Below are positions 1 to 64,000 of a stretch of 64,000 bases of DNA, in pieces. Positions within the stretch are counted from its first letter, which is position 1. Each line of letters opens with the position of its first letter. The notes under the pieces were generated by a model. That model ran no database searches and was not told where the DNA came from. It saw nothing but the letters and a program-made list of their open reading frames with translations. A program made the translations under genes and the position numbers. The stretch lies in IMG/VR virus record IMGVR_UViG_3300034012_003212, positions 124,001-188,000 of that record, one strand, 5' to 3'.

Positions 1-304
1 TCGGCTTATTGTTCAAAGGAAGCAAATTAAGAGCATAAACAGGGCCTGTGCGAAGACAGGTGATCAAGGAGCGATGGAAAAATGATCCACGGCTCTCGAG
101 AAATTTATCTGTATCGCCAAAAACCGTCTTCATTTCCTTCACATCACGAAGGAAAACTGGTGTGTTAAAGGGTCCCTTTCTTGAGAATCCAACAACCAAT
201 CTGAGAGTGTTTGTGTTGACGACTATTCTCTCACTAGCGTCGAACTCGACGGTGTAGACTCCGCTAGCTTTAAACCTATTTAGATCAAGGGTTACATTTG
301 CCAT
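1..304 (-). CDS. Tail sheath protein (gp18-like), N-terminal part, runs off the window edge
   Basis: Not in the ORF track. Manual translation from ATG at 304 gives MANVTLDLNRFKASGVYTVEFDASERIVVNTNTLRLVVGFSRKGPFNTPVF..., matching the sheath N-terminal GVY.xE.D and G...GP...P motifs. GATATATAG lies upstream. Confidence 0.8.
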   Translation of the reverse strand, partial: MANVTLDLNRFKASGVYTVEFDASERIVVNTNTLRLVVGFSRKGPFNTPVFLRDVKEMKTVFGDTDKFLESRGSFFHRSLITCLRTGPVYALNLLPLNNKP

Positions 305-333
305 TGTTTGAGATTATTTTCTTGCTTTGCTTT

Positions 334-342
334 CTATATATC
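334..342 (-). promoter_or_regulatory. Putative late promoter motif GATATATA(G), representative copy
   Basis: The same motif recurs just upstream of many genes (see findings) and resembles the T4 late promoter TATAAATA. Confidence 0.6.
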
Positions 343-356
343 AAAAAAATCTAAAA

Positions 357-2255
357 TTACATAGGGTATGTCAGACCTTTTGGAATTTCCGGCTTAAAAT
401 TTGTATCAAAGAGATTAAAATTTATATCCAGCATATCCCCGTCCTCATCTTTTGCATCAAGAGTCTGAAATATTTTGCTTTGCATCTTAGTTTTTACTGT
501 TTCGTCTATATTATCATAGAGCTCTTCTACCTGGTACATTAGATCCTCTCCAGCTGGGTCGCCATCTATGTCAAAATCAACGAGATATGGGCACAAACAT
601 ATGCATGTCATTGCTGCATCATCATGGTGATAAACATCTGCATTATAGGACGTTTCGGTCTTCTGGAAGTTTATGAGCTCTTCGCATGTAACACGTTCAT
701 TGACTATAATCCTCTTTGACTGCTCGAGCCTTTTAAATGTCACACAGAATAGGTTTTTGTTGTCCTTTTTTATCCTAACGCCGGGTTTTTTCTTACGAGC
801 ATCTTTTGTATGTTTTGTGTGAACAAAAACATCATCATGTATTTCATCCTGATTTTTTGCATCATTGAGTACCCTCGATATGAAATAATCTCCCTTGAAG
901 TTTATCTCAACAATTGCTTTTGTGTTATCAACATTGGTGTAATTCTTCACAAGTTCAGAGAATATCCTTGCTGCATTCTCAATTGAACATTTATTATCCC
1001 TGAAAATTCCTATCTGTTTTAGGTAGAAAAAGTCACTATCCTGCGTGGGATTTGTTACGGAGTTCATCATGCTAATGTCCATGAGCTTGAGCTCAAATAT
1101 GTTCATCACGGTAGAATCCCTTCCATTTCCATCGGAAAGATCCACAGATATAACGAACTTCTTATCTGAAAAATCAAAATCAAAATCCGGGTCCCAAACT
1201 AGATTGTCATGGTTTATTCCAAGATCGTGGAGTTCTGGTATCTCTCTCCATTCATAATCTATGCAGCTCTTCTTCAATCTTTCTATCTGTTCCTCTGAGA
1301 GAAGCACGCTGCTTCCAACAAAGAAATTCAGACCATATTCACGGTCAAACTTATCCTGCCCTAGGTTGGCTATCTCATTTTTCTTCCAGTTCTCATCCCG
1401 GCCTTCAACCTCCCACCAATCCACACGGAGTGAACGATACTCGTTGGTCCCGTCGACTCCTCCAAAATATATGTCATGGAATAGATTCTTTCCATTAGGA
1501 GTTGATGTTAATATTATCTGAGCGACCTTTGATGATGAAAGCGTCGGATATATGGAGGTATAAAACTCTCCTGCGACGTTATCCGGAATGAACGCAAACT
1601 CATCAGCATACAATAAGTGCACGGTTTTTCCGCGGCCAGAACTCTTTGTTGTCGTCTCGGCATATATTTTACATCCATTATCAAAATAAAGGGTGTTTAC
1701 ATTATTTACCGTTATTCCGGGTTTTAGGAAGTATGGTACTTTATCATATACATCCTTTATCTTTTCCATGATCTCTTTTGCCGTGTTGCCCTTGTTTGCA
1801 AGAATCAACACATTGCGATCAATGTTAAAACATATGTACCAAACTATGTAGATCGACGATGTTACCGTCTTACCGACCTGTCGGCTTGCGAGCAGTGCAA
1901 CATATCGGTTCTTCTGGAATTCTGCAAGCATCCTTTTCTGGTATTCCCTTAGTTGCAGCTTTGCGATTCCAAAGTCCGTCATTGAATGTGCATGTCCATT
2001 TGCAAAATGGGTCACATCATCCATACACATTTTGAACTCAAACAGTTCATCTTCAGTGAGCCTGAATGGAAGATTTGGCGCTTTTTTTCCTATGTCACCA
2101 TCGATGAACGGCTGGTCTCCGGGTAAAATGTCACCTCGGCTGTACTTCTGGAAATAATCATCTATCTTTTCAGACGTCCATGCATTAGAGATTGATACCT
2201 TCCTCTTGCTGTCCTCTGCTTCTGCTATATCTATTTTCTTAAACAGTTTTGACAT
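357..2255 (-). CDS. terL: Terminase large subunit (T4 gp17-like)
   Basis: Walker A ASRQVGKT, Walker B LLYADEFAF, coupling motif TSTPNG, nuclease VDLSDG and HDDAAM motifs. Confidence 0.95.
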   Translation of the reverse strand: MSKLFKKIDIAEAEDSKRKVSISNAWTSEKIDDYFQKYSRGDILPGDQPFIDGDIGKKAPNLPFRLTEDELFEFKMCMDDVTHFANGHAHSMTDFGIAKLQLREYQKRMLAEFQKNRYVALLASRQVGKTVTSSIYIVWYICFNIDRNVLILANKGNTAKEIMEKIKDVYDKVPYFLKPGITVNNVNTLYFDNGCKIYAETTTKSSGRGKTVHLLYADEFAFIPDNVAGEFYTSIYPTLSSSKVAQIILTSTPNGKNLFHDIYFGGVDGTNEYRSLRVDWWEVEGRDENWKKNEIANLGQDKFDREYGLNFFVGSSVLLSEEQIERLKKSCIDYEWREIPELHDLGINHDNLVWDPDFDFDFSDKKFVISVDLSDGNGRDSTVMNIFELKLMDISMMNSVTNPTQDSDFFYLKQIGIFRDNKCSIENAARIFSELVKNYTNVDNTKAIVEINFKGDYFISRVLNDAKNQDEIHDDVFVHTKHTKDARKKKPGVRIKKDNKNLFCVTFKRLEQSKRIIVNERVTCEELINFQKTETSYNADVYHHDDAAMTCICLCPYLVDFDIDGDPAGEDLMYQVEELYDNIDETVKTKMQSKIFQTLDAKDEDGDMLDINFNLFDTNFKPEIPKGLTYPM

Positions 2256-2273
2256 TTAAAACCTCAAATTATT

Positions 2274-2861
2274 CTACATTTCACGCATGCGAAGAAGAAG
2301 ATCTTTCTGGCCGCGACTAACAACATCATTAAGAACCTCTGTTGCACTCATGGAATGACTAGCATCAGGGGTGGCGAGTGCCCTCTCCCCGTCCGTAGTC
2401 CTCTTCATCTCGTACTGATTTTTTATCGCTTTATAGCTATCATTAAGATACACTTGCATGAGGGCTAATTTCTCATTGTAGTCCTTCTTTTTATTCAGGA
2501 GGGCGGTCTGTGTATCTATAAGCCTTGGATTTATATTACCGGTATCTATCTCACATAATACCTTTTTTAAGGAATACATCGAACTCCATATGGAAAAGAG
2601 CATATCCGATAAATTAAGTATGTCCATCTTCCTCTTGTTCTGTATAACATCATTTGTGCGAAGCGATTCATCCATGATCCAAAAATCAACATAACTGTCT
2701 ATGACTTTCTGCGCATGGTCATGCATTTCATCCTGTACTTTATCAAAATCCACATACACTTGTGGTTTCTTCAATGGATTTCCATCTTCTATTGGATTGT
2801 TGCTTTCAGAAAATCCTTTTGCAATATCCTCTAAATTCCTGAGGTCCAAGTCCTTTCTCAT
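2274..2861 (-). CDS. Hypothetical helical protein, possible terminase small subunit
   Basis: 195 aa, coiled-coil character, immediately upstream of terL; positional inference only. Confidence 0.35.
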   Translation of the reverse strand: MRKDLDLRNLEDIAKGFSESNNPIEDGNPLKKPQVYVDFDKVQDEMHDHAQKVIDSYVDFWIMDESLRTNDVIQNKRKMDILNLSDMLFSIWSSMYSLKKVLCEIDTGNINPRLIDTQTALLNKKKDYNEKLALMQVYLNDSYKAIKNQYEMKRTTDGERALATPDASHSMSATEVLNDVVSRGQKDLLLRMREM

Positions 2862-2870
2862 TTATATCTC

Positions 2871-4904
2871 CTAGATAGTCTTTCCAATATACGGTGCCCT
2901 GGACTGTGGAACCGCATTGTCTATTATTATTCCAAGATCTGCATCTTGAACGATTGTTTGATTTAAAAATAGTTGTTGTTGATCTATACCAACGATTGTG
3001 TCCATCAATCGTATGTTCGATAGTTTTATTGGAGCAGCACGAAGAACATAATTGGAATCTGTGTCGATTTCCAAGCTCTTTCCATCTATATTCCTCAATT
3101 CAGTGAATACCTGTCGTATATCTAATGTATTCTGACTTAATTCCTGTGAATAGATCGTGAGTGTTACTTGATTAAATTCGCTGCTCACTGTTGCACATAT
3201 GGCATGGAACCATTCAGGATCTAATGCATACCCTAAATCAAACCATTCATCAACTTCATTGACATTTATACGAAAATACCTGAAGTCTCTTGAACTGATT
3301 TCAAAACTAGTATCGCCTGTTATATAATTACACACATATGATTTTGTGAACTTTGGCCTTGTTGTTGAGAATGTTGTCTCCCACGATGGGTAGAGGTCTT
3401 CTATCCATCCAGTCCAAGATGAAGTGGATGTATCATAGTGTAGTATAGAGTCTGATACGCTTTCACATGTATAGGTCCATGATGCACCCGCCTTTACTAT
3501 AGTGTTCACTAATAAAGGAAGTGAGAAGCCATTCCTGGAAGATCGTATGCTAATCTCATCCCCTTCTTTTACATTCTTGATCGGCTGGTTTAATGTCAAC
3601 GATATCGTACCTGATGGGGTATTTTTTGTTATCGACGTGAAATTTGAATCGTATGATTTTACTTGAAGTTCTGGCACCTGAGGCTTGAACCATGCAGCAA
3701 ATGTTCGATTTGATGCAGCAGGCCATGAACAATTTTGTTCATACTCAACTGCAACGTCATACGCATATCCTGGTTCAGGAAGTATGGAAGAAAGATCATA
3801 CCTAAAATTGGTGAGTACGTTGAAATTGTTCAGTAGATTCTTCTCTTCTATTATCAGATTCGGATTTATCGTAGTCCTTAACACATCGACCCTGATGGTC
3901 TTCTTCTTGAGTTGCTGTTTATTGGTCACTTTCTTTTCCTCACGATCCTGTTCAGAACCAAATTGTGTCTCAGTATTTCTTGTGATCTCAGCCAGCTGTG
4001 CAAGGCCATTTTCTTCCGTAGGAGTTCCAGTAGGAACAATGACGTTTGTGGGTTTTGGGGACCATTTGTATAGTTTGACTTTATAGAACAACTGGAGCTG
4101 CATTATGTTCCTATGCAGGAACGAATCCATGATCTCAAAGATCTTATCCATCATAGGGATGAATATGATGTCGCGCTTCTGGGGTCTTGTGCCTTCTCCG
4201 AATATCTGTTCAAAGTACATTTTATCTATGTGAACTTCAAATGGAAGGTCAGAATAATCTATCCCAAAGGGCGAAAAACTAAAATTAGCATCAGGGAACT
4301 GGTTATTCGGGACAACAACTTTTATGCACTTAGCAGGTTGCACATTCTGAAGGGTGTATTCTCTCATGATGACGTCCGTCCCAAAGGAATCAACCGTCGC
4401 CCTGTAGTAATTAGTCTCTATCCCCCATTGGCGATTGATCATTCGAGAAAGACCCTGTGCCATCTGCTTTAATTCATCTACTGCATATGGGTTATATCCA
4501 TCTGCATTGAGGAACATGGTCCCCTTTATGTTACCTATTCGGTATGGATTATAGACTGGATTAGGCCTTGACACTTCAGGGGTGATAGTGTGTGTGACAC
4601 TCATGGAAACTGAATCTATGACTGCCGGACCGGATGACTCTAGAGTATAACGGAATTTGAACCATATCTCAGATGCTGGAAGATTGACTGCATTTATATT
4701 TTCAGGGACAGATGAGTCGAAATACTCAGAGTACGTCTTATTGTCAAAAGACCATGCGAATTCCTTCTTCACGGAAGCTGAACTAGTAACTATGTCACTA
4801 ATTCCTGTGATGGTCTCCACGTCCTTCAATGGACTGTCAGAAACAAATATAGCGTAATCGCCTTCGTTTTGCAGGGTTGTTGCCATGCATTTATATATCT
4901 CCAT
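2871..4904 (-). CDS. Virion structural protein with central gp14-like neck/head-completion domain
   Basis: RPQKRDIIFIPMMDKIFEI matches the gp14 RPxxGDLIYxP..LFEI motif; long beta-rich extensions on both sides. Confidence 0.6.
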   Translation of the reverse strand: MEIYKCMATTLQNEGDYAIFVSDSPLKDVETITGISDIVTSSASVKKEFAWSFDNKTYSEYFDSSVPENINAVNLPASEIWFKFRYTLESSGPAVIDSVSMSVTHTITPEVSRPNPVYNPYRIGNIKGTMFLNADGYNPYAVDELKQMAQGLSRMINRQWGIETNYYRATVDSFGTDVIMREYTLQNVQPAKCIKVVVPNNQFPDANFSFSPFGIDYSDLPFEVHIDKMYFEQIFGEGTRPQKRDIIFIPMMDKIFEIMDSFLHRNIMQLQLFYKVKLYKWSPKPTNVIVPTGTPTEENGLAQLAEITRNTETQFGSEQDREEKKVTNKQQLKKKTIRVDVLRTTINPNLIIEEKNLLNNFNVLTNFRYDLSSILPEPGYAYDVAVEYEQNCSWPAASNRTFAAWFKPQVPELQVKSYDSNFTSITKNTPSGTISLTLNQPIKNVKEGDEISIRSSRNGFSLPLLVNTIVKAGASWTYTCESVSDSILHYDTSTSSWTGWIEDLYPSWETTFSTTRPKFTKSYVCNYITGDTSFEISSRDFRYFRINVNEVDEWFDLGYALDPEWFHAICATVSSEFNQVTLTIYSQELSQNTLDIRQVFTELRNIDGKSLEIDTDSNYVLRAAPIKLSNIRLMDTIVGIDQQQLFLNQTIVQDADLGIIIDNAVPQSRAPYIGKTI

Positions 4905-4947
4905 AAAAAAATAAGCCCAATGAATTTCTTCAAAGGGCTCATTTTTT
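4905..4947 (-). terminator. Probable intrinsic terminator after endolysin
   Basis: AGCCC...GGGCT stem flanked by A and T tracts. Confidence 0.5.
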
Positions 4948-4962
4948 ACTTTTCTGTTCCTA

Positions 4963-5757
4963 CTAAAGGAGGATTTTTGCGTATTTTGAGAATTTATCTA
5001 TCCTGTCGCTCAATCCTATTTTTCCACCGTTTATCCTTAAAGTAACTTCCGTGATGACGTCTGTACTGGATCCTTCATCACATATTGCCCATATTCCACT
5101 CCTAGTGAAGAAGTATGCGGCAGACACAAGAGGGTATTTGGTTGATACCAGATCAGGATTTGATACAACATCCTCTCCTATGAATTTAGAGAAGTTAGTG
5201 TAATTATTCTTCCCTGTCAACTGGATGTATCCTCTTCCACGAAACTTAAATCCTTCTCTGGATGATTCATCCCCGTTTCCCATACGGTTTGCGTAAACCC
5301 TAGAACCTATTTCTGTGTCCTTAAATGCGTATGATTCACTGAGATTTCCAGGGAAATACTTTGAGAATGTGCGTTTTAATCCAGAAGAAGAATATTTAAG
5401 GTTCTCTGAGACATTCTTAAAATTTGAAGATTCATGGGCGCATTGTGAGAGGAAATGACATGCACGGAGACTCGTGTTCATGCCAAAATTCATCTGAACA
5501 TTTCCAAGCTGAGCATAAACATTGTCTGGAATGAAACCTTTGAGCTTCTCTATGAAACTCGGGTGTTCTTTCTCTATTATTCCCATAGCCGTGAGCGTGT
5601 CGGATCCCGCTATCCCATCTACTTCCAATCCATTCTTCTTTTGCCATTCCTTAAGTTTTGCTTCAGTTCCAGGACCAAAATCCCCATCGGCTTTTATGCC
5701 CAATTTCTCTTGTAGGAGTTTTACAACAGCTCCAGATGAACCATTCTTTAGTACCAT
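4963..5757 (-). CDS. Endolysin: peptidoglycan-binding domain plus GH19 muramidase
   Basis: N-terminal DGDFGPGT/DGIAG PG-binding repeats; HFLSQCAHES, YANRMGNG and RGRGYIQLTGKNNY GH19 motifs. Confidence 0.92.
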   Translation of the reverse strand: MVLKNGSSGAVVKLLQEKLGIKADGDFGPGTEAKLKEWQKKNGLEVDGIAGSDTLTAMGIIEKEHPSFIEKLKGFIPDNVYAQLGNVQMNFGMNTSLRACHFLSQCAHESSNFKNVSENLKYSSSGLKRTFSKYFPGNLSESYAFKDTEIGSRVYANRMGNGDESSREGFKFRGRGYIQLTGKNNYTNFSKFIGEDVVSNPDLVSTKYPLVSAAYFFTRSGIWAICDEGSSTDVITEVTLRINGGKIGLSDRIDKFSKYAKILL

Positions 5758-5770
5758 GACAATTATTTTT

Positions 5771-6097
5771 TTAGACTATTTCTTGTAATTTTTCCCCGTC
5801 GGTTGGATTCACATTGTTCATCTCAAGATTGAAACTCTTCTTCTCTTTCTGTATCTGTGTTATCATATAGCCTGCTGCGGCGAGTTCCATTCCTGCCCAT
5901 ATACCAAAATCGGATGTTCCCATCACATTGATTTTTGTAATGAGCCAAAATATCATCCCCCATTGGCTTATGACGAATGCTATACCAGACTCTATCCTCT
6001 TTTTAGAAAAGAATGATGGCCTGTCACTGTATATGTTGAGTATCTCATTGAAAAGCCATCGGATGCTTGAGAAAATACCCTTAAAGAAATTTTTCAT
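5771..6097 (-). CDS. Putative holin
   Basis: Small protein with two hydrophobic segments directly upstream of the endolysin; start moved to MKNFF (6097), downstream of GATATATAG at 6114-6122. Confidence 0.5.
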   Translation of the reverse strand: MKNFFKGIFSSIRWLFNEILNIYSDRPSFFSKKRIESGIAFVISQWGMIFWLITKINVMGTSDFGIWAGMELAAAGYMITQIQKEKKSFNLEMNNVNPTDGEKLQEIV

Positions 6098-6137
6098 GAC
6101 CGTCTTTTTTTGACTATATATCAAAAAAATGATGATA

Positions 6138-6542
6138 TTAGTCTTTTTTGATCATGGCTTCTATTTCCTTGAGCTCCTTTAGAAGTTCTTCCTGGTACAA
6201 TTCTTGCATGGATTCCATGTCCTTTGTTGATAATTTATTGAGCGTCATAAACTTATCAATCGCCTCCTTTGAGACTTTCTTCTTCTCCTTCTCATGCTTC
6301 TTGGTCTTTGTGTACATCCACACAGGAACTTTTGTGTAGAGCCGTGACATGGCATCTTTCCACACATCGACAACAATCCTGGGGTCAATGTTACGATTAT
6401 TCAAAACATTGGCATGCACCGGGAACTTTATACTCATGAACCTGTTCACCATGAATGAGTTCCTTGATTTATCCATATTGGAAACTTCATTCCAATTCGA
6501 ACCGCGATCGAATAGTCTTTTTGTGAGATCAAACAGCTCCAT
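6138..6542 (-). CDS. Clamp loader small subunit (gp62-like)
   Basis: SFMVNRFMS motif, size, and a gp44-like gene nearby. Confidence 0.6.
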   Translation of the reverse strand: MELFDLTKRLFDRGSNWNEVSNMDKSRNSFMVNRFMSIKFPVHANVLNNRNIDPRIVVDVWKDAMSRLYTKVPVWMYTKTKKHEKEKKKVSKEAIDKFMTLNKLSTKDMESMQELYQEELLKELKEIEAMIKKD

Positions 6543-8241
6543 GTTTAGTCCTCTTTATTATTATACGTTTTAGATATGATTCTGGTAGGTACCTTGCGCT
6601 CGCCAGTTGATCAAAACACTCATCGAGTATGTATGTAATGGCCCAATCGTCATAGTTCCTTATACTCCTTCCTATGCCTTGTATGACGCTGTTAGCCGTA
6701 CGCGACATGTACTTCTCGGGATATAATTCCAGGAGCTTCTTGATAAACTCATCTGATATGTTAGGAAACGGAACTTTAAAGAACACCTGGAACCTTGAGA
6801 GGTCGTCGTCAAAGCTCAGACCTTCTAATAATGATGGTCCAATGAGTATACTCGACTTCTTGCTCTTAAAAAGATCTATGGCAAATGATTTTTCTTTTGA
6901 CGAGTCATATGTGATCATCCTATGGCTCTGTGAACTTCCTTGTATTATCTGTTTTGCCATCGAAAAACTACCTGTATGTATTATACCACGATCCTCCGAG
7001 TGTTTATCGATGATTGCATCACAAATCTTCAAAACCTTCGGGAAGTTCTCTTCCCGTTTTCCATAGTTCATCTTGAAGCCTCGTACGTAGAATATCGGGC
7101 TCTTTGAATGATCGAACTGGTTATCTATCGAAATGTATTCGTAGTCGTCGAGGCCTATGAACTTTGCAAAATTTTCAGGATTCCCCAGAGTCGCACTCAT
7201 GAACACGCGGAATTTTGAATTATCGATGAGTGTCTTTCGTATGAGCCCAGTTTCTTCTAGATTCTTAAAAGATGCAGATGTGTCATCTCCTGGCTCAATT
7301 ATCCGAACAAGGTTTTGTTCATCTGTGATGAATTTCACATAATCTTCTATCTTGCAGTGAACATCGCTTATTCGGTCTATCTGCCATTGCGCCTTTGATA
7401 TGTGCCCAGGAACAGGGGTACCGAATGGCCATTTATTAGAACAATGATATTTAAACTTTTCTTTTGTTGAGCTCAGCATGTTTTTTAACACACCATCAAG
7501 AGAACTGAGTGATTTTAGTATGTCCCCGTTCAGCTGGGTCTTCATACATGTTTCTATGAGCTTCCTTGAATCGCCCGAAAAGTCCTCAGTAGAATACAGC
7601 TCTTCCGAGAATGTGGTGAGAAAATCTCTGATCATGTCGGCGAACTTATATCCAATCCTCGGCGTGTAATGGGATTGTACTATAGACTCGATCTTATGAG
7701 CCTCATCAAAAAAACAAAAATCTCGAATGCCAAAATCTGTGTTGGTTTGTAGGTAGTTGAGCTGCAGGAGCCAATAACTGTAATTCAAGAGCGCCGTATT
7801 GGATGTGGCTGCGATTTCCTTCTTACTGTAATATGAGCAATCACCATAACAACTAAGAAACCTAGGGTTCTTTGCCTTCATCTTACACTCCCCGAGGGAA
7901 ATCTGCATCCCGTTGATTTCGCAATTGTAATTATCCATTCCACGTACGCTCGGGATTCTAAGACCTAGCCTCTCGATATCACGCTCATACTGATCCTGGA
8001 GTCCAAGGTCAGATGTTAGGATGTAGCCGGTCTTTCCCATCTTATTGAACAGGAGACTACCGATGAGGGACAATATGCTTTTTCCTGTTCCAGTGGGTGC
8101 ATCTATAAGGAATGATGCGCTTGGATTCCTGTCCATCCTTTCGGCCAGGCGCATTATCGTTTCTTCCTGGAATGGTCTGAATCTGAACCCCTTATCACGG
8201 AGTTCAGATATCGCGGCATGCAGCTGTGTTTCTATATTCAC
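6529..8241 (-). CDS. DinG/Rad3-family SF2 helicase
   Basis: APTGTGKS, DEAH, MSAT, EGLSF and QGIGRSIR motifs; Cys cluster consistent with an Fe-S domain. Confidence 0.9.
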   Translation of the reverse strand: MNIETQLHAAISELRDKGFRFRPFQEETIMRLAERMDRNPSASFLIDAPTGTGKSILSLIGSLLFNKMGKTGYILTSDLGLQDQYERDIERLGLRIPSVRGMDNYNCEINGMQISLGECKMKAKNPRFLSCYGDCSYYSKKEIAATSNTALLNYSYWLLQLNYLQTNTDFGIRDFCFFDEAHKIESIVQSHYTPRIGYKFADMIRDFLTTFSEELYSTEDFSGDSRKLIETCMKTQLNGDILKSLSSLDGVLKNMLSSTKEKFKYHCSNKWPFGTPVPGHISKAQWQIDRISDVHCKIEDYVKFITDEQNLVRIIEPGDDTSASFKNLEETGLIRKTLIDNSKFRVFMSATLGNPENFAKFIGLDDYEYISIDNQFDHSKSPIFYVRGFKMNYGKREENFPKVLKICDAIIDKHSEDRGIIHTGSFSMAKQIIQGSSQSHRMITYDSSKEKSFAIDLFKSKKSSILIGPSLLEGLSFDDDLSRFQVFFKVPFPNISDEFIKKLLELYPEKYMSRTANSVIQGIGRSIRNYDDWAITYILDECFDQLASARYLPESYLKRIIIKRTKHGAV

Positions 8242-9350
8242 GATAATAGGGAGAATATGTCAGATTGGATGTTGATCTTTTGCTTCTGGTTTATCTTCAA
8301 TTCAGGTCTCAGTGATTCAATACGTCTTTCTGTGATATCGATGTGCCCAGGGGAAAGAAGGTTCACATCTACCGAAAGATCACTTGGAATCATATGTTCA
8401 CTGAGCCAGATTATCTTTGAATTTTCCCTAAAATTATTAATCGCATCTGACACAGGAAAATCAAGTGACCCTGAATTTTGGATGAGCCTTTCGCAGAACA
8501 CACGGAGTTCATTTTCATCTTCAAGGAGGTCGGACACTAAAGGAAATGCTTTTGAACTCACACCAGCCTTTTCAATCATCCGTTCTGTCAGCGAAAATGT
8601 CCTATCTCCGGATGCAGACTTCCACTGGATTATGGACTGTATGTTATCTGATTTATCCCCGGTCAGGATCTTTAGCATGAGTTCCCATTCAGGATCGATA
8701 TGCTCTATCACATATTTCGCAGCAATTGAAATTAGTTGGTCGTAACCGTTTGTTCCCCTGCGATCGAATAGATCATCGATCTCATCCCTATCAGACTCAT
8801 TCATTGGACTGAAATCCTGGAATGAAAATGTCTTGGATTTTGATAGAGGATTGAACATACACACAACGCTGTCTTCTGATTTAGTGCTAACAAGCTGCTT
8901 GAGGTCGTTATCTCCGCTGACTATGACAACCGAATCCCCCTGGTCTCTAAATATCTTCGACCACATGAAGACTAAATCGTCTGCTTCTGCTCCATCTACC
9001 TTTGATGCTGTGATTCCACACTCGGTTAGTGTATTCCTAATGCTATCACAGACTTTGCGGTACGATTCCCAATCGATGTTATCGTCTTCAGGTTTTTTTC
9101 TCTTGGCTTTATAGCTGGCCCCTATGAGTGTTTTCCTCCATGATTTGGAATCAATGCACCAGACGCAATTGACTAATGCGCTCTTGGGAAACATGTTCAC
9201 AACCTGGCGAACATCGTCTATTGTCTTCTTCTCGAATGCCAATTGGTCTTCTTCCTTGGAAAGGAAACCCGAACCCCTGTGCTCTCGTAATAGCAGATAC
9301 AGATTTCTGATCAACATGAAATTAGCATCGAATAGTATGTTAAGTCTCAT
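8238..9350 (-). CDS. rnh: T4 RNase H-like 5'-3' exonuclease/flap nuclease
   Basis: ILFDAN, SWRK..YKAKR, EADD, SGDNDL and GDKSDNI motifs. Confidence 0.88.
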   Translation of the reverse strand: MRLNILFDANFMLIRNLYLLLREHRGSGFLSKEEDQLAFEKKTIDDVRQVVNMFPKSALVNCVWCIDSKSWRKTLIGASYKAKRKKPEDDNIDWESYRKVCDSIRNTLTECGITASKVDGAEADDLVFMWSKIFRDQGDSVVIVSGDNDLKQLVSTKSEDSVVCMFNPLSKSKTFSFQDFSPMNESDRDEIDDLFDRRGTNGYDQLISIAAKYVIEHIDPEWELMLKILTGDKSDNIQSIIQWKSASGDRTFSLTERMIEKAGVSSKAFPLVSDLLEDENELRVFCERLIQNSGSLDFPVSDAINNFRENSKIIWLSEHMIPSDLSVDVNLLSPGHIDITERRIESLRPELKINQKQKINIQSDIFSLLS

Positions 9351-9360
9351 TTTTGGTGTT

Positions 9361-9620
9361 TAAGAAAATTTAACAAAAATTAACAAAAAAATTTTAGAAT
9401 TCCGTTAACAAATCCCCCGGGCGAGATTATAATAGGGTAATGGCCCTGTCTGGGGTTTTAGCATTCATATATACTTATATACTTAAGTACCTAAGGGCCC
9501 CTGAGGGCACTCCTGAGGCACCCTGAATAACATCACAAGGGCCCCTGATAAAACACTACAAAGAGAACACAAGGGTAGAGCCCAGCGAGCTTTTGCAGAA
9601 ATTAAAAACTTCACTAAATA
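9361..9620. repeat. Non-coding region with short direct repeats (origin or ncRNA candidate)
   Basis: TAACAAA x3, ATATACTTA x2, AAGGGCCCCTGA x2, CCTGA x4. Confidence 0.4.
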
Positions 9621-9628
9621 TGAGCTGT

Positions 9629-10396
9629 TCATTGGGCAGATCCATCTAATATGAACATCTTGGGATCCTGTATGTTTACTTTCATTCCGTGGACATCGAC
9701 ATCAAAATACCCTAGTCTCATGAACAACTTCATTTCAGCCGTCACACCCTTAGTTGTTTCTGATGATATTGTTTCAAAGTTGCGGTCATAGTACAATTCG
9801 GTGACCTTCTTTCCAAAATCCGGATCCCTTTCATTCTCTATTCCAAGAACCTTGCACACTGTATGAACATTGCTGTGCTGCGAGTTATTCATTGAACCGT
9901 ACTGCCAGATGGATTTTGTATCGAGAATTCTCACATCCCACGGTTTTTTTCCAGTGTTGTTTATGCATTCCGGTATCTTAAGTCCATTTATGATACACCT
10001 CTTTGAGTAATATGGAACATCAAAGTTCTTTATGTTGTGTCCCGCTGCCCAGCTGTACTTCCCGATGATGCGGTTTGTTGCTTCGAGCAGGCGCTTCTCG
10101 TCATCTCCGGTAAATGCTATACTGTATATCGAATCTGTTTCCTCTTCTTTTCCGGGGCGATACACTGATATCCCGACGCTCACGATCCTTCCAAACTCTG
10201 CATATAAACCGGTCAAATCCGATGAATTCTGTTCATCTTGTGTATTCACGAGGCTTCCGTGCCATGTATTTCTCAGGTTCCTCTGCCATTCTTCATACAT
10301 TTCAGGGGATTCTTCTTTCATTGAATCCATACTACGGTGACATGCTGCAGTTTCCACCCGGAAAACTGCCACGCGATCGAGGTCCACGTTATGCAT
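9629..10396 (-). CDS. PolB-type 3'-5' exonuclease-like protein, probably catalytically inactive
   Basis: AEFGRIVSVG, GHNIKNFDVPY and KKPW motifs of this family are present; ExoI reads FRVET rather than DIET, and the ExoIII YCxxD motif is absent. Confidence 0.7.
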   Translation of the reverse strand: MHNVDLDRVAVFRVETAACHRSMDSMKEESPEMYEEWQRNLRNTWHGSLVNTQDEQNSSDLTGLYAEFGRIVSVGISVYRPGKEEETDSIYSIAFTGDDEKRLLEATNRIIGKYSWAAGHNIKNFDVPYYSKRCIINGLKIPECINNTGKKPWDVRILDTKSIWQYGSMNNSQHSNVHTVCKVLGIENERDPDFGKKVTELYYDRNFETISSETTKGVTAEMKLFMRLGYFDVDVHGMKVNIQDPKMFILDGSAQ

Positions 10397-10481
10397 AATA
10401 GGTCCTTTCTAAATTATTGGTGGTTGAAAATGAAATACGGTACATTCCATGAATATATAGATACAACATTATACACTGAAA

Positions 10482-11678
10482 ATGATCCGTTTTTCTGATT
10501 TTGAAAAAATATTTGAGAGTGAGATAGACAAATCGCTCCCCTCTTTCGTAAAGGAACTGATATCCGAATTCTCCGAAAGAGAAGATGTTTTTATTGAACC
10601 ATGGTACGAAGTCGTGATGAAACACTCATCGAAGTCGAAACTCCATGGAATACGATTGTACATCAAGGATATCCTTTTTCGCATAAACTGGAAGAACATT
10701 AACAGCAATTCCATAACGATAGATGTTTGGTTAAAATCAAAGGACGAGAAACAGTCACCAGAGTGGACGATATCTGGAACAGCGAGCATGTTCGCTTCGA
10801 TCCCTGGAATGATCCTTAAAATGATAAATGAATTGTCGATGGATAAACCTGTGACAAAGAGGTTGCAATTGGCTGAATCCATGGATGAGTACTCGCAGGA
10901 AACTCCGAGAGTTGTGAGATCTGAACCCGAGAACACAGTAGACCCTGCCACCATAAGCGAAGAAGAGATACAGGGACTCAATGTACTCGACGACCTCAGA
11001 AACATGCTCATGCTGATAATAGATAACATAAACCCATCTCTCATAGTGTGTGGCCGAGGCGGTGTGGGAAAAACACACACCGTGACAAAGACGTTTGAAG
11101 AATTCGGAATGGATGAAGGAGATGACTATGTGATGATAAAGGGTGCATCCAGTGCTCTTAGCATGTACAAGGCACTGTATTACAACAACGGAAAAACGTT
11201 AGTGTTCGACGACTGCGACAGTGTGTTCAGAGATGAAGATGCTGTTAACATCCTCAAAGCTGCCCTTGATAGCAATGACAGAAGGAAGATAAGCTGGCTC
11301 AGTCGATCAACCTACGATCCTGCTACGGAGACTCCTACGAAAACGAGACCAGTTCCCAACACGTTCGAGTTCGACGGTTGTATAGTGTTCATATCAAACC
11401 TTCCAATAGAATCAATAGATGAAGCAGTGAGAACTCGCAGCTACATAATCGATGTTTCTTTGAACCAAAAGCAGGTGTTTGTGCTCATAGAAAGGAACCT
11501 CGCTGAGATACTTCCTACCGTCAGCTCATCCATAAAGGAAGAAGTTCTCGATTATATGAAAACTTCATACAAATCAAAGCATGGTGAGATGGTGAACTTC
11601 AGGACGTTCATAAAATCTGTGAAGATACGCATGTCCGGCCACCCAAATTGGAAATCCCTCATCAATAAATACGCCTAG
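10482..11678 (+). CDS. AAA+ ATPase with capsid-targeting-like N-terminus
   Basis: GRGGVGKT Walker A, LVFDDCD Walker B, ILKAALDS, AVRTRS; starts MIRFSDFEKIFES. Confidence 0.8.
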   Translation: MIRFSDFEKIFESEIDKSLPSFVKELISEFSEREDVFIEPWYEVVMKHSSKSKLHGIRLYIKDILFRINWKNINSNSITIDVWLKSKDEKQSPEWTISGTASMFASIPGMILKMINELSMDKPVTKRLQLAESMDEYSQETPRVVRSEPENTVDPATISEEEIQGLNVLDDLRNMLMLIIDNINPSLIVCGRGGVGKTHTVTKTFEEFGMDEGDDYVMIKGASSALSMYKALYYNNGKTLVFDDCDSVFRDEDAVNILKAALDSNDRRKISWLSRSTYDPATETPTKTRPVPNTFEFDGCIVFISNLPIESIDEAVRTRSYIIDVSLNQKQVFVLIERNLAEILPTVSSSIKEEVLDYMKTSYKSKHGEMVNFRTFIKSVKIRMSGHPNWKSLINKYA

Positions 11679-12643
11679 GACGTAGCATATATCTCCTGGA
11701 GCTTGAATACAAGAGCAGACAGGTTCAGCGCCTGATCTATCACGTGCACACGTTGCGCCTGGTATTGCGAAACACATTCGGCTATCTTCGGTATAGCCTT
11801 CGTCTTCTCCGGGCGGTTCTCGCGTATCCATTGAATGAATTCATGGCCGCACGCAACCATGACCTCGTCGACTTTGTCCGAATACGAACCTATAACTTCC
11901 TGGTAATTCTTCACTGGATCACACGGGGACGATATGAGGTCAAACAGTTCGGCGAACGACCAATTCATGGCCTTTACATCATCTAACTCGACAGTCTCTA
12001 TCCCCTTTATATGCCAGCTCTGCATGCGGTTGTACATTTTCCTCATATCAGGGAAATTCCTCCGCATGAACTCAGCGAGTGCATCGTCTGATACCCCAAT
12101 TCCCAACTTTGTCGACAGGAGCCTCATTCTTTTCATCTGAGACTCATACATCCATTCTTCTTCTTCCTTGTTAACAGGGTCAAACGATATGACCTCAAAC
12201 CTTGATTGGATTGTGTCAGGAACCTTTGATATGAAATTGCATGTCCCTATGAACCGTGAGTTTGCGGCAAACATCTCGACTGTTGCCCTGAGGGCCTTGT
12301 AGAACTGATCACTCGCCCCGTCCATCTCATCGAGAATGACGACTTTCGTCCTGTCATCAGAATCACTCAAAAGTGATGCAGTACTACAGAAATCTATAAT
12401 GCTGGTCCTCACTGTCTCGACTGAACTTTCGTTCGAAACGTTTATGTATATGTGGTCATACCCCTCGGCTAATATCTTCGCGAGGGTTGTTTTACCGGTT
12501 CCTGGGTTTCCGGTGAGTAGTATGTTCTGATGGACTTTCATGTCCTTCACTTGTTCGCGTATCCTTGGGAGCAACAGCATGTGCTGTAGATCCTTTGGCC
12601 TAAATCTTTCCGTGAACATCTTCTGTGTGACTGCGCTCGGCAT
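11675..12643 (-). CDS. Clamp loader large subunit (gp44/RFC-like)
   Basis: ERFRP, GNPGTGKT, ILDEMD, SRF and PDMR RFC boxes. Confidence 0.93.
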   Translation of the reverse strand: MPSAVTQKMFTERFRPKDLQHMLLLPRIREQVKDMKVHQNILLTGNPGTGKTTLAKILAEGYDHIYINVSNESSVETVRTSIIDFCSTASLLSDSDDRTKVVILDEMDGASDQFYKALRATVEMFAANSRFIGTCNFISKVPDTIQSRFEVISFDPVNKEEEEWMYESQMKRMRLLSTKLGIGVSDDALAEFMRRNFPDMRKMYNRMQSWHIKGIETVELDDVKAMNWSFAELFDLISSPCDPVKNYQEVIGSYSDKVDEVMVACGHEFIQWIRENRPEKTKAIPKIAECVSQYQAQRVHVIDQALNLSALVFKLQEIYATS

Positions 12644-12671
12644 AACGGTTCCTTGATTGTTGAACGATGCT

Positions 12672-12688
12672 CAAAAATAACAAATTTA
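12672..12688 (-). promoter_or_regulatory. Bacteroidota-type -7 promoter elements (TAnnTTTG x2) upstream of clamp loader
   Basis: TAAATTTG and TATTTTTG on the minus strand. Confidence 0.45.
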
Positions 12689-12746
12689 CAGATCCCATGA
12701 AAATTTTTTTTGCGTAGTGTGGAACAATAGATATATAGATACGCAT

Positions 12747-13436
12747 ATGAAAACAAAGAGCACCATAAATATCAAAAAATGCAGCAAAACAGTCCTAGCG
12801 GATCTCGAAAACACATTCAAGTTCAGTGGGCAGGTAGTTAGATTTATGATCGGAGAAAGGGTTCTATATTGTTTCGATAAGCTACCTTCTGGGTCCATGA
12901 TCTTGTGCAATATTTACGATAATTCGAACAGTGAAGTTATACTTCCCGATGGGTTTAAAGTGGGAGGCTACCTAAGTCTGTTGTCTTGTGCCATTACATT
13001 TTCAGACGAACTCATCGTCGCAGGGGATACATACATTGAACATTGTGACATAAATTCCATATCCAGAAGGTCAAGAATAACATCAGGGGGGCGCTTTACA
13101 TGGCAGGCATTGCCAAACGATTGGATTCAATCTGATATGAGTAATCTTGAGATATGTGCAAATGAGTCGATTGATATTCAAATCAGAAACATGAAGATTC
13201 CACCGAAGGTCATGCGAACAAATGGGCCGCTTAGCCTTTCTGGATGCATCAGTCTCAGTAAACTTCCTGATGATTTATCCGTCGGTGGAGATCTCTTTTT
13301 ATGGGGGTGCGAAAACATAACGGAAATACCAGAGAATGCACGGATAGATGGAGAGATATACACAAGAGATACCGGTATTTCTGAAGAATATATCAGGTTA
13401 CACGATCAGTGGAATTGGAGACGTAGAGTTGAATAA
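12747..13436 (+). CDS. Degenerate leucine-rich-repeat-like protein
   Basis: LPDGFKVGGYLSL, LPDDLSVGGDLFLWGC and IPENARIDG repeats; start moved to MKTKS after GATATATAG at 12730-12738. Confidence 0.65.
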   Translation: MKTKSTINIKKCSKTVLADLENTFKFSGQVVRFMIGERVLYCFDKLPSGSMILCNIYDNSNSEVILPDGFKVGGYLSLLSCAITFSDELIVAGDTYIEHCDINSISRRSRITSGGRFTWQALPNDWIQSDMSNLEICANESIDIQIRNMKIPPKVMRTNGPLSLSGCISLSKLPDDLSVGGDLFLWGCENITEIPENARIDGEIYTRDTGISEEYIRLHDQWNWRRRVE

Positions 13437-13438
13437 GT

Positions 13439-13657
13439 TTAACCCTTCTTTCCCGTGCTCGAGAGGTAGCTCTCTCCATTCACTGAATATCGATCCTTGT
13501 ACTTCTTTAGCCATTCTTTATAACTAAGGGCGACAAAATCTCCTTTGTCCTTTGACTTTTTCATCTCCTTTGCTATAACATAATAGAACTCACTATCATC
13601 GTGAGGCTGCACTACAAATTTTGGTTCTTCTAATTTTTTCTCTTTCTTCTTAGCCAT
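13439..13657 (-). CDS. Small basic hypothetical protein
   Basis: 72-aa ORF filling the gap between genes. Confidence 0.6.
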   Translation of the reverse strand: MAKKKEKKLEEPKFVVQPHDDSEFYYVIAKEMKKSKDKGDFVALSYKEWLKKYKDRYSVNGESYLSSTGKKG

Positions 13658-13739
13658 TTCACTGTGTAAATTTTATATCGAACCCTATGTATAACAGTAG
13701 GGATATTCTACAGAATCATGGGATATTCGAAGTACTATA

Positions 13740-14400
13740 TCATTGATCAACATCCATAGGAACCAAGAAGTTACCATTTGGCACAACAGCAGAAATAGAG
13801 CCAACATCTTCGCCAATGTTCAAATAGAAGTATCCTCTTTTTGCATTTCCTAAATTTAGATTCCTAATCATCATCCTATTTGCAACCTCATCTGTGTGGG
13901 GATTACTCTGTGTGTTTGACATTGGACCAACTATCTTTACTGGGAATATAATAGGACGACAATCAAAGGGAACAGGTTCTCCGTTTGAGTATGTCGCCCT
14001 CCTTTCTTTTCTTTCTGTTACATAATAATCCTCATATGGAACGTCATTTCCAGCGTTAAACCCCGACTGGGTATAAATGTTTTGCTCTTTTTCCAATTTT
14101 TGCAATGTTCTTTTGCCTGCTATAAGTTTTTCTTGGTATTCTACACTTCCATCCCATATTCCGTCTGCAGGATATCCTATTCTTGCAGAGAGCGCTTCAA
14201 AACATGCTTTGTATGTACCGATATGAATGCCTCTCCCACCTGTAAAATTTTTGTCTGTTGATCCATGATAAAATTGGGAAGTGAATTTTTTTTTCTTTGA
14301 ATCTGTTAATTTCATATGAATCTACACCTTTCTTTTTAAGAAATGATACGGTTTCATCAATGAAACTTTCATTAACATATTGATTATAAGTCTTTACCAA
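13740..14400 (-). pseudogene. ADP-ribosyltransferase-like protein split by a frameshift in an A9 run
   Basis: ORF 14197-14400 (MVKTYNQYVNES...) and ORF 13740-14315 (FYHGS...GIHIGT) join if one A is removed from the run at 14286-14294. Confidence 0.55.
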
Positions 14401-14409
14401 AACCTATTA

Positions 14410-15168
14410 TTATTTCATCTTCTTCTGCGGTGCAACATTCGCGCTATTTGGATTATTATCCTTCCAGTCTTCGTATCTTTCAACTATGTCTATAATGATT
14501 TTGTTTCGCACAACATCATTCTTATCAAAATTGAATGTTCCTACACTGTTAATGCCTGATATCATCTTGACAAAATCCGGGAGTGCAACCGTGCTGTGTT
14601 TTATATCGTACTGACTCACGTCTCCGCAGATTACCATGCGGCTTGAGTCCCCTAACCTTGTGATATATGTCATCAGTTGATGAAAACTCATATTTTGAGC
14701 CTCATCGAGTATCATGAACGAATTGTTGAATGTTGAACCCCTCATGTATGCAACGGGTCTCATCTCTATCCTGCCTCGTTCCTTTAACGATTCGAACGTC
14801 TTCTTTCCTATTATCTTATGGAAAGTTGTAACAAAACTCTCCATGTATGGTATTATCTTCTCGTCAACTGATCCTGGTAGGAATCCCAAATTCTCTCCGG
14901 CTTCAACGATAGGCTTCGTGAGTATCACGTTTTCTATGGGCAGCATTCCTGTTAATGCATTCACTGCAGCATAGCACGCTGTGAATGTTTTTGACGTTCC
15001 CGCGGGGCCTGTCGCTATTGTTATTGTATTGTTCTGTATAGTGTTAAAGAATTCCTTTTGTTTGTCTGTTAGTTTTACTTCTCTTAGATATTCCTTGTAC
15101 TCATCTGTATTTCCGACCGATTTGGTTCCTGCCTTCTGACCAGCTTTCTGAGATGATTTCTTAACCAT
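14410..15168 (-). CDS. phoH: PhoH-family ATPase
   Basis: GPAGTSKT, LGFLPG, YMRGSTF, DEAQN and GDVSQYD motifs; start moved to MVKKS. Confidence 0.93.
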   Translation of the reverse strand: MVKKSSQKAGQKAGTKSVGNTDEYKEYLREVKLTDKQKEFFNTIQNNTITIATGPAGTSKTFTACYAAVNALTGMLPIENVILTKPIVEAGENLGFLPGSVDEKIIPYMESFVTTFHKIIGKKTFESLKERGRIEMRPVAYMRGSTFNNSFMILDEAQNMSFHQLMTYITRLGDSSRMVICGDVSQYDIKHSTVALPDFVKMISGINSVGTFNFDKNDVVRNKIIIDIVERYEDWKDNNPNSANVAPQKKMK

Positions 15169-15176
15169 ATATTTCC

Positions 15177-15644
15177 TTATTTTATTTTTTGGACGAATGA
15201 CATAAAAGCCCTCATCATTTCCCTCTGATTCGGCATTATGACCCCGACTGCCTCTTTTACATTGAACCACTGCCAGGATCCTATCTCCGGAATCGTCATT
15301 TTCCTTCCATTTATCAACAGAGTTGTGTGGTTACTACTGAATTCGAAGTCTTTTCCAGGATCGTGTTTCATCGCCCATGCGCTAATCGTTTTTTTCATTG
15401 ACTTGTACGAAAAGGTCCCTATGAAAAACATTGGCTTTTTAGGCACACGGATTCCGGTCTCCTCTTCAAATTCCCTGATCGCAGCATCAAGCTTTTCCTC
15501 ATTATCATTTATCCTTCCCTTTGGTATTCCCCACACCTTCGGCTTTTTATTGTCGAGTGAGAATGGTGAACACAGGAGCACTTCGGTCTCTGGGTATGTA
15601 TTCTTGTGCATTATTATTCCGGCCGAACGAACAACTTTCACCAT
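15177..15644 (-). CDS. NUDIX hydrolase
   Basis: PKGRINDNEEKLDAAIREFEEETG Nudix box. Confidence 0.9.
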   Translation of the reverse strand: MVKVVRSAGIIMHKNTYPETEVLLCSPFSLDNKKPKVWGIPKGRINDNEEKLDAAIREFEEETGIRVPKKPMFFIGTFSYKSMKKTISAWAMKHDPGKDFEFSSNHTTLLINGRKMTIPEIGSWQWFNVKEAVGVIMPNQREMMRAFMSFVQKIK

Positions 15645-15653
15645 CTTTTCCTC

Positions 15654-16133
15654 TTATTTTCCTTCTATCATTGTCGAAGAAAGCCCTATTGCAAAATCAC
15701 TCTTTTCGATCGCAACATAATCTCCATCTGCCGCAGTTGCATACAACATTTGACCATTCTTCAATTTAAGACTAGCCACAGCGAGTTCCTGATCGTTAAA
15801 ACATATGTACATAGTGCCCTGCGCTTCTTTTCTTACGTTGTCTACCTTCATTTTAAGAAGTATAGATGCACTATCAGCAAAAAGTGCTATCAGGCCGAGT
15901 TGTGAAGATATGATGTCAGTAGACCTAACAAGTGTGATATCTCCATCACGGCGCTCAAAATTAAGGCTGTTTATCTTAGATTTGACCTGCTGGAGGACAT
16001 TCTTATTGAGGAATTTCACGAATTTTGTCATGTCCTTCTTGATGGCCTCCGGCCATTCATCAAAAAGCGGTTGGCCTTCTGTTTCTTCCTTCTCTTCAAA
16101 AATTTCCCGATATGATTTCAAAAATTTTTTCAT
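15654..16133 (-). CDS. Hypothetical protein with capsid-targeting-like N-terminus
   Basis: Starts MKKFLKSYREIFEE; GATATATA upstream at 16165-16172. Confidence 0.65.
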   Translation of the reverse strand: MKKFLKSYREIFEEKEETEGQPLFDEWPEAIKKDMTKFVKFLNKNVLQQVKSKINSLNFERRDGDITLVRSTDIISSQLGLIALFADSASILLKMKVDNVRKEAQGTMYICFNDQELAVASLKLKNGQMLYATAADGDYVAIEKSDFAIGLSSTMIEGK

Positions 16134-16205
16134 AATGCTGCTTGATTTTGTTTGTTGTTTGGATTATATATCAATGAAGCTAATAATAAAATAATCACAA
16201 GCGCC

Positions 16206-16595
16206 ATGTCAAAAGAATACAAGAGCAAAAGTTTTGAGGAGTTCGTTTCGTCTTCGAAGGAATATCAGACTCCCAAAAAAATGGGCGATAAGAACATCGA
16301 GCCTAAAACTGGTAAAATGGAGAAATTCCTCGATGATACAAAGACCAACAGCAACATCATGAGCAAGGCTAAAAGCGCAACAGAGTACGATCCTAAGGCC
16401 ATTGTGTTCTCCGATTTCACAAGCAACAAGAAAGCAGAGAAGATGCAATCCATGGTGAAGAAGAACACTGCAGACGGTTCGAGTACAGCAAAGGGTGAAA
16501 AACCCGGTCTTGAGACCATGCCTAATGCAAAGAAAACCAAGAGTTTTGACATAGATGTTACAGAATATAAGCCCAAGTACCTTTCAAAGAAGTAA
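16206..16595 (+). CDS. Lys-rich hypothetical protein, probable internal head protein
   Basis: Starts MSKEYKSKSFEEFVSS; low complexity. Confidence 0.6.
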   Translation: MSKEYKSKSFEEFVSSSKEYQTPKKMGDKNIEPKTGKMEKFLDDTKTNSNIMSKAKSATEYDPKAIVFSDFTSNKKAEKMQSMVKKNTADGSSTAKGEKPGLETMPNAKKTKSFDIDVTEYKPKYLSKK

Positions 16596-16638
16596 CATAG
16601 AAGCAAAGACATAGAAGACGATCAGCATTTCAGCCGAC

Positions 16639-16666
16639 AGGCGCCCTTTTTGGGCGCCTTTTTTTT
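16639..16666 (+). terminator. Intrinsic terminator
   Basis: AGGCGCCC-TTTTT-GGGCGCCT hairpin followed by a T tract. Confidence 0.85.
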
Positions 16667-16767
16667 CCGACAAAGTCGATAAAAAAAATATCAAGAAGCT
16701 AGAAACAATGTGAAATTGTTTGATATAAATGTCATAACTAAACGATCACACCATCCAAGGTACCGCA

Positions 16768-17268
16768 ATGCAGACTGATTTCTATTTCACGCGAGTGCGA
16801 GATGTGAAAGCACCTTCCCGTGGAACGAGCGAGAGCGCAGGCCTCGATTTCTTTGTACCCAATGATTTTGCCGGAAAAACCATAAACCCAGGGGAGTCTG
16901 TCCTCATACCTTCTGGCATAAAATGCGCATACCAAAAGGGTCATGCACTCATATTTTTCAACAAGAGCGGAGTCTCGACAAAGAGGATGCTCACAGCACT
17001 CGCATGTGTGTGCGACTCTGACTATCAGGGAGAATTGCATATCTCTCTGTGTAACGTTGGGACTGAGCCACAGGAGATAAAACCAGGGGAAAAGATAGCC
17101 CAGTTTCTTCTGATGCCAATACAGCTTCCGAATCCAATGGAAGTCAGTTCAGAACAAGAGTTGTTTGACCAATGGACATTGATGCGTTCGCACGATGAAA
17201 ACACACAGGTCTTTTCAGAAAGAGGATCCGGCGGATTTGGTTCAACTGATAATAAGGCGGATCAATGA
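16768..17268 (+). CDS. dut: dUTPase (trimeric)
   Basis: SAGLD, KSG, DSDYQGE, KIAQ and RGSGGFGST motifs. Confidence 0.95.
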   Translation: MQTDFYFTRVRDVKAPSRGTSESAGLDFFVPNDFAGKTINPGESVLIPSGIKCAYQKGHALIFFNKSGVSTKRMLTALACVCDSDYQGELHISLCNVGTEPQEIKPGEKIAQFLLMPIQLPNPMEVSSEQELFDQWTLMRSHDENTQVFSERGSGGFGSTDNKADQ

Positions 17269-18650
17269 TCGATGTTGAACAACTCGATCACAGACTCGTC
17301 ATATCTCATTTCACAGAAAACGGCAGCATAGATTTTAAGGAAATAGAAGTTCCTGAATCTGAGATGTTCGAATGGGAACACGCAACACAGTTGAAACACG
17401 TGCACCCAGGATGGGAATCGTGGAATGGTAAAAAGATAAAAAAGAGGAAGAGCCGCTTCTTGTCCAGGTACAGGATAGAGGAATTCCTCTTTGGGCTAGA
17501 TGAATCTGTGACACACGGCCTTTACGAAGGCAATATGCCAAAGGTTTGGTACTGTGACATTGAAGTTGAGGTGACGGATGACGGGTTTCCCGAACCTTCT
17601 GTTGCGCCAAATCCAGTGACAACGATATGTCTCTGCTCCAAAGGGAGTATCGTTGTCATGATGACAAAAGAGCTCAACAGCTCAGAGATGGATGAGTGCC
17701 GGAAAGAAGCAAATGAATATTTCTCCAAATGGGAAGCTGACTTTGACATAAAGTTCAGATATTTTCCATCGGAACGGGAAATGCTCTATGTGTTCTTCCA
17801 CAAATACATGCAGAAGATTTCTCTGCTAACTGGTTGGAATTTCATAAATTTTGACTGGTTGTATCTAGTCAACAGAGCTGCTAAGTATGGAATAGATGCC
17901 ACCGTATCGAGCCCATCTGGGAAGTACATCGATGAAGAGTTGAAGCTCCCTCAACACAGGCCGATTGTGGACTACATGCAGATTTACAAGAAATTTGACA
18001 CAAAAGTCCTTGTAAAGGAGAGTTCAACGCTTGATTATGTGAGCGAGCAGGTGTTAAATGTTAATAAACTCAAGTACAACGGAACACTCCAGGATCTGTA
18101 TAAGAACGATTTCAAGAAGTATGTGCTCTACAACATAATAGACACGCTTCTTGTGGAATATATAGACCGTCATATTTCTGTACTCGGAACGTACATACAG
18201 CTCGCAAACACTGCTCGTGTGGAATTATCCGGGGCATTCAGTCCAATCAGGATGACTGAAGCTCTCCTCATTCGTGAGTTCTATCAGAGGAACAAGATCC
18301 TTGTTCGAAACAAATCAGAGGTGGTTAAAAACAAATACGAAGGTGCCTTTGTAAAAGATCCCAAGCCAGGGATGTATGAATGGGTCGTCACATACGACTT
18401 TGCAAGTCTGTATCCAACGACAATGAGGCAATTCAATATATCTCCAGAGACGTATCTTGGTAAACGGGATGACCTATCAGGAGACGGGTATATTAAAACT
18501 TCATCCGGGGCGGTGTATAAGTCCAATGAAGATTCAACGACAAGAAAGATTCTCACCGGTCTTTTTAACCTCCGGGTTCAGAAGAAAGAAGAAGCAAAAG
18601 ACATAGAAAAGGCAATAGAAGCGATGAAAGATTTAAAAAAATATGTTTGA
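17265..18650 (+). CDS. Family-B DNA polymerase, N-terminal subunit (exonuclease plus motif A) of a split enzyme
   Basis: ExoI DIE, ExoII GWNFINFD, ExoIII YNIID, YEGAFV and motif A YDFASLYP are present; the ORF ends in the fingers helix with no motif B or C. Confidence 0.88.
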   Translation: MIDVEQLDHRLVISHFTENGSIDFKEIEVPESEMFEWEHATQLKHVHPGWESWNGKKIKKRKSRFLSRYRIEEFLFGLDESVTHGLYEGNMPKVWYCDIEVEVTDDGFPEPSVAPNPVTTICLCSKGSIVVMMTKELNSSEMDECRKEANEYFSKWEADFDIKFRYFPSEREMLYVFFHKYMQKISLLTGWNFINFDWLYLVNRAAKYGIDATVSSPSGKYIDEELKLPQHRPIVDYMQIYKKFDTKVLVKESSTLDYVSEQVLNVNKLKYNGTLQDLYKNDFKKYVLYNIIDTLLVEYIDRHISVLGTYIQLANTARVELSGAFSPIRMTEALLIREFYQRNKILVRNKSEVVKNKYEGAFVKDPKPGMYEWVVTYDFASLYPTTMRQFNISPETYLGKRDDLSGDGYIKTSSGAVYKSNEDSTTRKILTGLFNLRVQKKEEAKDIEKAIEAMKDLKKYV

Positions 18651-21139
18651 TTATGGAAAATAGAATACACACGTACGACGAAGCATTCGAAGCTTCAAAA
18701 GAATATTTTAACCAGGATGAGCTCGCTGCAAAGGTCTTCCTTGACAAGTACTCACTCAGGGATAATGATCAGAACATACTAGAGCCCACTCCCAGGGAGA
18801 TGCACAGGAGAATAGCATCAGAATTTGCGAGGATAGAAAAGAAAAAATTCAAGAAACCCCTATCAGAGGACGAGATATACTCACTCCTCGATGGGTTTAA
18901 ATACATCATACCGCAGGGAAGCCCGATGTTCGGAATCGGCAACTCACACCAGCTCGTATCACTTTCGAACTGTTATGTTGTTGATTCCCCTAAAGATAGT
19001 TACGGTGGAATTTTAAAAACGGACGAGGAACTCGCCCAGATCTCAAAGAGGCGTGGTGGTGTAGGGGTCGATATATCGACGCTCCGCCCCCAGGGATCCG
19101 GGGTGAAGAACGCAGCCCGAACAAGCACGGGGATAGTATCATGGATGGAAAGATATTCCAACACGATACGAGAAGTCGGCCAGTCAGGCCGCAGGGGCGC
19201 GCTCATGCTCACTGTAGATGTGGCGCACACAGATATAGAGAAATTCATAACGATAAAGAATGACGAGACGAAGGTTACAGGGGCTAACATTTCAGTCAGG
19301 CTATCGAACGAGTTCCTCAATGCCGTTGAGAATGGTGAAAAATTCAGATTGCGTTATCCAGTAGACGCACCTCCTAGCGATTCTGATAGATGGGTTGATG
19401 CAAAAGAATTATGGAACAAGATCATCCATAATGCATGGATGAGGGCAGAGCCGGGGCTCCTCTTCTGGGATGAGATAACATCACACAATATGGTCGATTG
19501 TTACAAGGAATTTGGGTTCCAGACGGTATCCACAAACCCATGTTCTGAGTTGCCATTGTGTACATACGACTCATGTAGGCTCATGGTTGTTAACCTATTT
19601 TCCTATGTTGAGAATCCTTTCACAAGCTCTGCTAAATTCAATTTCGAACTCTTTGAGAAGCACGTGTGGACATGCCAAAGGCTCATGGATGACATGATAG
19701 ATCTTGAACTTGAGAAGATAGATGGAATCTTGAAAAAGATAGAGTCAGATCCAGAGGATAATGAGACGAAAAAGGCAGAATATGACCTCTGGAAGAAGAT
19801 ACAAAAGAAATGTAAAGATGGAAGGCGAACAGGAACTGGAATCACTGCAACAGGGGACATGCTTGCTGCATTGGGTATTGCCTACGGAAGTGATGAAAGC
19901 ATTGATGTTGTTGATAGCATCCATAAGACGATGATGGTTGCATCATTTAGATCTTCGGTTGATATGGCAAAGGAACTCGGAGCATTCCCTGTGTGGAATT
20001 GGGACCTGGAAAAGGACACTTCATTTGCTCATGTCATAAAGAATGCAGACCTAGATCTGTATAATGATATCAAGAAATATGGCAGGAGAAATATCGCAAA
20101 CCTCACAATAGCTCCTACTGGATCTCTGTCAATACTCTCACAGACGACATCGGGAATAGAACCATTGTTCATGTTGTTCCCGTACACAAGGAGGAAGAAG
20201 ATAAATCCGAACGATGCAAATGCAAAGACCGACTTCGTGGATCCGAATGGAGACCACTGGCAGGAGTTCGAAGTTTACCACCCAAAGGTTAAGATGTGGA
20301 TGGATGTAACAGGCGAAACCGATCTCAAAAAATCACCATGGTTCGGTTACTGCGCAGAAGATATTGATTGGGTGAGGGCAGTGAAGCTGCAATCGGTGGC
20401 ACAGAAGTACATCGATCACGCTATATCAAAGACAGTTAACCTCCCTGAAGAAGTTACAGAGGAAGAGGTTGCAAAGATATACGAAGCAGCGTGGAAGATG
20501 GGTTGCAAAGGAATGACTGTGTATCGTAAGAATTGTAGGACCGGCGTTCTTGTTGAAAAGAAGACTGAAGCGCCAAAGAATGATGCGGTCATACAGAAGA
20601 ATAATGCTCCAAAGAGGCCAGAGTCTCTTCCAGGGGAAGCACACATAAGTAATATAAAAGGCCAGCCGTACTATGTGGTTGTGGGTCTTCTTGGAACAGA
20701 GCCGTATGAGATATTCACTGGAATGAACGAGCATCAAGAAGAATCAGCCGATAAGGGATCGGTGAACAAGATAATCCCTAAAAATGGAATGAGCGGAACT
20801 GTTATCAAGAAGAGTCGCGGAAACTATGTATTCCGTACAGAATCAGGCGACCACAAACTCACGAATGGGCACAATGATGAGAATGCTGATGCATTGTGTA
20901 GGATGATATCAACATCACTGAGGCACGGATCTGACATAGGATTTGTTGTCCACCAGTTGGAAAAGACGAAGGGCGATCTCATGTCTTTTGCAAAGGTTCT
21001 TGCGAGAATCCTAAAGAAGTATATCAAGGATGGAACTAAGGTGCACGGAGAAGAATGTCCGTCTTGTAGCGCGAATGAGGTTGAACGCGGTGATGGCTGC
21101 GTTATATGTAAATCCTGTGGTTGGACGAAGTGCGCATAA
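18647..21139 (+). CDS. nrdJ: Class II (B12-dependent) ribonucleotide reductase with C-terminal TSCPD/Zn-ribbon
   Basis: SLSNC, RRGA, TNPCSE, IAPTGS, TSGIEP and ISKTVN motifs; C-terminal CPSC...CKSCGWTKC. Confidence 0.92.
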   Translation: MIMENRIHTYDEAFEASKEYFNQDELAAKVFLDKYSLRDNDQNILEPTPREMHRRIASEFARIEKKKFKKPLSEDEIYSLLDGFKYIIPQGSPMFGIGNSHQLVSLSNCYVVDSPKDSYGGILKTDEELAQISKRRGGVGVDISTLRPQGSGVKNAARTSTGIVSWMERYSNTIREVGQSGRRGALMLTVDVAHTDIEKFITIKNDETKVTGANISVRLSNEFLNAVENGEKFRLRYPVDAPPSDSDRWVDAKELWNKIIHNAWMRAEPGLLFWDEITSHNMVDCYKEFGFQTVSTNPCSELPLCTYDSCRLMVVNLFSYVENPFTSSAKFNFELFEKHVWTCQRLMDDMIDLELEKIDGILKKIESDPEDNETKKAEYDLWKKIQKKCKDGRRTGTGITATGDMLAALGIAYGSDESIDVVDSIHKTMMVASFRSSVDMAKELGAFPVWNWDLEKDTSFAHVIKNADLDLYNDIKKYGRRNIANLTIAPTGSLSILSQTTSGIEPLFMLFPYTRRKKINPNDANAKTDFVDPNGDHWQEFEVYHPKVKMWMDVTGETDLKKSPWFGYCAEDIDWVRAVKLQSVAQKYIDHAISKTVNLPEEVTEEEVAKIYEAAWKMGCKGMTVYRKNCRTGVLVEKKTEAPKNDAVIQKNNAPKRPESLPGEAHISNIKGQPYYVVVGLLGTEPYEIFTGMNEHQEESADKGSVNKIIPKNGMSGTVIKKSRGNYVFRTESGDHKLTNGHNDENADALCRMISTSLRHGSDIGFVVHQLEKTKGDLMSFAKVLARILKKYIKDGTKVHGEECPSCSANEVERGDGCVICKSCGWTKCA

Positions 21140-21176
21140 AAAATATCTTTAGATATATAGAAAAAAAACAAACAAC

Positions 21177-21884
21177 ATGAAATACGTAAAGCTCTACGAA
21201 CAATGGAAACAAAGCAAAAATGCAAATCAAAGGGTCTATGAAGAAGAGGCGAACTTAGATAATAAACTAGGAAGCGTTTCTCTCAGCAGTCCTGATGAGG
21301 AAATGCAGACCATCAAAAACATTGATGCTAGTGATATTGCAACAATTTCCCAGTTCCAGGGATTGGATGGAAAAAAACAAGCGGCATTCTTGTACAAGAT
21401 GTTGATAGGTTCTTTGAAGAAATATATTGAATCAACTGATGAAAAGATAAAGGTTCACTTAACAATAGATGGGGAGACAAAGAAGGGCGGGTTGATAGTT
21501 GGAACCGATGATACAAAAACTGCAGCCGTGTACATTCTGCCCGCAATAGCATCACAGGAAGATGTTAAGAAGAAGATCAGTAACCTTAATGTTCAAGTTA
21601 TGCGCGTTCCTCCTGGAAGGAATCTGGATCTCATTGACACAAAACGTTCATATGAAACTACGCTGGGTGCGATTGCTAAGTATTTTTCTGAAAATTCAGA
21701 AGATCTATCATCTAAGTTTATAAGTGGTAACACGAATTTAGATGCATTGGCATCGACTATGGGAAAAGCTAAAGATGACTCTGCATTCAGCATGTCTTCT
21801 TATATAGCGCAAATTTCCGATAATTTTGAATCAATGACAAATTCAAATAATTTTGCACCTAAAGAGACTAAGGTGAATCCTTAA
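21177..21884 (+). CDS. Hypothetical protein with capsid-targeting-like N-terminus
   Basis: Starts MKYVKLYEQW; GATATATAG at 21152-21160. Confidence 0.65.
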   Translation: MKYVKLYEQWKQSKNANQRVYEEEANLDNKLGSVSLSSPDEEMQTIKNIDASDIATISQFQGLDGKKQAAFLYKMLIGSLKKYIESTDEKIKVHLTIDGETKKGGLIVGTDDTKTAAVYILPAIASQEDVKKKISNLNVQVMRVPPGRNLDLIDTKRSYETTLGAIAKYFSENSEDLSSKFISGNTNLDALASTMGKAKDDSAFSMSSYIAQISDNFESMTNSNNFAPKETKVNP

Positions 21885-21920
21885 AATAAATTATTATTTA
21901 GGAAAAATGGGTCAAGGAAA

Positions 21921-22490
21921 TTAATCCTCGACCCATTTTCCGTTTTTATCCTTTACCCAATTACTGAAGAATACTATGTAGCATGACATTGCTCTATTTT
22001 TTTCACTATAATAGTATCCAAGACAAAAATATCTATATTTAGAGTCGTTTACCATAATTTCTTTGTGTCTTGGAGATCCATCAAATCCTACAATAACTGT
22101 TTCATAGTCTAATTTATTGAAATCCTTTTTATAGGAGGAAAACGCTACTATTTCTGCTATATAATTGAAATGATTGTATTTGTATATTGGCCCTTTGATC
22201 CTTTTATTAAAATCAAAATGTGGGCATGCCGAATCTTCTTCATTTAAGGTAAATTTCAGAGAAAGGTTTCGGTTTTCAATGAAGTCTTTGGCCCATTCTC
22301 GAATCAGATAGTTGTATTGATCCTCATACTTTTGCTCCTTAAGACCTCTGACTTTTCTATACTCTAATAGTCTCACGGCAATACTATCTTCCATTGACTT
22401 GAAAACAACGGTATCGATACCGCGTGGATCGATCTGGGAGAATAGTGGAGCGCTACAGAGCGCCAAAATGAATACAACTATCTTTTTCAT
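21921..22490 (-). CDS. Secreted CAP/SCP-like domain protein (paralogue 1)
   Basis: Signal peptide MKKIVVFILALCSAPLFSQ; YR...GL, CPHFDF, AEI and SPRHKEIM CAP-like motifs. Confidence 0.6.
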   Translation of the reverse strand: MKKIVVFILALCSAPLFSQIDPRGIDTVVFKSMEDSIAVRLLEYRKVRGLKEQKYEDQYNYLIREWAKDFIENRNLSLKFTLNEEDSACPHFDFNKRIKGPIYKYNHFNYIAEIVAFSSYKKDFNKLDYETVIVGFDGSPRHKEIMVNDSKYRYFCLGYYYSEKNRAMSCYIVFFSNWVKDKNGKWVED

Positions 22491-22508
22491 AACATCCTCG
22501 CATGATCT

Positions 22509-22590
22509 TGGTTGAACCATCTAGTGCAAACATAAGAAACTTCACACAAGAAAAAAACTTTTTTTCAGCTTTTTCAAAAATATTTTTTCT
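22509..22590 (-). promoter_or_regulatory. Repeated promoter cassette copy 1 (TATGTTTG -7 element)
   Basis: About 75-bp block near-identical to those at ~23184-23252 and ~23971-24050. Confidence 0.75.
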
Positions 22591-23162
22591 GTTTTGGTGA
22601 AATCCGTTCTTCGTATCCGTACTCAGTAAAGAACAATACATAGCAGCTCCATACCCCCTTATCCTTATTATAGTAAAATCCAACGGAGAAAGAGGTTGGC
22701 CATGAAGATGACATAGCTTGTTTGTGTTTAGGGGAACCATCAAAATTATTTATGACGCTCTTGAATATCCTACTGCTAATCTTAGTGTTTTTGAGAGCGG
22801 AGAATTGGGCGATCTCTTGAACTCTTTCAAACCTTGTTATGTAAATTCTATTAGTTATCTCAGTTCTTTCATCAAAATTAAAATGAGGACATCTGCTATC
22901 ATATTTCTCCAGAGTAAAGTACAGTTCACCATTCCTTACTTCTAGGAAATTTTCACACCACTGACGAACTATTGGATTGTATTCTTCCTTATAGCAGATT
23001 GTGGTTAATCCAAGTTTTTCTCGGTAGTTCAAAACTCTAAGTGCAATACTATCCTCAACCTCCTTTGGATTTGTATACCCCCCATGTTTCATCCCAGCCG
23101 GCCCCAAATACAGGTAAAAGCATAATACTTTGTACTGCGATGTATAGTAATAACATTTTCAT
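22574..23162 (-). pseudogene. CAP/SCP-like paralogue 2 with frameshifted signal-peptide region
   Basis: Body (EDSIALRV, CPHFNF, SPKHKQAM) is intact in 22574-23107; the upstream ATG at 23162 (MKMLLLYIAV) is out of frame. Confidence 0.5.
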
Positions 23163-23183
23163 CGTATAGCCTTTGTTTTTGAG

Positions 23184-23252
23184 TGAACTATCTGGTGCAA
23201 ACATAAGAAACTTCACACTAGAAAAAAACTTTTTTTGAACTTTTTGAAAAAA
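23184..23252 (-). promoter_or_regulatory. Repeated promoter cassette copy 2
   Basis: TATGTTTG at 23198-23205 within the repeated block. Confidence 0.75.
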
Positions 23253-23382
23253 ATATCAAAGTATGTTAAGTATATGAAAAACAACATCTTAGCTTTTCGA
23301 AAGTTCAAAGTCGAACAGTTCTATGGAATTCATAACCCATTGGGGGTATATATCAATGGAATTTATCCATTGTTCCGTGTAA

Positions 23383-23952
23383 CTACTCTTTGACCCACTT
23401 CTTTACATCACCTCTAACCCACTCCGAAAAGAAGAAGATGTAGCACACATACGATCTTACTTTTTCACTGTAGTAATAACCGATTGTAAATTTGGAGTAA
23501 TCTTCACTCACCATGATCTCTTTGTGTAATTTTGAATGATCAAAATCTTCCACGAAAAATGAAATATAACGTTCATTAAAATCATCTCTGCATGAGCTGA
23601 ATATTACAATTTCTGCAACAGATGCAACCCTTGTAACCCTATTCATAGTATTCATAACTCTGTTTTCAAAATCAAAATGTGTACATGCAGTATCACCCTC
23701 GTTCCTGGTGAATCGAAGTTTTGGGTTTCTTCTGTCCAAAAAGTCTTTCCCCCAGTGCCTGATGATGGGATTGTACACATCCATATAGCATTGTTCCTTA
23801 AGACCTTTCTCTTTACGGTATAACATCAATTTCTTTGCAATGCTGTCTTCCATTCTTTTGAAAAGAGCATCATTGATGATAACAGAGTCCTGGGCAAATG
23901 AACCAACGCTCAAGGCGATGAAAGCAAGAATCAAGATTCCTTTGGTTTTCAT
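23383..23952 (-). CDS. Secreted CAP/SCP-like domain protein (paralogue 3)
   Basis: Signal peptide MKTKGILILAFIALSVGSFAQ; MEDSIA, CTHFDF, AEI and SKLHKEIM motifs. Confidence 0.6.
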   Translation of the reverse strand: MKTKGILILAFIALSVGSFAQDSVIINDALFKRMEDSIAKKLMLYRKEKGLKEQCYMDVYNPIIRHWGKDFLDRRNPKLRFTRNEGDTACTHFDFENRVMNTMNRVTRVASVAEIVIFSSCRDDFNERYISFFVEDFDHSKLHKEIMVSEDYSKFTIGYYYSEKVRSYVCYIFFFSEWVRGDVKKWVKE

Positions 23953-23970
23953 GATGATCTCCTGTATGAT

Positions 23971-24050
23971 TGGTTGAACTATCTGGTGCAAACATAAGAA
24001 ACTTCACACGAGAAAAAAAACTTTTTTTGAACTTTTTGAAAATTTTTTTT
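23971..24050 (-). promoter_or_regulatory. Repeated promoter cassette copy 3
   Basis: TATGTTTG at 23989-23996 within the repeated block. Confidence 0.75.
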
Positions 24051-24120
24051 CGGGTACATGCTAGAACAGATTCCATGTAACGCTGTGAACAAACACCCCA
24101 GTTTGTGATATATAGGAAAT

Positions 24121-25905
24121 ATGAGCAGTTTTGAACAAAAGGGAACAACACCTATGTCATTGGAAAAGAACAAGAAAGGCCTATACCACCTTGATGAACT
24201 CGTTCGCAATGCGTCCGAGGAATATCTCCACGACCTACTTGATTCGCATATTGTCGTCACCGAGAAACTTGATGCGGCAAGGATACTATTTGAGTTCACG
24301 GACGATGGTGTCCACATATGGAGGAAGGACGACAGGACTCCTATGTCAATCATAGACCGAACTCTCATGAGGTACTATGAGAAGGCTATAGATCACATAA
24401 CTAGAATAACAGATTCGGTAAATGTGCCCAAGGGAACTAAGTTCGGGTGCTATTATTTCACAGATTCTGCATTGAAACTCGGGTGGTACAGCAGGGCTCC
24501 GAAGAATAACATAGTACTCACTGATGTGAGGATGATACTTGATGGCGTTGAGCAGATATTCGATGATCCTCAGACACTTAAAAAATGGGCAGGAGAACTT
24601 GCAATAGAGCCCATGCCGCATATATTCATAGGAAGACTCAATGATTCTCAAAAGAAACGGATCATTGAGCTCGCAAAAATGACTCCACACGATCTTGAGA
24701 ATGCTCTTGACGGAAAGACATTCTCAGAAAAACTCATAAACATACTCAATCCGGACGCTGGTTCATCGTTCCTCCGAAAGCATGGAGTGTATAATGTTGA
24801 TGCACTTATATTCAGGTTCAAGACTGATAAAGGTAAAACGGTAACAGCAAAGTCGATAGATGATGCATTTCAGCGGTTGTCGTTCTACAATCAACCGAAA
24901 GAAGATAGAATCCCATCTGATTTATATTCTATAGCACTTATGGAAATATGTGCATTCGTGACAGAAAAAGGCCTCGAGGACTACACTCTTAAAGAGAGGA
25001 CAACCGACTTTAGGTACCTTGAACTCGTGTGCATGATGTTCAATGATTTCATAGAGGCTAATATGGAAAGATACGACGGGGTTGATTTCTCTGAGCCGGA
25101 GTTCATGAAATCCAATGATTTTGAGATGAATTCCCGTTTTATAGAAAATGAAAAGACACTGAAGTTCATAAAGAGTAGCAGGACATTCGAACAGCTTTTT
25201 AAGATCATGCTAGCGGGTATGAGGAAAAAAAGACGCAGACCATATGGTCTCATGACTCAGCGCATGGTATCCGAGATAAATCTCTTGATCGATGCTATAC
25301 AGGAAAAGGTGCAACCCCCTGTGGTGGAAGGGTTCATGGACTTCGCAACATTCAGGGTGTTCAGGGATGATAACATGCAGCCAGTTGTATTTGAGCCCGA
25401 TACTGTGTATGCGGATATGCCAGAGGTGAAAAACATATTGTTCACAAGAAGACAGTTCTTCACAAGTGAAATGGATGCGATTGCAAAGAATGAATGTGGA
25501 AAAAATCGACTAATGTGCGTGATGTTCCCGGATAATGAATCACTTGTTTTCCCCTTTGAGTGTGTTGAGGACCAAGTTTCATCAGCATCAGAGTCCCTTC
25601 CGAAAGAAGTCAGCATTGCATGTGTGAGAACTGAAGAGGAACTTCTGGAAACAATTGAGGACCAAAAGAAGGATTGTGAAGTAGGAACAATAATGTGTGA
25701 GACCGATGATATGGAATACCTGCAGAATCTCTTTCCTTGGGCCGAGATCAGAGACATTGGAAGGCTAACATCAGAGGATAACATCGTAAGCTGCATAGAG
25801 CGAGATGATTTCTCGAGATTCAAGACCCTTTGCCCTTCATTCATCTGTAAACTTTTCATAAGAATGCAGGGAAAGTACACTGGAAACATCCAGTATAATA
25901 TATAA
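24121..25905 (+). CDS. Ligase-like nucleotidyltransferase domain fused to a degenerate cytidylyltransferase-like domain
   Basis: VTEKLDA resembles ligase motif I KxDG; C-terminal TSEDNIVSCIERDDFSRFKTLCP resembles phage cytidylyltransferase C-termini; GATATATAG at 24107-24115. Confidence 0.5.
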   Translation: MSSFEQKGTTPMSLEKNKKGLYHLDELVRNASEEYLHDLLDSHIVVTEKLDAARILFEFTDDGVHIWRKDDRTPMSIIDRTLMRYYEKAIDHITRITDSVNVPKGTKFGCYYFTDSALKLGWYSRAPKNNIVLTDVRMILDGVEQIFDDPQTLKKWAGELAIEPMPHIFIGRLNDSQKKRIIELAKMTPHDLENALDGKTFSEKLINILNPDAGSSFLRKHGVYNVDALIFRFKTDKGKTVTAKSIDDAFQRLSFYNQPKEDRIPSDLYSIALMEICAFVTEKGLEDYTLKERTTDFRYLELVCMMFNDFIEANMERYDGVDFSEPEFMKSNDFEMNSRFIENEKTLKFIKSSRTFEQLFKIMLAGMRKKRRRPYGLMTQRMVSEINLLIDAIQEKVQPPVVEGFMDFATFRVFRDDNMQPVVFEPDTVYADMPEVKNILFTRRQFFTSEMDAIAKNECGKNRLMCVMFPDNESLVFPFECVEDQVSSASESLPKEVSIACVRTEEELLETIEDQKKDCEVGTIMCETDDMEYLQNLFPWAEIRDIGRLTSEDNIVSCIERDDFSRFKTLCPSFICKLFIRMQGKYTGNIQYNI

Positions 25906-25925
25906 TCAATGAAAGGGCACACACT

Positions 25926-26543
25926 ATGTTTTTAAACGCCAGATATAACCAGTTCAAGTTTTTCCTCCCGAAGGATTTTCTCTACAGATCAGTCGAAGAG
26001 AAATACGAGGATCACCTTAAGCAGATGTCAGTGCCGTACAAATCTGTGATAGATTTTCTCAATTCTACTATAAAGTCCATAACTTTTCCTGGAGTTCAGG
26101 GCGGGGGCACTGTTACGCAATACCAAGCAGCAAAACGCGTGAATTACCGGCAAGCGTTCAAGTTCAATCAGATAGTGAACCGAGATTTTACAGTAACATT
26201 CAGGATGGTAGATGCATATCTCAACTACTGGCTCATGTATGAACAGCTGATGAAATACACAAATTACGAGGACGAGGATGTGGCACAACAGCTTGATGTT
26301 CCGCTTATTAACAATGAATTCTTCCCCGACTTTGAGGTGCAATATCTGACGAGCGATGGGGAGGTTGGAATTCTGCAAAGGCTCAGGCAGATAGTGTACA
26401 CTGGAATAAGTGACTTGACACCATCGTACAACGATATATCAAATGCGACGAGGGACTTCACATGCAGGTTTTCGTTTAACTATCTTGAGCTCCAGGTCCA
26501 TCCGATGAGCTACGATTACAACAACATGAACATATACAAATAA
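25926..26543 (+). CDS. Tail tube/baseplate tube-like structural protein
   Basis: ITFPG, FTVTFRMVD..NYW and FTCRFSFNYLE pattern of gp19/gp54-like folds; AATATATA upstream. Confidence 0.45.
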   Translation: MFLNARYNQFKFFLPKDFLYRSVEEKYEDHLKQMSVPYKSVIDFLNSTIKSITFPGVQGGGTVTQYQAAKRVNYRQAFKFNQIVNRDFTVTFRMVDAYLNYWLMYEQLMKYTNYEDEDVAQQLDVPLINNEFFPDFEVQYLTSDGEVGILQRLRQIVYTGISDLTPSYNDISNATRDFTCRFSFNYLELQVHPMSYDYNNMNIYK

Positions 26544-26544
26544 G

Positions 26545-26787
26545 ATGCTAGAAGTAAACTACAGAGACTATGTGCTGCACAGGAAAGATAACCTACTGAA
26601 CCGAGGTTATGATTGGAGAGGGAACATACTCAAAAGGAGTATTAGTCCTTACTTTTTTTCAAGTCTTACTCGGACATTGACCATTCTTCAGCTCGAGAGG
26701 ATGCTTAATTACATACTCGATTCGGTGAAGATAATCAAAAAGAGCTTCTACTGGACGTATGAGAAAAGCTTCAGGGACTTCAATTGA
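26545..26787 (+). CDS. Hypothetical protein
   Basis: 80-aa ORF tightly packed in the operon. Confidence 0.6.
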   Translation: MLEVNYRDYVLHRKDNLLNRGYDWRGNILKRSISPYFFSSLTRTLTILQLERMLNYILDSVKIIKKSFYWTYEKSFRDFN

Positions 26788-26805
26788 TTTTAGAGGTGTT
26801 GGACT

Positions 26806-27366
26806 ATGAGAAAAAAGATACTGTTGTCCAAGAGTCAAGGGGATGTGACTATAGAACCCTGGCTCAGGGGTTTGGGGTTTGAGGTAGTGCCTCCTGGCAC
26901 AAGAGTGGATTCTTGGCTGCATGGAGTCGTTATAGGTGGAGGTTCTGATCCTAACAAGAAGGACGAGAAGAGGGACCGTTTAGAGCATGAACTTGTGATC
27001 ATGGCAGTAAAGGAAAGGATACCATGTCTTGGAATATGCCGCGGATCTGAAATCGTCTCGCTCTGGGGTAATGGAAGGTTGGAACCCATGTCAGATCAAC
27101 AGGCGCCATCACACAGGAATACTTGGCATGACGTTGTTGTGGATTACAGGACAATAAAGGGAGTCCTTAAACTATGGAGCAATCACCACCTTAAATTTGT
27201 AGATCCTGGAAAAATGAGAGCATGTGCCTGGTCCGGGGATGGTCTCATCGAAGCACTGATAAAAGAGGATGATAGAGTCCTAGGAGTTCTATGGCACCCT
27301 GAGAAGAGCGATGATGACGGAATAAGCAGTGTGGTTCCCTGGTTAGAATGGGTACACTCGCGTTAG
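26806..27366 (+). CDS. Class I glutamine amidotransferase-like protein (peptidase C26/PuuD family)
   Basis: IGGGSD, RD..E, LGICRG nucleophile elbow, WHPE. Confidence 0.88.
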   Translation: MRKKILLSKSQGDVTIEPWLRGLGFEVVPPGTRVDSWLHGVVIGGGSDPNKKDEKRDRLEHELVIMAVKERIPCLGICRGSEIVSLWGNGRLEPMSDQQAPSHRNTWHDVVVDYRTIKGVLKLWSNHHLKFVDPGKMRACAWSGDGLIEALIKEDDRVLGVLWHPEKSDDDGISSVVPWLEWVHSR

Positions 27367-27378
27367 TACTAATGCGTC

Positions 27379-28191
27379 CTAGTAGTCTTCATCTTCTTCT
27401 TCTTCATCATCGTCGTCTCCCACAGAAAATCTACCCTGCATAACATCCCTACAGAAACCATATTGGTTCATCTCATAATCACCGAAGAAGAAACTATCTG
27501 TTTTTATTTGTTCCGTAGATAGCAAAGATGCCAGTTCTTCAAGCTGCCAATCATCATCTCTACGATATATGTCTTCCATTGCCCTTTCATAATCACGTGC
27601 ACTGTGGACTTCTTCAACTACATTAAAAATTGTGCATGATACTATTGTGCCATCTCCTAGATCAATTTTTTCAATAAAAATGTAATCAAAACTAAGTGAA
27701 AGATCCCCTATGAATGATTGTCTATCTATGATCAATTTATTTCCAGAAAATTCTAACTCTAGGCAGTAACAAACGTCCATCCTAAGAGAACCCGATGATA
27801 TTATGGTATTTGCAACTATTGGGAAATCAAAACTGTGAGTCCTATTTCCCACATATACCTCTCCATGCACACCCATTGTTTTTGGGACTGAAAAATTACT
27901 TCCTGTGTTTCTTAAATTAACACGGGTGCCCTGACGCACTTTAATAGTATTGACTTTGTTTTCAGATATGTTTTTCATCTTTCGGTTTACCCTACTTTTT
28001 TTTGAATTCCATGGAAAGTTTTTAGCTGATATTCCCTTAGGACCCAATCCCCTTTCCATCCAACTTGCATACTCACCTGCAATTTTCTTTTTCTTTTTAC
28101 CTTTTATGTCATACAGTGATTTTTCCAGATCTATCTCATCATTTTTCATTCCAATATTTATGAGTCTTGATTTCTTTGGTCTACTTTTCAT
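27379..28191 (-). CDS. Hypothetical protein with basic N-terminus and acidic C-terminus
   Basis: Likely start MKSRPKK at 28191, since the longer ORF overlaps bS21. Confidence 0.55.
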   Translation of the reverse strand: MKSRPKKSRLINIGMKNDEIDLEKSLYDIKGKKKKKIAGEYASWMERGLGPKGISAKNFPWNSKKSRVNRKMKNISENKVNTIKVRQGTRVNLRNTGSNFSVPKTMGVHGEVYVGNRTHSFDFPIVANTIISSGSLRMDVCYCLELEFSGNKLIIDRQSFIGDLSLSFDYIFIEKIDLGDGTIVSCTIFNVVEEVHSARDYERAMEDIYRRDDDWQLEELASLLSTEQIKTDSFFFGDYEMNQYGFCRDVMQGRFSVGDDDDEEEEDEDY

Positions 28192-28263
28192 GATCTGTTT
28201 GTTTTTTGGGATACGCTGCTGGCAATTAACAATACATTCTGTTTTGAATAGAATCGTTATGTG

Positions 28264-28273
28264 GATATATATC
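28264..28273. promoter_or_regulatory. Palindromic GATATATATC, putative bidirectional late promoter
   Basis: Perfect palindrome containing the late motif on both strands, between divergent genes. Confidence 0.5.
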
Positions 28274-28303
28274 ACCAGATGTACAATATAACAGAAATAG
28301 TAT

Positions 28304-28522
28304 ATGAACGATAGATCGATGGGCAACATGGGCGTTACTGTTGCAAAAGGGGAATCCATAGATAAAGCGCTTCGCCGGTTTAAGCGTAAGGTAGATTCAA
28401 CAAAGGTACTTAAAGAATACAAAGAAAGACAAGAATACACAAAACCTAGTATTAAGAAAAGACTGAAGAAGATGAGAGCAAAGCAGCGTCAGAGGGAAAT
28501 CGATATGTACTCTGCTGATTGA
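28304..28522 (+). CDS. rpsU: Ribosomal protein bS21 (phage-encoded)
   Basis: GESIDKALRRFKRK...ERQEYTKPSIKKR signature; the true start may be 28328. Confidence 0.93.
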   Translation: MNDRSMGNMGVTVAKGESIDKALRRFKRKVDSTKVLKEYKERQEYTKPSIKKRLKKMRAKQRQREIDMYSAD

Positions 28523-28556
28523 TGTGGTGTTTACCGAAAAATAAAATAACAACTGT

Positions 28557-29630
28557 ATGTCAATAGGATTCACTAAAGATTTTGATACATCGCATTTTAA
28601 TGAACAGGAGTTCGTCAGGGCGTGGGGGTCTATATCTTCACTTGGAAAAGATTTCGTAAAGGAGATGAAGAGCAACATCGGAACCGATATTGTTCTCAGA
28701 GAAGGTATAAGCAATAATTCCGTGATCTATGCGAAAGCATCTCTTTTCCTATTGGGGTACAGCCAGGTAAATGATGGGGATTCTGAGAACTACTTTGATA
28801 AGTATACCGGAGATGCGGTTGAAAAATTCAAAAAGCTGTATAGTGATGAGTTCGAGACGATAGACGTCAATAGGAACATAGACTCTGAATTTTTTAACGC
28901 ATTGTCGAACGTGTTTTCGATGACAGATTCAAATGCGGTCACGATGTTAAAAAAGGAACTTGATTCAAGAAATCCTGTAAATCAACAAGACCAGGGATAT
29001 AAAGGAGATTCAGGGGATTTAGAGAAAATAGGAAAGAATGATTCGACTGCTTTGCAGAAGATGATTTCGACCGGAGTGATTGCCCATCCAGACTTTCAAC
29101 AAACGAGGATAGTTTTACCAAAACCGTCTGGAAAATACGAAGAAGAATTAGTATATGGGGATAATTATCCTGCAAAAGATGAATATTTTTACTACGCAAA
29201 GCAGTCTGTTATATACAGTTACACGTACGATGGTGAAACACAAGTTAGCCCTAATTTTAAGGTAAAGGAATTCCGCTGTCCTATAACAGATATCATACTC
29301 ATAAATCCATTTCTTGTTGAAATACTTGAAAGGCTGAGGACCACATTCAATGGCAGATCTGTTAATATATTGAGTGGATACAGGAGCCCAAAATACAATG
29401 AAATTATCCGTAGGGATAGCATCCGTAAAGACGCAAACAAAAAGGGGAACGTCGCTATAAACTCTCAACATAAATTTGGAAATGCTGCAGATATTTTGAT
29501 AGATGGTGTTAAGCCTAGCGCAGTGTTTAAATTCCTTAACCCGTGGTGGCAAGGCGGTTTGGGGAAATATCCAGGTTTCACACACGTAGATGTAAGAAAT
29601 GAATTGGGATCTGGCCGATCCAGATGGTAA
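28557..29630 (+). CDS. Peptidoglycan-binding domain plus M15A zinc peptidase
   Basis: FKVKEFRC, LSGYRS..YN, SQHKFGNAADI and FTHVDVR motifs. Confidence 0.85.
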   Translation: MSIGFTKDFDTSHFNEQEFVRAWGSISSLGKDFVKEMKSNIGTDIVLREGISNNSVIYAKASLFLLGYSQVNDGDSENYFDKYTGDAVEKFKKLYSDEFETIDVNRNIDSEFFNALSNVFSMTDSNAVTMLKKELDSRNPVNQQDQGYKGDSGDLEKIGKNDSTALQKMISTGVIAHPDFQQTRIVLPKPSGKYEEELVYGDNYPAKDEYFYYAKQSVIYSYTYDGETQVSPNFKVKEFRCPITDIILINPFLVEILERLRTTFNGRSVNILSGYRSPKYNEIIRRDSIRKDANKKGNVAINSQHKFGNAADILIDGVKPSAVFKFLNPWWQGGLGKYPGFTHVDVRNELGSGRSRW

Positions 29631-29890
29631 TTAATAACGACTCTCATGATATGGATTTAGAAAAGGCCATAGACGCATACTATTCTGAAGATTCAAATCA
29701 GACATCCGAAAATTTTCTTGAGGCCTGTCAAATACTTATAGACACAGGTTTTTGGCTATTGATGGATAAAAATGTTGCACAGACGTGCACAATACTCATA
29801 GAAAAGGGAGTACTGCTACCCCCGGAAAAAGATCAGCGCATAGGCGATAGTGAATTTTTTGTAAAAGGTTTTCCACGCATCTTCCACTAA
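29624..29890 (+). CDS. Hypothetical protein
   Basis: 88-aa ORF in the operon. Confidence 0.6.
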   Translation: MVINNDSHDMDLEKAIDAYYSEDSNQTSENFLEACQILIDTGFWLLMDKNVAQTCTILIEKGVLLPPEKDQRIGDSEFFVKGFPRIFH

Positions 29891-29891
29891 T

Positions 29892-30167
29892 ATGAACATA
29901 ACAGTAAAAAGGTTCTATTCCAGCAGTTCATCACCGTGCAGTCTCCTGTCTCCTGTATTTGACCTCCTTCGAACGAGATTCCAAGGAGAAGTACAATTTG
30001 TTGACATCGATGTAAACATAGATAAAAATGAGAGTAAAATCTATGATGTTCGCGGTGTTCCTTTCGTTGTTGTAGAATCTTCAGGGAAAAAACTGAAGCA
30101 ACTTTCCGGAAAGTATGACTACCAATACTACGAGCAACATATACTAGAGTCGCTAGAATCCATTTAA
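29892..30167 (+). CDS. Thioredoxin-fold protein (SxxC)
   Basis: FYSSSSSPC, IDVN and VRGVP cis-Pro loop. Confidence 0.75.
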   Translation: MNITVKRFYSSSSSPCSLLSPVFDLLRTRFQGEVQFVDIDVNIDKNESKIYDVRGVPFVVVESSGKKLKQLSGKYDYQYYEQHILESLESI

Positions 30168-30188
30168 CCTACGTGTAGTATCAATAAT

Positions 30189-30884
30189 ATGAATGTAAAG
30201 TTTGTATCCATAACTTCTTCTGATGTGCAGGATGAGGACGGAAACCATTTCTCTCCGGAAGAATTCATAGTATACATCGCAAGGGTTAGTAATCCTTCAA
30301 ATCAGATGAACAGGGAAACCTCTGATAGGCTACTACGATATCTCATACAGCATAAACACTGGTCTCCGTTTGAGTTTGTTGATATGACCGTCGAGATAAC
30401 AACAAGAAGAAGTATAGCAGCTCAGATATTACGGCATAAGAGTTTTTCTTTCCAGGAATTCAGTATGCGATATAGCAATGCTCAGGAGATAGAAGAAATT
30501 GAGCTCCGCAAACAGGCCGAAAAGAATCGACAGTCTTCGACTGAATCCTTCGATCCTATACTTGATAATGTGGTTCTTGGAGAACATGGTAGTGAAGGGG
30601 GGATAAAGGCATCCGATGCCATAAGCACATTCCTTGAATCTTCCATGAAATTATACGCAGAATTACTAAGAGCGGGAGTTGCGCGGGAAGTTGCAAGAGA
30701 CATTCTGCCTCTTGCGACAGAGACTCGAATGTACATGAAAGGGAGTGTGAGAAGCTGGATACACTACCTCGAGTTACGAATGAAGAGCGATACACAAAAA
30801 GAACACAGGGAGATTGCAGAAAGCATCTACTCGATATTCAAAGAAAAGTTTCCTATCATACACAGATCTTTATCCAAAGACTGA
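30189..30884 (+). CDS. thyX: Flavin-dependent thymidylate synthase
   Basis: HWSPFE, QILRHKSFSFQEFSMRY, AREVAR and TQKEHR motifs. Confidence 0.95.
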   Translation: MNVKFVSITSSDVQDEDGNHFSPEEFIVYIARVSNPSNQMNRETSDRLLRYLIQHKHWSPFEFVDMTVEITTRRSIAAQILRHKSFSFQEFSMRYSNAQEIEEIELRKQAEKNRQSSTESFDPILDNVVLGEHGSEGGIKASDAISTFLESSMKLYAELLRAGVAREVARDILPLATETRMYMKGSVRSWIHYLELRMKSDTQKEHREIAESIYSIFKEKFPIIHRSLSKD

Positions 30885-30914
30885 TTTTTTTTGTAATTTA
30901 TACAGGATTACCTT

Positions 30915-31175
30915 ATGCTAGACATTCAGCAGCTTATTGCCCTAGAATTCTTTATCGGTGTATTTGCATTTTTGGCATGGAAATGCTACAGCTATGTAAA
31001 AAGTTTATCGGAAGATATCATCAAAATCGAAGGTATCTTATACGATTTTTCTGAGAAACTCACTGAAATCTCAGATATCGCTAGTAAGGATCGCAAAGAA
31101 TTGCTAGATATAATACGGAACACAAATCAGGATGTATATGAGAGGATAATACACATAGAAAGAGAATTACGATAG
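30915..31175 (+). CDS. Small membrane-anchored coiled-coil protein
   Basis: N-terminal hydrophobic helix. Confidence 0.55.
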   Translation: MLDIQQLIALEFFIGVFAFLAWKCYSYVKSLSEDIIKIEGILYDFSEKLTEISDIASKDRKELLDIIRNTNQDVYERIIHIERELR

Positions 31176-31231
31176 TAGATTTAGGATTTACCATAAAAGA
31201 ACAGATCATTTAACAAAATTTTTATTAGTAT

Positions 31232-31468
31232 ATGCACTACTTAGCTAAAGTGAAGTTTGAGTTCACAGACGAGAATGAAAAGAAGAAGACAAAGACGAGA
31301 AAATACATCGTCGAAGCTGTGTCAGTTGGTGATGCCGAGATGATTGTACACGAAAACCTTAAGGATATGGCGGTCATAGGTTTTACTGTTACGACAATCG
31401 GAGAGTTTGAGATCGAGGAATACCTCACAAAGGAAACTGCTAAAAATAGAAAGTACGGACAATCATGA
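31232..31468 (+). CDS. DUF4494-like protein
   Basis: AKVKFE...KKTK..KYIVEAVSVGDAE pattern, typical of Bacteroidota and their phages. Confidence 0.65.
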   Translation: MHYLAKVKFEFTDENEKKKTKTRKYIVEAVSVGDAEMIVHENLKDMAVIGFTVTTIGEFEIEEYLTKETAKNRKYGQS

Positions 31469-31641
31469 TTACGGTAATTTTTGTAATAACGATCGTTATG
31501 CTGTACGTTACATGGCAAGATTCCCGTGAAACGTACAGATGTATCAAGCAACTCGAGGATAGGATCCACGCGCTGGAACAAAAAGAAAAATCCGATATGT
31601 CGATGAGGTCATCGTTGCATGCAGATATACTAAAATCATGA
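31465..31641 (+). CDS. Small membrane protein (58 aa, not in track)
   Basis: MITVIFVITIVMLYVTWQ...; ATGA overlaps at both ends. Confidence 0.55.
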   Translation: MITVIFVITIVMLYVTWQDSRETYRCIKQLEDRIHALEQKEKSDMSMRSSLHADILKS

Positions 31642-32348
31642 TGCACAACCCATCCATTTATTACCATATATTCTGCCACGATGGATGGAAGGATATGTTC
31701 CAGGAACAGCTGTTAAAGATCGTATCAAGCGGCCTGTTGTACGAGTGCAGATCCTTATGTTTTTCCGTTGTCGGCTACACAGAAGATGACCTTAAATGGA
31801 TAAATGGAGTTTCTTCGAACATAGAAAATTCCAGGGTCCATGCAGTCGATAGTAGTATATGGCATCTGCAAGAACGCGCAACACTTCTAAACATGCACAG
31901 AGAATGCGGAAGCGATAGAGATGGAGACTGGCCAATTCTTTACATGCACATGAAAGGCCTGACTCGAAGGGGGTATAATAGCGATATGTGGAGGATCTAT
32001 ATGGATCATTTCAATATCTCTGAATGGAGAAGAGCCGTAAAGAAATTGCAGGAAGGTTTTCTTGCGTATGGGGTCAACCTCAGGGATGATACCGAAGAGC
32101 ACTTTCACAAAAAATACCTCCACTATAGCGGTAATATGTGGTGGTCCAGGGCATCTCACATACGATCACTCAATACGGATTTCATAAAAGATCAAAGCAC
32201 CTGGCTTTCCAGGTGGAATTCTGAATTTTGGATAGGAACCAACGGGGATCGTGAAAGGTTCTTCTGCATACATGAATCAGGCGTCGATCACTACAAAGAA
32301 CCATACGAAGTGTGTAATTACATCTCTCTAAAAAGATTGGAGATATAG
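31638..32348 (+). CDS. Glycosyltransferase-like protein
   Basis: IYYHI, ERATL, LYMHMKG, HYSGNMWWSR and EFWIG motifs seen in viral GT-like proteins. Confidence 0.55.
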   Translation: MMHNPSIYYHIFCHDGWKDMFQEQLLKIVSSGLLYECRSLCFSVVGYTEDDLKWINGVSSNIENSRVHAVDSSIWHLQERATLLNMHRECGSDRDGDWPILYMHMKGLTRRGYNSDMWRIYMDHFNISEWRRAVKKLQEGFLAYGVNLRDDTEEHFHKKYLHYSGNMWWSRASHIRSLNTDFIKDQSTWLSRWNSEFWIGTNGDRERFFCIHESGVDHYKEPYEVCNYISLKRLEI

Positions 32349-32349
32349 A

Positions 32350-32580
32350 GTGTACAACAATTTCATCTCAGTTGACGGAAAGAAACTGGAGGTAAAGTTC
32401 ACAGTCAATCGTCCCATAACAGACGAGGAAAAAAACATGCTAATGGAAAGAAACCCTCTTGTGAACATAGTTGTCAGAGATGTTGCGGGTAGCATGTATT
32501 TCTGCCGTGAATGCGAAGATGCAGATTTCAGGGAAATCACAGAAGATAGTGTACCCCAGAAAATTTTGCAAGAAGGCTAA
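32350..32580 (+). CDS. Hypothetical protein
   Basis: 76-aa ORF in the operon. Confidence 0.5.
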   Translation: MYNNFISVDGKKLEVKFTVNRPITDEEKNMLMERNPLVNIVVRDVAGSMYFCRECEDADFREITEDSVPQKILQEG

Positions 32581-32609
32581 AAATATTTTTTTTGTATTCG
32601 TGGATGTGT

Positions 32610-32617
32610 TATGTTTG
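32610..32617 (+). promoter_or_regulatory. Bacteroidota-type -7 promoter TATGTTTG
   Basis: Same TTATGTTTGCA core as the 22.5-24 kb cassettes, preceded by A/T tracts. Confidence 0.6.
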
Positions 32618-32652
32618 CATCAACATTTTTCCACAACCAAAGGAGTATTTTT

Positions 32653-33777
32653 ATGGAAAAGCAAGAAGCCTTGAGCATCCTAGAATCAAATAAGGATGCA
32701 TGGTTCAATGACGATTCTTCATGCAAAGTGCTGAAAGGATCTGACATTCATCTCGTAGAGAGCGGTATTGCGATAAGCGGAATGCCTGCGACAAAAAAAG
32801 CCATCGACAAACTCTTATCCAGGATGGGCTTGAATAACAAGTTCATGGATTACAAGAATCTGAGCGATGTCGGAGTAAAAAGATTCAATGAGACGATGGA
32901 CAACATCGTTGATTGGAACAAAGACCGGAAATTGTTGGCATACATAGACAACAAAAAAATTGTTGACATTGTTCCATGTAACCCGTCCCAAGATTTTCAG
33001 AAGAACGAACACCTCAATGTCATCTACAATGAGATCAGGGAGAACATAGAACTTCTCACTGATGATAAGATTGTCGATAATTTCAAAATTGACACAGAAT
33101 CAAAAGAGATAAAGGTTTCCCTTGTTTCTCCTGATTCAAAATTCGCAATGTTGAAAGAAGATGAGTGGGTTCTTGGGTCCCTCATAGGTGCGAGTCTATC
33201 GGGCGTTAGTTATTCTCCGTATTACGGAAGACTCGTCTGCATGAATGGGATGATTGACGGAATAAAACTGAGGAATAGTGTGATAAACGGAAAAAATCAC
33301 ACAACTGATGTTATGCGGACGTACATCGGAAGAGGCTTCAGGATGTCCGAAGCATCTAATGATCACATCCAGAAGATAGGAAGATCTTCGATAGAAACCC
33401 CGGCAAGTCTTGCGGAATATATGATGTTCAGAAATTTGATGTCTTCTCTCATGGATGATCGTGACGTCGAAGAAAGACAACCATTCCTCGATAAGGTATT
33501 TAGTATCCGTGAGGCGATCAATGCGTACGGATGCGATGTCACTAGCAAGAGCCGCACGTGGCAGCAGAGTGCACTTTCAGGACTTTCAGTATACGAACTA
33601 CTCAATGATATAACAAAATTCACGACACACGATAATACATTATCTGAAGAGAACCGTGTGATTATGAACAAAGAAGCTTCCAAGTGGTTCTTGCGATCAG
33701 CGTGGCACAATTTAGATGTAGCGCCTCGTGTTAACTTTTCAAAAAGTCCTACGTATAATGATAGTGTCCTTGTGTAA
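32653..33777 (+). CDS. DUF932/DUF945-like protein
   Basis: RLVCMNGM motif and C-terminal YELLNDITKFTTH; AGGAG upstream of the start. Confidence 0.5.
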   Translation: MEKQEALSILESNKDAWFNDDSSCKVLKGSDIHLVESGIAISGMPATKKAIDKLLSRMGLNNKFMDYKNLSDVGVKRFNETMDNIVDWNKDRKLLAYIDNKKIVDIVPCNPSQDFQKNEHLNVIYNEIRENIELLTDDKIVDNFKIDTESKEIKVSLVSPDSKFAMLKEDEWVLGSLIGASLSGVSYSPYYGRLVCMNGMIDGIKLRNSVINGKNHTTDVMRTYIGRGFRMSEASNDHIQKIGRSSIETPASLAEYMMFRNLMSSLMDDRDVEERQPFLDKVFSIREAINAYGCDVTSKSRTWQQSALSGLSVYELLNDITKFTTHDNTLSEENRVIMNKEASKWFLRSAWHNLDVAPRVNFSKSPTYNDSVLV

Positions 33778-33791
33778 TAGGACTAAGATTT

Positions 33792-33876
33792 AAAAAACCC
33801 AGGGGTCCATTCACGATTCGGCTCCTTTGATCGTTGTAAAAAGTTATACCAACGAATGGACCCTGAAGGTTTTTTT
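33792..33876 (+). ncRNA. Structured RNA element/complex terminator
   Basis: GGGTCCATTC pairs with GAATGGACCC, enclosing internal hairpins; followed by a T7 tract. Confidence 0.45.
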
Positions 33877-33903
33877 CTGCAATAAAAATACAATTCAAAT
33901 AGC

Positions 33904-34080
33904 ATGGCAATAACATTCATCTTTTCGTTAATCGGCGTCCTCTTAATAGCAGCAGGTGCCGCTTTTTTAGTAGATCTCGCATTTTATAACGACGATGAAT
34001 ACATCGAAGATGTTATTATTCATGATGATCCTTATGATCAGGATGAAAGATTTGCCAATGTAGGAGATCCCGAAGAATAA
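33904..34080 (+). CDS. Small membrane protein with acidic tail (58 aa, not in track)
   Basis: MAITFIFSLIGVLLIAAGAAFLVDLAFYNDDEY... Confidence 0.5.
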   Translation: MAITFIFSLIGVLLIAAGAAFLVDLAFYNDDEYIEDVIIHDDPYDQDERFANVGDPEE

Positions 34081-34115
34081 TATCCCCTATTCACTCCAGC
34101 AACACTTACCTTACA

Positions 34116-35120
34116 ATGCCCCACATGGCGAACTACCTCGTCAATACCCCCGATTGGTCAGACACACCAGAATTAAAAGAATATGTGCTTTCAGAAATGA
34201 AGGCCGAAAGATGGGGAAGGGCTCTAAAAGCTCTACGCATTCTTCAACAACGAGGTGAACATGAGTTTGTCGAAGCTCGGTTCGATTTTGTCCTTCATTA
34301 TGCAGCAGTGAGCGATGATCTGCTCACTGGATTTACTATACCTAGGCCACCGGAAACTGATACGCTTGTATTTGGGCCTCCCGCAGGATTAGCGGGGATA
34401 GGAGACAATCTTATTTTTTCAACCGTTCCTGCTGCCGCAAGAGCTTCCGGATATAAGAAGATTCTACTTACCAATACCCACGGACTTTCAGGTGAAGTCT
34501 TTGATTTCGTATGGGGGAAAAAGGAAGGAATCCATGCTATTGATGGTGTGACAGATGAACCTCCAACGAATAACCAAGTCTGGATGTGGGATATACTACA
34601 GTCTGTATACAGCCCAAAGCGTAATTTGAGTATGTTGCAGAGGGTATGTATGAGTTATGGCCTTGATCCCAATCTCTCGCATGACACGCCCATAGTTGAT
34701 TACTACTATAGATATAACAAGGAATTGCACGATCGAGTAAAGAATCGTGTGGTCATAGATGTTGGCACAAATAGTGCATCTGGGCGATTTTCGTCTATTG
34801 ATCCGTCCCGTGTTATTGCTGCTCTTGAAGATATAGGAATAGATGACTTCTGTATAGTTAAACCCAAGGATCCATCAGAAAAATGGGGATGCATTGAAAT
34901 ACCTGATAGAGAAGTAATAGAGTGTGACAATATAGAAGACTACGCAAATGTTGTAGAGTTTTCGGATAGATTCTTGACGATATCGAATGGCGGGTACTGG
35001 ATAGCTGGTGCACTAAGAAAGGGTGATCAGGTGAAGAAAACTTGGCACATAGAAGTTAAAGGGGCGGAACAAGGATACCCGAGTTGGATGACACTCCCCT
35101 TTTCACTGATGACCTGTTGA
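34116..35120 (+). CDS. GT9/heptosyltransferase-like glycosyltransferase
   Basis: GIGDNLIFS motif and C-terminal FLTISNGGYWIAGAL motif. Confidence 0.55.
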   Translation: MPHMANYLVNTPDWSDTPELKEYVLSEMKAERWGRALKALRILQQRGEHEFVEARFDFVLHYAAVSDDLLTGFTIPRPPETDTLVFGPPAGLAGIGDNLIFSTVPAAARASGYKKILLTNTHGLSGEVFDFVWGKKEGIHAIDGVTDEPPTNNQVWMWDILQSVYSPKRNLSMLQRVCMSYGLDPNLSHDTPIVDYYYRYNKELHDRVKNRVVIDVGTNSASGRFSSIDPSRVIAALEDIGIDDFCIVKPKDPSEKWGCIEIPDREVIECDNIEDYANVVEFSDRFLTISNGGYWIAGALRKGDQVKKTWHIEVKGAEQGYPSWMTLPFSLMTC

Positions 35121-35147
35121 TATATACAGTGAAAAAATAATTTCACG

Positions 35148-35726
35148 ATGAAGGTACTATCATTCTTAGAATTTCTAAAGGAATCTGAGGAAGCAGAAAC
35201 ACCAATAGATTCTATTGAGCCGATTGAAGATGATGTGGAAGGGGAAACCAATGAAGACCTCCGCGCATGGTTCGGAAAAGGAAAAAAGGGTGGATACGGC
35301 GGCGGGGGCTGGGATAGGTATAGCACAACAGGAGAAAGGATTGGTAAATGCGGAGGCGCAGATGAAGGCGATCCGTATCCAGTGTGCATGTCCAGAGAAA
35401 TGGCCGAGAAGCTAGGAAAAAAAGGAATAGCTGCATATGTTAAAAAGAAGAGGGCAGCAAAGAAGAAGGGCGGAGATTCAAAAAAAGGTCTCGAGAGATC
35501 TAAAGGACAGTCTCCTATATGGACTAAGATAAAAATAGATGAATCCTCGATAGAGCAGATTGAGCTAGTATTAGAAAAGAACGTCCCCACTGATAAGAAA
35601 AAATGGGCATACTATATCGCACAGGCAAAGAAAAAGTTTGATGTGTATCCATCTGTTTATGCCAATGCTTGGGCGGCTAAGATGTATAAAAAAGCTGGGG
35701 GCGGTTGGAGGAAGATAGAGAAATAG
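35148..35726 (+). CDS. Basic Gly/Lys-rich T4-like head protein
   Basis: Starts MKVLSFLEFLKES; EDLRAWF, AKKKFDVYPS.YAN and YKKAGGGWR motifs; GATATATAC upstream. Confidence 0.65.
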   Translation: MKVLSFLEFLKESEEAETPIDSIEPIEDDVEGETNEDLRAWFGKGKKGGYGGGGWDRYSTTGERIGKCGGADEGDPYPVCMSREMAEKLGKKGIAAYVKKKRAAKKKGGDSKKGLERSKGQSPIWTKIKIDESSIEQIELVLEKNVPTDKKKWAYYIAQAKKKFDVYPSVYANAWAAKMYKKAGGGWRKIEK

Positions 35727-35762
35727 TTACACTGCTAGTGATATATAGAAAAAAAAACAAGT

Positions 35763-36404
35763 ATGAACGTATTAACATATTCCGAATTCCTTCTTGAAGC
35801 AGAAGAACACAAAATGGGAAGTTCTAGCAAGATTCAAGAAGTCTATAAGAAAGGCACAAAAGAAATCGATCGTCTTATAATGGAGGCGTCAGGAACAGAT
35901 TCAGAAATTATAGATTCTATGATGGATGAATTCATCAAAACTAAAGCCCTAATGGAAGAGGCGGTTACCACGCATGAGTTGGTAAAAAAGCAGACAAAGG
36001 GAAAGATCAATGAGGCCTTTGATGCCGAACAAAGGTTTATAACAAGAGTTATTCAGACGGTGAAATATACGTTCACCTTTAGCAAATACATAAAGGGGCA
36101 TGAAAAGGAACAGAAGACTGTGAACTACGAATCTGTTTTGAAAGATTTGACATCCCTTTTTCCCCAAATCAATGAAGCTTTACAAGAGATCATAGAAAAA
36201 CACACTGAAGTTAAAACAGTCACAAAATCTGAGATCGAGGGCAGTTTGGATAGATCTCGCATAGAGTTAAATGAATCTCTTGCCGATATTTTAGAGTCAA
36301 TTGCAAAGAAGATAAGAGGAATATACGTGAAGCTCGCAAATAAGTTGAACAAAGTGTCAGATAAGATTGATGCTAAGTTGGAAAAGTACAAGGAACTCGT
36401 ATAG
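35763..36404 (+). CDS. Coiled-coil protein with capsid-targeting-like N-terminus
   Basis: Starts MNVLTYSEFLLEA; GATATATAG at 35740-35748. Confidence 0.65.
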   Translation: MNVLTYSEFLLEAEEHKMGSSSKIQEVYKKGTKEIDRLIMEASGTDSEIIDSMMDEFIKTKALMEEAVTTHELVKKQTKGKINEAFDAEQRFITRVIQTVKYTFTFSKYIKGHEKEQKTVNYESVLKDLTSLFPQINEALQEIIEKHTEVKTVTKSEIEGSLDRSRIELNESLADILESIAKKIRGIYVKLANKLNKVSDKIDAKLEKYKELV

Positions 36405-36428
36405 TAACATGACTTCATGATACATTGG

Positions 36429-36458
36429 GGTGCATTATGCAAGTAGTGCACCTTTTTT
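36429..36458 (+). terminator. Intrinsic terminator
   Basis: GGTGCATTA...TAGTGCACC hairpin plus T6. Confidence 0.6.
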
Positions 36459-36617
36459 ATGAAAAAATTAGAAGAATGCAAGAAAAAATTACAGTTTCAT
36501 TTTTATGCATCGTAATAACAAGTATGCTTACTGTATTTGTACATAGTATGGCAAACAGGAAACATAGAAAAACTTAACATCATCGTTTTTTTCAAATATA
36601 AGAAATAAAAAAATCCT

Positions 36618-37769
36618 ATGCAAAAAGAAAAAGAGATACCCCTTTTCAAGGTCTACATGTCAGATGAATCAATAGAGAGGGTGGATTCCGTCCTTAGCTC
36701 CGGATTCATAGGTCAAGGTGAAGTCGTAGATGAATTCGAGAACATGATAAAGGATATATTCCAGTGGGATTATATTCTTACAGTTAACTCAGCTACGTCT
36801 GCAGAACATCTTGCCCTCCACATGCTCAAGACCACTCGAGGGCTGAAACCCGGAGATGAGGTTCTTGCCACACCACTGACATGCACTGCATCAAACTGGC
36901 CGATACTTGCAAATGGATTAAAAATCAAATGGGTTGACGTTGATCCAAACACCCTTAATATGGATATAGATGATCTAGCGAGAAAGATAGGCCCAGAGAC
37001 CAGGGCAGTAATGCTAGTACACTGGGGAGGATTTCCTAATGATCTCGATCGTGTGAAACAGGTTATACAAAACGCCGAATCCATATACGGAAACAAAATC
37101 TATGTGATAGAAGATTGTGCCCATGCCATGGGGAGCACATACAAGGGGAGGAGAATTGGTACACATGATAACATCTGTACATTTAGCTTACAGGCGATAA
37201 AGCATGTTACATCCGGAGACGGCGGCATTCTGTTTCTTCCGTCAGATTCGGCTGACCTATACAAGAAGGGTAAACTCCTCAGGTGGTATGGAATAGACAG
37301 GGAGACCAACAGGAAGGATTTCCGATGTGAGGCAGATGTTGCAGAATGGGGATTCAAGTTCCATATGAATGACATAAATGCAGCAATTGGTATAGGTAAT
37401 ATGAAGCAGATGAGTCATATAATAGCAGGCCACAATAGTAATGGTAAATTCTACGATAGGGAGCTAAAGGGAATCGATGGTGTGACAGTTCTCAGAAAGA
37501 ACATACCATATGAATATGAGTCATCGTTCTGGATTTATAGCATACTCGTTGAGAGGAAGATGGACTTTCAAAGGGCGATGAAAGATAGAGGAATAGCATG
37601 CAGCCAAGTGCACGAGAGGAATGATATACACACAACAGTCAGGGAATACAAGTCTCTACTTCCATCGCTGGATACGATAACACCGAGGCTTAGTTCTATA
37701 CCCGTGGGTTGGTGGGTTACCGATGAAGATCGCGAAAGGATCGTAGAAGCGATAAAGAAGGGGTGGTAA
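36618..37769 (+). CDS. DegT/DnrJ/EryC1/StrS PLP-dependent sugar aminotransferase
   Basis: VNSATSA, VHWGG, EDCAHA, FSLQAIKH (PLP lysine) and GDGG motifs. Confidence 0.93.
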   Translation: MQKEKEIPLFKVYMSDESIERVDSVLSSGFIGQGEVVDEFENMIKDIFQWDYILTVNSATSAEHLALHMLKTTRGLKPGDEVLATPLTCTASNWPILANGLKIKWVDVDPNTLNMDIDDLARKIGPETRAVMLVHWGGFPNDLDRVKQVIQNAESIYGNKIYVIEDCAHAMGSTYKGRRIGTHDNICTFSLQAIKHVTSGDGGILFLPSDSADLYKKGKLLRWYGIDRETNRKDFRCEADVAEWGFKFHMNDINAAIGIGNMKQMSHIIAGHNSNGKFYDRELKGIDGVTVLRKNIPYEYESSFWIYSILVERKMDFQRAMKDRGIACSQVHERNDIHTTVREYKSLLPSLDTITPRLSSIPVGWWVTDEDRERIVEAIKKGW

Positions 37770-37770
37770 G

Positions 37771-38634
37771 ATGTTACATTACATCGCGTCGGTATATACG
37801 GGCGTTCGACAGAATAAATTCGTCAATGAGATACTTGCTAACGACCCGTCTCATTACGTGAAGATACATCTTGAACGGCTGAGGCTTTATGGTGATAGCA
37901 ACATACAACGTGTTACATTTGCCATAAGCCCATCATCTGATCCAGAAAGGGATCGTTCTGTCATGGAGTACGCATCTTCAGTTGATTTAGGCTTTGCCGT
38001 GACGGACTCATACATAAAAGAAAATAACAAGTATTTTTCGTATGGGTGTTGGGAAGACTGCGTTCGTAGGAATATGGGCGGACTTGATTTTTTCCTCATA
38101 GAGGATGATTACTTCCCGGCCGTAAAGGGATTCTATGAACCATTCGTCAATGGTTTAAATTCTAAAGAGGGGGTTGCGTATTCATGTCAGTGGTATAAGA
38201 ATAGACATGCTGCTATAAGTAATGGAGTTCTTTCAGTAAAGGCTGCAAAAAAACACATAGAAGAATTTGGAGAATCATTGCTTCTTTCTAAGTTTGACGC
38301 AGTAGTATATCCTCCGGAAATGCCAGAAGATAGAGACCGAATAGAGATGCTGTACATAAAGAAGAATTCCCCTCATCAGCAGAGGAGGCCGCTCATGAAA
38401 CAAAGGCCAAAACCGATCTCAATAAAAAATATGCCACCGCCTGGATTTAAGGTTATCCATCCTGGGGTTTTTGCACAGGAGAGGTTTCTACAGGGATACG
38501 AAGCCCTTGGTTATAGTTTTGTTGATCTGATGGATGAGTACATGCACCCATTTCTTTCGGATGCCAAAACTGTAAAAGAGTATGGAAAAAAGGGCGGGAA
38601 GGTTTTAATAGACTGTGATTTTTACAAGCAATGA
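37771..38634 (+). CDS. GT-A fold glycosyltransferase-like protein
   Basis: SYGCW and FLIEDDY motifs; paralogous to 39314-40138. Confidence 0.6.
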   Translation: MLHYIASVYTGVRQNKFVNEILANDPSHYVKIHLERLRLYGDSNIQRVTFAISPSSDPERDRSVMEYASSVDLGFAVTDSYIKENNKYFSYGCWEDCVRRNMGGLDFFLIEDDYFPAVKGFYEPFVNGLNSKEGVAYSCQWYKNRHAAISNGVLSVKAAKKHIEEFGESLLLSKFDAVVYPPEMPEDRDRIEMLYIKKNSPHQQRRPLMKQRPKPISIKNMPPPGFKVIHPGVFAQERFLQGYEALGYSFVDLMDEYMHPFLSDAKTVKEYGKKGGKVLIDCDFYKQ

Positions 38635-39317
38635 AATTCCTCATACTCCTCTTCTATTACGAGAGGCCTGAAATGCTAAATAGTGCAATCCAGTCTGTTC
38701 TACAGCAGGACTACCACGAGTGGGAAGTTTTTTTGATAGACGATGGCGTAAAATTCAAGGCAAGAGATCACGTGGACTTGAGATGTTTTTCGGAAAATAA
38801 ACTAACACTTGTTGAAATAGGAGACAACGAACAAGTAAAACTCAAGCGCCAGGAAAGACAATCATCATTCGGTGGTAGCATATTTGGTGCGTTCGCAAAT
38901 ACTGCTATGTCAACAACTGATGCGACTCACGCCATAATGTTATGTGATGATGATGAACTCAAACCCGATTATCTATCAAAACTTCGGGATTGGTATTCAT
39001 GTAATGATTCTAATTATTCATATTGCCACCTTGAATTCAAAGATCCGAACAATGGATCATCTGTTGAGAACGACTACACCAGATACTTGAATTCAAAATC
39101 ACACCCAATAAATCCAGTCAATGAGGTCGATTCATCTCAAGTATCTTGGTCTGTTGAGGCATGGAGGAATAGTGGAATACATTTCCCATACCCACAGACA
39201 TCACACCTAGATAGATCCATATTTCAGCAGATGTATTCCTCCTGGGGCGATTGCAGATTTAATGGCATAACCGGTCAGATAAAAGGAATACATAAAGAAC
39301 AATTGATACACAGATGA
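38631..39317 (+). CDS. GT2-family glycosyltransferase
   Basis: YERP, SVLQQDY, IDDG and LCDDD motifs. Confidence 0.85.
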   Translation: MKFLILLFYYERPEMLNSAIQSVLQQDYHEWEVFLIDDGVKFKARDHVDLRCFSENKLTLVEIGDNEQVKLKRQERQSSFGGSIFGAFANTAMSTTDATHAIMLCDDDELKPDYLSKLRDWYSCNDSNYSYCHLEFKDPNNGSSVENDYTRYLNSKSHPINPVNEVDSSQVSWSVEAWRNSGIHFPYPQTSHLDRSIFQQMYSSWGDCRFNGITGQIKGIHKEQLIHR

Positions 39318-40138
39318 TAAATTATATAGTTTCTTTATATTTTGGGCAGCGCAGAAACACAATGGTTCAATCATGTGTTGATGCAGATCCATACTATCTT
39401 TTCAAATGCCACCTTCAAGCGATTGCCAGGTATTCAATGAAAGATGTCCATAAATTCACATTTGTGGTCAATCCATCAGGAGACCAAGAACTCGATGAAG
39501 GTTCTAAAAAAATCCTGGAAGTTTTCAGTAACACGCCAAAACTAAAAGAAAAGAACATAGAAATATTGTTTAACCCAGACAACCGGCACATATCATATGG
39601 TGCATGGAATTTTGGTGTTGAGAATGGCCTAGATGATCCAAAGACGAAATACTTTTTCTTGTTAGAGGATGACTATGTTCCTACTGGAGATGAATTCTAC
39701 GAACCATACGTTAAAAAATCACAGGATGATATAGCATACGTTTGTCAGATGTGGTCTCCGTCAAAAAATCCAAAGGCAAAAACAGCAGGTCGCGTTGCCA
39801 TAACAAATGGCCTATTGAATGCAGATGCAGCCAGAAAATCAAAAGAATTAAACGGGTCATGCTTTGATCTTCCAGAAACACCAGATTATAAGCAGCTCTC
39901 AAATTCAAAGGTTATGTCTGATATAAATAAGAAGTACATATTATGCGGTGTTGCGCAGAACTTCTTCATAAGGCATTTCCTCAATATGGGGATGAGAATA
40001 GTTGACCTAGGCGAAGGGTGGTCTCAATTATTCTTGGATTCAACTGGGGTTAAGCCATATAAAGAAGGCCAAGTATCATACATAGCCCCGATACATGAAT
40101 ATAGGGAGATAGACATGGGGGAATTCCATGGAGATTGA
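39314..40138 (+). CDS. GT-A fold glycosyltransferase-like protein
   Basis: SYGAW and FLLEDDY motifs. Confidence 0.6.
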   Translation: MINYIVSLYFGQRRNTMVQSCVDADPYYLFKCHLQAIARYSMKDVHKFTFVVNPSGDQELDEGSKKILEVFSNTPKLKEKNIEILFNPDNRHISYGAWNFGVENGLDDPKTKYFFLLEDDYVPTGDEFYEPYVKKSQDDIAYVCQMWSPSKNPKAKTAGRVAITNGLLNADAARKSKELNGSCFDLPETPDYKQLSNSKVMSDINKKYILCGVAQNFFIRHFLNMGMRIVDLGEGWSQLFLDSTGVKPYKEGQVSYIAPIHEYREIDMGEFHGD

Positions 40139-41111
40139 TGAAATAAAACTCAATGAACAAAGACAGATTTTCAGTGAGATGATTCATGGATTTAAGGAGT
40201 ATGAAGAGACGATATTCGCACCGAGTCCCGTGATATGGAGCGCACTATCTGATAGGTTCACTGAGGATATCAATAATTTTGGAATAGGCGATTTCCAGGC
40301 AGATTACAAGAATGATTTTTTTGGCACCACCTTTGGATTTGGATCAACCATAACTCCAGGAAGGACGACTGAATTTGATTCTATGTTATGGTCCGTGTGG
40401 AACAATATCCTTGAGCGCGATTCGAAGATATCAAAAAAACTTGGAATTGAGAGTATAGTATCGAGGACGATGCCGCTTGAGACTTCTCCGAATCGAACAC
40501 TCGACCCATCTAAGATTTCCGGGAGACCGGGCCGTGGAATGAAAGACGTTCCCATCAATTGGGACTATCTATTTTCACTCGACACAATACTTTACATTTC
40601 TGAGAGAATTCCTGAGATATTAACTGGAAGTGTGGCAGTATGTGAACTCGGTGCCGGCTGGGGTAGAATTGCACATTATCTATCACAGATAAATCCAAAA
40701 ATACGGTACTACATATTTGACATACCAACATCATTGATTGTTTCATACTGTTACCTAAAGGATTCGGGTGCAAATGTTCATGATTTCAGCATAACAAAGA
40801 GTTCAGAATTCAATGATCTTCGTGATCCAGGAATTTATTGTATGCTCAGCGGGGATTTGGATAAGATACGCGGAAAGGAATTCGCGCTCTTTGTGAACCA
40901 GGCTTCTTTTCAGGAGATGACCCCTGAACAAGTTTCTGGGTATTTCGATATAATCGATAGGACCTCTGAAAATTTCTACACGTTCCAGAGGTATATGGAT
41001 CTTTCTATGTCATATGAATCATATCCGGTTAAGAATAACTGGGAAGTTATATCAGACGGTGATAGCATTTTTAATCCGTTGTGGTTTGAACAATTTATTA
41101 AAATAAACTAG
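40128..41111 (+). CDS. Putative sugar O-methyltransferase
   Basis: ELGAGWGR SAM motif, FDIP and NQASFQEM...YF. Confidence 0.8.
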   Translation: MEIDEIKLNEQRQIFSEMIHGFKEYEETIFAPSPVIWSALSDRFTEDINNFGIGDFQADYKNDFFGTTFGFGSTITPGRTTEFDSMLWSVWNNILERDSKISKKLGIESIVSRTMPLETSPNRTLDPSKISGRPGRGMKDVPINWDYLFSLDTILYISERIPEILTGSVAVCELGAGWGRIAHYLSQINPKIRYYIFDIPTSLIVSYCYLKDSGANVHDFSITKSSEFNDLRDPGIYCMLSGDLDKIRGKEFALFVNQASFQEMTPEQVSGYFDIIDRTSENFYTFQRYMDLSMSYESYPVKNNWEVISDGDSIFNPLWFEQFIKIN

Positions 41112-41119
41112 AGGTACGT

Positions 41120-41809
41120 GTGTTGGGTAACATAGAAAGAGAAATGGATATACAAATAAGACCGATGATCGAATCCGATCTTCCTGTTGTAAATCATATA
41201 AGGAACCAGTCCAGATCATTTTTGCACAATGAATCTGAGTACACATTAGATCAAACAATATCGTGGTTCTTCGATACAAACCCAGAATGGTATATCATAG
41301 AAGCAAACGAACGAGTTGTTGGATACTTTAGAACATCTGAACACTCGCATGAAAACAGGAGCATGTGTATAGGAGCTGACATAGAAGAAGAATCCAGGGG
41401 AAAGGGAATAGCGAAGCAGGCGTACAGGAAAATGATGAGGTTCCTTTTTGAGAAACATAAATTACAAGTAATACGCCTCGAGGTTCTAGAGACGAACACA
41501 AGGGCTATTTCGCTCTACAAAAAACTCGGATTTACTGAGAATTGCACAACTAAGGTGTGGAGGAAATCAGAAAAAAGATGGATAGATTCCATACATATGA
41601 GTATGCATAGGGTCGATTTCATATCATACCAGTTAAATGGAAGAGATGGAATTCCCCTTAGCCCATGCAATGGAATATGTTCAAAGGGAGAGAGTATGTG
41701 CTTATCATGCGGAAGGACATTGGAAGAGATAAGCCAATGGAAAAATATGGAGATTGGCAGTAAGATTGCATGCATCGATAGAATATCAAAAAATAAAGGA
41801 ATTTGGTAA
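41120..41809 (+). CDS. PseH/RimJ-like GNAT acetyltransferase fused to a C-terminal DUF1289-like Cys domain
   Basis: RGKGIA and NTRAISLYKKLGF GNAT motifs; SPCNGIC...CLSCGRTLEEISQW. Confidence 0.8.
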   Translation: MLGNIEREMDIQIRPMIESDLPVVNHIRNQSRSFLHNESEYTLDQTISWFFDTNPEWYIIEANERVVGYFRTSEHSHENRSMCIGADIEEESRGKGIAKQAYRKMMRFLFEKHKLQVIRLEVLETNTRAISLYKKLGFTENCTTKVWRKSEKRWIDSIHMSMHRVDFISYQLNGRDGIPLSPCNGICSKGESMCLSCGRTLEEISQWKNMEIGSKIACIDRISKNKGIW

Positions 41810-41903
41810 AAAACCAATAGGTTTTTCATATACCTTTTGCAAGTATAGTCAAGAATAACAAAGGCGCATGACGCGAGTATAATACAAAAAACAAGGAGAT
41901 GCT

Positions 41904-42116
41904 ATGGATAGAAATATTTTAATGGATAAAATCAGAGATGCATTTGAGACTTCATCTGAAGATGTGAAATGTGTAGAATGCGATAGTCTTCACTTTGTTG
42001 CCAGAATTCGCCTCAGGAGATTGAGTCCAATAACGAGCCCAACTGGACAGGAAATCATACTACCTCAGGAAATCTACGTGTGTTCGAAGTGTGGCACATC
42101 ACTACCCGAGGCATGA
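41904..42116 (+). CDS. Small Zn-ribbon protein
   Basis: CVEC...SPTGQE...CSKCG. Confidence 0.65.
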   Translation: MDRNILMDKIRDAFETSSEDVKCVECDSLHFVARIRLRRLSPITSPTGQEIILPQEIYVCSKCGTSLPEA

Positions 42117-42150
42117 TTTTTTAGCCTAGCATTTTGATATATACTTGAAT

Positions 42151-42654
42151 ATGAATTTGAACTACTCATTAGATTTTAAGAATAGGTTACATGTATTATG
42201 TTGGGGTTTCATACTCATTTGTATGGTATCAGTAGCATATGTAAATCCTCTTTTAATACTGGTAATTGAGTTCGCTAGAATAACATTCTATGATGATTTA
42301 ATTTCATTATTCGTTGATAGTTTAAGCAAAAAGATAATCGAGCCGATAAATTCTGTAATAGATTTACAACAGAATGATCAGCAGAAACAGCCAAATAACA
42401 AAGAAAATATCGTCAACACTTCTGCAATAGAAGTGCTAGAACCACAGTTAAATATACTTTCCAAATCGGCAACTTCAAAAAAGTCCAGCGATAATCCACC
42501 AACTCGAAGAAAGAACCGTGAGCCCATTCCTACGGCTGCGGCGATTTCTCCTGCAATCACCAGGGAGACGCGAAAGCGCAAGCCTAAAACTCCCGTAACC
42601 CCCACCACAAGTGGTTCAAAGAGACGATCTCGAAAGGGAAAGAATTCAAACTAG
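42151..42654 (+). CDS. Membrane protein with basic disordered C-terminus
   Basis: N-terminal hydrophobic segment; GATATATAC at 42136-42144. Confidence 0.55.
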   Translation: MNLNYSLDFKNRLHVLCWGFILICMVSVAYVNPLLILVIEFARITFYDDLISLFVDSLSKKIIEPINSVIDLQQNDQQKQPNNKENIVNTSAIEVLEPQLNILSKSATSKKSSDNPPTRRKNREPIPTAAAISPAITRETRKRKPKTPVTPTTSGSKRRSRKGKNSN

Positions 42655-42738
42655 TGTTTTCATACTAGAAATTCTTTTCTTATTTTAGATCGGAATCTGA
42701 GGATTCCTTAACATTTTTGTTAAAAATAAGGAAAACAT

Positions 42739-43212
42739 ATGATAAGAACCAACGTACATGGTCGGTTTATGGCCATTTTCATTTTTTTACTGATGACAGA
42801 CCTCACCGCATTGGAGGTAAATGTAGATGATCTGGCATGTAATGCTTTTGTTGAATCCATCATCCAGATCGAAAGCAAAGGAAACGACAAAAGCATAGCG
42901 AAAGACGGGTCCGCTGGACCATTACAGATAAAACCCGTTCTCGTAAAAGATGTCAACAGAATTTTAAGACGCCGCGGAGACAGCTCACTATTCACACTCG
43001 CCGATAGGTTTGATCGAAAGAAAGCCATAGATATGTTCTGGATTTACCAGAATTACTACGGATCTGAAAGTGATTCATTTGAAGTTATGGCCCGTAGATG
43101 GAATGGAGGGCCGGCTGGGCCAAGATCTAAGAAGACCAAGAAATATTGGCAGAAGGTCCACAAGGTGTTCGGAGGAAATGTACAAAAGAAGCTGTCACGG
43201 AGTAACACGTGA
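42739..43212 (+). CDS. Lysozyme-like protein (i-type/transglycosylase) with N-terminal hydrophobic anchor
   Basis: IIQIES catalytic Glu, AGPLQI and ARRWNGGP motifs. Confidence 0.8.
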   Translation: MIRTNVHGRFMAIFIFLLMTDLTALEVNVDDLACNAFVESIIQIESKGNDKSIAKDGSAGPLQIKPVLVKDVNRILRRRGDSSLFTLADRFDRKKAIDMFWIYQNYYGSESDSFEVMARRWNGGPAGPRSKKTKKYWQKVHKVFGGNVQKKLSRSNT

Positions 43213-43218
43213 CAGCAT

Positions 43219-43728
43219 TTAACGATCAGGGCATTTCTGTGCAAAACAGGTAAATGAGTTATACGCATCCACGCCGGATACGAATAAATTCCTTATGTTT
43301 GGATGGTCCTCTAAGAAATCGCGAATCATCTCAGGCCTAAATGAATGTATGTGTTTTCTGTTATTCCACGGTCTCCAGTATTTCTGAGAATAGTCCGGAA
43401 GATAGAGGAAAAGAACGCCCCCGAATTTTAGAGAATCTATCCAGTAGTCCAGAGCTTCTGTCCAGTTAGGCACGTGTTCCAAGCAGTGACTGGAGAATAC
43501 GTAATCTAGCTCCTTCTGTGGAAAATTAGTCGCATGGAATCTATCATCTATTGCTGGATCCACGGGAATCGATCCTGGTAGGCTCCATTCAATCCTATTG
43601 CATCCAACATCTACTCCAACTCCTTTGCACACCTCAGAAGCAAATGGGAACGCGAATCTCGCAGCAAATCCTTCTGTCTGAAATTTAGGGTACAGTTGAC
43701 CCTTGAATTCTACCGTTTCTATTGGCAT
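43219..43728 (-). CDS. SAM-dependent methyltransferase
   Basis: VDVGC, FSSHCLEH and GGVLFLYLP motifs. Confidence 0.85.
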   Translation of the reverse strand: MPIETVEFKGQLYPKFQTEGFAARFAFPFASEVCKGVGVDVGCNRIEWSLPGSIPVDPAIDDRFHATNFPQKELDYVFSSHCLEHVPNWTEALDYWIDSLKFGGVLFLYLPDYSQKYWRPWNNRKHIHSFRPEMIRDFLEDHPNIRNLFVSGVDAYNSFTCFAQKCPDR

Positions 43729-43778
43729 AGTTTTCTCGATAAAAGTAACAACGAATGCATAGTATTATATAATATGGC

Positions 43779-44363
43779 ATGGTGAAGGTTTACTGCACAT
43801 TTATCAAAAACGGCGTCTATACGAAGGAATGGGTGTATAAACTTCGTGACAGGATATCAAGGAATTCTACGGTTCCCTTTGAATTTATATGCCTAACAAA
43901 TGAGAAATTGCTGGGAATAGATACAATAGCCATAAAAAATGTCGACGAACAATGGGCCAAAATTGAATTATGCAACCCATCGATAGATGGAAGGATCCAT
44001 CACATTGGTCTGGATTCTTTCATCATAGGAAATATAGACTTCTTCCTAAGAGAAGAAGAGTCGCTTCTATCATATGATTCCACCGAAGAAACCATCAAGA
44101 GCTCCTCAATATTCATCCTCAATGAGCACGAGAGATCACTCGTGTGGAATTCTGCGTGTAAATTTCATGAATGCATTGATGTATATGCAGATTGTCTGGA
44201 CGGTAAGTTGAGGACTATTCAAGAGAAACATCCAGGAAAAATTCAACGCTGCAAGTCCCCGGATGATGTGCTACTGTTTGGAACGAAGATACTGAATTTT
44301 TCAGGAGAAGCAAGACCTTCTGACTTTAAGGATAAACACTGGCTTAAAACATACTACTGGTAA
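43779..44363 (+). CDS. GT8-like glycosyltransferase (degenerate)
   Basis: FICLTN, WAKIEL, GLDSFIIGNID (DxD altered) and FSGEARP. Confidence 0.55.
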   Translation: MVKVYCTFIKNGVYTKEWVYKLRDRISRNSTVPFEFICLTNEKLLGIDTIAIKNVDEQWAKIELCNPSIDGRIHHIGLDSFIIGNIDFFLREEESLLSYDSTEETIKSSSIFILNEHERSLVWNSACKFHECIDVYADCLDGKLRTIQEKHPGKIQRCKSPDDVLLFGTKILNFSGEARPSDFKDKHWLKTYYW

Positions 44364-44364
44364 A

Positions 44365-45114
44365 ATGGCACTTTGGTTCTACGATAAAGATAGGTGGAAG
44401 ACCATAAACATGCACAAGAAGGAAAACAACCTAACCGCATTCATATGCGGAGGCGGACCTTCGCTGTCTTTGGTGGACCCCCTTGTTCTTCAAGGAAAGA
44501 ATAGATTGATCGTGGGAATGAATAATACGTACCCGTTTATACAGCCGGACATATGGGTTGGAATGGATATTCCAGAATGTTACGATTCCTCTTTGTTCTG
44601 GGAACCCTTTCCTAAAATTATGAGGGGGAATTATGGTTCAAGGATTCACCGAGGGTATGAAGTCAGAAACCTCAACTCTATGTATTTTGCTGATGTTGTC
44701 GAGGGAAAATCCGATGAAACCTTCTTTGACATGACGGAAGACATGAAATTTTCATGGAAGAAAAACACCCTCGCATTTGCCCTTCAATTTACTCTGTGGT
44801 TAGGTGTAAAAAACATACGCCTCGTGGGAGTAGACCTAGACAATTCAAAGAAGGATTATCATGATGGGACGTATTTATCAGATGCTCAACGGGCATCTAA
44901 TTCATTGTTGTATGATCAACTCTTTCCATTTTTGAAATGGTTCAATGTAGAATCACAGAAGAGAGGAATAAATGTTGCATCATGCTCCCATAATTCCAGA
45001 ATAAATGAAATATTCCCATACATCCATTACATGGATGCGATAAAATACCTTGAAATAGATGTTCCAAGGGGAAGACTAAAAACCCATGTTCTCGAAAAGG
45101 ATGAAAATGAATAA
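44365..45114 (+). CDS. DUF115/Maf-like (sialyltransferase-fold) glycosyltransferase
   Basis: ICGGGPSL, GMNN, PDIWVGMD and LGVKNIRLVGVD motifs. Confidence 0.7.
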   Translation: MALWFYDKDRWKTINMHKKENNLTAFICGGGPSLSLVDPLVLQGKNRLIVGMNNTYPFIQPDIWVGMDIPECYDSSLFWEPFPKIMRGNYGSRIHRGYEVRNLNSMYFADVVEGKSDETFFDMTEDMKFSWKKNTLAFALQFTLWLGVKNIRLVGVDLDNSKKDYHDGTYLSDAQRASNSLLYDQLFPFLKWFNVESQKRGINVASCSHNSRINEIFPYIHYMDAIKYLEIDVPRGRLKTHVLEKDENE

Positions 45115-45775
45115 AAATCTAAACGCATTTTTTGATCGAATATACTGCATAAATCTCGACAAACGAAAGGATCGATGGGAAAAATCAAGCGATCTGTTCA
45201 ATGAATATAGCATTGATGTAACAAGGGTTTCTGGAATAGAAGATCCGACTCTTCCCTGGGATGGCCTCAGGAGAACGATAATCGGTGTATTTGATACTGC
45301 CATAAAAGAGGGGCTCAATCGAATCCTTATATTAGAGGATGACATCGATTGGACCAATGATTCTATTTCAGGATTCGATCCATGCAAGAATTCCCTTCCT
45401 GATGATTGGGATATGTTCTATTTCAGCGCCGCCCATCAATTCTGGCCAGTAAAACACAATAATCACTTGTTTAAACTTTCATGGTCTACTGCAGCTCATG
45501 CCATAGGATTTAATTCAAAGTGTTTTTCGTTTATCAGGGAATCATTACAAGATAATAAAAAAGCTATAGATGTGACATACTCCGATTTGCAGAAAAAATT
45601 AAATGCGTACTGTGCGATAGATCCCATCGCATGGCAGAGGAGAGATTACAGTGACATAGAGCACCAGGAAAAATGGTACCCGTATCTCAAGAACTTGAAC
45701 TTTTACGAAGAATATATGTATAATAAAGTGACTGTTGACGGAAGGGATACTATCACTGGCGAACAGAAATTTTAA
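45086..45775 (+). CDS. GT25-family glycosyltransferase
   Basis: YCINLDKRKDR, ILEDD and DWDMFY motifs. Confidence 0.85.
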   Translation: MFSKRMKMNKNLNAFFDRIYCINLDKRKDRWEKSSDLFNEYSIDVTRVSGIEDPTLPWDGLRRTIIGVFDTAIKEGLNRILILEDDIDWTNDSISGFDPCKNSLPDDWDMFYFSAAHQFWPVKHNNHLFKLSWSTAAHAIGFNSKCFSFIRESLQDNKKAIDVTYSDLQKKLNAYCAIDPIAWQRRDYSDIEHQEKWYPYLKNLNFYEEYMYNKVTVDGRDTITGEQKF

Positions 45776-45786
45776 AGGCATTTGCA

Positions 45787-46740
45787 ATGAAAATTCTTCT
45801 AACAGGCGGAGCTGGTTTCATAGGAAGCCACATAGCAGAGATGTATTGTTCACATGGTTTTGACGTCGTAGTGGTCGATGACCTCTCGACTGGAAAACTT
45901 GCAAATCTTGCATTTGATTCCAGCCACCATCTGAAATTTGTGCATGAAGATATAAGGGACCCCGAAGCGATGGAACGGGTGTTCGATGAATACGGGCCTT
46001 TCGATATCGTGAACCACCAGGCGGCACATGTGTCCGTATCTGAATCAATGAAGTCCCCGGTTCATGACATAGAAACTAATATCATAGGGACATTGAATGT
46101 TCTTTCGATAGCGAGAGGTTGCTCTAAATTCATATTCTCTTCATCCGGGGGAACAGTATATGGAATGCACACAACCCCGAGGGATGAGAGTCATCCAACG
46201 GAACCATTATCCATCTATGGCGTTTCGAAACTTGCATGCGAAAAATTGGTAAAGTTGAAGGCAGGGGAGATGAATTTCTCTTATGCTATACTCAGGTACG
46301 CTAACGTATATGGCCCAAAACAAACACCGCACGGAGAGGCTGGAGTAGTCTCTATATTTCTCGAAAAGATGTTATCCGACCAAGTGTGCACACTCTACAG
46401 CGGAGGTCAGTGCAGTAGGGATTACATCTACGTGACAGACGTCGTTAAAGCCAATGAAATATGCACGCTAACACCGGGAGCAAATGGAATATATAACGTC
46501 TCGACAGGTAAGACTATAAGGACAAAAGAGGTGTATTCGTTTCTTTCAGAAAAACTTATAGAAAAATCTATTGTTGATAGCACGAAAAAGGAATTAGCTC
46601 CTGATAGAGCGGGAGATATTCCATACTCGTGTTGCATACCTGGTTGCATACCCAGCTGGAAACCGGAAGTTGATTTTGAAAGAGGTCTTGATAATTTGCT
46701 GGCGTACGCAAACTGTAAGGAGGATGTATGCGTGAAATAG
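45787..46740 (+). CDS. NAD-dependent epimerase (UDP-glucose 4-epimerase-like)
   Basis: TGGAGFIG, YGVSK, RYANVYGP and RDYIYV motifs. Confidence 0.93.
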   Translation: MKILLTGGAGFIGSHIAEMYCSHGFDVVVVDDLSTGKLANLAFDSSHHLKFVHEDIRDPEAMERVFDEYGPFDIVNHQAAHVSVSESMKSPVHDIETNIIGTLNVLSIARGCSKFIFSSSGGTVYGMHTTPRDESHPTEPLSIYGVSKLACEKLVKLKAGEMNFSYAILRYANVYGPKQTPHGEAGVVSIFLEKMLSDQVCTLYSGGQCSRDYIYVTDVVKANEICTLTPGANGIYNVSTGKTIRTKEVYSFLSEKLIEKSIVDSTKKELAPDRAGDIPYSCCIPGCIPSWKPEVDFERGLDNLLAYANCKEDVCVK

Positions 46741-47009
46741 TGCTTGTCGCGGAAGAAAATAACCGCAAGGAGGCCGAGATGATAGAAAACAGAAAGGTGA
46801 TTGCTTTGTCTGAGAAATTCAATATAGACAAAGATGCACTGAAGAACATATCGTTCGAAGATTGGTCACGTGGATACATCTGCGTAATATCAAAATCAAG
46901 AATCGAACAGATGGATTCAAATGATCATATAGTACATCAGTATGGAGAGGTTAGTAATAATCATTACTACTTTGTCAAGAATGAGGCAATTTTCAATAAG
47001 GATGAATAA
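46728..47009 (+). CDS. Hypothetical protein
   Basis: 93-aa ORF with AGGAGG upstream. Confidence 0.55.
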   Translation: MREIVLVAEENNRKEAEMIENRKVIALSEKFNIDKDALKNISFEDWSRGYICVISKSRIEQMDSNDHIVHQYGEVSNNHYYFVKNEAIFNKDE

Positions 47010-47299
47010 TGGGTAGCACAAAAAGCGCAGAAAAAATAATATTCTTGAAGTCAAATTCACCCGGGCCTTATGATATACCCATGAATGTTGTCGACGAGAA
47101 CGAAACAAGATACCTCTTTGAAATTGAGATCGACGATGCTTTCCATAGTTTTCCGATACTCAAAGAGGATATAGTCAGTAGTATATCCCTTCCGAGTGAA
47201 GATAGCACTATAATGGTGGAACTGAAGAAGGAAGCAATGGAAGTACTATATCGAGACATAGTGAGTATGGTTCGTTCCAATAATAACGATATATTCTGA
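47009..47299 (+). CDS. Hypothetical protein
   Basis: 96-aa ORF coupled to its neighbours. Confidence 0.55.
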   Translation: MGSTKSAEKIIFLKSNSPGPYDIPMNVVDENETRYLFEIEIDDAFHSFPILKEDIVSSISLPSEDSTIMVELKKEAMEVLYRDIVSMVRSNNNDIF

Positions 47300-48009
47300 T
47301 GAATCTCAACAATTACTTTGATCATATCTATTGCTTGAATCTCCCGGAATGCAAAGAAAGAGCAGCGGATACTCAGAAGAGGTGTGATGATTTCGGTATA
47401 TCCTTCTCATTTTTTCCTGCCATATCTGGAAAGTTGTTCTCAGACATACATTCCGGCTATTCTGGCGCACGAAGCACAAGGGTGTCTAACCCTAATTACA
47501 TGGCATGTGCATTGGGTCACCTGTCAATATACAGACACGCTCTGAGCAATTCATACGATAGGATACTTGTCATAGAGGACGACCTTTTGTTCAACCGTAA
47601 CATGGATTCCATTTTGGTTTCTGCAAAAGACGAGATACCCGACCAGTGGGACCTATTATATCTTGCATTCATACCGCTGACCGATGATCTCATGTTCTGG
47701 AATTACGGGATAATCGATGACAGATTCATCGGAGATAAGGTGTTTAGAGCAAAGAACCTGTGGTCGGCAATGGCGTATGGAATATCGGCCGACACTATGA
47801 GATGGATGGTTGATAGGTTCAACGGTTCTTTTGACAAGGAACTCGATCGTGTATTCGTTGAAGAGGTCCAGCCTAGGGGGAATTCTTTTGCTGTGTGCCC
47901 CCAGATTTTTGCAGGATACGATAATATGTCGAACAACTCTGAGCGTTTTGACACGATATTCGTAAAGAGCTTCGATTCCCGCAGGGCAAGGCCCGAGGAT
48001 TATGTTTAA
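47299..48009 (+). CDS. GT25-family glycosyltransferase
   Basis: YCLNL, CALGH, IEDD and WDLLYL motifs. Confidence 0.85.
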   Translation: MNLNNYFDHIYCLNLPECKERAADTQKRCDDFGISFSFFPAISGKLFSDIHSGYSGARSTRVSNPNYMACALGHLSIYRHALSNSYDRILVIEDDLLFNRNMDSILVSAKDEIPDQWDLLYLAFIPLTDDLMFWNYGIIDDRFIGDKVFRAKNLWSAMAYGISADTMRWMVDRFNGSFDKELDRVFVEEVQPRGNSFAVCPQIFAGYDNMSNNSERFDTIFVKSFDSRRARPEDYV

Positions 48010-48020
48010 CGTTACACTAT

Positions 48021-48302
48021 ATGGATATGGATTCTAGAATTCAGATGGAATTTTTGGATAGATTCACTATTATGACAAAACTTGATTTCTGTTTTGGCAT
48101 ATGCACACTCATCCTTGATATTTTAGAAAAGGATGAAAGGGATAAATTCAAGAAGGTTAAAATTGAGTGGGAAAAGGCGATCAGGGAAAGATTTGAGTTG
48201 GGAATAAAGACCATCCAGGAGTATGAGACCGTGACTGAAGATGACATCAAGAACCTTAACCTATTCTTGGATGCAACATTAAAGGAGATGAATCTAAAAT
48301 GA
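48021..48302 (+). CDS. Hypothetical protein
   Basis: 93-aa ORF. Confidence 0.55.
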   Translation: MDMDSRIQMEFLDRFTIMTKLDFCFGICTLILDILEKDERDKFKKVKIEWEKAIRERFELGIKTIQEYETVTEDDIKNLNLFLDATLKEMNLK

Positions 48303-48565
48303 TGACGAGTAAAGATGAGATATGGAAAAGAGCTAATGCAGCAAATGCAATTAGGTGTATAGCGCTTCTCGAGAGGATTTTTCCTAGTATGGCATCAGAT
48401 GCTATCATAGAATCTGGCAGCGTGTCGTCTGTTGAGAAGGTATCAACGAAGGAAAGAGCCCTTGAAAAAATTCGCCTCGGCCTCCAATCAATAACGGAAA
48501 CCGAGGCGAAAAATATACTGCTCGCACTCGACGAGAAAAAACCACAAAGATCTATAAAATTCTGA
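48299..48565 (+). CDS. Hypothetical protein
   Basis: 88-aa ORF with ATGA overlap. Confidence 0.55.
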   Translation: MMTSKDEIWKRANAANAIRCIALLERIFPSMASDAIIESGSVSSVEKVSTKERALEKIRLGLQSITETEAKNILLALDEKKPQRSIKF

Positions 48566-48567
48566 TC

Positions 48568-49047
48568 TTAGAGAATCGGGCACTGGAAGTTATTCGTTCC
48601 AGTGAACTCAGCACACGCAAGATCATACATGCGTTTTGACATTTCTGGATCATTTACCGTCTTCCACTTTGCAGTATCAGCTCCCTGTGCAGCAAAGCTA
48701 GCTTCAAGTTCTAATTTATTTTTAGAGACCATGTAGTCTACTGCTGAATCCATCCATGATTTGAAACTGCTCATCTGTGACTGAGATAGTTCTCCTTGTT
48801 TTTGGGTGAACTCATCCAGATCTTTCATAACCTCATCCTTCTTTTTCTCCATTTCGGCGTAGATACGAGAACGCTCATCTGCGCTCTTCGCTTCCTTTAG
48901 AAGTTTTGTGTAAGACAGTTCTATATCCACCAACTTCTTTGCCTGGGTTTTTACCATCGTAACAGAAGAATCAACGATCTTTTTGAAATCGTCTACTGTC
49001 ATCTCGGACTCAAATATGAAATCCTTGAATTTTTTTACAAATGCCAT
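48568..49047 (-). CDS. Helical protein with capsid-targeting-like N-terminus
   Basis: Starts MAFVKKFKDFIFES. Confidence 0.65.
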   Translation of the reverse strand: MAFVKKFKDFIFESEMTVDDFKKIVDSSVTMVKTQAKKLVDIELSYTKLLKEAKSADERSRIYAEMEKKKDEVMKDLDEFTQKQGELSQSQMSSFKSWMDSAVDYMVSKNKLELEASFAAQGADTAKWKTVNDPEMSKRMYDLACAEFTGTNNFQCPIL

Positions 49048-49060
49048 AGTCTAATTTTTT

Positions 49061-49432
49061 TTAGTCTTCGTCTTCTCCCATGTCCTCATCATCTTCATCG
49101 TGGCGATGATGTTTCTTGGAATGATGCTTTTCTTCCTCATCTTCATCATCATCTTCTCCCCTTTCTTCATCATAGCTCTCTTCGCCTTCTTCTGACTCAC
49201 CCTCTTCTTCGTCTTCATCAATCTCGATAACTTCTTTTGCCTTCATTACAAGGTCTTCAACCTTTTCCATGAATGCATCATGCAATTCCTCTGGATCTGC
49301 ATCTTCGTCATCGTTATCTTTCCATTCGTTCCATGCATTCACCAGTTCTTCAAGCATCTCATAGAGATCTTTGTGGCTCACAACCTCTTCGGTTTCTTCT
49401 GTCCACTCTTCAAAAATTTGTACGTACTTCAT
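49061..49432 (-). CDS. Highly acidic protein with capsid-targeting-like N-terminus
   Basis: Starts MKYVQIFEEWTEE; D/E-rich; GATATATAC at 49449-49457. Confidence 0.65.
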   Translation of the reverse strand: MKYVQIFEEWTEETEEVVSHKDLYEMLEELVNAWNEWKDNDDEDADPEELHDAFMEKVEDLVMKAKEVIEIDEDEEEGESEEGEESYDEERGEDDDEDEEEKHHSKKHHRHDEDDEDMGEDED

Positions 49433-49455
49433 CTTGATCTATTTTTTTGTATATA

Positions 49456-50181
49456 TCATTCTGTTGGCAAATTTAGAGTCGTTAAGTACCACCATTTTGT
49501 TGGATTTTTGAAATCATTACAGGTAAACATCGACACGAAATCAGCTTTATAGAATCCTTCCTTTTTAACACGCTTTAATTTCTCATGTATTTTACAAAAA
49601 AGAACTGATACTCCGTATACGCCGAGATCTTTTAACGTTGTCACATTCTTTGTTGGGAATCTATTTGATAAGTTAATTTCAATGTTCTCGAATTCACTCC
49701 ATGGAACAGAATTTCCTCTAGCTAAAAACATACCAGTAGAACGATCATATGTTACTCTTTTACCAGGATTTTCAAGGTCTTGTGAGAATATTACTGTTTT
49801 AACTTCAACTATTTTCCCCTCATTGTTTCCTTGTGTTATGATGAGATCGTTGTACAGGGAATCATTTTTTGTATCATCTCCCATAAATTGCAATCGTCCG
49901 TTGTGTCGATTTTTTAACCACAATTCAGGAGCCTTTCCAACCAATGTCGTTGAACGAATCTCCTCATAACTGCGATACGATCCAGTGTATCTATCAGTCC
50001 TTGCCGCATTACTTCTAAATAACCTTAGTGCCTGGCCTTCTATTTCATCATTAAATGATTCTATCGCAGATAATTCATCTACAGTAAACGATTCTTTGTT
50101 TATTTCTGGACACAGTGCTATTTCCACAAATGCTTTGGCCATTCCGCGGATGTCTGAATAATCGACAGAGATTTTTTCCAT
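49456..50181 (-). CDS. PD-(D/E)xK nuclease-like protein
   Basis: GKAPE...YNDLII...IVEVKT motif. Confidence 0.45.
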   Translation of the reverse strand: MEKISVDYSDIRGMAKAFVEIALCPEINKESFTVDELSAIESFNDEIEGQALRLFRSNAARTDRYTGSYRSYEEIRSTTLVGKAPELWLKNRHNGRLQFMGDDTKNDSLYNDLIITQGNNEGKIVEVKTVIFSQDLENPGKRVTYDRSTGMFLARGNSVPWSEFENIEINLSNRFPTKNVTTLKDLGVYGVSVLFCKIHEKLKRVKKEGFYKADFVSMFTCNDFKNPTKWWYLTTLNLPTE

Positions 50182-50182
50182 T

Positions 50183-50575
50183 TCAAACTTTCTTTCGATG
50201 TGATGAAAATTTCTTCACCCATTCTGGGTACACGTCTGCCAATCTAAGACATTCATCAATGGAGCCCAATTTAACAGTAGATGCGTCAACTGCATGTTCT
50301 GATTGGTTGATGATTATATCAATGAATTGTTCGTGTGTGTGGAATTTGTAGGAGGGTATTTGAGAAAGGCCAATGCTGGCAACGAATGATAGACTTTCGT
50401 TGCTTTGATAGACAAGAACAAGGACTATTGTTTTTTCAGTCCTTTTGTTCTCTGGATCTGTCATGTAATAGATCTCTTCTATCTGACCGTCGACGAAATC
50501 AACCCGGTCAATAAACTCGAGAACTACCCCTTCTCTCTTCTGGATCTCCTGGGCGAGATCAATCAATTCTTTCAT
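50183..50575 (-). CDS. Hypothetical protein
   Basis: 130-aa ORF. Confidence 0.55.
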   Translation of the reverse strand: MKELIDLAQEIQKREGVVLEFIDRVDFVDGQIEEIYYMTDPENKRTEKTIVLVLVYQSNESLSFVASIGLSQIPSYKFHTHEQFIDIIINQSEHAVDASTVKLGSIDECLRLADVYPEWVKKFSSHRKKV

Positions 50576-50661
50576 GCTGCTTAGTGATTTTATCCCTGAA
50601 TTAATCAGAGCATGCTAAAATACTAAATTTCCCCTTTGTAAAAAATAATTTTACATTAGGT

Positions 50662-50925
50662 CTACTTTTTTTCTGATAGGCTCTGCATGAGTTCGTCGGT
50701 TATCTTTCCGTCGCACTTCATCCCATTATCTGCCTGATACGCAAGAATGGCAGACCTCACAATATCATCGTACAGATCAATCTCGCTCTGGTCCGGATTC
50801 GACGGTCCTGTTTCAAGATATCCTAGATCCACTAAAGATGATTTTACTTTCTTCATAATCTCATCAGATGTGGCTTCAGGTTTTTTGGAATCCTTTACAT
50901 ATTGTGCAAACTTCTTGACTTTCAT
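50662..50925 (-). CDS. Peptidoglycan-binding domain protein with capsid-targeting-like N-terminus
   Basis: Starts MKVKKFAQYVKDS; LVDLGY...AILAYQADNGMKCDG. Confidence 0.7.
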   Translation of the reverse strand: MKVKKFAQYVKDSKKPEATSDEIMKKVKSSLVDLGYLETGPSNPDQSEIDLYDDIVRSAILAYQADNGMKCDGKITDELMQSLSEKK

Positions 50926-51035
50926 TACGTGTATTTTTTTATTAAAAATAAGTCTTGAGCGTACAGATAAAAGTAAAGGGAATGTAATTACACATTCCCT
51001 TTATATTTACATACATTTTTTTCTGTTCACTCGAT

Positions 51036-51533
51036 TTACCACTCGGATCCACCGATGAAACGATTAGCTGCGTTTCGGCCTTCGATGTGTGTCTGCATTG
51101 CTTCTTCTACGCCAATACATTCTGCCAACATCTCTCGCCAATTGGGCCAGATGCTTTCATCGATGAAGCTAAGATCGCAACCGGTGAAATTTGTCCCCTT
51201 TCCGTACCTAGAAAGATAGAATGAAGGGATATTATCTGTTCCCGGCTGTGTTGCGTCTAATCCCTTACAGTAGGAAAAATCAGCACCGGAGAAATCACAA
51301 CCTTCCATTTTAACATTGGTGAAATCAGAACCGGAGAATTTTGCGTTTACAAAAGGACCGCTAAGTTCAGCACCATCAAGTATAGCACCTTCGATCTCCG
51401 TAACAAAGTCCGGGCCGAAGTATGTTTCCATGATTTCTTCCTTTGTCATAGCCTTTACCGGGGGTGTTGTTTCTCCCATTTCATTTTCGTTCATGCGGAT
51501 GAATGAACTGAAAGTTTTTACGTGTTTTGCCAT
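51036..51533 (-). CDS. Pentapeptide-repeat protein with capsid-targeting-like N-terminus
   Basis: Starts MAKHVKTFSSFIRMNEN; AKFSG SDFTN CDFSG ADFSY repeats. Confidence 0.7.
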   Translation of the reverse strand: MAKHVKTFSSFIRMNENEMGETTPPVKAMTKEEIMETYFGPDFVTEIEGAILDGAELSGPFVNAKFSGSDFTNVKMEGCDFSGADFSYCKGLDATQPGTDNIPSFYLSRYGKGTNFTGCDLSFIDESIWPNWREMLAECIGVEEAMQTHIEGRNAANRFIGGSEW

Positions 51534-51591
51534 TGTATACCTCTATTATTTTTTTGTATATATTAAAACAATTGTCATTTTTTACATGCTA

Positions 51592-53643
51592 TTATGCTAA
51601 AACCCTCGGAACATTAACAACCTTAGATCCAGCGCCTGGTAAAAAGTTCTGAAAAGATGCATTGTCCCAAACAACCCATATAGTATTTCTAATCCACGAT
51701 CTGTATCTCTTATTACTACATTCTGTCTGGTCTCCTATGTAACCATCGGTAAAAATAAACACGAGATCTGCCTTTTTGAATTTTTCATCTATGAAATCCA
51801 TCGTAGGAGCAAAATCAGTGCCACCTCCTCCTTGTACCTTTGAATCAAGCTTTTTGAAGAAATTGTATCTCGAAAAGTTCGATTTGTTATCAAATTCAAC
51901 CACACTTTCAGTATAAACCCCGCTATCCCAACAGAAAACCGTAACCTTAGATGTTATTTTCTTCGATTCTAGAATAGCAGATAGCTCTCTCATCAAATCA
52001 TGGACAATTCCAACCATAGAACCAGATGTGTCCAATGCCACTACAATATGATCAAGGTTTTTACGATCAGGTACGATCTGAGATCTAACCATCCTGGAAT
52101 TTCCTAAGAATTTCTTGTTAGGTATCCTAGATCTTTCATCGGATATTGCATTTCCTATGTATCGTGCTAATTTTTTCCTCCAATCTATATCAGTTTCAGC
52201 TTTTCTCCTATTAAGAAGGTCTATACACATATTAATGAAGCTTATGCCTCCCATTCCCCGTCCAGCCTTCCTGGTAGATGTTTTTGACCTCTGGCCTATC
52301 TCAACAGCTTCTCTGGCTATTTTTTCCCAATCGGATTTGTCTTTTATTTGCTCATTCGGTATTTCTCCTAAAATTTTACAAAGTGCGTTTCCTTCTTCTT
52401 GCGATATTACTTCGCCAGGCGCAAAAATCTTAATTGGAATAGGTTTACGCTTATCGTTAAGCTTAGATTTTGGTTTTCCTTGGCCACCAGGGGTTCCTTC
52501 AGTTCCAGGGGTTCCTTCAGTTCCAGGGGTTCCTTCAGTTCCAGGGGTTCCTTCAGTTCCAGGGGTTCCTTCAGTTCCAGGGGTTCCTTCAGTTCCAGGG
52601 GTTCCTCCTTCTCCATCTCCTTCTCCATCTGGTTCTTCGTGATCCCCGCTACTTAAACAATACCACCCAGTATCTTCATCATTACCACCAAAAACGATTG
52701 TCTCGCTTAACGTGCTGTGTTCAGCAGACACAGTTTTTTCGAACGAATTAAATGTGAGCAGCGCATCGCGATGTTCTTTAATCTCTTTGGTCTTTTTGCG
52801 ATTAGCCACCGGGTTTACTGCCGTACTACTAGATGAACCTGATATCCAAGAATTGTCAATCTTCGGGATTTCCATCTGGAGTTCTTTTACTTTAGGGTAT
52901 ATTTCTTCAGCAGGAGCATCGCCAAATTTATCACTATACCATCCTATGCCTAGCCATTCATCTTTAATGTAATCGCTTTCGGTCATTCCTAGTGCTTCTG
53001 CCACCCTTACGTTTATCTCTATGTCTGTTGCGATATTCCACTTGTGGCTATCCCTGCCGCCCATGCGCAAAAAGTGTTCCTGTATGCAATGGTACAACTC
53101 ATGGATGAGGATGAATGCTGATGTCCTCTTGGGCATGCCATAAAAGAACAGAGGACATATGAATATGTGTCTTCCATCAGTGGCCGCAGTTCTTATCCCT
53201 TCATTGTAACCATAGATCATCTTCATCTTAAGAAATGCAGGCGCAAGGGGAAACAACTCCGGTTGTCTCGATATGAGTAGGATCGTGTCCTGTACATCAT
53301 TTTCCACTGAATCCTTAATTTGCTGGAGTTCTTGTTTTGTGAATATACTGAACAGCATGACACCTATTCCCTTGAATGATCTCATTATATCACACCTTTC
53401 TTCAAGGGAATACTTCTTTATCGTCTCAGCATGATTTACCTGTATCCACCTGGCATTATTTTCATCAACACCGTCCTGCAGGATACACCCCTTTTTCTTC
53501 ATGTCGTCTATTAAAAGGCCCACTTTCTGGGCCTTTTCCTTCAGTATAGAAGGATCTATGGATTCATTTACGGCCTGGGATTCAAGAACACTTCGGTTCT
53601 TGAGAAAATCGCTATAATTGAATATGGAACGAATTTTTGACAT
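51592..53643 (-). CDS. DUF2201-type metallopeptidase plus vWA domain protein
   Basis: TAATDG, HELYH (HExxH), WNIATD, DTSGS MIDAS, GGGGTDF and FTDG motifs. Confidence 0.9.
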   Translation of the reverse strand: MSKIRSIFNYSDFLKNRSVLESQAVNESIDPSILKEKAQKVGLLIDDMKKKGCILQDGVDENNARWIQVNHAETIKKYSLEERCDIMRSFKGIGVMLFSIFTKQELQQIKDSVENDVQDTILLISRQPELFPLAPAFLKMKMIYGYNEGIRTAATDGRHIFICPLFFYGMPKRTSAFILIHELYHCIQEHFLRMGGRDSHKWNIATDIEINVRVAEALGMTESDYIKDEWLGIGWYSDKFGDAPAEEIYPKVKELQMEIPKIDNSWISGSSSSTAVNPVANRKKTKEIKEHRDALLTFNSFEKTVSAEHSTLSETIVFGGNDEDTGWYCLSSGDHEEPDGEGDGEGGTPGTEGTPGTEGTPGTEGTPGTEGTPGTEGTPGTEGTPGGQGKPKSKLNDKRKPIPIKIFAPGEVISQEEGNALCKILGEIPNEQIKDKSDWEKIAREAVEIGQRSKTSTRKAGRGMGGISFINMCIDLLNRRKAETDIDWRKKLARYIGNAISDERSRIPNKKFLGNSRMVRSQIVPDRKNLDHIVVALDTSGSMVGIVHDLMRELSAILESKKITSKVTVFCWDSGVYTESVVEFDNKSNFSRYNFFKKLDSKVQGGGGTDFAPTMDFIDEKFKKADLVFIFTDGYIGDQTECSNKRYRSWIRNTIWVVWDNASFQNFLPGAGSKVVNVPRVLA
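52487..52606. repeat. 18-bp tandem repeat (GTPGTE)n in the vWA-protein linker
   Basis: CCAGGGGTTCCTTCAGTT x6 plus a partial copy, perfect. Confidence 0.95.
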
Positions 53644-53665
53644 ATCTCTTTGTGTAGCGTAATTT

Positions 53666-55408
53666 TTACTTAACGTATACTGCAGTATCGCGTTGTACGA
53701 TTATAGCCGTCTTGTTATCGAATATGTCAGAATACTTCTTTGTCAATTTTTCGATGTATTCATCCAGTACAGGTTTATATACCTTCACGTCGTACGTTGC
53801 TCCGCCTCTGAGGCTAAGCTCAGGGTGCTGTTTCAGGAAGTCGAGTGCAAGGCACACAGTTGATGTCTTATCGCCTATGTTAAGGATGTATGTCAAGAAG
53901 TTCTTGATTTCCTGCGGCGTACAAACTTTACCCAATTTCATGCGAAGTATTGAAACCCTGTAAGCAAATCTCAGCGCATTGATATCGTATTTTTCAAATT
54001 CAGACTCAGAAGGATTGATGGATCCTGTGTCCATGGTCTTCTCGTCGTTTTCTCCCTTTTTCTTTGGCCAAGGAGCAGCATTTTTGGGATCTGTATACAC
54101 CTTCTCGAGGGATTGCGTATCAACTATGCTCATCAATTTAATGAACGCAACGTATTCGGATGCTATTTCAGTTCCGAGTTGCATCGCAATAATATCCTCT
54201 ACTTCGGTCATTTTCAATTTCCTTCCGAGGCGAACGGCTCTTCTGTGCAATTCGCGTGCTGCACTCTCCCATCCGCGGGGATCTGCTTCCACTGTGTTCT
54301 CTGCATCAGGGTCCATCCTGTGCCAGAACTGAGGATTGAGGTTGAGGAAGTCGAGCATCTCTTCAGGGAAGAACTTTTCCAGTTCTTTTGTCTTCGGATT
54401 ATATGCAGTGTTCTGCTTTTGATACTCTGCCCAGTTTTCCATCGTCGGAACAAAGTTAAAGTGCCTGAACCTCGCCTTTTGAGCAGGTGAGCGAAGTATA
54501 TCCATCGGGGTATCAGGTTCATCCTGAGGCCTGTTGGAAGCAGCGACAATGATCCATTTCGGAGCGAGCCTAAAATTCTCAAACACCCTCTCGGATGCCA
54601 AATTCATTATCGCAGTGATGGAACTCTTCGGTGCGCGGCTGATCTCGTCAAAGAATATGATACCACCGCCGCCACAGTTCGCTTTCTTTATTGCTTCTTT
54701 TCTCGCCTCGCCCGTCAGCGTATCATCGAACAGAGGCAGTGACGACAGAGGAACAAGCTGCTGTTTAGTTGTTCCGAACTCGTCCTGACCTATCGTCGGG
54801 AGCATGAACAAATCTTTATCGATGATGTTCAGGTTGCAATAACGTGCTCCCATGCCTGCTTCTTTTGTCTTCCAGTTAACTATACCAGTCTTTCCTATAC
54901 CAGGAGCTCCCCATACGAGCAAGGGCTTGGGATACTGCGAATAAGGAAGTTCTTCTGTTTCATCAAGGCTCTTGACGAATTCAATCATCGCATCGAGCTC
55001 TTCCTTGAAGAACTCAGGCCCTTTGTTCGGAAGAGATGGGTCTATTGATTCAAATTTTATGTATGCTTCTGTGATCGCAACGGGATTCTCATTGGGCTCC
55101 TCTGTTGGGACTTCGGGTTCCTGCACGGGTGATTCATCAGAAGCTGCATTGATGATGCTCTTCTCAACTTCTCCTGGGTATATCGTCAACCCTTTGATCT
55201 CCCCGTTCTGTACTTGCATGTATTTGTTCAGGACCCATGAGTTCGGGCCTTCGAATTTATCCCCCAGCCAACGAAGTCCAGGGATCTTGCTCATCGCGCG
55301 GCGGAGTGCTTCTCCTATCTTCGAGACAGCGTCCTTGAAGAATCCTTCGTTGAGGTTCTTGGATTCACTTATGAAATCCGAATATCTTTTTACGTGGTAA
55401 CGTTTCAT
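53666..55408 (-). CDS. MoxR-like AAA+ ATPase
   Basis: WGAPGIGKT, FFDEISRA, AASNRP, ARFRH and DPRGWE motifs; paired with the vWA gene; GATATATAG at 55424-55432. Confidence 0.9.
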   Translation of the reverse strand: MKRYHVKRYSDFISESKNLNEGFFKDAVSKIGEALRRAMSKIPGLRWLGDKFEGPNSWVLNKYMQVQNGEIKGLTIYPGEVEKSIINAASDESPVQEPEVPTEEPNENPVAITEAYIKFESIDPSLPNKGPEFFKEELDAMIEFVKSLDETEELPYSQYPKPLLVWGAPGIGKTGIVNWKTKEAGMGARYCNLNIIDKDLFMLPTIGQDEFGTTKQQLVPLSSLPLFDDTLTGEARKEAIKKANCGGGGIIFFDEISRAPKSSITAIMNLASERVFENFRLAPKWIIVAASNRPQDEPDTPMDILRSPAQKARFRHFNFVPTMENWAEYQKQNTAYNPKTKELEKFFPEEMLDFLNLNPQFWHRMDPDAENTVEADPRGWESAARELHRRAVRLGRKLKMTEVEDIIAMQLGTEIASEYVAFIKLMSIVDTQSLEKVYTDPKNAAPWPKKKGENDEKTMDTGSINPSESEFEKYDINALRFAYRVSILRMKLGKVCTPQEIKNFLTYILNIGDKTSTVCLALDFLKQHPELSLRGGATYDVKVYKPVLDEYIEKLTKKYSDIFDNKTAIIVQRDTAVYVK

Positions 55409-55464
55409 GCGTATTATTTTTTTCTATATATCATTTGTTTTGGGAAAAAAACGGAGCAATACAG

Positions 55465-56124
55465 CTAGCGGATCTTCACGAGTTTTGTTCCTTTTTTTCT
55501 TTTTGATCTGTGCGCCTGAGTGCCACAGAATCCAGACTCCGAATTCTCTTCTTTTCTGACAGGGACACTAACATCATCGCAGCCTGGGCTGCTTGAGTCA
55601 TATCTGATCTGATAAAACCAAGGTGTGAGAGCACCATCCTCCTGGCAGTCCTCAGGTTCTGTTTCACGCTTCCTGATATATCCTGCTGTGTCTTCTCTGT
55701 TCCACGATCCATTTGTCTCATCTTTCACTGTTATAGTTGTTTCCTCTTGTTCTTCGTCAGGCATTATCCTCTTTGCGAAGAAAGAGAAAGAATCCACGAC
55801 CATTGAATCAACCGATTTTGTCACAACACCGAGCGTCATTGCTTGATACATCGTCATATGCATATCATACTGAACTCCGTTGTTCCACGCCCTGCAGAGC
55901 ATGTCCTCGGGGTCAACTGTGATGGTTTTCCACGAGATGTTGAACGCGATCACAGAATCTTCTGACACAACGACCTCAAAATCCCCGGCTCTTTGAGAGC
56001 TGCAGGACCATGTGCCAAGCCAAATCTCCTGATCGTTTGCATCAGTGGTCATGCAAGACGTTATGGTCAGTGCTAAAATAGCAAAAAAGAAGTTTTTGTA
56101 AAAAATATTTTTTAGGGTCTTCAT
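55465..56124 (-). CDS. Putative lipoprotein
   Basis: Hydrophobic stretch ending in the lipobox LTITSC. Confidence 0.55.
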   Translation of the reverse strand: MKTLKNIFYKNFFFAILALTITSCMTTDANDQEIWLGTWSCSSQRAGDFEVVVSEDSVIAFNISWKTITVDPEDMLCRAWNNGVQYDMHMTMYQAMTLGVVTKSVDSMVVDSFSFFAKRIMPDEEQEETTITVKDETNGSWNREDTAGYIRKRETEPEDCQEDGALTPWFYQIRYDSSSPGCDDVSVPVRKEENSESGFCGTQAHRSKRKKGTKLVKIR

Positions 56125-56131
56125 AAAATTT

Positions 56132-56611
56132 TCATACGATTGGTTTTCTCACAGACGCGTTGTCTGCCTTTCGGGCGTCGGCATTATCACATCCTGTGAG
56201 GTTTATGTATTCCATCACGACTGCGTCATCTGGAACACCCCTTATGTTTTCGCAGTCCTGCGCGTCCAGGCAGCCGCCCACTCGCAGGAAGTCTCCCGAT
56301 AGGGAAAGTGATGTGCATCCTCTTGCCAGTATGTCAGAGAGCACGACTGTGTTCCTAGGAAGGCTTTCCACGCTCCTCGATCCAGAGATGTACAGACCAT
56401 CTCCCACGATCATTCTTTCGGGCATTGTTTTCAGGTTCTCACACCTGAAGAATATGGCCGCTTTTGAGACCATGACATTTTCAGGGAGCATGCGTAGATC
56501 ATCGTTCTCCCAGCACCAGAGCTCTCCGAGGATGTTCATCCTTCCGCCGATGGAGTCAAACACTCCTTGTGGGCACTTTCTCATGTTCACTATCGCATTT
56601 CTCGTGTGCAC
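56132..56611 (-). CDS. Degenerate LRR-like protein
   Basis: LPENVMV, MPERMIVGDGL, LPRNTVV and VPDDAVV repeats. Confidence 0.6.
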   Translation of the reverse strand: MHTRNAIVNMRKCPQGVFDSIGGRMNILGELWCWENDDLRMLPENVMVSKAAIFFRCENLKTMPERMIVGDGLYISGSRSVESLPRNTVVLSDILARGCTSLSLSGDFLRVGGCLDAQDCENIRGVPDDAVVMEYINLTGCDNADARKADNASVRKPIV

Positions 56612-56622
56612 TGTCTGGGTCC

Positions 56623-57090
56623 TTATAATTTGTACTCGATTTTGTCCTTGAACTTTTCAGGTATGGGAAGTTTTTTAGGAATTACACTCAGTTTAACGCC
56701 CTGGCAGAATCCGGTGCCTTTCGAGCATATGATTTTTCCGTTGATGACTGATCGTTCATCGATTTCTTTTATTCCGGCGCAGTTCTGAATGTCCAGGTCC
56801 TCGCATATGATGAGTTCTTCCGGAAGTTTTTTCACCCCGCGGGAGTAGGCCATTATCAAGCTGCCGAGGGTGATCAACGTTCTGGGTAAAAATCCTGACA
56901 CATGGAAAAACCAGAACGAGCCACTGCATATCACCGTCTTCCTCGAAAATGATTCAGGAAGGTCTGCGACGTTGGCATGGATCGACCCATCGATCTTTAT
57001 GGTATCAGGGAGCAAATCGAGCGTACTTTTGCTGCAGAACGAAAGCGTCACCTGAGCGTATTTTTCTATCTTTTGATTCCGAATATTCAT
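56623..57090 (-). CDS. Degenerate LRR-like protein
   Basis: LPDTIKIDG, LPRTLITLGSL and LPEELIICEDL repeats. Confidence 0.6.
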   Translation of the reverse strand: MNIRNQKIEKYAQVTLSFCSKSTLDLLPDTIKIDGSIHANVADLPESFSRKTVICSGSFWFFHVSGFLPRTLITLGSLIMAYSRGVKKLPEELIICEDLDIQNCAGIKEIDERSVINGKIICSKGTGFCQGVKLSVIPKKLPIPEKFKDKIEYKL

Positions 57091-57107
57091 TTCTTATGTG
57101 TTGATTT

Positions 57108-57557
57108 CTATGGCATTGGCATTATGAACTCTATCCAAAAATAATCCGTTCTCGTCACGTCGCGGTTAATCATCGAACTTTCTTTTCCTTTGCGTATTCC
57201 AGGGAAAATATCATCCAATTCCGTCTTCAGTAAATTTATGTCCATGTGTTCAGGAAAATTTATGATGCCAGGGTCATTTGGGAATATGTAGAGGGATTTC
57301 ACGATCTTAATGAGTTCCCATAACACACTTCTGGTCTTTTCCTCCTTAAATTTATAGATCGACAGAACCGGGCAGGTCAAAGGCCCATGGGGCTTTAAAA
57401 GAGAATCCATGTTGATCCCAAGAGATGAATCACACATGATTCCAAATGGGGCGTCTCCTTTAATCTCAAGGACTCCTTTCACTTTTATGGTCCTCGTGAT
57501 TCTAGATGTCTCAGGAAGCTTCACGAGAGTGAACGTACGTGTGGTTTTTTTGAACAT
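57108..57557 (-). CDS. Hypothetical protein (divergent member of the LRR-like family)
   Basis: Shared N-terminal ..hKVKG motif; GATATATA upstream. Confidence 0.5.
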   Translation of the reverse strand: MFKKTTRTFTLVKLPETSRITRTIKVKGVLEIKGDAPFGIMCDSSLGINMDSLLKPHGPLTCPVLSIYKFKEEKTRSVLWELIKIVKSLYIFPNDPGIINFPEHMDINLLKTELDDIFPGIRKGKESSMINRDVTRTDYFWIEFIMPMP

Positions 57558-57571
57558 GGTTATTATATATC

Positions 57572-58006
57572 TTAAGAGTCCCTCTGTATATTCAGCAGGT
57601 GGTCCTCTCGAACGATGCTGAACTTTCCTGGATTCATCGAATGGTTCAATTTCATGATCAACTCACCTGCGATGGATGATCTTTTTTCTCGAATGATGAT
57701 CATCATCTTTTCTGCGAAGATGTGGTTCTCGATTATTCTGATGTAATCAGGGATCTCCCGTTCGTGTAGGTCGTACCTGTGAGTCTGATCCATCACGTTT
57801 ATCGATATGGTCCTCAATTTCGGACAGTGGTCCCCTTGCGTGCTAAAAATTCCAGGAACATGGGAATTGCCCTTCACGATGGCGAGTGAATCAAGGTCCG
57901 ATTTCCACGGGGATTCAAATTCCCCTTTTACCTTGAAAACCTCCGGAAGTGATATGTTTCCTGCGTGCTTGATGCTGAATTTGGAATTGGTTTTGATTTT
58001 TAGCAT
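57572..58006 (-). CDS. Hypothetical protein (divergent member of the LRR-like family)
   Basis: LPEVFKVKG motif. Confidence 0.5.
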   Translation of the reverse strand: MLKIKTNSKFSIKHAGNISLPEVFKVKGEFESPWKSDLDSLAIVKGNSHVPGIFSTQGDHCPKLRTISINVMDQTHRYDLHEREIPDYIRIIENHIFAEKMMIIIREKRSSIAGELIMKLNHSMNPGKFSIVREDHLLNIQRDS

Positions 58007-58065
58007 GCCCTATTCTCTGTGTTTTTCCCTCTTTTGAGATCATCCGGCTTCACGTTTCACACTGA

Positions 58066-58554
58066 TCAGTCCCTCCTGATCAACTCAATCCTGTAGCTTT
58101 GCTTGATAATCGATTCCATGGAATCATATAGGTCCTCATAACGAGCGCCCGTGGCTGAATGTATGATCCTCTGCATCACTTTCGAGTCTTCGTTTGTCGG
58201 AGGATTCATAATAGTATGCATTGAAAAAGAATCTGAGATGATCATACGAGATAGGATCTGGTGGTACCTCTTCTGGAGCACTCTGTTTGAAGATATGGAA
58301 TTCAAAGATTGGTACAGAAACATCGTCCGGCAGACGATGCTTGGAGACTGGCTGTCGTTCATGATAAAATCCATGCAAAACACCCGGCAGACGGATCCAT
58401 CAAGTTTACCGATGACTCCACTGGACTGATCATGCACATAAATGACGCCTGACACTTTCATGGGCTTCTTCAGCCTCAGTGATCCAATGTCACGGAGCAC
58501 CACTGTTGCAACGGCTCTTTTGATGTTATTAAATCTTGTAACTCCAGAATTCAT
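58066..58554 (-). CDS. Hypothetical protein (divergent member of the LRR-like family)
   Basis: KPMKVSG motif; GATATATAC at 58559-58567 precedes MNSG. Confidence 0.5.
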   Translation of the reverse strand: MNSGVTRFNNIKRAVATVVLRDIGSLRLKKPMKVSGVIYVHDQSSGVIGKLDGSVCRVFCMDFIMNDSQSPSIVCRTMFLYQSLNSISSNRVLQKRYHQILSRMIISDSFSMHTIMNPPTNEDSKVMQRIIHSATGARYEDLYDSMESIIKQSYRIELIRRD

Positions 58555-58840
58555 ACTCGTATATATCAAACAGTGTCAAAAGTAAGTTCTCGTGGATCCA
58601 GGAGAAAGGTGTTCAAAATCTGGACAAGCAGGAGAAAAAAAAATTTTCCAGGGAAAAAAACAGAGGAGCTCTTCTGCAGAAGAAAGGGGAAATAGAACCC
58701 AGGGAGAAAAAAAAAATTTTCCGGGCTGAAAAAAAGGATTCCCTTTTCCTGGCAGGAACTGGATACTGTTGGGCCCCTTTTGACGGATATGTGATGATCA
58801 GATGGAGCATGGGAAGTGGGAGATCTGATGGAGCTGATGT

Positions 58841-58905
58841 AAAGGGGAAAAGGGTTCTGGAAAGGGAAAAGGGAAAAGGGTTCTGGAAAGGGAAAAGGGA
58901 AAAGG
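58841..58905 (+). repeat. Purine-rich GGG-tract repeat (G-quadruplex-forming pattern)
   Basis: GGGAAAAGGG/GGGTTCTGGAAA units giving seven G3+ runs. Confidence 0.75.
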
Positions 58906-58962
58906 ATTTTGCGGAGGGGTTAAGGCCCACCCTACCATAGTGAGCCTCCCGGGCGATAGTCC

Positions 58963-59051
58963 TTTTAGCCTCCCTGGGGCCCTCCCTGGGGCCTCGTTTT
59001 TAGCCTCCCTGGGGCCCTCCCTGGGGCCTCGTTTTTAGCCTCCCTGGGGCC
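58963..59051. repeat. 35-bp tandem repeat with five CCTCCCTGGGGC cores
   Basis: TTAGCC recurs at 58965, 59000 and 59035. Confidence 0.9.
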
Positions 59052-59135
59052 TATCCCCTGCCGCACTCTGGGAGGCCTGCCACGCGCTTTCTGGCCGCTT
59101 CTGGCCTCTCCTGGCTGTGGAATGCACTGGAATCA

Positions 59136-59540
59136 TCACTCCTGGGAGCTTCGAGCGAATGTGACGTATTCCCCTGCTATCCCTATGAGCCCGTCCAGCG
59201 AAAGTTTAACGTCAGAAGACCTGTCCAGGAACTCGTCAAGTTCACGATGCATCCCAGAGGACTCGAGAGCGTTCATGACGCCCAGTATTATGGCCGCTTT
59301 GGAATTGTAGAATTCCCCTGAGGGGTTCATCACGTCTGCGCTTGGTTTGTTCATTTCTGCCTCCTGGTGTTCTTCTTTGTTCACGTAAGGTTCCGGCGTT
59401 TCCAGAACCATCCAGGCCTGCCCTGGGAGCACATTGTAGTAGTACGTCATGACTAGCATGTTCCTCGACCATGTCCAGACGAGGTCGCACCACGGAGCGT
59501 CTTCCCTCGACGGAGGTCTGTCGGTTATCCACTCACTCAT
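59136..59540 (-). CDS. MSEWITDR-family (DUF551-like) protein fused to an unrelated C-terminal domain
   Basis: Family N-terminus and PEPYV linker. Confidence 0.7.
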   Translation of the reverse strand: MSEWITDRPPSREDAPWCDLVWTWSRNMLVMTYYYNVLPGQAWMVLETPEPYVNKEEHQEAEMNKPSADVMNPSGEFYNSKAAIILGVMNALESSGMHRELDEFLDRSSDVKLSLDGLIGIAGEYVTFARSSQE

Positions 59541-59913
59541 TGTTCAGCTCCTTATGATAGTTGAGTAAAAGTTTACGCACACGGCGTGCGGCTTCGATGG
59601 CCTGTTCTGAGGTTTGAAAGCAGTTGCCGAAGTTGTATTGTTTATCATCAATTTCCAAAAAACTATACCGCCAAAGTACTCCTCCGGTATAATCTATTTC
59701 CCAGTAATACTGATTGGGGGAAGGTTTCCACCGCTTAGGCTCTGAATTTCCGCCTGGCGCGGTCTTGTTTCTTCTAATCCAAGGATTTCCTAAACAAAGA
59801 TCGGAGTAAAAAATATCGTATACATATGATTCTTCGTCAATTGTCCAAACCATTCCATCATCATCCGCATCCGCCTCCGTCGGCAGCCTGTCGGTTATCC
59901 ACTCACTCATCAT
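59533..59913 (-). CDS. MSEWITDRLP-family protein (two-domain form)
   Basis: WKP...GNCFQT.EQA.EAARRVR.LLLNYHKEL C-terminus. Confidence 0.75.
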   Translation of the reverse strand: MMSEWITDRLPTEADADDDGMVWTIDEESYVYDIFYSDLCLGNPWIRRNKTAPGGNSEPKRWKPSPNQYYWEIDYTGGVLWRYSFLEIDDKQYNFGNCFQTSEQAIEAARRVRKLLLNYHKELNNE

Positions 59914-59923
59914 CGCCTCCTTG

Positions 59924-60379
59924 TTAAAACTGTGTTGAACTATTTATTATTGCATTGTTCAAGTTTGCACCACTCAAGTCTGCATAAATCAAGTATGCGC
60001 CACTCAAGTTTGCACCACTCAAGTTTGCACCACTCAAGTCTGCACTGACCAAGTCTGCACCACACAAGTCTGCACCATCCAAGTCTGCACTGACCAAGTC
60101 TGCGCCACTCAAGTTTGCACCACTCAAGTCTGCGCCATCCAAGTCTGCACCACACAAGTCTGCACCACACAAGTCTGCACCTCTCAAGTCTGCACCTCTC
60201 AAGTCTGCACCTCTCAAGTTTGCACCTCTCAAGTCTGCACTGACCAAGTCTGCACCTCTCAAGTCTGCACCACACAAGTTTGCACCTCTCAAGTCTGCAC
60301 CATCCAAGTCTGCACTGACCAAAGTATCTGTGTCAACTGTGTGGATTACTGTACCAAGCGTGTTCTTTATCTCAATCAT
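59924..60379 (-). CDS. Pentapeptide-repeat protein
   Basis: Over 20 A(D/N)Lxx repeats encoded by 15-bp DNA repeats. Confidence 0.92.
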   Translation of the reverse strand: MIEIKNTLGTVIHTVDTDTLVSADLDGADLRGANLCGADLRGADLVSADLRGANLRGADLRGADLRGADLCGADLCGADLDGADLSGANLSGADLVSADLDGADLCGADLVSADLSGANLSGANLSGAYLIYADLSGANLNNAIINSSTQF

Positions 60380-60391
60380 TGCAGTAGCTCC

Positions 60392-60610
60392 TTATGATAG
60401 TTGTGTAATGTCTCGCGCACACCGCTTCGGCTCTGGCTTGACGTATGGCTTCGGCGGAACGGGCTTTGGCTTTGGCGCCCAAACTTCGCCAGTCTGTATA
60501 TCCTCGTAATGACATCGCATTACCTCACCATTACTGCCTGCCAACCACACCTTATATTCCTCATCCGCATCTTCTTTCGTCGGCAGCCTGTCGGTTATCC
60601 ACTCACTCAT
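60392..60610 (-). pseudogene. MSEWITDRLP-family protein with an internal out-of-frame deletion
   Basis: EPKR is joined directly to DNA encoding VRETLHNYHKELLQ in another frame. Confidence 0.6.
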
Positions 60611-60980
60611 TGTTCAGCTCCTTGTGATAGTTTAACAATGTCTCACGCACACGTTGTGCGGCTTCTTCGGCTTGGGCTTGGGTTTGAAAGCAGTTGCCGA
60701 AGCTGTATTTTTCTTCATTAATTTCTGTGGGCAAAAAGCATTTGCACACTTCTCCATTGGTATTCACCATCCAATGATGTTCATACGGGAGAGGCCTCCA
60801 CCTCTGCGGCTCTGGCTTAACGTATGGCGCGGGTGTTTGCATCGGCATCCATGGCATCCGAATTAGCACGCGGGTATAGTGTATACTTATAACAGTGCCG
60901 TCATTACACGACGCCCATACATATCCTGAATTGCCTGCGTCCGCTTCGTTTGGATGTCTATCTGTTATCCATTTGGCCAT
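60603..60980 (-). CDS. MSEWITDRLP-family protein (two-domain form)
   Basis: MAKWITDRHP...LLNYHKELNNE. Confidence 0.75.
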   Translation of the reverse strand: MAKWITDRHPNEADAGNSGYVWASCNDGTVISIHYTRVLIRMPWMPMQTPAPYVKPEPQRWRPLPYEHHWMVNTNGEVCKCFLPTEINEEKYSFGNCFQTQAQAEEAAQRVRETLLNYHKELNNE

Positions 60981-61350
60981 TTAACAACTCCTTGTGATAG
61001 TTGAGTAAAAGTTCATGAATGCGACGTGCAGCTTCTTCTGCTTGTTCTAAGTTTTGAAAAACATTGCCGAAGTCGTATGCTCTACGAGCATCTTGGCCGC
61101 CATAATAATTCGTATTGAGCGTCTCGCCGAACCAGCTGATGTAATAGTACAAACTTTCAACCTCAGGCTTCCACCTCTGCGGCTCTGGCCTGACGTATGG
61201 CTTTGGCGGTGATATTTCCATCCAGGGCATGCCAAGTTTAATTTCTGAACGTCTTCTTAAACATGGCGTGCCTTTTTTTACCTGAGACCACACAAGACCT
61301 GAAAATCCCTCTTCGTATTCAGGCAGCCTGTCGGTTATCCACTCAATCAT
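60958..61350 (-). CDS. MSEWITDRLP-family protein (two-domain form)
   Basis: MIEWITDRLP; GGAGG upstream. Confidence 0.75.
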   Translation of the reverse strand: MIEWITDRLPEYEEGFSGLVWSQVKKGTPCLRRRSEIKLGMPWMEISPPKPYVRPEPQRWKPEVESLYYYISWFGETLNTNYYGGQDARRAYDFGNVFQNLEQAEEAARRIHELLLNYHKELLNGQMDNR

Positions 61351-61582
61351 TGTACCTCCGTGATACATTATTTGCATAATATGAAAAAGAGCCTGGGTCT
61401 ATGCCATCGCGAGACGGTACGTATGGATCGGGTTCATCGATAATCATCCATGGCTGACCCTCGTAAACACATGTAAAATGAGTTTGCTCCACCGTACCTT
61501 CGTTAGTTGTTACCCAAACAGTAGTGCCTGTATATTTTATTTCATCTTGATTTGGCAGCCTGTCGGTTATCCACTCACTCAT
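61343..61582 (-). CDS. MSEWITDRLP-family protein (single-domain form)
   Basis: Family N-terminus and PDPYV linker. Confidence 0.7.
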   Translation of the reverse strand: MSEWITDRLPNQDEIKYTGTTVWVTTNEGTVEQTHFTCVYEGQPWMIIDEPDPYVPSRDGIDPGSFSYYANNVSRRYND

Positions 61583-61660
61583 TTGTTTCTCTCCATATTT
61601 TTTAAGACGTAAATTATTGATGCAAATACACATATAATGAATACTGATACGACATCATGT

Positions 61661-62044
61661 TCATTCAGCATTATTTAACTCCTTATGATAGTTGAGTAAA
61701 AGTTCACGCACGCGGCGTGCTGCTTCCTGGGCTTGGGCCTCTGTTTGAAAGCAGTTTCGACTGTGGTAATAACTCATATCGGAGTTATTACCTGTCCATT
61801 GTAACAGTATCACCCCGGTGTGTTCCACTGCCCAATAACTCTGATCAGTCTTAGGCTTCCACGGATCTGGTTCTACACTGGGTTTGATGTAAGCATCAGG
61901 CTCTTTTATTGGCATCCAAGGCTGATTTACTTCCACTGTAGTGTAGTCTGCCCAGTAAACAAACCCATTTTCCGTTATCCACACTTTCTTGAGTATGTCA
62001 CTGTCCCGATCCGTCGGAAGTCGGTTGGTTATCCACTCACTCAT
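61661..62044 (-). CDS. MSEWITNRLP-family protein (two-domain form)
   Basis: AGGAGG upstream; conserved C-terminal block. Confidence 0.75.
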   Translation of the reverse strand: MSEWITNRLPTDRDSDILKKVWITENGFVYWADYTTVEVNQPWMPIKEPDAYIKPSVEPDPWKPKTDQSYWAVEHTGVILLQWTGNNSDMSYYHSRNCFQTEAQAQEAARRVRELLLNYHKELNNAE

Positions 62045-62273
62045 CTGTTTTCCCTCCTGGATTGTCGCGACTTCCAAATTTCAGCTCATGTAACTCGTGG
62101 TATATTTTAGCGTGTCGTTCGAATAAATGTATGGCAGTATTTAGCATCTCTCTGAGGTACAACTCATTCATAATATCAAGGTCGTGAGAATATGATCTGG
62201 CCTCAATCATGATGGCCTGTACATGTTCCATCACGGCGATCGAGAACGAAGGTTTATTCTGAGTCATGATCAA
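62037..62273 (-). CDS. Hypothetical protein
   Basis: 78-aa ORF coupled to its neighbours. Confidence 0.55.
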   Translation of the reverse strand: MIMTQNKPSFSIAVMEHVQAIMIEARSYSHDLDIMNELYLREMLNTAIHLFERHAKIYHELHELKFGSRDNPGGKTDE

Positions 62274-62424
62274 ACTCCATTATTTTAAAAATGATGAACA
62301 CGATGAACTTCCCTATCCAGTATAGCCCACATGTGATTCCAGCAATTCTGAAAAAATGCATGAAATCACTGGACACTTCCCATGCGATCGATGCCATGAG
62401 CACACCCATCAATATGTACATTAT
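62254..62424 (-). CDS. Small two-TM membrane protein
   Basis: MYILMGVLMASIAW...GLYWIGKFIVFIIF; start uncertain. Confidence 0.45.
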   Translation of the reverse strand: MMYILMGVLMASIAWEVSSDFMHFFRIAGITCGLYWIGKFIVFIIFKIMEFDHDSE

Positions 62425-62533
62425 GGTGTAGTGTATCGCTTGATCCGTTCCTCTCGTACGGGCCTTGCTATTCCGCGCATGACGCCTCCAAAAAATTAGT
62501 GTGAAACGTTGAACTGTTGCGATCTGTCTTGTG

Positions 62534-62541
62534 CAAAAATA
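62534..62541 (-). promoter_or_regulatory. Bacteroidota-type -7 promoter TATTTTTG
   Basis: TAnnTTTG followed by CA, with AT tracts upstream; heads the paralogue array. Confidence 0.55.
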
Positions 62542-62661
62542 CAAAAAAAACGTGAAAGTTTTCAATTTTTTTATTTTTTGGAAAAAAAATATCCGCACGG
62601 AAGATCAGGCCAGTAGCTCCTTTTTGTAGTTGGAGCGCAGTTCACGAATTCTGTGCCTGGC

Positions 62662-62877
62662 TTATTCTGCGTGATCCTCAAACCACTCGATCCCGCAGAA
62701 GTAGATTTCCCCATCTTCTGCCAGAAAATGGGTTATCCCGTGTGACCAAGATGGGTAGTGAACTTTCATGAGTTCATGATCCTCTCCGTTTATTGGCGTC
62801 ACATCCCCGAAATCTTTCAGGTGGAATTTCCTGTTCTGGAGATACTTCGGAGTTGGACCTTTGTGCCATTTTTCCAT
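62662..62877 (-). CDS. Hypothetical protein
   Basis: 71-aa ORF. Confidence 0.55.
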   Translation of the reverse strand: MEKWHKGPTPKYLQNRKFHLKDFGDVTPINGEDHELMKVHYPSWSHGITHFLAEDGEIYFCGIEWFEDHAE

Positions 62878-62895
62878 GATTCTAAAGTATTTGTG

Positions 62896-63174
62896 TTACA
62901 ACCGTCCTTTGACCTTCCACCCATATTGGAGGTTAAACATTCTCACGGCTTCTTTGCTCTTGTACTTTGGCTCTCGGAAAGTCTTGGAATATGAATCAAT
63001 CATCCACTCCATGAAAGACCTTTCTTCCTCTAGTGTCCACTCTCGGAGCGCGTACCACTTGTCCTGCTCAGTGAACGCAGGGTCATAGCCGCTGAACCCC
63101 ACACGGCGGAACATCTCGTCGAGGGCTATTTTGCGGAAGTCTTCGATCTTCTTCTTTACATCGAGTGTGCTCAT
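62896..63174 (-). CDS. Hypothetical protein
   Basis: Likely start MSTLDVK; W-rich small phage protein. Confidence 0.55.
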   Translation of the reverse strand: MSTLDVKKKIEDFRKIALDEMFRRVGFSGYDPAFTEQDKWYALREWTLEEERSFMEWMIDSYSKTFREPKYKSKEAVRMFNLQYGWKVKGRL

Positions 63175-63179
63175 ATAGT

Positions 63180-63839
63180 TTATTCCCAATTGTTGTTCTC
63201 TACACGTGATTTTGCAGACTCCCTATCCACAAAAGTTCCAACATACTTAAACGAACGTTCTGCTCGAGACCATAATGACACGCTACATTTTCCGCTGTTT
63301 CGTTCCATACTTAGTTCTGCAATGACCTGTCCTTTTGCGTCTATTGCGAACATATTAAATAATCCTTTTTCTTTCCAGGTGATTGTGCCCGGATACTCAG
63401 GATCTGTGGTAAATTTAGTGGGTTTACTTTGTGCATAGCGAAGATTGTTGTTGATTGCGCGGATCCACTCTTTGCACTGAAATATGATGTACTCCCTCAA
63501 TTCTGGTGTTAAAAGACCTAAACCATGGTCGTAGCTCAGACAAACGTTCCCGATAAAATTATCATCAGTAGGAACGCTATAGGGCGTCTCCGTATTGCTG
63601 TTATCTTTTGTTTTTTGTGGTTGTTGATCTTCGTTAATTACATGGCCCTCTGGCGGTACCGGAGGCTCTGGCTTGACGTATGGCGCGGGTTTATTTGCAA
63701 TAGTTTGCCACGGTGTACCAAGTTTTACTTGATCAAACTGCTCAACATATACGTATCCGTCGCAATCTGAGATCCATACCTGTCCGTGAATATCAGAATT
63801 TTCTACATTTGGCAGCCTGTCTGTTATCCACTCACTCAT
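63180..63839 (-). CDS. MSEWITDRLP-family protein fused to unrelated domains
   Basis: Family N-terminus, PAPYVKPEP linker, AGGAGG upstream. Confidence 0.7.
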   Translation of the reverse strand: MSEWITDRLPNVENSDIHGQVWISDCDGYVYVEQFDQVKLGTPWQTIANKPAPYVKPEPPVPPEGHVINEDQQPQKTKDNSNTETPYSVPTDDNFIGNVCLSYDHGLGLLTPELREYIIFQCKEWIRAINNNLRYAQSKPTKFTTDPEYPGTITWKEKGLFNMFAIDAKGQVIAELSMERNSGKCSVSLWSRAERSFKYVGTFVDRESAKSRVENNNWE

Positions 63840-64000
63840 TTTCGCCTCCTAAAAAATTAAATTCTTTTGTTTCTTGCCTATTCCATCTGTCAATGAGCAT
63901 ATTGATATGCATCAGATGAAATTCGCCTTTTGTCCCTCTGAACCTGTCTGCACTCATCATACTATATCTCGTGGATAAACGCTTAGTCCCGACGTTTTGT

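What the first reader, a model, noticed from the sequence alone, without database searches (positions are those of the whole stretch)
10482..55408. About 13 unrelated proteins carry a T4-style capsid-targeting tag: a predicted head-packaged payload
Seen: shared short N-termini M-(x)-K-x-[FY]-x-[EDQ]-[FYW]-x-x-E in otherwise unrelated ORFs. They are 10482 (MIRFSDFEKIFES, AAA+), 14400 (MVKTYNQYVNES, ART-like), 16133 (MKKFLKSYREIFEE), 16206 (SKSFEEFVSS), 21177 (MKYVKLYEQW), 35148 (MKVLSFLEFLKES), 35763 (MNVLTYSEFLLEA), 49047 (VKKFKDFIFES), 49432 (MKYVQIFEEWTEE), 50925 (MKVKKFAQYVKDS, PG-binding), 51533 (VKTFSSFIRMNE, pentapeptide), 53643 (IFNYSDFLKNRSVLES, peptidase-vWA) and 55408 (VKRYSDFISES, MoxR). 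About eight sit directly behind the GATATATA/AATATATA motif. Known: T4 internal proteins use the MKTYQEFIAE capsid-targeting sequence, cleaved after Glu by gp21. Inference: the phage uses a portable tag to load a diverse set of enzymes into the head for delivery at infection.
Basis: partly seen in the sequence, partly recalled or inferred. Interest (0 to 1): 0.78.

Follow-up and report, generated by a model that had tools for sequence, protein, structure and literature searches.

The report
Capsid-targeting tags on phage cargo proteins
About a dozen unrelated proteins of an uncultivated 260-kb phage start with the same short tag that phage T4 uses to load proteins into its head, and the same motif is repeated 11 times in this phage's head-assembly scaffold, which hints at how such tags work.

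Summary
All 13 N-termini read as stated. The core motif (aromatic-x-x-aromatic) starts in the first 12 residues of 14 of 92 genes, against 3.3 expected. Eight tagged genes sit 15-31 nt behind [AG]ATATATA (Fisher p = 6e-5).

The window is part of a 260,658-bp IMG/VR contig of a T4-related jumbo phage. About 36 kb upstream, the contig encodes a gp21-family (Peptidase_S77) prohead protease next to a gp23-family capsid protein.

The tags keep the T4 CTS positions that mutagenesis showed to matter: aromatic at 4 and 7, aliphatic at 8, Glu at 10. A matrix built from them finds T4 IPIII, IPII and IPI.

Homologues of three tagged families (MoxR-like ATPase, P-loop NTPase, ART-like protein) keep the tag down to about 25% identity. 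In 79 related loci, 150 tagged genes fall into 44 clusters.

New here: the protease is fused to a helical scaffold with 11 tandem 14-residue repeats of the tag motif, and 16 relatives, including 462-735-kb huge phages, share this.

Best reading: cleavable prohead-targeting propeptides that mimic a scaffold repeat. Encapsidation, cleavage and delivery remain untested. The ART-like gene is split in two frames.

The parts
10482..11678 (+). Tagged P-loop NTPase, 398 aa. N-terminus MIRFSDFEKIFES, with Phe at positions 4 and 7.
   Evidence: Walker A GRGGVGKT at 191, Walker B-like LVFDD at 240. phrog_1250. 31 orthologues start ML[KN]F[KN]DFE.[LI]NE. AATATATA lies 22 nt upstream.
14197..14400 (-). Tag-bearing first piece (67 aa, TTG start) of a split gene: (M)VKTYNQYVNES. 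This is the closest match to the T4 tag MKTYQEFIAEA.
   Evidence: It is the second-best hit of 35,359 positions for a profile built from the scaffold repeats alone.
13740..14315 (-). ART-like body (191-aa ORF) in a different frame from the tag piece. The two frames overlap around a run of nine A (about 14284-14294).
   Evidence: Its 90 homologues are intact proteins, mostly 180-200 aa, many of them with an in-frame N-terminal tag of this type. AF2 model pLDDT 92.9. The VIA-align top hits are nearly all ART-superfamily proteins, but with Z <= 6. Foldseek against the PDB gave nothing significant.
15654..16133 (-). 159-aa protein with a weak or atypical tag, MKKFLKSYREIFEE.
   Evidence: GATATATA lies 31 nt upstream. 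No family hit.
16206..16595 (+). 129-aa protein with a partial tag, ...KSKSFEEFVSS. The aromatics and Val are present, but there is no Glu at the processing position.
   Evidence: It is divergent from the 16133 gene.
21177..21884 (+). 235-aa protein with tag MKYVKLYEQW. This belongs to the MK[YH][ILV]KL[FY]E.[FW] subtype, which is common in relatives.
   Evidence: GATATATA lies 17 nt upstream.
35148..35726 (+). 192-aa acidic protein with the full tag MKVLSFLEFLKE|S.
   Evidence: GATATATA lies 21 nt upstream.
35763..36404 (+). 213-aa protein with the full tag MNVLTYSEFLLE|A.
   Evidence: GATATATA lies 15 nt upstream.
48568..49047 (-). 159-aa protein with the full tag MAFVKKFKDFIFE|S. It lies downstream of the 49432 gene on the same strand.
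49061..49432 (-). 123-aa protein with tag MKYVQIFEEWTEE.
   Evidence: GATATATA lies 17 nt upstream.
50662..50925 (-). 87-aa peptidoglycan-binding protein with tag MKVKKFAQYVKDS. It has Asp where T4 has the processing Glu.
   Evidence: PF01471, E = 5e-7. In T4, Asp at that position blocks cleavage but not targeting (PMC9026906).
51036..51533 (-). 165-aa pentapeptide-repeat protein with tag ...VKTFSSFIRMNE|N.
   Evidence: PF00805, E = 2e-11. AATATATA lies 23 nt upstream. An untagged paralogue sits at 59924-60379.
51592..53643 (-). 683-aa protein with a putative metallopeptidase domain (DUF2201_N) and a VWA domain. Tag ...IFNYSDFLKNRSVLE|S.
   Evidence: The homologous DUF2201_N protein in L016 is also tagged.
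53666..55408 (-). 580-aa MoxR-like AAA ATPase with tag ...VKRYSDFISE|SKNLNE|G.
   Evidence: 14 homologues at 24-57% identity keep a tag, and N20-E21 is invariant. It is the top hit of the scaffold-repeat profile. GATATATA lies 16 nt upstream.
55425..55432 (-). Example of the GATATATA late-promoter-like motif. Other sites in front of tagged genes: 10452(+), 16165(-), 21152(+), 35119(+), 35740(+), 49450(-), 51557(-).
   Evidence: The same motif precedes the sheath, protease-scaffold and large tail genes.
25926..26787 (+).
   Evidence: Not tested further.

Best explanation
The shared N-termini are T4-type capsid-targeting propeptides.

Proposed sequence of events:
1. The tagged genes are expressed late, from GATATATA-type promoters.
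2. The tag forms a short amphipathic helix with aromatics at positions 4 and 7 and an aliphatic residue at 8.
3. The tag docks the protein onto the prohead core. In this phage lineage the core is built by a protease-scaffold fusion protein. Its central long helix carries 11 tandem 14-residue repeats with the same motif (I-x-Y-S-N-Y-L-A-E-N-L-D-K-S). The tag therefore probably works as a single copy of a scaffold repeat that co-assembles with the scaffold.
4. After the shell closes, the gp21-family protease domain cuts after Glu in [LIVF]-x-E|[SAG]. This is the site type seen in the capsid protein's propeptide, in the scaffold repeats and in the tags.
5. Cleavage frees the cargo inside the head. 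By analogy with T4 IPs and Alt, at least part of the cargo is ejected with the DNA.

What is shown: the motif, its enrichment at N-termini, its portability and conservation, the protease and capsid genes, and the repeats.

What is inferred: docking onto the scaffold, cleavage, encapsidation and delivery.

The confidence of 0.72 is for 'prohead-targeting, protease-cleaved propeptide'. For docking by scaffold-repeat mimicry I would give about 0.45, and for delivery of the cargo into the host about 0.5.
For: Genome context:
- The window is contig IMGVR_UViG_3300034012_003212, positions 124001-188000.
- About 36 kb upstream lie a 624-aa Peptidase_S77 protein (45.2 bits, cut-off 27) and a 609-aa Gp23-family capsid protein (128.7 bits).
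- The protease domain aligns to T4 gp21 at 32% identity. It has GELDHP against T4 GELNHP, and ISSRAAG against VSSRGLG.

Match to the T4 CTS:
- T4 CTS sequences were read from NC_000866.
- In T4, targeting depends on residues 4 and 7, and processing on residues 8 and 10 (PMC9026906). These are the positions conserved here.
- A matrix built from the window tags puts IPIII, IPII and IPI on top among coding-strand positions of 32 kb of T4.

Cleavage site in the capsid protein:
- Capsid propeptides of all 17 relatives keep [LMI]-N-E-[SGN] at about residue 45-52.

Scaffold repeats:
- The repeats are present in the window phage and in 16 relatives at 32-68% identity.
- AF2 predicts one continuous helix over the repeats.
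- A matrix built from scaffold repeats alone hits N-termini 224 times more often than internal positions in 79 independent loci. With MoxR genes removed the ratio is 22 times.
- The same kind of profile ranks two window tags first and second of 35,359 positions.

Conservation and portability of the tag:
- MoxR family, ART-like family, NTPase family.
- In the related loci, 150 tagged genes fall into 44 clusters. They include CHAP, lysozyme, NUDIX, GATase and LRR proteins.

Late expression:
- The motif also precedes structural genes.
- The tag associates with the motif at p = 6e-5.
Against: - There are no virion proteomics, no cleavage data and no cultured relative. The closest GenBank phages are unannotated metagenomic assemblies.
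- Only 6-7 of the 13 tags have the full 4/7/8/10 pattern. Three or four are weak.
- With the strict scaffold-derived matrix only the MoxR tag scores high (12.4). Most other window tags score between -9 and +4, and one scores lower. The resemblance between tag and repeat is therefore a shared core pattern, not identity.
- Half of the non-MoxR scaffold-matrix hits come from one 105-aa family.
- The scaffold region has no significant similarity to T4 gp22.
- The AF2 model of the fusion protein has low confidence (mean pLDDT 58).
- MoxR and VWA proteins are large (580 and 683 aa) and are typical chaperone pairs. They may serve assembly rather than delivery.
Confidence: 0.72

Rival explanations
1. 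The tagged proteins do enter the prohead through the tag. However, they are core or assembly components (accessory scaffold, chaperones, head-maturation factors) that are degraded or expelled, or that stay in the head without acting in the next host. On this reading there is no delivered payload.
For: - T4 core proteins gp67 and gp68 and the scaffold itself are also protease substrates (PMC5694885 and PMC9026906).
- MoxR-VWA pairs are chaperone-like.
- The scaffold carries the same motif.
Against: - The cargo includes types suited to acting on a host cell: an ART-like protein (compare T4 Alt), a PG-binding protein, and in relatives CHAP, lysozyme, NUDIX and LRR proteins.
- The tagged set is hypervariable between relatives, with 44 clusters. 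This resembles the T-even IP loci and not a conserved assembly machine.
Confidence: 0.15
2. The motif is only a cleavage or recognition site for the phage protease, or a binding site for another late factor. Cleavage activates or inactivates the proteins in the cytoplasm. There is no encapsidation.
For: - The [LIV]-x-E-[SAG] site is shared with the capsid propeptide.
- The N-E dipeptide is invariant in MoxR homologues.
Against: - The best-conserved positions are the two aromatics upstream of the site. In T4 these are the targeting determinants, not the processing ones.
- gp21-family proteases are assembled into, and active inside, the prohead core.
- The 50925 tag has Asp at the cleavage position yet keeps the aromatic pattern.
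Confidence: 0.08
3. The shared N-terminus is an mRNA- or translation-level feature of late genes (an A/T-rich start region without a Shine-Dalgarno sequence), or a chance similarity.
For: - The tagged genes have A-rich leaders without a Shine-Dalgarno sequence and begin with Lys-rich codons.
Against: - Synonymous codons vary freely at the conserved residues.
- The enrichment is 5- to 30-fold over expectation in the window and 30- to 100-fold in 79 other loci.
- Several motif-bearing late genes (24121, 42151, 57108, 58066, and the structural genes) have no tag.
- The tag is conserved at 25-50% protein identity.
Confidence: 0.03

Closest known systems
[quoted passage not shown]
   Same: - A 10-20-residue N-terminal tag on unrelated proteins.
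- Aromatic residues at positions 4 and 7, an aliphatic residue at 8, and Glu followed by a small residue at the cut (MKTYQEFIAE|A against (M)VKTYNQYVNE|S and VKRYSDFISE|S).
- A gp21-family protease and a gp23-family capsid protein in the same genome.
- A late-promoter-like motif (GATATATA, or GATAAATA in relatives, against T4 TATAAATA).
- An ART-like protein among the tagged set, as with Alt.
Sources.
   Different: - The host phage is a very distant, uncultivated 260-kb phage with no DNA similarity to known phages.
- There are about 13 tagged genes in 45 kb, against 3 IPs plus Alt in T4. They include large enzymes of 580-683 aa.
- The tag is often offset 1-9 residues from Met1.
- Asn is preferred before the Glu.
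- The protease is fused to the scaffold, and the scaffold carries tandem tag-like repeats. T4 gp22 has at most relics of these (AYINYVQRE, EWLAEN, EQLIAEA).
Ejection / inner-body proteins of giant phages phiKZ, 201phi2-1 and SPN3US, processed by a gp21-like protease
   Same: - Jumbo phages that load many proteins into the head.
- A diverged gp21 homologue cuts after Glu in a short motif.
- The propeptides are thought to act as targeting sequences.
Sources: PMC5694885.
   Different: - Their propeptides are mostly longer than 100 residues and are not a shared short tag.
- Their cleavage motif is of the A/S/G-x-E type (own knowledge; one search shows ALE and SLE examples).
- No scaffold counterpart has been identified in them. 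Here the scaffold is evident and is fused to the protease.
Protease-scaffold fusions or nested genes of other tailed phages (lambda C/Nu3, P2 gpO)
   Same: A protease domain followed by a helical scaffolding domain in one polypeptide. The comparison rests on own knowledge. The fusion here is seen.
   Different: - Those proteases belong to other families.
- No tandem tag-like repeats, and no family of cargo proteins carrying a copy of the repeat, is known for them.
P1 Dar anti-restriction proteins packaged into the head
   Same: Head-internal proteins are loaded during assembly and injected to protect the DNA. The term 'capsid targeting sequence' is used for them in PMC9024508. That paper appeared in the search lists but was not read in detail.
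   Different: As far as I know, loading there follows an ordered, protein-dependent pathway (DarA, Hdf) and not one shared short N-terminal motif. This was not tested here.

Membership tests
T4-type capsid targeting sequence (CTS) propeptide | Short tag at the extreme N-terminus of otherwise unrelated proteins | tested here: met
   The 13 tags start at residues 1-10. There is no pairwise BLASTP similarity beyond the tag.
T4-type capsid targeting sequence (CTS) propeptide | Aromatic residues at CTS positions 4 and 7, the targeting determinants in T4 IPIII | tested here: met
   12 of 13 tags have [FY]-x-x-[FYW]; 16133 has a spacing of 4. The determinants come from PMC9026906. A matrix built from the window tags recovers the T4 IP N-termini.
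T4-type capsid targeting sequence (CTS) propeptide | Aliphatic residue at position 8 and Glu at position 10 followed by a small residue, the processing determinants | tested here: inconclusive
   The full pattern is present in 6-7 of 13 tags (14400, 35148, 35763, 49047, 55408, 49432, and 50925 with Asp). Others have an x-E-[SGN] site 2-12 residues further on, or none.
T4-type capsid targeting sequence (CTS) propeptide | gp21-family prohead protease and a cleaved gp23-family capsid protein in the same genome | tested here: met
   PF03420 scores 45.2 bits (cut-off 27) and PF07068 scores 128.7 bits. The His and Ser motifs are conserved. The capsid propeptide has a conserved N-E-[SGN] site.
T4-type capsid targeting sequence (CTS) propeptide | The tag is necessary and sufficient for encapsidation, and is removed in the prohead | not testable with these tools
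   This needs virion mass spectrometry and reporter fusions.
Peptidase S77 (T4 gp21) prohead protease: the 624-aa protein at L012:10001-11875 | Profile match above the curated threshold, with catalytic His and Ser | tested here: met
   It differs from T4 in a roughly 450-residue C-terminal helical extension that carries the 11 repeats.
ADP-ribosyltransferase superfamily: the 191-aa piece at 13740-14315 | ART fold with an H-Y-E or R-S-E type NAD-binding triad | tested here: inconclusive
   - No Pfam or PHROG hit.
- Atlas features point to ART-PolyVal, PARP and Arr.
- The AF2 model has pLDDT 92.9.
- Foldseek against the PDB gave nothing with E < 0.4.
- In VIA-align the large majority of the top 50 hits are ART-fold proteins (RES, ParT, MbcT, diphtheria toxin, PARPs, Arr), but the best Z is 6.0, below the tool's advised level of 8.
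- His17, several Tyr residues and Glu169 are invariant.
MoxR-type AAA+ ATPase: 53666-55408 | AAA/AAA_5 core with Walker A and B, paired with a VWA protein | tested here: met
   - PF00004 scores 22.0 bits (cut-off 21.2). PF07728 scores 21.5 bits (cut-off 22).
- Walker A is GAPGIGKT and Walker B is IIFFDE.
- The neighbouring gene encodes DUF2201_N plus VWA, and the same pairing is seen in L016.
- The profile scores are borderline.

The most novel reading that the evidence does not exclude
The capsid-targeting tag is literally one unit of the scaffold's tandem repeat. Cargo is recruited by coiled-coil mimicry of the scaffold, and the protease fused to that scaffold releases it.

This one-motif system (scaffold repeat = targeting tag = cleavage site) would be ancestral to the T4 CTS. 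It would operate across a large clade of uncultivated jumbo and huge phages, including the 462-735-kb genomes. Each of these would load a hypervariable set of dozens of enzymes (ART-like, peptidoglycan hydrolases, NUDIX, AAA+ ATPases, LRR proteins) for delivery into the host.

It would explain how the T4 CTS finds the core, and it would give a sequence rule for predicting phage-delivered proteins from genomes alone.
Probability: 0.4. Interest if true: 0.82.

Novelty: new variant of a known kind. Interest (0 to 1): 0.72.

Why it matters
The T4 CTS has been known since 1996 and is used as an engineering tool. How ten residues find the prohead core is still unexplained, and CTS-type tags have been described essentially only in T-even phages.

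Here the same tag appears in a very distant, uncultivated jumbo-phage lineage, and the scaffold itself is made of tandem copies of the tag motif and is fused to the protease. This gives a concrete hypothesis that can be tested directly: the tag is a scaffold-repeat mimic.

It also gives a simple sequence rule for predicting head-packaged, possibly injected proteins from metagenomic phage genomes. Under that rule, 150 tagged genes in 44 families appeared in only 79 loci. These include cell-wall hydrolases, an ART-like family, NUDIX and AAA+ proteins, which are candidate host-takeover or anti-defence factors.

The tag could also be useful for loading foreign proteins into large capsids.

Tried and rejected
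- **DNA similarity to known phages.** Only a 0.5-kb aminotransferase match to Flavobacterium phages was found.
- **Family searches on the small tagged proteins.** Pfam and PHROGs gave nothing informative for 15654, 16206, 21177, 35148, 35763, 48568 and 49061.
- **Alternative GTG starts.** The idea that the tag always begins at residue 1 was rejected, because the V codons are GTA.
- **Strict log-odds matrix from the 11 repeats of this phage.** It ranked only the MoxR tag high. The other window tags score low with the 113-repeat matrix too. The repeat-tag link therefore rests on the BLOSUM profile and on N-terminal enrichment in other loci.
- **Homology of the scaffold region to T4 gp22.** Not significant.
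- **Co-variation of tag and scaffold-repeat consensus across genomes.** This could not be done. The IMG/VR contigs found with the protease and those found with MoxR did not overlap. Co-occurrence was shown only for this contig and for LR756500.
- **Context of MoxR homologue P0010.** No DNA was held.
- **Foldseek of the ART-like model.** The PDB gave no significant match, and AlphaFold DB clusters gave only weak matches.
- **Search for a cultured relative with virion proteomics.** None was found.
- **Signal-peptide reading of the tags.** Rejected, because the tags are charged and amphipathic and have no hydrophobic core.
- **Coverage of the genome.** Only about 121 kb of the 260-kb contig was examined. 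The total number of tagged genes in the genome is unknown.

Full report
**1. Observation**

The 13 N-termini are in the sequence as described. In five genes the tag begins 2-9 residues after the ATG. The Val codons in front of it are GTA, so there is no hidden GTG start.

I made a simple gene call of 92 genes and compared N-terminal positions with internal positions of the same proteins:
- [FY]-x-[DEQS]-[FYW] starts within the first 12 residues in 14 genes, against 3.3 expected.
- Adding ..[ED] gives 7 against 0.55.
- Adding [KR]-x in front as well gives 4 against 0.12.

Outside the tag, the tagged proteins show no BLASTP similarity to each other. Conserved residues use different synonymous codons, so the signal is in the peptide and not in the mRNA.

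GATATATA occurs 17 times against 2.8 expected. Sixteen [AG]ATATATA sites lie 5-31 nt in front of a start codon, and eight of those genes are tagged. The odds ratio is 16.5 and p = 6e-5. Three further tagged genes follow a tagged, motif-bearing gene on the same strand.

Weak members are 16133, 16206 and 21177. The last one, and 49432, belong to a MK[YH][ILV]KL[FY]E.[FW] subtype that is common in relatives.

**2. Where the window comes from**

An exact 43-mer and the large terminase place the window on IMGVR_UViG_3300034012_003212, which is JGI 3300034012 Ga0334986_0000005 and is 260,658 bp long. The window is contig 124001-188000. Nothing close exists among deposited phages.

The window encodes:
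- a T4-type terminase, a helicase, PhoH and a DNA polymerase;
- ribonucleotide reductase, thymidylate synthase and dUTPase;
- an endolysin-like protein and a sugar-modification cluster.

I walked upstream with the look-up of encoding contigs. This gave the tail sheath and tube, a sigma70_r2 protein and large tail proteins. About 36 kb upstream of the window lie a 624-aa protein with a Peptidase_S77 domain (T4 gp21 family; 45.2 bits, cut-off 27) and, next to it, a 609-aa Gp23-family major capsid protein.

The protease domain aligns with T4 gp21 at 32% identity. It keeps GELDHP and ISSRAAG where T4 has GELNHP and VSSRGLG. A T4_gp13 homologue lies nearby. The phage is therefore a distant member of the T4-like head-assembly world.

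**3. Comparison with the T4 CTS**

From NC_000866 I read IPII and IPIII as MKTYQEFIAEA and IPI as MKTFKEFTST...ITEA. The review PMC9026906 summarises Mullaney and Black's mutagenesis: targeting depends mainly on residues 4 and 7, processing depends on residues 8 and 10, and Asp at position 10 blocks cleavage but not targeting. These are exactly the conserved positions of the window tags, for example (M)VKTYNQYVNE|S, VKRYSDFISE|S, VLTYSEFLLE|A and KKFKDFIFE|S.

I built a matrix from 12 window tags and scanned all six frames of 32 kb of T4. It puts IPIII, IPII and IPI on top among coding-strand positions.

The capsid protein's propeptide has a conserved [LMI]-N-E-[SGN] at about residue 45-52 in all 17 relatives. 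This is the same site type as in the tags (VNE|S, LNE|G, VLE|S).

**4. Conservation and portability**

- **MoxR-like ATPase.** Homologues at 24-57% identity all start with a tag, for example MKPVKSFEQF...LNEG and MGYQIKNYSDWINES. N20-E21 is invariant. Shorter cellular-type relatives lack the tag.
- **ART-like piece.** Its 90 homologues are intact proteins, mostly 180-200 aa. Many of them have a tag of this type in frame 13-30 residues before the conserved FYHGSTDKN motif, for example MKNLKTFDEFLNES and MKFISSFNDFLLES. The aromatic-x-x-aromatic core is present in the first 16 residues of 40 of the 88 that carry the domain motif, and 24 of 88 reach the window-tag matrix threshold.
- **10482 NTPase.** Orthologues start ML[KN]F[KN]DFE.[LI]NE, with Phe exactly at positions 4 and 7. 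More distant 450-520-aa relatives carry other tag variants, and the 300-aa relatives carry none.
- **Related loci.** In 79 IMG/VR loci found through MoxR (1.46 Mb, 1,901 genes), the window-tag matrix hits N-termini 41 times more often than internal positions, or 32 times with MoxR genes excluded. The 150 tagged genes form 44 clusters. They include DUF2201/VWA, CHAP, lysozyme, LRR, GATase, NUDIX and DUF4494 proteins.
- **Promoter motif in relatives.** The upstream motif there is GATATATA, GATAAATA or TATAAATA. The last of these is the T4 late-promoter consensus (own knowledge).
- **Late expression in this genome.** GATATATA also precedes the sheath, the protease-scaffold gene and large tail genes.

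**5. New finding: the scaffold is built from the tag motif**

Behind the protease domain, the 624-aa protein has 11 tandem 14-residue repeats at residues 259-428. Their consensus is I-x-Y-S-N-Y-L-A-E-N-L-D-K-S. The core is aromatic-x-x-aromatic-aliphatic-x-Glu, as in the tags.

AF2 predicts a beta-rich N-domain, one continuous helix over the repeats, and a helical C-domain. Confidence is low (mean pLDDT 58).

The fusion and the repeats are conserved in 16 IMG/VR relatives at 32-68% identity. One of them has repeats IAYSEYIAES, which is close to the T4 tag YQEFIAEA.

Tests of the repeat-tag link that do not use the tags as input:
- A BLOSUM profile made from the repeats alone ranks the MoxR tag first and the 14400 tag second of 35,359 positions in 121 kb of this genome.
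- A matrix from 113 distinct repeat units hits N-termini 224 times more often than internal positions in the 79 independent loci. With MoxR genes excluded the ratio is 22 times, although half of those hits are one family.

Most window tags score low with the strict repeat matrix. What is shared is a core pattern, not a copy.

T4 gp22 has only relics of the motif (AYINYVQRE, EWLAEN, EQLIAEA), and the gp23 cleavage site FGSFLTE|A also fits the pattern. Overall similarity to gp22 is not significant.

The closest full-length relatives in GenBank are the 462-735-kb 'huge phage' assemblies LR756500-LR756504 and LR745206. In LR756500, the fusion protein, the capsid gene and three adjacent tagged genes (MKYIQTYKDFLIES and similar) lie within 30 kb.

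**6. Mechanism**

Shown:
- a portable, conserved, late-gene N-terminal tag of the T4 CTS type;
- a gp21-family protease and a gp23-family capsid protein;
- a shared Glu-containing site in tags, capsid propeptide and scaffold repeats.

Inferred:
- the tag helix docks onto the repeat helix of the scaffold in the prohead core;
- the protease cuts after the Glu;
- the cargo stays in the head and is at least partly ejected, as T4 IPs and Alt are.

Rivals are given in their own section: core or assembly role without delivery, cleavage signal only, and an mRNA-level feature.

**7. Side claims**

- **Confirmed:** PG-binding (PF01471), pentapeptide repeats and DUF2201_N+VWA.
- **MoxR:** supported by borderline AAA and AAA_5 scores plus Walker motifs.
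- **'AAA+' for 10482:** supported only as a P-loop NTPase.
- **'ART-like':** a lead. The model has high confidence and the large majority of the VIA-align top hits are ART-fold proteins, including a domain of a cyanophage pre-ejectosome protein. However, Z is at most 6 and Foldseek found nothing significant.
- **The split gene:** the tag piece (14197-14400) and the body (13740-14315) are in different frames that overlap around a run of nine A. The 191-aa product is on record from three contigs. I searched the pieces apart and did not join them.

**8. Novelty**

The literature held here uses the term 'capsid targeting sequence' in 21 papers, and all 18 listed are on T4, P1, P22 or SPN3US-type phages. 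I found no description of CTS-type tags, or of a repeat-bearing protease-scaffold fusion, in this clade. I did not read the huge-phage papers themselves.

I rate it a new variant of a known kind. It is of good interest because it offers a testable mechanism for the CTS and a genome-only predictor of packaged proteins.

Noticed in passing
window 59136-63839 (-): At least nine tandem paralogues begin MSEWITDRLP. Each has a Shine-Dalgarno-like AAGGAG upstream, unlike the A-rich, SD-less leaders of the tagged late genes. GC content is also higher here (0.46-0.48). This may be a separate (early?) gene class with a different initiation signal.
   Followed up: no
window 13740-14400 (-): The ART-like gene is in two frames. 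The tag piece and the 191-aa body overlap around an A9 run at about 14284-14294. All 90 homologues are single ORFs. The same 191-aa product is on record from three contigs.
   Followed up: partly
L012:10001-11875 (contig 86348-88222, about 36 kb upstream of the window): The gp21-family protease is fused to a helical scaffold with 11 tandem 14-residue repeats of the tag motif. The gp23-family capsid gene follows directly.
   Followed up: yes
L006:8889-9557 (about 8 kb upstream of the window): A 222-aa sigma70_r2 protein lies between the tail tube and an exonuclease. It is a candidate late sigma factor for the GATATATA motif.
   Followed up: no
window 21921-23952 (-): Three paralogous proteins of about 190 aa (39-47% identity) have signal-peptide or lipoprotein-like N-termini.
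   Followed up: no
window 36618-48565 (+): A long same-strand cluster of sugar-nucleotide and glycosyltransferase-type genes. It includes an aminotransferase similar to one in Flavobacterium phage immuto and an epimerase-like N-terminus at 45787. It may serve DNA or surface glycan modification.
   Followed up: no
window 59924-60379 (-) vs 51036-51533 (-): An untagged pentapeptide-repeat paralogue of the tagged one. This is a natural with-tag and without-tag pair.
   Followed up: partly
window 28264-28273: Two overlapping GATATATA sites on opposite strands (a palindrome) lie inside the ORF 27379-28440 (-). They are 285 nt upstream of the endolysin-like gene at 28557.
   Followed up: no
L114 (LR756500.1 185000-234999): A 462-kb huge-phage assembly (GC 25%) carries the same protease-scaffold fusion, the capsid gene and three adjacent tagged genes within 30 kb.
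   Followed up: partly
L008, = window coordinates 67404-67844 (-), just past the window end: A 146-aa gene behind AATATATAG starts MKHVKLIEQW. It is a likely 14th tagged gene with Ile in place of the first aromatic.
   Followed up: no

What the first reader, a model, noticed from the sequence alone, without database searches (positions are those of the whole stretch)
28264..28522. Phage bS21 under a palindromic late motif, apparently lacking the anti-SD-occluding tyrosine
Seen: bS21 follows GATATATATC, and its C-terminus is KPSIKKRLKKMRAKQRQ. Known: phage bS21 genes are described in Bacteroidota phages and are expressed late. In Flavobacterium ribosomes, bS21 (Tyr54 in a KAxYxQ-like segment) helps sequester the anti-Shine-Dalgarno sequence. 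By my from-memory alignment the equivalent residue here is Gln. Inference: swapping in phage bS21 could free the anti-SD and retune translation initiation. Caveat: the SD-bearing genes in this window look mostly early.
Basis: partly seen in the sequence, partly recalled or inferred. Interest (0 to 1): 0.65.

Follow-up and report, generated by a model that had tools for sequence, protein, structure and literature searches.

The report
Late-promoter phage bS21 without Tyr54
A roughly 300-kb lake phage carries its own copy of ribosomal protein bS21 behind its late-gene promoter motif. The copy does lack the tyrosine that hides the anti-Shine-Dalgarno sequence in Bacteroidia, but most likely because it resembles the tyrosine-less bS21 of Ignavibacteria-like bacteria, not because it is a special unlocking device.

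Summary
Window 28304-28522 (+) encodes a full-length bS21 (Pfam 65 bits). GATATATATC lies 30 nt upstream. An ungapped alignment to F. johnsoniae bS21 puts Gln61 at Tyr54, with no aromatic residue within 7 positions.

"Late motif" is supported indirectly. G-ATATATA lies 4-40 nt upstream of 48 ORFs, including tail sheath, portal, prohead protease, endolysin and the TerL operon. It is conserved at orthologous sites in a sister phage.

The interpretation, that the phage swap frees the anti-SD, is weakly supported.
- The protein is closest to Ignavibacteria/Kapaibacterium bS21, which carry Arg at position 54. Median E is 3.7e-14 against that class and 2.9e-10 against Tyr54-type Bacteroidia. The tree, however, is unresolved.
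- SD-like motifs precede 28% of phage genes. That matches Ignavibacteria samples (26-38%), not a Bacteroidia-type genome (3%).
- No motif-bearing (late) gene has a strong SD (0/48, against 27/282 other genes).
- The sister phage has His at position 54.

Five of six population variants in the gene are synonymous, so it is under purifying selection. A bS1-like gene elsewhere in the genome sits behind the same motif.

Most likely this is a late-expressed substitute for host bS21 that serves SD-less, A-rich late mRNAs. It is a new member of a known kind and of modest interest.

The parts
28304..28522 (+). Phage bS21 gene (72 aa from the first ATG; further in-frame ATGs at 28319 and 28328; homology to cellular bS21 begins at Met9 = 28328). 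Gln61 (CAG, 28484-28486) occupies the Tyr54 position of F. johnsoniae bS21.
   Evidence: Population variants are 5 synonymous and 1 R64M.
28264..28273 (.). Perfect 10-bp palindrome GATATATATC. It presents the G-ATATATA late-promoter-like core on both strands, in the 112-nt divergent spacer between bS21 and the minus-strand gene 27379-28191.
   Evidence: The 11-mer is identical in sister phage L002 and unchanged in lake contigs of runs X2 and X3.
27379..28191 (-). Divergently oriented gene, 270 aa with an acidic C-terminal tail, no family match. Its start lies 74 nt from the palindrome. It is syntenic in L002.
28557..29630 (+). Peptidase M15-type protein (probable cell-wall hydrolase), 34 nt downstream of bS21 on the same strand. 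It is followed by an 88-aa ORF, a thioredoxin (29892-30167) and ThyX (30189-30884). This is a possible co-transcribed run.
   Evidence: The gene order is the same in L002.
26806..27366 (+). Glutamine amidotransferase / peptidase C26-like gene upstream of the divergent pair. Part of the conserved neighbourhood.
4892..4898 (-). ATATATA motif copy 5 nt before the ATG of a 671-aa head-closure-like gene (2871-4886). That gene heads a tight operon ending in the large terminase (357-2255).
335..341 (-). Motif copy (tttGATATATAg) 30 nt before the ATG (window 304) of the tail sheath gene, which runs leftwards out of the window.
   Evidence: L197, tail sheath, E 6.8e-106.
24108..24114 (+). Motif copy 6 nt before the ATG of a 594-aa gene (24121-25905). 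The orthologous gene in L002 also has the motif.
55425..55431 (-). Motif copy 16 nt before the ATG of a 580-aa ATPase gene (53666-55408). A 683-aa HNH/tail-fibre-like gene follows.
35741..35747 (+). Motif copy (gtgATATATAgaaaaaaaaacaagtATG) before gene 35763-36404. This is a typical A-rich, SD-less leader. A further copy at 35120-35126 precedes gene 35148-35726.

Best explanation
This is a functional phage copy of small-subunit protein bS21 in a huge lake phage (260,658-bp record, CheckV 88% complete). It is transcribed from the phage's late-type promoter element, T-rich + G + ATATATA, here embedded in a conserved palindrome. The mRNA has an A-rich leader with no Shine-Dalgarno sequence. The protein is inferred to take the bS21 site on the host 30S platform late in infection, probably together with a co-encoded bS1-like protein made from the same promoter type. 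There it would replace or replenish host bS21 and favour the phage's SD-less, A-rich or nearly leaderless late mRNAs. Unlike the rpsU genes of its closest cellular relatives, the phage gene has no SD and starts with ATG. It should therefore escape any SD-based feedback acting on host rpsU. The missing Tyr54 is best read as lineage background. The protein belongs with the basic-tailed, tyrosine-less bS21 of non-Bacteroidia members of the Bacteroidota/FCB group (Ignavibacteria, Kapaibacterium), so the likely host already lacks that tyrosine. Shown: gene, family, residue, motif recurrence and conservation, purifying selection, similarity ranking, SD statistics. Inferred: late timing, ribosome incorporation, host identity, effect on initiation.
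For: Family and residue. Purifying selection: 6 variants in four lake metagenomes, 5 of them synonymous, including CAG>CAA at Gln61. Motif: 48 ORFs have it 4-40 nt upstream, with consensus T-rich, G at -1 in 27 of 48, then an A-rich stretch, and strong enrichment. Motif-bearing genes include tail sheath, portal, prohead protease and endolysin, the terminase operon and a collagen-like fibre protein. Helicase, exonuclease, DNA polymerase and RNR genes lack it. It is conserved at three orthologous sites in sister contig L002. Host-type affinity: the best 80 cellular matches are almost all Ignavibacteria, Kapaibacterium or Melioribacter MAGs (45-61% identity), with KAxRR at positions 51-55. Median E is 3.7e-14 against 66 genomes of that class and 2.9e-10 against 77 genomes of the class of G305, whose top six hits have Tyr (five) or His (one, G305 itself) at position 54. 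SD use, measured with one crude method: phage 28% core motifs, Ignavibacteria-type samples 26-38%, the Bacteroidia-type genome 3%. The literature gives 32% for Ignavibacteria (PMC10783764). Phage GC (0.416) equals that of Ignavibacteriaceae G002 (0.42). Late-motif genes: 0 of 48 have a strong SD against 27 of 282 others, Fisher p 0.02. bS1-like gene behind the same motif. Phage bS21 linked to late expression and ribosome substitution: PMC9723584 and PMC6375957 as cited.
Against: No direct host link was found (no spacer, no prophage, no RNA run). The bS21 tree has 64 columns and leaves the phage pair in a polytomy. AU tests reject neither joining it to the aromatic-54 clade (p 0.39) nor to the Ignavibacteria-type clade (p 0.44). 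Greater similarity to Ignavibacteria could reflect slow evolution of their bS21 rather than origin. The phage has Gln, and its sister His, where Ignavibacteria have an invariant Arg, so it is not a plain copy of that type either. Its helix-loop segment KRKVDSTK differs from their KKKYERSG. The bS21 copy of the motif is atypical: T follows it, as in only 7 of 48 copies. Late timing rests on shared motif only. The terminase's nearest cultured relatives include phages of Flavobacteriia (Tenacibaculum, Flavobacterium) at 27-31% identity.
Confidence: 0.55

Rival explanations
1. The host is a Bacteroidia bacterium whose ribosomes hide the anti-SD. The tyrosine-less phage bS21 displaces host bS21, the 16S 3' tail is released, and SD-bearing phage mRNAs gain an advantage.
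For: Gln sits at the Tyr54 position. In F. johnsoniae, bS21(Y54A) is viable and raises strong-SD reporters 1.7- to 3-fold in vivo and 3-fold in vitro (PMC9976891). The phage does carry SD-led genes, 28% with core motifs and some very strong, far above a Bacteroidia-type genome (3%). The AU test does not reject grouping with the aromatic-54 clade (p 0.39). The sister phage has His, which Chen et al. count as an aromatic-ring variant. Terminase relatives include Flavobacteriia phages.
Against: SD-bearing genes are not the late class: 0 of 48 motif genes have a strong SD. The strongest SDs sit in families of small genes without the late motif, so a late-made bS21 comes too late for them unless it is packaged in the virion. 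All 61 bS21 of known Bacteroidetes bS21 phages keep an aromatic residue (PMC9723584). The protein is systematically closer to Ignavibacteria-class bS21. Its C-terminal helix is strongly basic (net +7 over the 12 residues, against +3 in F. johnsoniae), unlike the Bacteroidia signature (PMC7797042).
Confidence: 0.12
2. The host is Ignavibacteria-like, but the phage protein still retunes anti-SD availability there. Replacing the invariant host Arg54 by Gln or His, together with the altered helix-loop segment, changes how the 16S 3' tail is held. This would shift the balance between SD-led host mRNAs and SD-less phage late mRNAs.
For: Ignavibacteria-type rpsU genes carry a conserved GAGGTGA 6-8 nt before a TTG or GTG start. 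This is the arrangement taken as a sign of bS21 autoregulation through the anti-SD in Flavobacteriia and Chlorobia (PMC9976891), so bS21 may modulate the anti-SD there even without Tyr54. The phage differs from those hosts exactly at position 54 and in the loop where Chen et al. found phage-bacterium divergence. Late phage leaders lack SDs.
Against: No structure or biochemistry exists for Ignavibacteria ribosomes. Position 54 varies (Gln or His) between the two known phage members, which argues against a finely tuned contact. Ignavibacteriaceae bS18 lacks most of the pocket signature (V32, Q37, L50, T56).
Confidence: 0.15
3. The protein acts off the ribosome, for example as a small basic RNA-binding protein or chaperone for phage transcripts, or as a decoy for a host factor. 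Alternatively it is a passenger gene with little effect.
For: bS21 is small, basic and exchangeable. The phage form has extra N-terminal residues and an acidic tail (EIDMYSAD) absent from cellular homologues. No ribosome-incorporation data exist for this lineage.
Against: The full-length profile match conserves the rRNA-binding core (GESIDKALRRFKRK...KPS). Five of six variants are synonymous. Synteny and promoter are conserved in a 72%-identical sister. A phage bS21 has been shown to enter E. coli ribosomes (Mizuno 2019, as cited in PMC9976891).
Confidence: 0.08

Closest known systems
bS21-encoding huge phages of freshwater Bacteroidetes (Chen et al. 2022, ISME Commun, PMC9723584)
   Same: A lake phage of about 300 kb with one bS21 gene. 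The gene is linked to late functions (there by metatranscriptomes, here by a promoter motif shared with structural genes). The proposed mechanism is the same: substitution into host ribosomes. The N-terminal helix-loop region is diverged.
   Different: Those phages keep an aromatic residue at position 54 (54 Tyr, 7 other aromatic, of 61). Their bS21 lies on the reverse strand inside the TerL/portal/protease/MCP block, and their GC is 31-34%. Here position 54 is Gln and GC is 41.6%. The neighbours are a C26 amidotransferase, an M15 peptidase, thioredoxin and ThyX, and TerL is 26 kb away. IMG/VR Tyr54-type phage bS21 score only 40-58 bits.
Flavobacterium johnsoniae bS21 and the anti-SD pocket (Jha et al. 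2021, PMC7797042; McNutt et al. 2023, PMC9976891)
   Same: Same protein family. The alignment is ungapped over residues 4-54, and the KPS anchor and first helix are conserved.
   Different: Tyr54 is replaced by Gln. The C-terminal helix is far more basic. The gene has no SD, whereas host rpsU in Flavobacteriia carries a strong one. Similarity is lower (36.5 bits) than to Ignavibacteria-type proteins (60-72 bits by tblastn).
bS21 of Ignavibacteria, Kapaibacterium and Melioribacter
   Same: These have the highest similarity found (45-61% identity). They have a basic C-terminal helix with no tyrosine, Arg55 is retained, and overall length is similar.
   Different: The host-type signatures KKKYERSG and KAxRR are not kept (phage: KRKVDSTK and RAKQR). 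The phage gene starts with ATG and has no GAGGTGA SD. The phage pair forms its own branch (100/96) outside the host clade.
Phage T4-type late promoters (TATAAATA -10 element; from general knowledge, not tested here)
   Same: A short AT-rich element close to the start of late structural genes with no evident -35 partner, reused dozens of times.
   Different: The sequence differs (T-rich, G, ATATATA). Thirteen of 48 copies lie only 4-7 nt before the ATG, implying almost leaderless mRNAs. No sigma or RNA polymerase partner was identified. Transcription starts are unmapped.
Huge phages carrying rpS1 and rpS21 (Al-Shayeb et al. 2020, PMC7162821)
   Same: bS21 and a multi-S1-domain protein are co-encoded. 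The reported link between phage rpS1 and scarce SD motifs fits the SD-poor late genes here.
   Different: The N-terminal extension here is at most 8 residues and is not rich in basic or aromatic residues. SD motifs are not absent but confined to a subset of genes.

Membership tests
Ribosomal protein bS21 (Pfam PF01165) | Full-length match to the family profile above the curated cut-off | tested here: met
   65 bits against a cut-off of 27, profile positions 2-55 of 55. 28 bS21 chains in the PDB matched.
Bacteroidia-type, anti-SD-occluding bS21 | Signature aromatic residue (Tyr54, F. johnsoniae numbering) that stacks on A1534 | tested here: not met
   Gln61 aligns with Tyr54 in an ungapped alignment, with no aromatic within 7 residues. 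The sister phage has His.
Bacteroidia-type, anti-SD-occluding bS21 | C-terminal part markedly less basic than in other phyla | tested here: not met
   Net charge is +7 over the 12 residues after KPS, against +3 in F. johnsoniae 43-54. The pI of the C-terminal part (residues after the KPS motif) is 10.6. The criterion is from PMC7797042.
Bacteroidia-type, anti-SD-occluding bS21 | Phylogenetic placement within the Bacteroidia bS21 clade | tested here: inconclusive
   The aromatic-54 clade (85/92) excludes the phage pair in the best tree, but the AU test does not reject joining them (p 0.39).
Ignavibacteria/Kapaibacterium-type bS21 | KAxRR motif with Arg54-Arg55 and KKKYERSG in the helix-loop | tested here: not met
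   The phage has RAKQR (Gln54, Arg55) and KRKVDSTK. It is the closest type by similarity, but the phage protein is not a member by signature.
Ignavibacteria/Kapaibacterium-type bS21 | Highest sequence similarity, or placement with that clade | tested here: inconclusive
   The similarity ranking clearly favours it (median E 3.7e-14 against 2.9e-10) and it is nearest by tree path. The clade itself is not supported or rejected (AU p 0.44).
Chen et al. 2022 bS21 phage clades a-e | bS21 on the reverse strand inside the conserved TerL/portal/protease/MCP block | tested here: not met
   The neighbours are amidotransferase, M15 peptidase, thioredoxin and ThyX. TerL is at window 357-2255, and portal and protease lie outside the window.
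Chen et al. 2022 bS21 phage clades a-e | Late-stage expression of bS21 | not testable with these tools
   No RNA run holds this sequence. Only indirect support comes from the shared promoter motif.
Phage late promoter (functional class) | Recurrent short element immediately upstream of structural and lysis genes, absent from replication genes, conserved in relatives | tested here: met
   Transcription starts and timing were not measured.

The most novel reading that the evidence does not exclude
The phage infects a Bacteroidia host with a sequestered anti-SD. It uses a naturally tyrosine-less bS21, perhaps delivered in the virion or made early from the palindromic promoter, to unlock SD recognition. 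Its SD-led gene families would then be translated on reprogrammed ribosomes that host mRNAs cannot exploit. This would be a natural counterpart of the Y54A mutant.
Probability: 0.1. Interest if true: 0.8.

Novelty: new member of a known kind. Interest (0 to 1): 0.38.

Why it matters
Phage-encoded bS21 is the commonest viral ribosomal protein, yet its effect on initiation is untested. This lineage adds a tyrosine-less, Ignavibacteria-like form with a clear late-promoter context, nearly leaderless late genes and a co-encoded bS1-like protein. If the host is Ignavibacteria-like, it would be one of the few handles on phages and translation control in that uncultured-rich group. If the host were Bacteroidia, it would be a natural experiment on anti-SD sequestration. 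Either way, the two gene classes (SD-led small genes and SD-less motif genes) offer a ready-made reporter set.

Tried and rejected
1. The exact 10-mer as a recurrent motif was rejected: 2 copies in the genome, and one-mismatch counts at chance level. Only the 7-8-nt core recurs.

2. Intergenic 8-mers pointed to a possible CRISPR-like repeat. It is a 9-nt-period collagen-like coding repeat at the contig ends and at 99-103 kb, with no array.

3. The bS21 tree and two AU tests do not resolve the origin.

4. The phage epimerase against 201 genomes of the Ignavibacteria class gave 38-49% identity everywhere. This was uninformative, so I did not run the Bacteroidia counterpart.

5. The INPHARED phage collection gave only two weak bS21 hits. 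Terminase hits of 27-36% went to huge uncultured phages, Sphingomonas PAU and Tenacibaculum/Flavobacterium phages, which gives no decisive host clue.

6. The ESM Atlas lists the nearest clusters only as "commonest Bacteroidota", with no finer resolution.

8. The search for sequencing runs found no RNA runs, so expression timing and transcription starts could not be examined.

9. No bS18, bS6 or IF3 homologue was found in the phage record.

10. A short upstream ORF after the motif is not conserved in the sister phage and was dropped.

11. Structure prediction, complex prediction and the large exhaustive protein search were not run.

Full report
**What is there**

The window is bases 124,001-188,000 of a 260,658-bp IMG/VR virus record. 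CheckV puts it at 88% complete and GC is 41.6%. Near-identical DNA occurs in lake and freshwater metagenomes from 14 studies, and no RNA run holds it.

ORF 28304-28522 (+) encodes 72 residues. It matches Pfam Ribosomal_S21 over the whole profile (E 4.8e-18, 65 bits against a cut-off of 27) and 28 solved bS21 chains.

There are three in-frame ATGs, at 28304, 28319 and 28328. Cellular homologues begin at the position of the third, Met9. The closest relative, P0002, was called from the second.

P0002 is 72% identical and comes from a 13.5-kb Logan contig, L002. The gene order there is the same: amidotransferase, minus-strand genes, bS21, M15 peptidase, small ORF, thioredoxin, ThyX.

Contigs from four other lake metagenomes were laid on the region. 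They show six differences inside bS21. Five are third-position synonymous changes, including CAG>CAA in the Gln61 codon, and one is R64M. The gene is therefore under purifying selection.

**The tyrosine**

phmmer aligns residues 11-61 to residues 4-54 of 7jil_z (F. johnsoniae bS21) without a gap. The invariant KPS anchors the alignment. Tyr54 therefore corresponds to Gln61. The nearest aromatic residue is Tyr69, in an acidic tail that the sister phage does not conserve.

Jha et al. describe Tyr54 as a phylum signature that stacks on A1534 (PMC7797042). McNutt et al. showed that Y54A is viable and raises strong-SD reporters 1.7- to 3-fold (PMC9976891). Chen et al. found an aromatic residue at this position in all 61 bS21 of their Bacteroidetes phages (PMC9723584).

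The sister phage has His (CAT) here, so the position varies within this small lineage.

**The motif**

The exact 10-mer occurs only twice in the genome, and one-mismatch matches in the window are at chance level. Its core is a different matter.

- [AG]TATATA has a called gene start 4-45 nt downstream at 39 of 107 sites. The figure is 2.6% for random positions and 2-17% for control heptamers of the same composition.
- Scanning ORFs directly gives 48 genes with the motif 4-40 nt upstream. The consensus is a T-rich stretch, G at -1 (27 of 48), ATATATA, a non-T base, then an A-rich leader.
- Thirteen of the 48 have the ATG only 4-7 nt after the motif. If the motif acts as a -10-like element, those mRNAs would be almost leaderless. 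This is inference.
- Motif-bearing genes include the tail sheath, portal, prohead protease and endolysin. They also include a head-closure-like gene heading a tight operon that ends in the large terminase, a collagen-like 1504-aa protein and a bS1-like protein.
- Helicase, exonuclease, DNA polymerase and ribonucleotide reductase genes lack the motif.
- In L002 the motif recurs at three orthologous positions. Upstream of bS21 the 11-mer GATATATATCA is identical while the rest of the spacer has diverged.

"Late motif" is therefore a reasonable label, though timing was not measured. The bS21 copy is unusual in being a perfect palindrome, so the core is present on both strands of the divergent spacer. 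T follows it, which is seen in only 7 of 48 copies. Whether the palindrome drives both genes or binds a dimeric regulator is open.

**Whose bS21 does it resemble?**

A scan of one genome per species returned 578 confirmed relatives. The best 80 are almost all Ignavibacteria, Ignavibacteriales, Melioribacter, Stygiobacter or Candidatus Kapaibacterium MAGs, at 45-61% identity. All of these have KAxRR, that is Arg at position 54.

As an independent check I searched evenly drawn genome samples.

| Sample | Genomes | Median E |
|---|---|---|
| Class of the Ignavibacteriaceae genome G002 | 66 | 3.7e-14 |
| Class of the marine Bacteroidetes genome G305 | 77 | 2.9e-10 |

The top six hits in the G305 class have Tyr (five) or His (one, G305 itself) at position 54. 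Forty-one of 66 genomes against 2 of 77 reach E 1e-13. Tyr54-type phage bS21 from IMG/VR score lower still.

The tree is not decisive. With 64 usable columns the two phages form their own branch (100/96) in a polytomy. Their nearest neighbours by path are Ignavibacteria and Kapaibacterium, and the aromatic-54 clade (85/92) excludes them. AU tests reject neither alternative (p 0.39 and 0.44).

The phage protein is also not a plain Ignavibacteria-type copy. It has Gln where they have an invariant Arg, and KRKVDSTK where they have KKKYERSG. Chen et al. found phage and bacterial bS21 to diverge in the same region.

**Shine-Dalgarno use**

I applied one crude gene caller and one scoring scheme to every genome. 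The score was the fraction of genes with GGAG, GAGG or AGGA upstream of the start.

| Genome | Fraction with core motif |
|---|---|
| Phage | 28% |
| Ignavibacteriaceae G002 (GC 0.42, as the phage) | 33% |
| G003 | 38% |
| Kapaibacterium (31 genes only) | 26% |
| Bacteroidia-type genome G305 | 3% |

A published survey gives 32% for Ignavibacteria (PMC10783764). This agrees with an Ignavibacteria-like host.

The class distribution is more telling. None of the 48 motif-bearing genes has a strong SD (pairing energy -8 or lower), against 27 of 282 other genes (Fisher p 0.02). At the -6 threshold the difference is only a trend (p 0.11). The strongest SDs sit in families of small genes with conserved leaders and no late motif. 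A bS21 made from a late promoter therefore accompanies SD-less mRNAs.

**Host ribosome context**

I verified the numbering against 7jil_w. Ignavibacteriaceae bS18 lacks most of the pocket signature: it has V32, Q37, L50 and T56 in place of Y32, K37, F50 and N56. Kapaibacterium keeps F50, N56 and Q58.

Ignavibacteria-type rpsU genes begin with TTG or GTG and carry a conserved GAGGTGA 6-8 nt upstream. McNutt et al. take the same arrangement in Flavobacteriia and Chlorobia as a sign of bS21 autoregulation through the anti-SD. bS21 may therefore influence anti-SD availability in these lineages even without Tyr54. I keep that as a separate rival explanation.

The phage gene has ATG and no SD, so it would escape such feedback. 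The phage record contains no bS18, bS6 or IF3 homologue. It does encode a 378-aa protein with three S1 domains whose best solved matches are bS1. This fits the reported association of phage rpS1 with scarce SD motifs (PMC7162821).

**Conclusion**

The late-promoter context is supported indirectly.

The idea that the missing tyrosine is a phage device for freeing the anti-SD is possible but not favoured. The simplest reading is a late-expressed bS21 of the tyrosine-less, basic-tailed kind, matching an Ignavibacteria-like host. It would work with a bS1-like protein on SD-less late messages.

Host identity is the hinge. It could not be settled with the data to hand.

This is a new member of a known kind (phage bS21). 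Its useful particulars are a defined promoter motif, two translational gene classes, and a likely host group for which phages are little studied.

Noticed in passing
outside the window: G000:C1:63252-64388 (-), locus L191: The phage encodes a 378-aa protein with three S1 domains. Its best solved-structure matches are ribosomal protein bS1 (E 7e-14). It sits 40 nt behind a tttGATATATAg motif copy, so it is a second initiation-related ribosomal protein homologue under the late-type element.
   Followed up: partly
loci L007-L039 (Ignavibacteria/Kapaibacterium rpsU genes): Cellular rpsU genes of this group start with TTG or GTG. Nearly all carry a conserved GAGGTGA 6-8 nt upstream. This resembles the rpsU SD taken as a mark of bS21 autoregulation in Flavobacteriia and Chlorobia, although these bS21 lack Tyr54.
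   Followed up: partly
window 59136-60610 (-); also genome 10-19 kb (outside the window): Families of small genes share conserved SD-bearing leaders. AACTATCATAAGGAGCTGAACA-ATG occurs three times in the window. ACCCATAAGACAAGAAAGGAGACAGGG-ATG occurs about five times elsewhere. They look like an early-type gene class distinct from the motif-bearing class.
   Followed up: partly
window 4886, 24121, 42151, 57557, 58554 and others (ATG 4-7 nt after ATATATA): Thirteen of 48 motif-bearing genes have the start codon only 4-7 nt after the motif, which implies nearly leaderless late mRNAs. A 163-aa ORF at about 58063-58554 (-) with such a start was missed by my gene caller.
   Followed up: partly
genome ends (1-300 and about 259-260.6 kb) and 99,094-103,608 (L194), outside the window: Collagen-like Gly-X-Y repeats of 9-nt period occur in these places. 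A 1504-aa protein gives 15 Pfam Collagen hits. The contig breaks in such repeats at both ends, which probably explains the incomplete assembly.
   Followed up: partly
window 36618-46740 (+): Sugar-modification cluster: DegT-type aminotransferase, family-2 glycosyltransferase, GNAT acetyltransferase fused to DUF1289, and an NAD-dependent epimerase/dehydratase. These may be genes for modifying a surface or DNA sugar.
   Followed up: partly
window 27381-27461: The acidic tail (DDDDEEEEDEDY) of the divergent 270-aa gene recruits many unrelated metagenome contigs. The depth spike there in the read layout is a low-complexity artefact. A 3-nt deletion variant at 27392 occurs in three runs.
   Followed up: no
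outside the window: genome 22678-22750, 193327-193400, 194172-194246: Three tRNA genes (Lys-TTT, Met-CAT, Arg-CCT) lie here. There are none in the window.
   Followed up: no
window 51592-53643 (-): A 683-aa protein combines an HNH-endonuclease-like region with weak tail-fibre-like matches. It lies directly downstream of the motif-bearing 580-aa ATPase gene.
   Followed up: no

What the first reader, a model, noticed from the sequence alone, without database searches (positions are those of the whole stretch)
51592..55408. MoxR AAA+/metallopeptidase-vWA pair apparently built for encapsidation
Seen: both partners have N-terminal extensions bearing the tag and repeated xxE-[SGA] sites (VLES, VNES, ISES, LNEG, ITEA), sit behind GATATATAG, and the peptidase linker has a perfect (GTPGTE)6 repeat. 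Known: MoxR-vWA pairs are chaperone/remodelling systems, usually cytoplasmic. Inference: a virion-delivered unfoldase-protease acting on host defence proteins, or a head-maturation machine.
Basis: partly seen in the sequence, partly recalled or inferred. Interest (0 to 1): 0.62.

Follow-up and report, generated by a model that had tools for sequence, protein, structure and literature searches.

The report
Capsid-tagged MoxR ATPase and VWA-peptidase pair
A 260-kb lake-water phage makes a two-protein ATP-driven chaperone/protease module as precursors whose N-termini look like phage T4's capsid address label with prohead-protease cut sites, so the module is probably packed into the head and injected with the DNA, though no virion has been examined.

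Summary
The pair is a MoxR-class AAA+ ATPase (53666-55408, minus strand) followed by a zinc-metallopeptidase/VWA fusion (51592-53643, minus strand). This module was already described in jumbo phages (Iyer et al. 2021).

What is new here:
- **N-termini.** Both precursors start with an aromatic-x-x-aromatic-(I/L/V)-x-E tag. These positions match the residues mapped genetically in T4's capsid targeting sequence.
- **Cut sites.** The tag is followed by conserved (L/I/V)-x-E sites.
- **Matching machinery.** The genome encodes a T4-type prohead protease and a gp23-type capsid protein. The capsid protein's own propeptide carries the same LNE-S motif.
- **Conservation.** In 55 distinct homologues from viral contigs, the E before the AAA+ core is kept in 54 and the tag in nearly all. 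Homologues from cultured phages (N4-like, Asteriusvirus, S-TIM5) lack the extension.
- **Co-regulation.** GATATATAG-like motifs precede the tail sheath, portal, adaptor and protease/capsid genes, and also 9 of 14 tagged genes.

Encapsidation is therefore well supported by comparison, but it is not proven. What the pair does once delivered remains inference. "Unfoldase" overstates it. The neighbouring tagged proteins look like host-interaction cargo, which favours ejection over head maturation. I rate it a new variant of known kinds.

The parts
55424..55432 (-). GATATATAG promoter-like motif, 15-16 nt upstream of the AAA+ start codon. It serves the two-gene operon.
   Evidence: With up to 1 mismatch, 30 of 101 genome hits lie within 60 nt upstream of ORFs, a space that is 4% of the genome. 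The genes behind it include the tail sheath, portal, head-tail adaptor and prohead protease-scaffold.
53666..55408 (-). Gene for the MoxR-class AAA+ ATPase precursor (580 aa)
   Evidence: Foldseek best matches are NorQ (9qh8, 9qh4) and CbbQ2 (6l1q). Natural variants are 17 synonymous to 5 non-synonymous.
55364..55408 (-). N-terminal tag, residues 1-15 (Y9, F12, I13, E15), a candidate capsid targeting sequence ending in ISE|S
   Evidence: Searches give the T4 internal-protein N-termini. One search gives the mapped T4 determinants (residues 4, 7, 8 and 10). Searches show the tag in homologues.
55343..55354 (-). LNE|G candidate prohead-protease site (residues 19-22)
   Evidence: In the 55-sequence alignment E is present in 45. 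At those sites P3 is L/V/M/I in 42, P2 is N in 40 and P1' is G or A in 39.
55064..55075 (-). ITE|A candidate maturation site (residues 112-115), in a low-confidence linker just before the AAA+ core
   Evidence: E is present in 54 of 55 homologues, with P3 L/I/V/M in 48. pLDDT is below 50 for residues 89-121.
54887..54910 (-). Walker A motif, GAPGIGKT (residues 167-174)
   Evidence: Invariant in alignment A1; coordinates.
54644..54661 (-). Walker B motif, IIFFDE (residues 250-255)
51592..53643 (-). Gene for the metallopeptidase-linker-VWA precursor (683 aa)
   Evidence: alignment A2; structure model.
53560..53643 (-). N-terminal tag (Y10, F13, L14) with VLE|S and VNE|S candidate cut sites (residues 1-28)
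   Evidence: Orthologues carry an equivalent tag followed by (V/L)NE. pLDDT is below 50 for residues 1-29.
53074..53103 (-). Zinc-binding motif HExxHxxxxH (H181, E182, H185, H190)
   Evidence: Invariant in 21 sequences.
52432..52863 (-). Disordered low-complexity linker (residues 261-404) between the peptidase and the VWA part
   Evidence: pLDDT is below 50 for residues 261-404. Relatives have linkers of other compositions (GQ, GPS, GE) at the same place.
52487..52606 (-). Perfect 18-bp tandem repeat, 6.7 copies, encoding (GTPGTE)x6
51595..52056 (-). VWA domain with a complete MIDAS site (D538, S540, S542, T609, D633)
   Evidence: Invariant columns. Foldseek matches VWA/MIDAS folds, including the MDN1 MIDAS domain.
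51036..51533 (-). Next gene downstream: a tagged pentapeptide-repeat protein with its own AATATATAC motif. It is a likely fellow cargo.
48568..49432 (-). Two further tagged small proteins (48568-49047 and 49061-49432) in the same minus-strand block
   Evidence: Orthologues lie beside the pair in contig L004.

Best explanation
The operon encodes a phage MoxR-class AAA+ ATPase and its VWA(MIDAS) partner. The partner carries a zincin-type metallopeptidase on a long flexible linker. Both proteins are made as precursors under the promoter type that drives the virion structural genes.

Proposed sequence of events:
1. An N-terminal T4-type capsid targeting sequence brings each precursor into the prohead scaffolding core.
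2. The T4-type (S77) prohead protease cuts after (L/I/V)-x-E. This removes up to 114 residues from the ATPase and about 21-27 residues from the peptidase-VWA protein.
3. The mature proteins stay in the DNA-filled head, together with other tagged cargo (pentapeptide-repeat, peptidoglycan-binding and PRTase-domain proteins; ankyrin and LRR proteins in relatives).
4. They are ejected into the host with the DNA.
5. In the host the ATPase hexamer engages the VWA domain, as NorQ engages NorD. It uses ATP to act through the linker on a MIDAS-bound target that the tethered peptidase cleaves, giving the phage this activity before any phage gene is expressed.

Shown here: domains, catalytic motifs, tag, conserved sites, matching protease and capsid genes, and the shared upstream motif. 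Inferred: packaging, cleavage, ejection, interaction of the two proteins, and the target.
For: **Tag matches the T4 determinants.**
- T4 IPII and IPIII start MKTYQEFIAE|A and IPI starts MKTFKEF.
- In T4, targeting maps to residues 4 and 7 and processing to residues 8 and 10 (PMC9026906).
- The same aromatic/aromatic/aliphatic/Glu spacing is found in both window proteins.

**Matching head machinery.**
- The genome has Peptidase_S77 and Gp23.
- T4 gp23's LTE|A cut falls in the same N-terminal (propeptide) stretch as MNE-S and LNE-S in this capsid protein; the alignment there is gapped.
- [LIVM]NE[SGA] occurs 34 times against 13.8 +/- 3.4 in shuffles, with 3 copies each in the capsid protein and the protease-scaffold.

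**Conservation across relatives.**
- All 14 metagenomic homologues at 25-57% identity keep the extension, with N20, E21 and E114 invariant.
- Of 55 distinct viral-contig homologues, 54 keep E114, with hydrophobic P3 in 48.
- Partner peptidases carry the tag too. The 462-kb phage LR756500 is one example.
- Four of 5 large related contigs encode S77.

**Contrast with untagged homologues.** They have no extension and group apart in a quick tree.

**Co-regulation with structural genes.**
- ATATATA[GC] lies within 50 nt upstream of 9 of 14 tagged genes, against 15 of 334 others (Fisher p = 1e-8).
- Those 15 others include the sheath, portal and adaptor genes.

**Accessible cut sites.** The candidate cut regions are predicted to be flexible.

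**MoxR-VWA analogy.** NorQ and CbbQ are the top fold matches. The NorQ-NorD mechanism is described in PMC13036017.

**Nature of neighbouring cargo.** The other tagged proteins resemble host-interaction proteins.
Against: - There is no proteomic, cleavage or transcript-timing evidence. The phage is uncultivated and no RNA run holds this DNA.
- Conserved (L/I/V)-x-E could be structural rather than a cut site.
- The AAA+ extension (about 114 aa, with three or four predicted helices) is far longer than a 10-residue CTS. It may have its own function and be retained.
- A hexameric ATPase must reassemble after ejection.
- The "late" label for the promoter motif rests only on the genes behind it.
- The complex prediction gave no verdict.
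- In N4-like phages and contig L008 the pair sits among replication genes. This shows the module can work in the cytoplasm without packaging.
Confidence: 0.55

Rival explanations
1. Head-assembly or maturation machine. The tags bring the pair into the prohead, where the chaperone/peptidase helps build, remodel or clear the very large scaffolding core. The pair has no role after ejection and is degraded or left behind. This extends the proposal of Iyer et al. 2021.
For: - Iyer et al. proposed a role in virion assembly plus peptidolytic processing of structural proteins for this pair (PMC7824862).
- The genome has an unusual protease-scaffold fusion with about 14 short repeats.
- The operon shares the structural-gene promoter motif.
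Against: - Homologues in N4-like phages lie among early/middle replication genes and lack tags.
- Related jumbo phages with T4-type heads (Asteriusvirus) carry an untagged pair, and Tenacibaculum phage PTm1 shows no AAA+ match (no positive control). The pair therefore seems not to be needed to build such heads.
- The other tagged proteins are pentapeptide, ankyrin, LRR and PRTase-type, not morphogenetic.
Confidence: 0.2
2. The N-terminal motif is not a packaging signal. It could be a shared leader with another role, such as translation efficiency, membrane or scaffold-independent localisation, or an autoinhibitory prodomain. On this view the pair acts in the cytoplasm of the producing cell, like its untagged relatives.
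For: - The AAA+ extension is long and partly helical.
- No experimental link exists between this tag and capsids.
- The pair clearly functions untagged in other phages.
Against: - The tags are similar as protein, not as DNA: at most 62% identity over the first 48 nt. Neither a nucleotide-level leader nor a recent cassette copy explains them.
- The conserved positions coincide with T4's mapped targeting and processing residues.
- The same NE-S/G motif occurs in the capsid propeptide and the protease.
- The tag occurs on unrelated protein families in several phages.
Confidence: 0.15
3. The pair is packaged but serves the DNA or the particle rather than the host. For example, it could act as a plug or an ejection aid, or condense or protect DNA inside the head, with the VWA/MIDAS domain binding a virion component.
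For: - Many T4 internal proteins are thought to travel with the DNA (PMC3012670).
- A tagged peptidoglycan-binding protein lies nearby.
Against: - Intact ATPase and zinc-peptidase catalytic residues are invariant.
- ATP is not expected inside a sealed head.
Confidence: 0.1

Closest known systems
MoxR AAA+ / metallopeptidase-vWA pair of group 2.2 jumbo phages (Iyer et al. 2021, PMC7824862); the same module in N4-like phages (the 'gp25-like' protein), rV5-like phages and cyanophage S-TIM5
   Same: - Same two-gene module and domain order: phrog_1297 plus phrog_1314, DUF2201_N plus VWA.
- Adjacent genes.
- Catalytic motifs kept.
   Different: - Those proteins start directly at the catalytic domains.
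- Here both partners carry N-terminal propeptide-like extensions with a T4-type tag and (L/I/V)-x-E sites.
- Here the operon sits behind the structural-gene promoter motif.
T4 internal proteins IPI/IPII/IPIII and Alt (capsid targeting sequence, gp21 processing, ejection)
   Same: - N-terminal aromatic-x-x-aromatic-aliphatic-x-Glu tag followed by a small residue.
- A T4-type protease and capsid protein in the same genome.
- A cluster of unrelated proteins sharing only the tag.
   Different: - T4's cargo is small basic proteins and an ADP-ribosyltransferase, whereas here it is a two-component ATPase/peptidase machine.
- The AAA+ has a second conserved site about 100 residues in, implying a long propeptide.
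- No experimental evidence exists here.
Bacterial MoxR-VWA chaperone pairs (NorQ-NorD, CbbQ-CbbO, RavA-ViaA)
   Same: - AAA+ fold closest to NorQ and CbbQ.
- The partner has a complete MIDAS VWA domain joined by a linker to an N-terminal effector part.
   Different: - The effector part is a zinc peptidase rather than a target-binding domain for metal insertion.
- The context is a phage, with capsid tags.
- Sequence similarity is below family-model cut-offs.
Ejection proteins of phiKZ/SPN3US-like giant phages processed by the prohead protease
   Same: Many head-internal enzymes are made as precursors and trimmed after Glu by a related protease. The protease here also matches Peptidase_S80.
   Different: - Those phages use an (A/S/G)-x-E motif (recalled from memory, not checked here) and have no T4-like N-terminal tag.
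- Their cargo includes RNA polymerase subunits, not a MoxR/VWA pair.

Membership tests
MoxR-class AAA+ ATPase | Walker A, Walker B and conserved sensor/arginine residues of an active AAA+ | tested here: met
   GAPGIGKT at 167-174 and IIFFDE at 250-255. R258, N292, R293 and R313 are invariant in 15 sequences.
MoxR-class AAA+ ATPase | Fold closest to solved MoxR members | tested here: met
   Top Foldseek matches are NorQ (9qh8, 9qh4; TM by target 0.58) and CbbQ2 (6l1q). Model confidence is moderate: mean pLDDT 69, with the core at 80-93.
MoxR-class AAA+ ATPase | Curated sequence model (Pfam AAA_5 or NCBIfam) above its cut-off | tested here: not met
   AAA_5 scores 21.5 bits against a cut-off of 22. 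AAA scores 22.0 against 21.2, which is generic. NCBIfam gives nothing. So this is a divergent branch, and membership rests on fold and context.
MoxR-class AAA+ ATPase | Adjacent VWA-domain partner gene | tested here: met
   The partner is 22 nt downstream. The pair is conserved in L004, L005, L006 and L008 and in 27 distinct viral-contig partners.
MoxR-class AAA+ ATPase | Hexamer that binds the VWA partner | tested here: inconclusive
   The 1:1 complex prediction gave no verdict. A hexamer exceeds the tool's size limit.
Phage metallopeptidase-VWA protein (DUF2201_N + DUF2201/VWA; phrog_1314) | Pfam and PHROG models above threshold | tested here: met
   DUF2201_N scores 62.2 bits (cut-off 23.2), VWA_CoxE 31.7 (26.4) and DUF2201 29.7 (26.4). 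phrog_1314 matches at 1.9e-55.
Phage metallopeptidase-VWA protein (DUF2201_N + DUF2201/VWA; phrog_1314) | Zincin HExxH motif and a complete MIDAS site | tested here: met
   H181, E182, H185, H190, D538, S540, S542, T609 and D633 are invariant in 21 sequences. The VWA fold is confirmed. The peptidase fold was not matched separately.
T4-type capsid-targeted, protease-processed head cargo | N-terminal tag with the residues that T4 genetics maps for targeting (aromatics 3 apart) and processing (aliphatic-x-Glu) | tested here: met
   Enrichment at N-termini is shown.
T4-type capsid-targeted, protease-processed head cargo | Genome encodes the T4-type prohead protease and a gp23-type shell | tested here: met
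   PF03420 scores 46.6 bits and PF07068 117.9 bits. Four of 5 large related contigs also encode PF03420.
T4-type capsid-targeted, protease-processed head cargo | Expressed with the head genes (late) | tested here: inconclusive
   The operon shares an upstream motif with the sheath, portal, adaptor and protease/capsid genes. No transcript data exist.
T4-type capsid-targeted, protease-processed head cargo | Physically present in virions in cleaved form and ejected | not testable with these tools
   The phage is uncultivated and known only from lake and freshwater metagenomes.

The most novel reading that the evidence does not exclude
A T4-like capsid address label is conserved from T4 to a large clade of uncultivated big and huge phages, with head genes most similar to those of Lak megaphages, a 462-kb metagenomic phage and Tenacibaculum phage PTm1. 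In that clade it marks a whole injected arsenal, including a pre-assembled-on-arrival, ATP-driven MoxR/VWA-peptidase machine. If so, the injected proteome of phages that have never been cultured could be read from sequence alone, and a chaperone-protease would join the list of proteins that phages deliver with their DNA.
Probability: 0.45. Interest if true: 0.72.

Novelty: new variant of a known kind. Interest (0 to 1): 0.62.

Why it matters
- **Injected proteins decide the first minutes of infection.** Known examples, such as T4 IPI*, Alt and the N4 virion RNA polymerase, are few and come from cultured phages.
- **A portable sequence rule.** N-terminal tag, plus (L/I/V)-x-E, plus an S77 protease in the genome, plus the structural-gene promoter motif, would allow prediction of injected cargo in metagenomic huge phages. 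Here it nominates about 15 proteins in one genome, and ankyrin and LRR proteins in relatives.
- **A delivery-time hypothesis for an unexplained module.** The function of the widespread phage MoxR/metallopeptidase-VWA module is unknown. This finding suggests when it acts in this clade.
- **A possible tool.** If the tag works like T4's, it could be used to load proteins into large capsids.

Tried and rejected
- **Word-based homologue search with the peptidase-VWA protein.** It returned one weak hit, probably because the low-complexity repeat swamped the word candidates. Partners were instead recovered from the neighbourhoods of AAA+ homologues.
- **Complex prediction of AAA+ 120-580 with VWA 470-683.** No verdict (score 0.00). 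This is evidence neither for nor against binding.
- **Sequence search of the PDB.** It gave only generic Walker-A matches and collagen-like matches to the repeat.
- **NCBIfam.** Nothing useful.
- **Megablast of the locus against deposited phages.** No match.
- **Tenacibaculum phage PTm1.** It is the nearest cultured relative by capsid protein, but no AAA+ match was found in it (the tool cautions that an empty answer without a positive control shows nothing). So no virion proteome could be borrowed.
- **Sequencing runs.** Only DNA runs hold the stretch, so expression timing and transcript starts could not be read.
- **Laying contigs.** Contigs break at the 18-bp repeat, so copy-number variation could not be assessed.
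- **Sigma-70 promoter and terminator scans.** Not above shuffles.
- **Foldseek on the full peptidase-VWA model.** It returned only VWA matches, so the peptidase domain's nearest solved fold was not determined.
- **(GTPGTE)n as a string of protease sites.** I considered that GTE-G might fit a phiKZ-type G-x-E specificity. I do not adopt this, because linkers of relatives (GQ, GPS) lack Glu.
- **The two 'no-extension' viral-contig homologues (L061, L090).** They nest inside tagged clades in a quick tree. They may be losses or miscalled starts, and this was not resolved.
- **The large representative-protein search.** Not used, since the family scans and word search sufficed.

Full report
**What is there.**
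- The window is bases 124001-188000 of a 260,658-bp linear IMG/VR virus record, about 88% complete and 41.6% G+C.
- Its DNA recurs in lake and freshwater metagenomes from several independent studies, 8 of them with runs holding 30% or more of the sampled words.
- On the minus strand, 53666-55408 encodes a 580-aa protein. Twenty-two nt downstream, 51592-53643 encodes a 683-aa protein.

**The 580-aa protein is an AAA+ ATPase.**
- It has Walker A GAPGIGKT (167-174) and Walker B IIFFDE (250-255).
- It matches phrog_1297 at 1.8e-27, but Pfam AAA_5 at 21.5 bits falls just under its 22-bit cut-off (AAA 22.0 just over its 21.2).
- An AlphaFold model built on 15 homologues has a confident core. Its best matches among solved structures are NorQ and CbbQ2, both MoxR ATPases that work with VWA partners.

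**The 683-aa protein is a peptidase-VWA fusion.**
- It has a DUF2201_N zinc-peptidase domain, with HExxHxxxxH invariant in 21 sequences.
- A 144-residue disordered linker follows, then a helical segment and a VWA domain with a complete MIDAS site.
- Natural variants in other lakes are mostly synonymous: 24 to 14 overall and 17 to 5 in the ATPase.

- The repeat is a perfect 18-bp unit in 6.7 copies.
- GATATATAG lies 15-16 nt before the first gene only, so the two genes form one unit behind it.

**What the tag is.**
- I read T4's internal-protein genes from its record. IPII and IPIII begin MKTYQEFIAE followed by A, and IPI begins MKTFKEF.
- A review of T4 head assembly states that the first 10 residues of IPIII suffice for capsid targeting. 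Targeting depends mainly on residues 4 and 7, and processing on residues 8 and 10 (PMC9026906).
- The window proteins have the same layout: Y9, F12, I13, E15 then S in the ATPase, and Y10, F13, L14 followed by VLE-S and VNE-S in the peptidase.
- About 15 ORFs of this genome start this way.
- A strict T4-like pattern hits 4 N-termini and none of 74,361 internal residues.
- A weight matrix trained only on homologues from other contigs picks 7 N-termini, both partners included, where 0.45 are expected.
- The tags share little nucleotide identity (at most 62%), so they are not recent copies of one 5' cassette.

**The matching machinery is in the genome.**
- It encodes a T4-type prohead protease (Peptidase_S77, also matching S80) fused to a repeat-rich scaffold, and a gp23-type capsid protein.
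- T4 gp23 is cut at LTE-A. The same N-terminal (propeptide) stretch of this capsid protein carries MNE-S and LNE-S, although the alignment there is gapped.
- [LIVM]NE[SGA] occurs 34 times in the proteome against 13.8 +/- 3.4 in shuffles. Three copies each lie in the capsid protein and the protease-scaffold, and others lie in tagged proteins.

**Conservation.**
- All fourteen metagenomic homologues of the ATPase (25-57% identity) keep the extension. N20, E21 and E114 are invariant.
- A scan of viral contigs gave 55 distinct homologues with an extension (Walker A at residue 114-258), and nearly all start with the tag.
- E114 is kept in 54 of the 55, with L/I/V/M two residues before it in 48. E21 is kept in 45, with N before it in 40 and G or A after it in 39.
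- E114 lies in a low-confidence stretch just before the AAA+ core.
- Partner peptidases in those contigs carry equivalent tags followed by (V/L/I)NE.
- In the 462-kb phage LR756500 the peptidase starts MKYIKSYENFIFE. The next two genes, one an LRR protein, start MKYIQTYKDFL(L/I)E.
- In contig L004 the pair is preceded by tagged ankyrin-repeat proteins.
- Four of five large related contigs encode the S77 protease.
- By contrast, homologues in cultured phages have no extension. I checked three directly (N4-like Presley, Asteriusvirus JNE01, cyanophage S-TIM5), and matches in the other deposited phage records begin only at query residue 132 or later.
- In a quick tree with a midpoint root, those three untagged homologues from cultured phages fall outside the tagged group.

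**Regulation.**
- With up to one mismatch, 30 of 101 genome-wide GATATATAG-like sites lie within 60 nt upstream of an ORF on the right strand. That space is 4% of the sequence.
- The genes behind the motif include the tail sheath, portal, head-tail adaptor and the protease-scaffold gene, with the capsid gene 14 nt behind it.
- ATATATA[GC] precedes 9 of 14 tagged genes against 15 of 334 others (p = 1e-8). Three of the five tagged genes without it follow closely (13-79 nt) behind another gene on the same strand; the other two have an upstream same-strand neighbour only in the wider ORF list or were not checked.
- There is no conserved upstream element, which resembles T4 late promoters. That comparison comes from my own knowledge of T4.
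- Timing itself is untested.

**Mechanism.**
- The best-supported reading is that both proteins are capsid-targeted precursors, trimmed by the prohead protease and carried in the head.
- I favour ejection and action in the newly infected cell over a role in head maturation, for two reasons. The other tagged proteins look like host-interaction proteins (pentapeptide repeat, peptidoglycan-binding, PRTase-domain, ankyrin, LRR). And related phages with T4-type heads either carry the pair untagged or show no AAA+ match.
- How the pair would then work is taken from NorQ-NorD. There a VWA finger enters the ATPase pore and the ATPase remodels the partner's linker (PMC13036017). Here that linker leads to a zinc peptidase.
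- The target is unknown.

**Comparison and novelty.**
- The module itself was described by Iyer et al. 2021 in group 2.2 jumbo phages, with a proposed assembly role.
- Capsid targeting sequences are classic T4 biology. The review notes that they may let T4-like phages load varied proteins.
- In the papers I could search, nothing links the two, and nothing describes such tags in Lak-related or other huge phages.
- I therefore rate this a new variant of known kinds.

**Limits.**
- All evidence is comparative.
- Gene calls outside the pair come from a simple longest-ATG ORF script.
- The tree is a quick search.
- The structure models are of moderate confidence.

Noticed in passing
window 10482-11678(+), 16206-16595(+), 21177-21884(+), 35148-35726(+), 35763-36404(+), 48568-49047(-), 49061-49432(-), 50662-50925(-), 51036-51533(-); G000:19842-20990, 191404-191844, 227396-228991, 231297-233537: Further ORFs start with the same T4-like tag. 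They include a pentapeptide-repeat protein, a small PG_binding_1 protein and a phosphoribosyltransferase-domain protein. Most have no family match. They are candidate head cargo.
   Followed up: partly
G000:86348-88222 (outside the window): The prohead protease (Peptidase_S77/S80) is fused to a long C-terminal part with about 14 copies of a short YSNYLAENLDK-like repeat, presumably the scaffold. The capsid gene follows 14 nt later. PTm1 annotates a similar fusion.
   Followed up: partly
G000:88318-89388 (outside the window): A 356-aa protein with a C-terminal phage lysozyme domain lies next to the protease gene. An exact GATATATAG sits 3-4 nt before its start codon. Its N-terminus is loosely tag-like.
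   Followed up: no
window 59136-63839 (-): At least eight tandem paralogues begin MSEWITDRLP, and a pentapeptide-like ORF lies among them. The two paralogues scanned had no Pfam match.
   Followed up: no
G000:197000-222000 (outside the window): About 60 tandem paralogues of 108-194 aa share a CSQEALDSFGSLEA-KVNGDL motif near the N-terminus. They are arranged in two opposed blocks. This is a very large gene-family expansion of unknown function.
   Followed up: no
G000:7600-19800 (outside the window): There is an array of about 30 short ORFs starting MNLENV, with TEF/HTE-rich ORFs on the opposite strand. This is repeat-structured DNA, and it is unclear which strand, if either, is coding.
   Followed up: no
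phrog_1314 and RefSeq records (e.g. L101 3999-5147, L019 2977-4182): The metallopeptidase-VWA family is labelled 'HNH endonuclease' in PHROGs and in several RefSeq phage records, and 'anti-sigma factor' in others. The domains found here do not support either name.
   Followed up: partly
window 36618-48009 (+): A block of sugar-related genes includes an NAD-dependent epimerase (45787-46740) and a family-25 glycosyltransferase (47299-48009). The same kinds of genes flank the pair in contig L004.
   Followed up: no
window 17265-18650 (+): The family-B DNA polymerase ORF covers the exonuclease domain and only the first third of the polymerase domain, so the polymerase may be split. A 390-aa DNA_pol_B ORF occurs in contig L008.
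   Followed up: no
L005 8552-10545 and the contig of P0011: In some relatives the peptidase and the VWA part are two separate genes, split at the low-complexity linker. The linker is therefore a natural break point of the fusion.
   Followed up: partly
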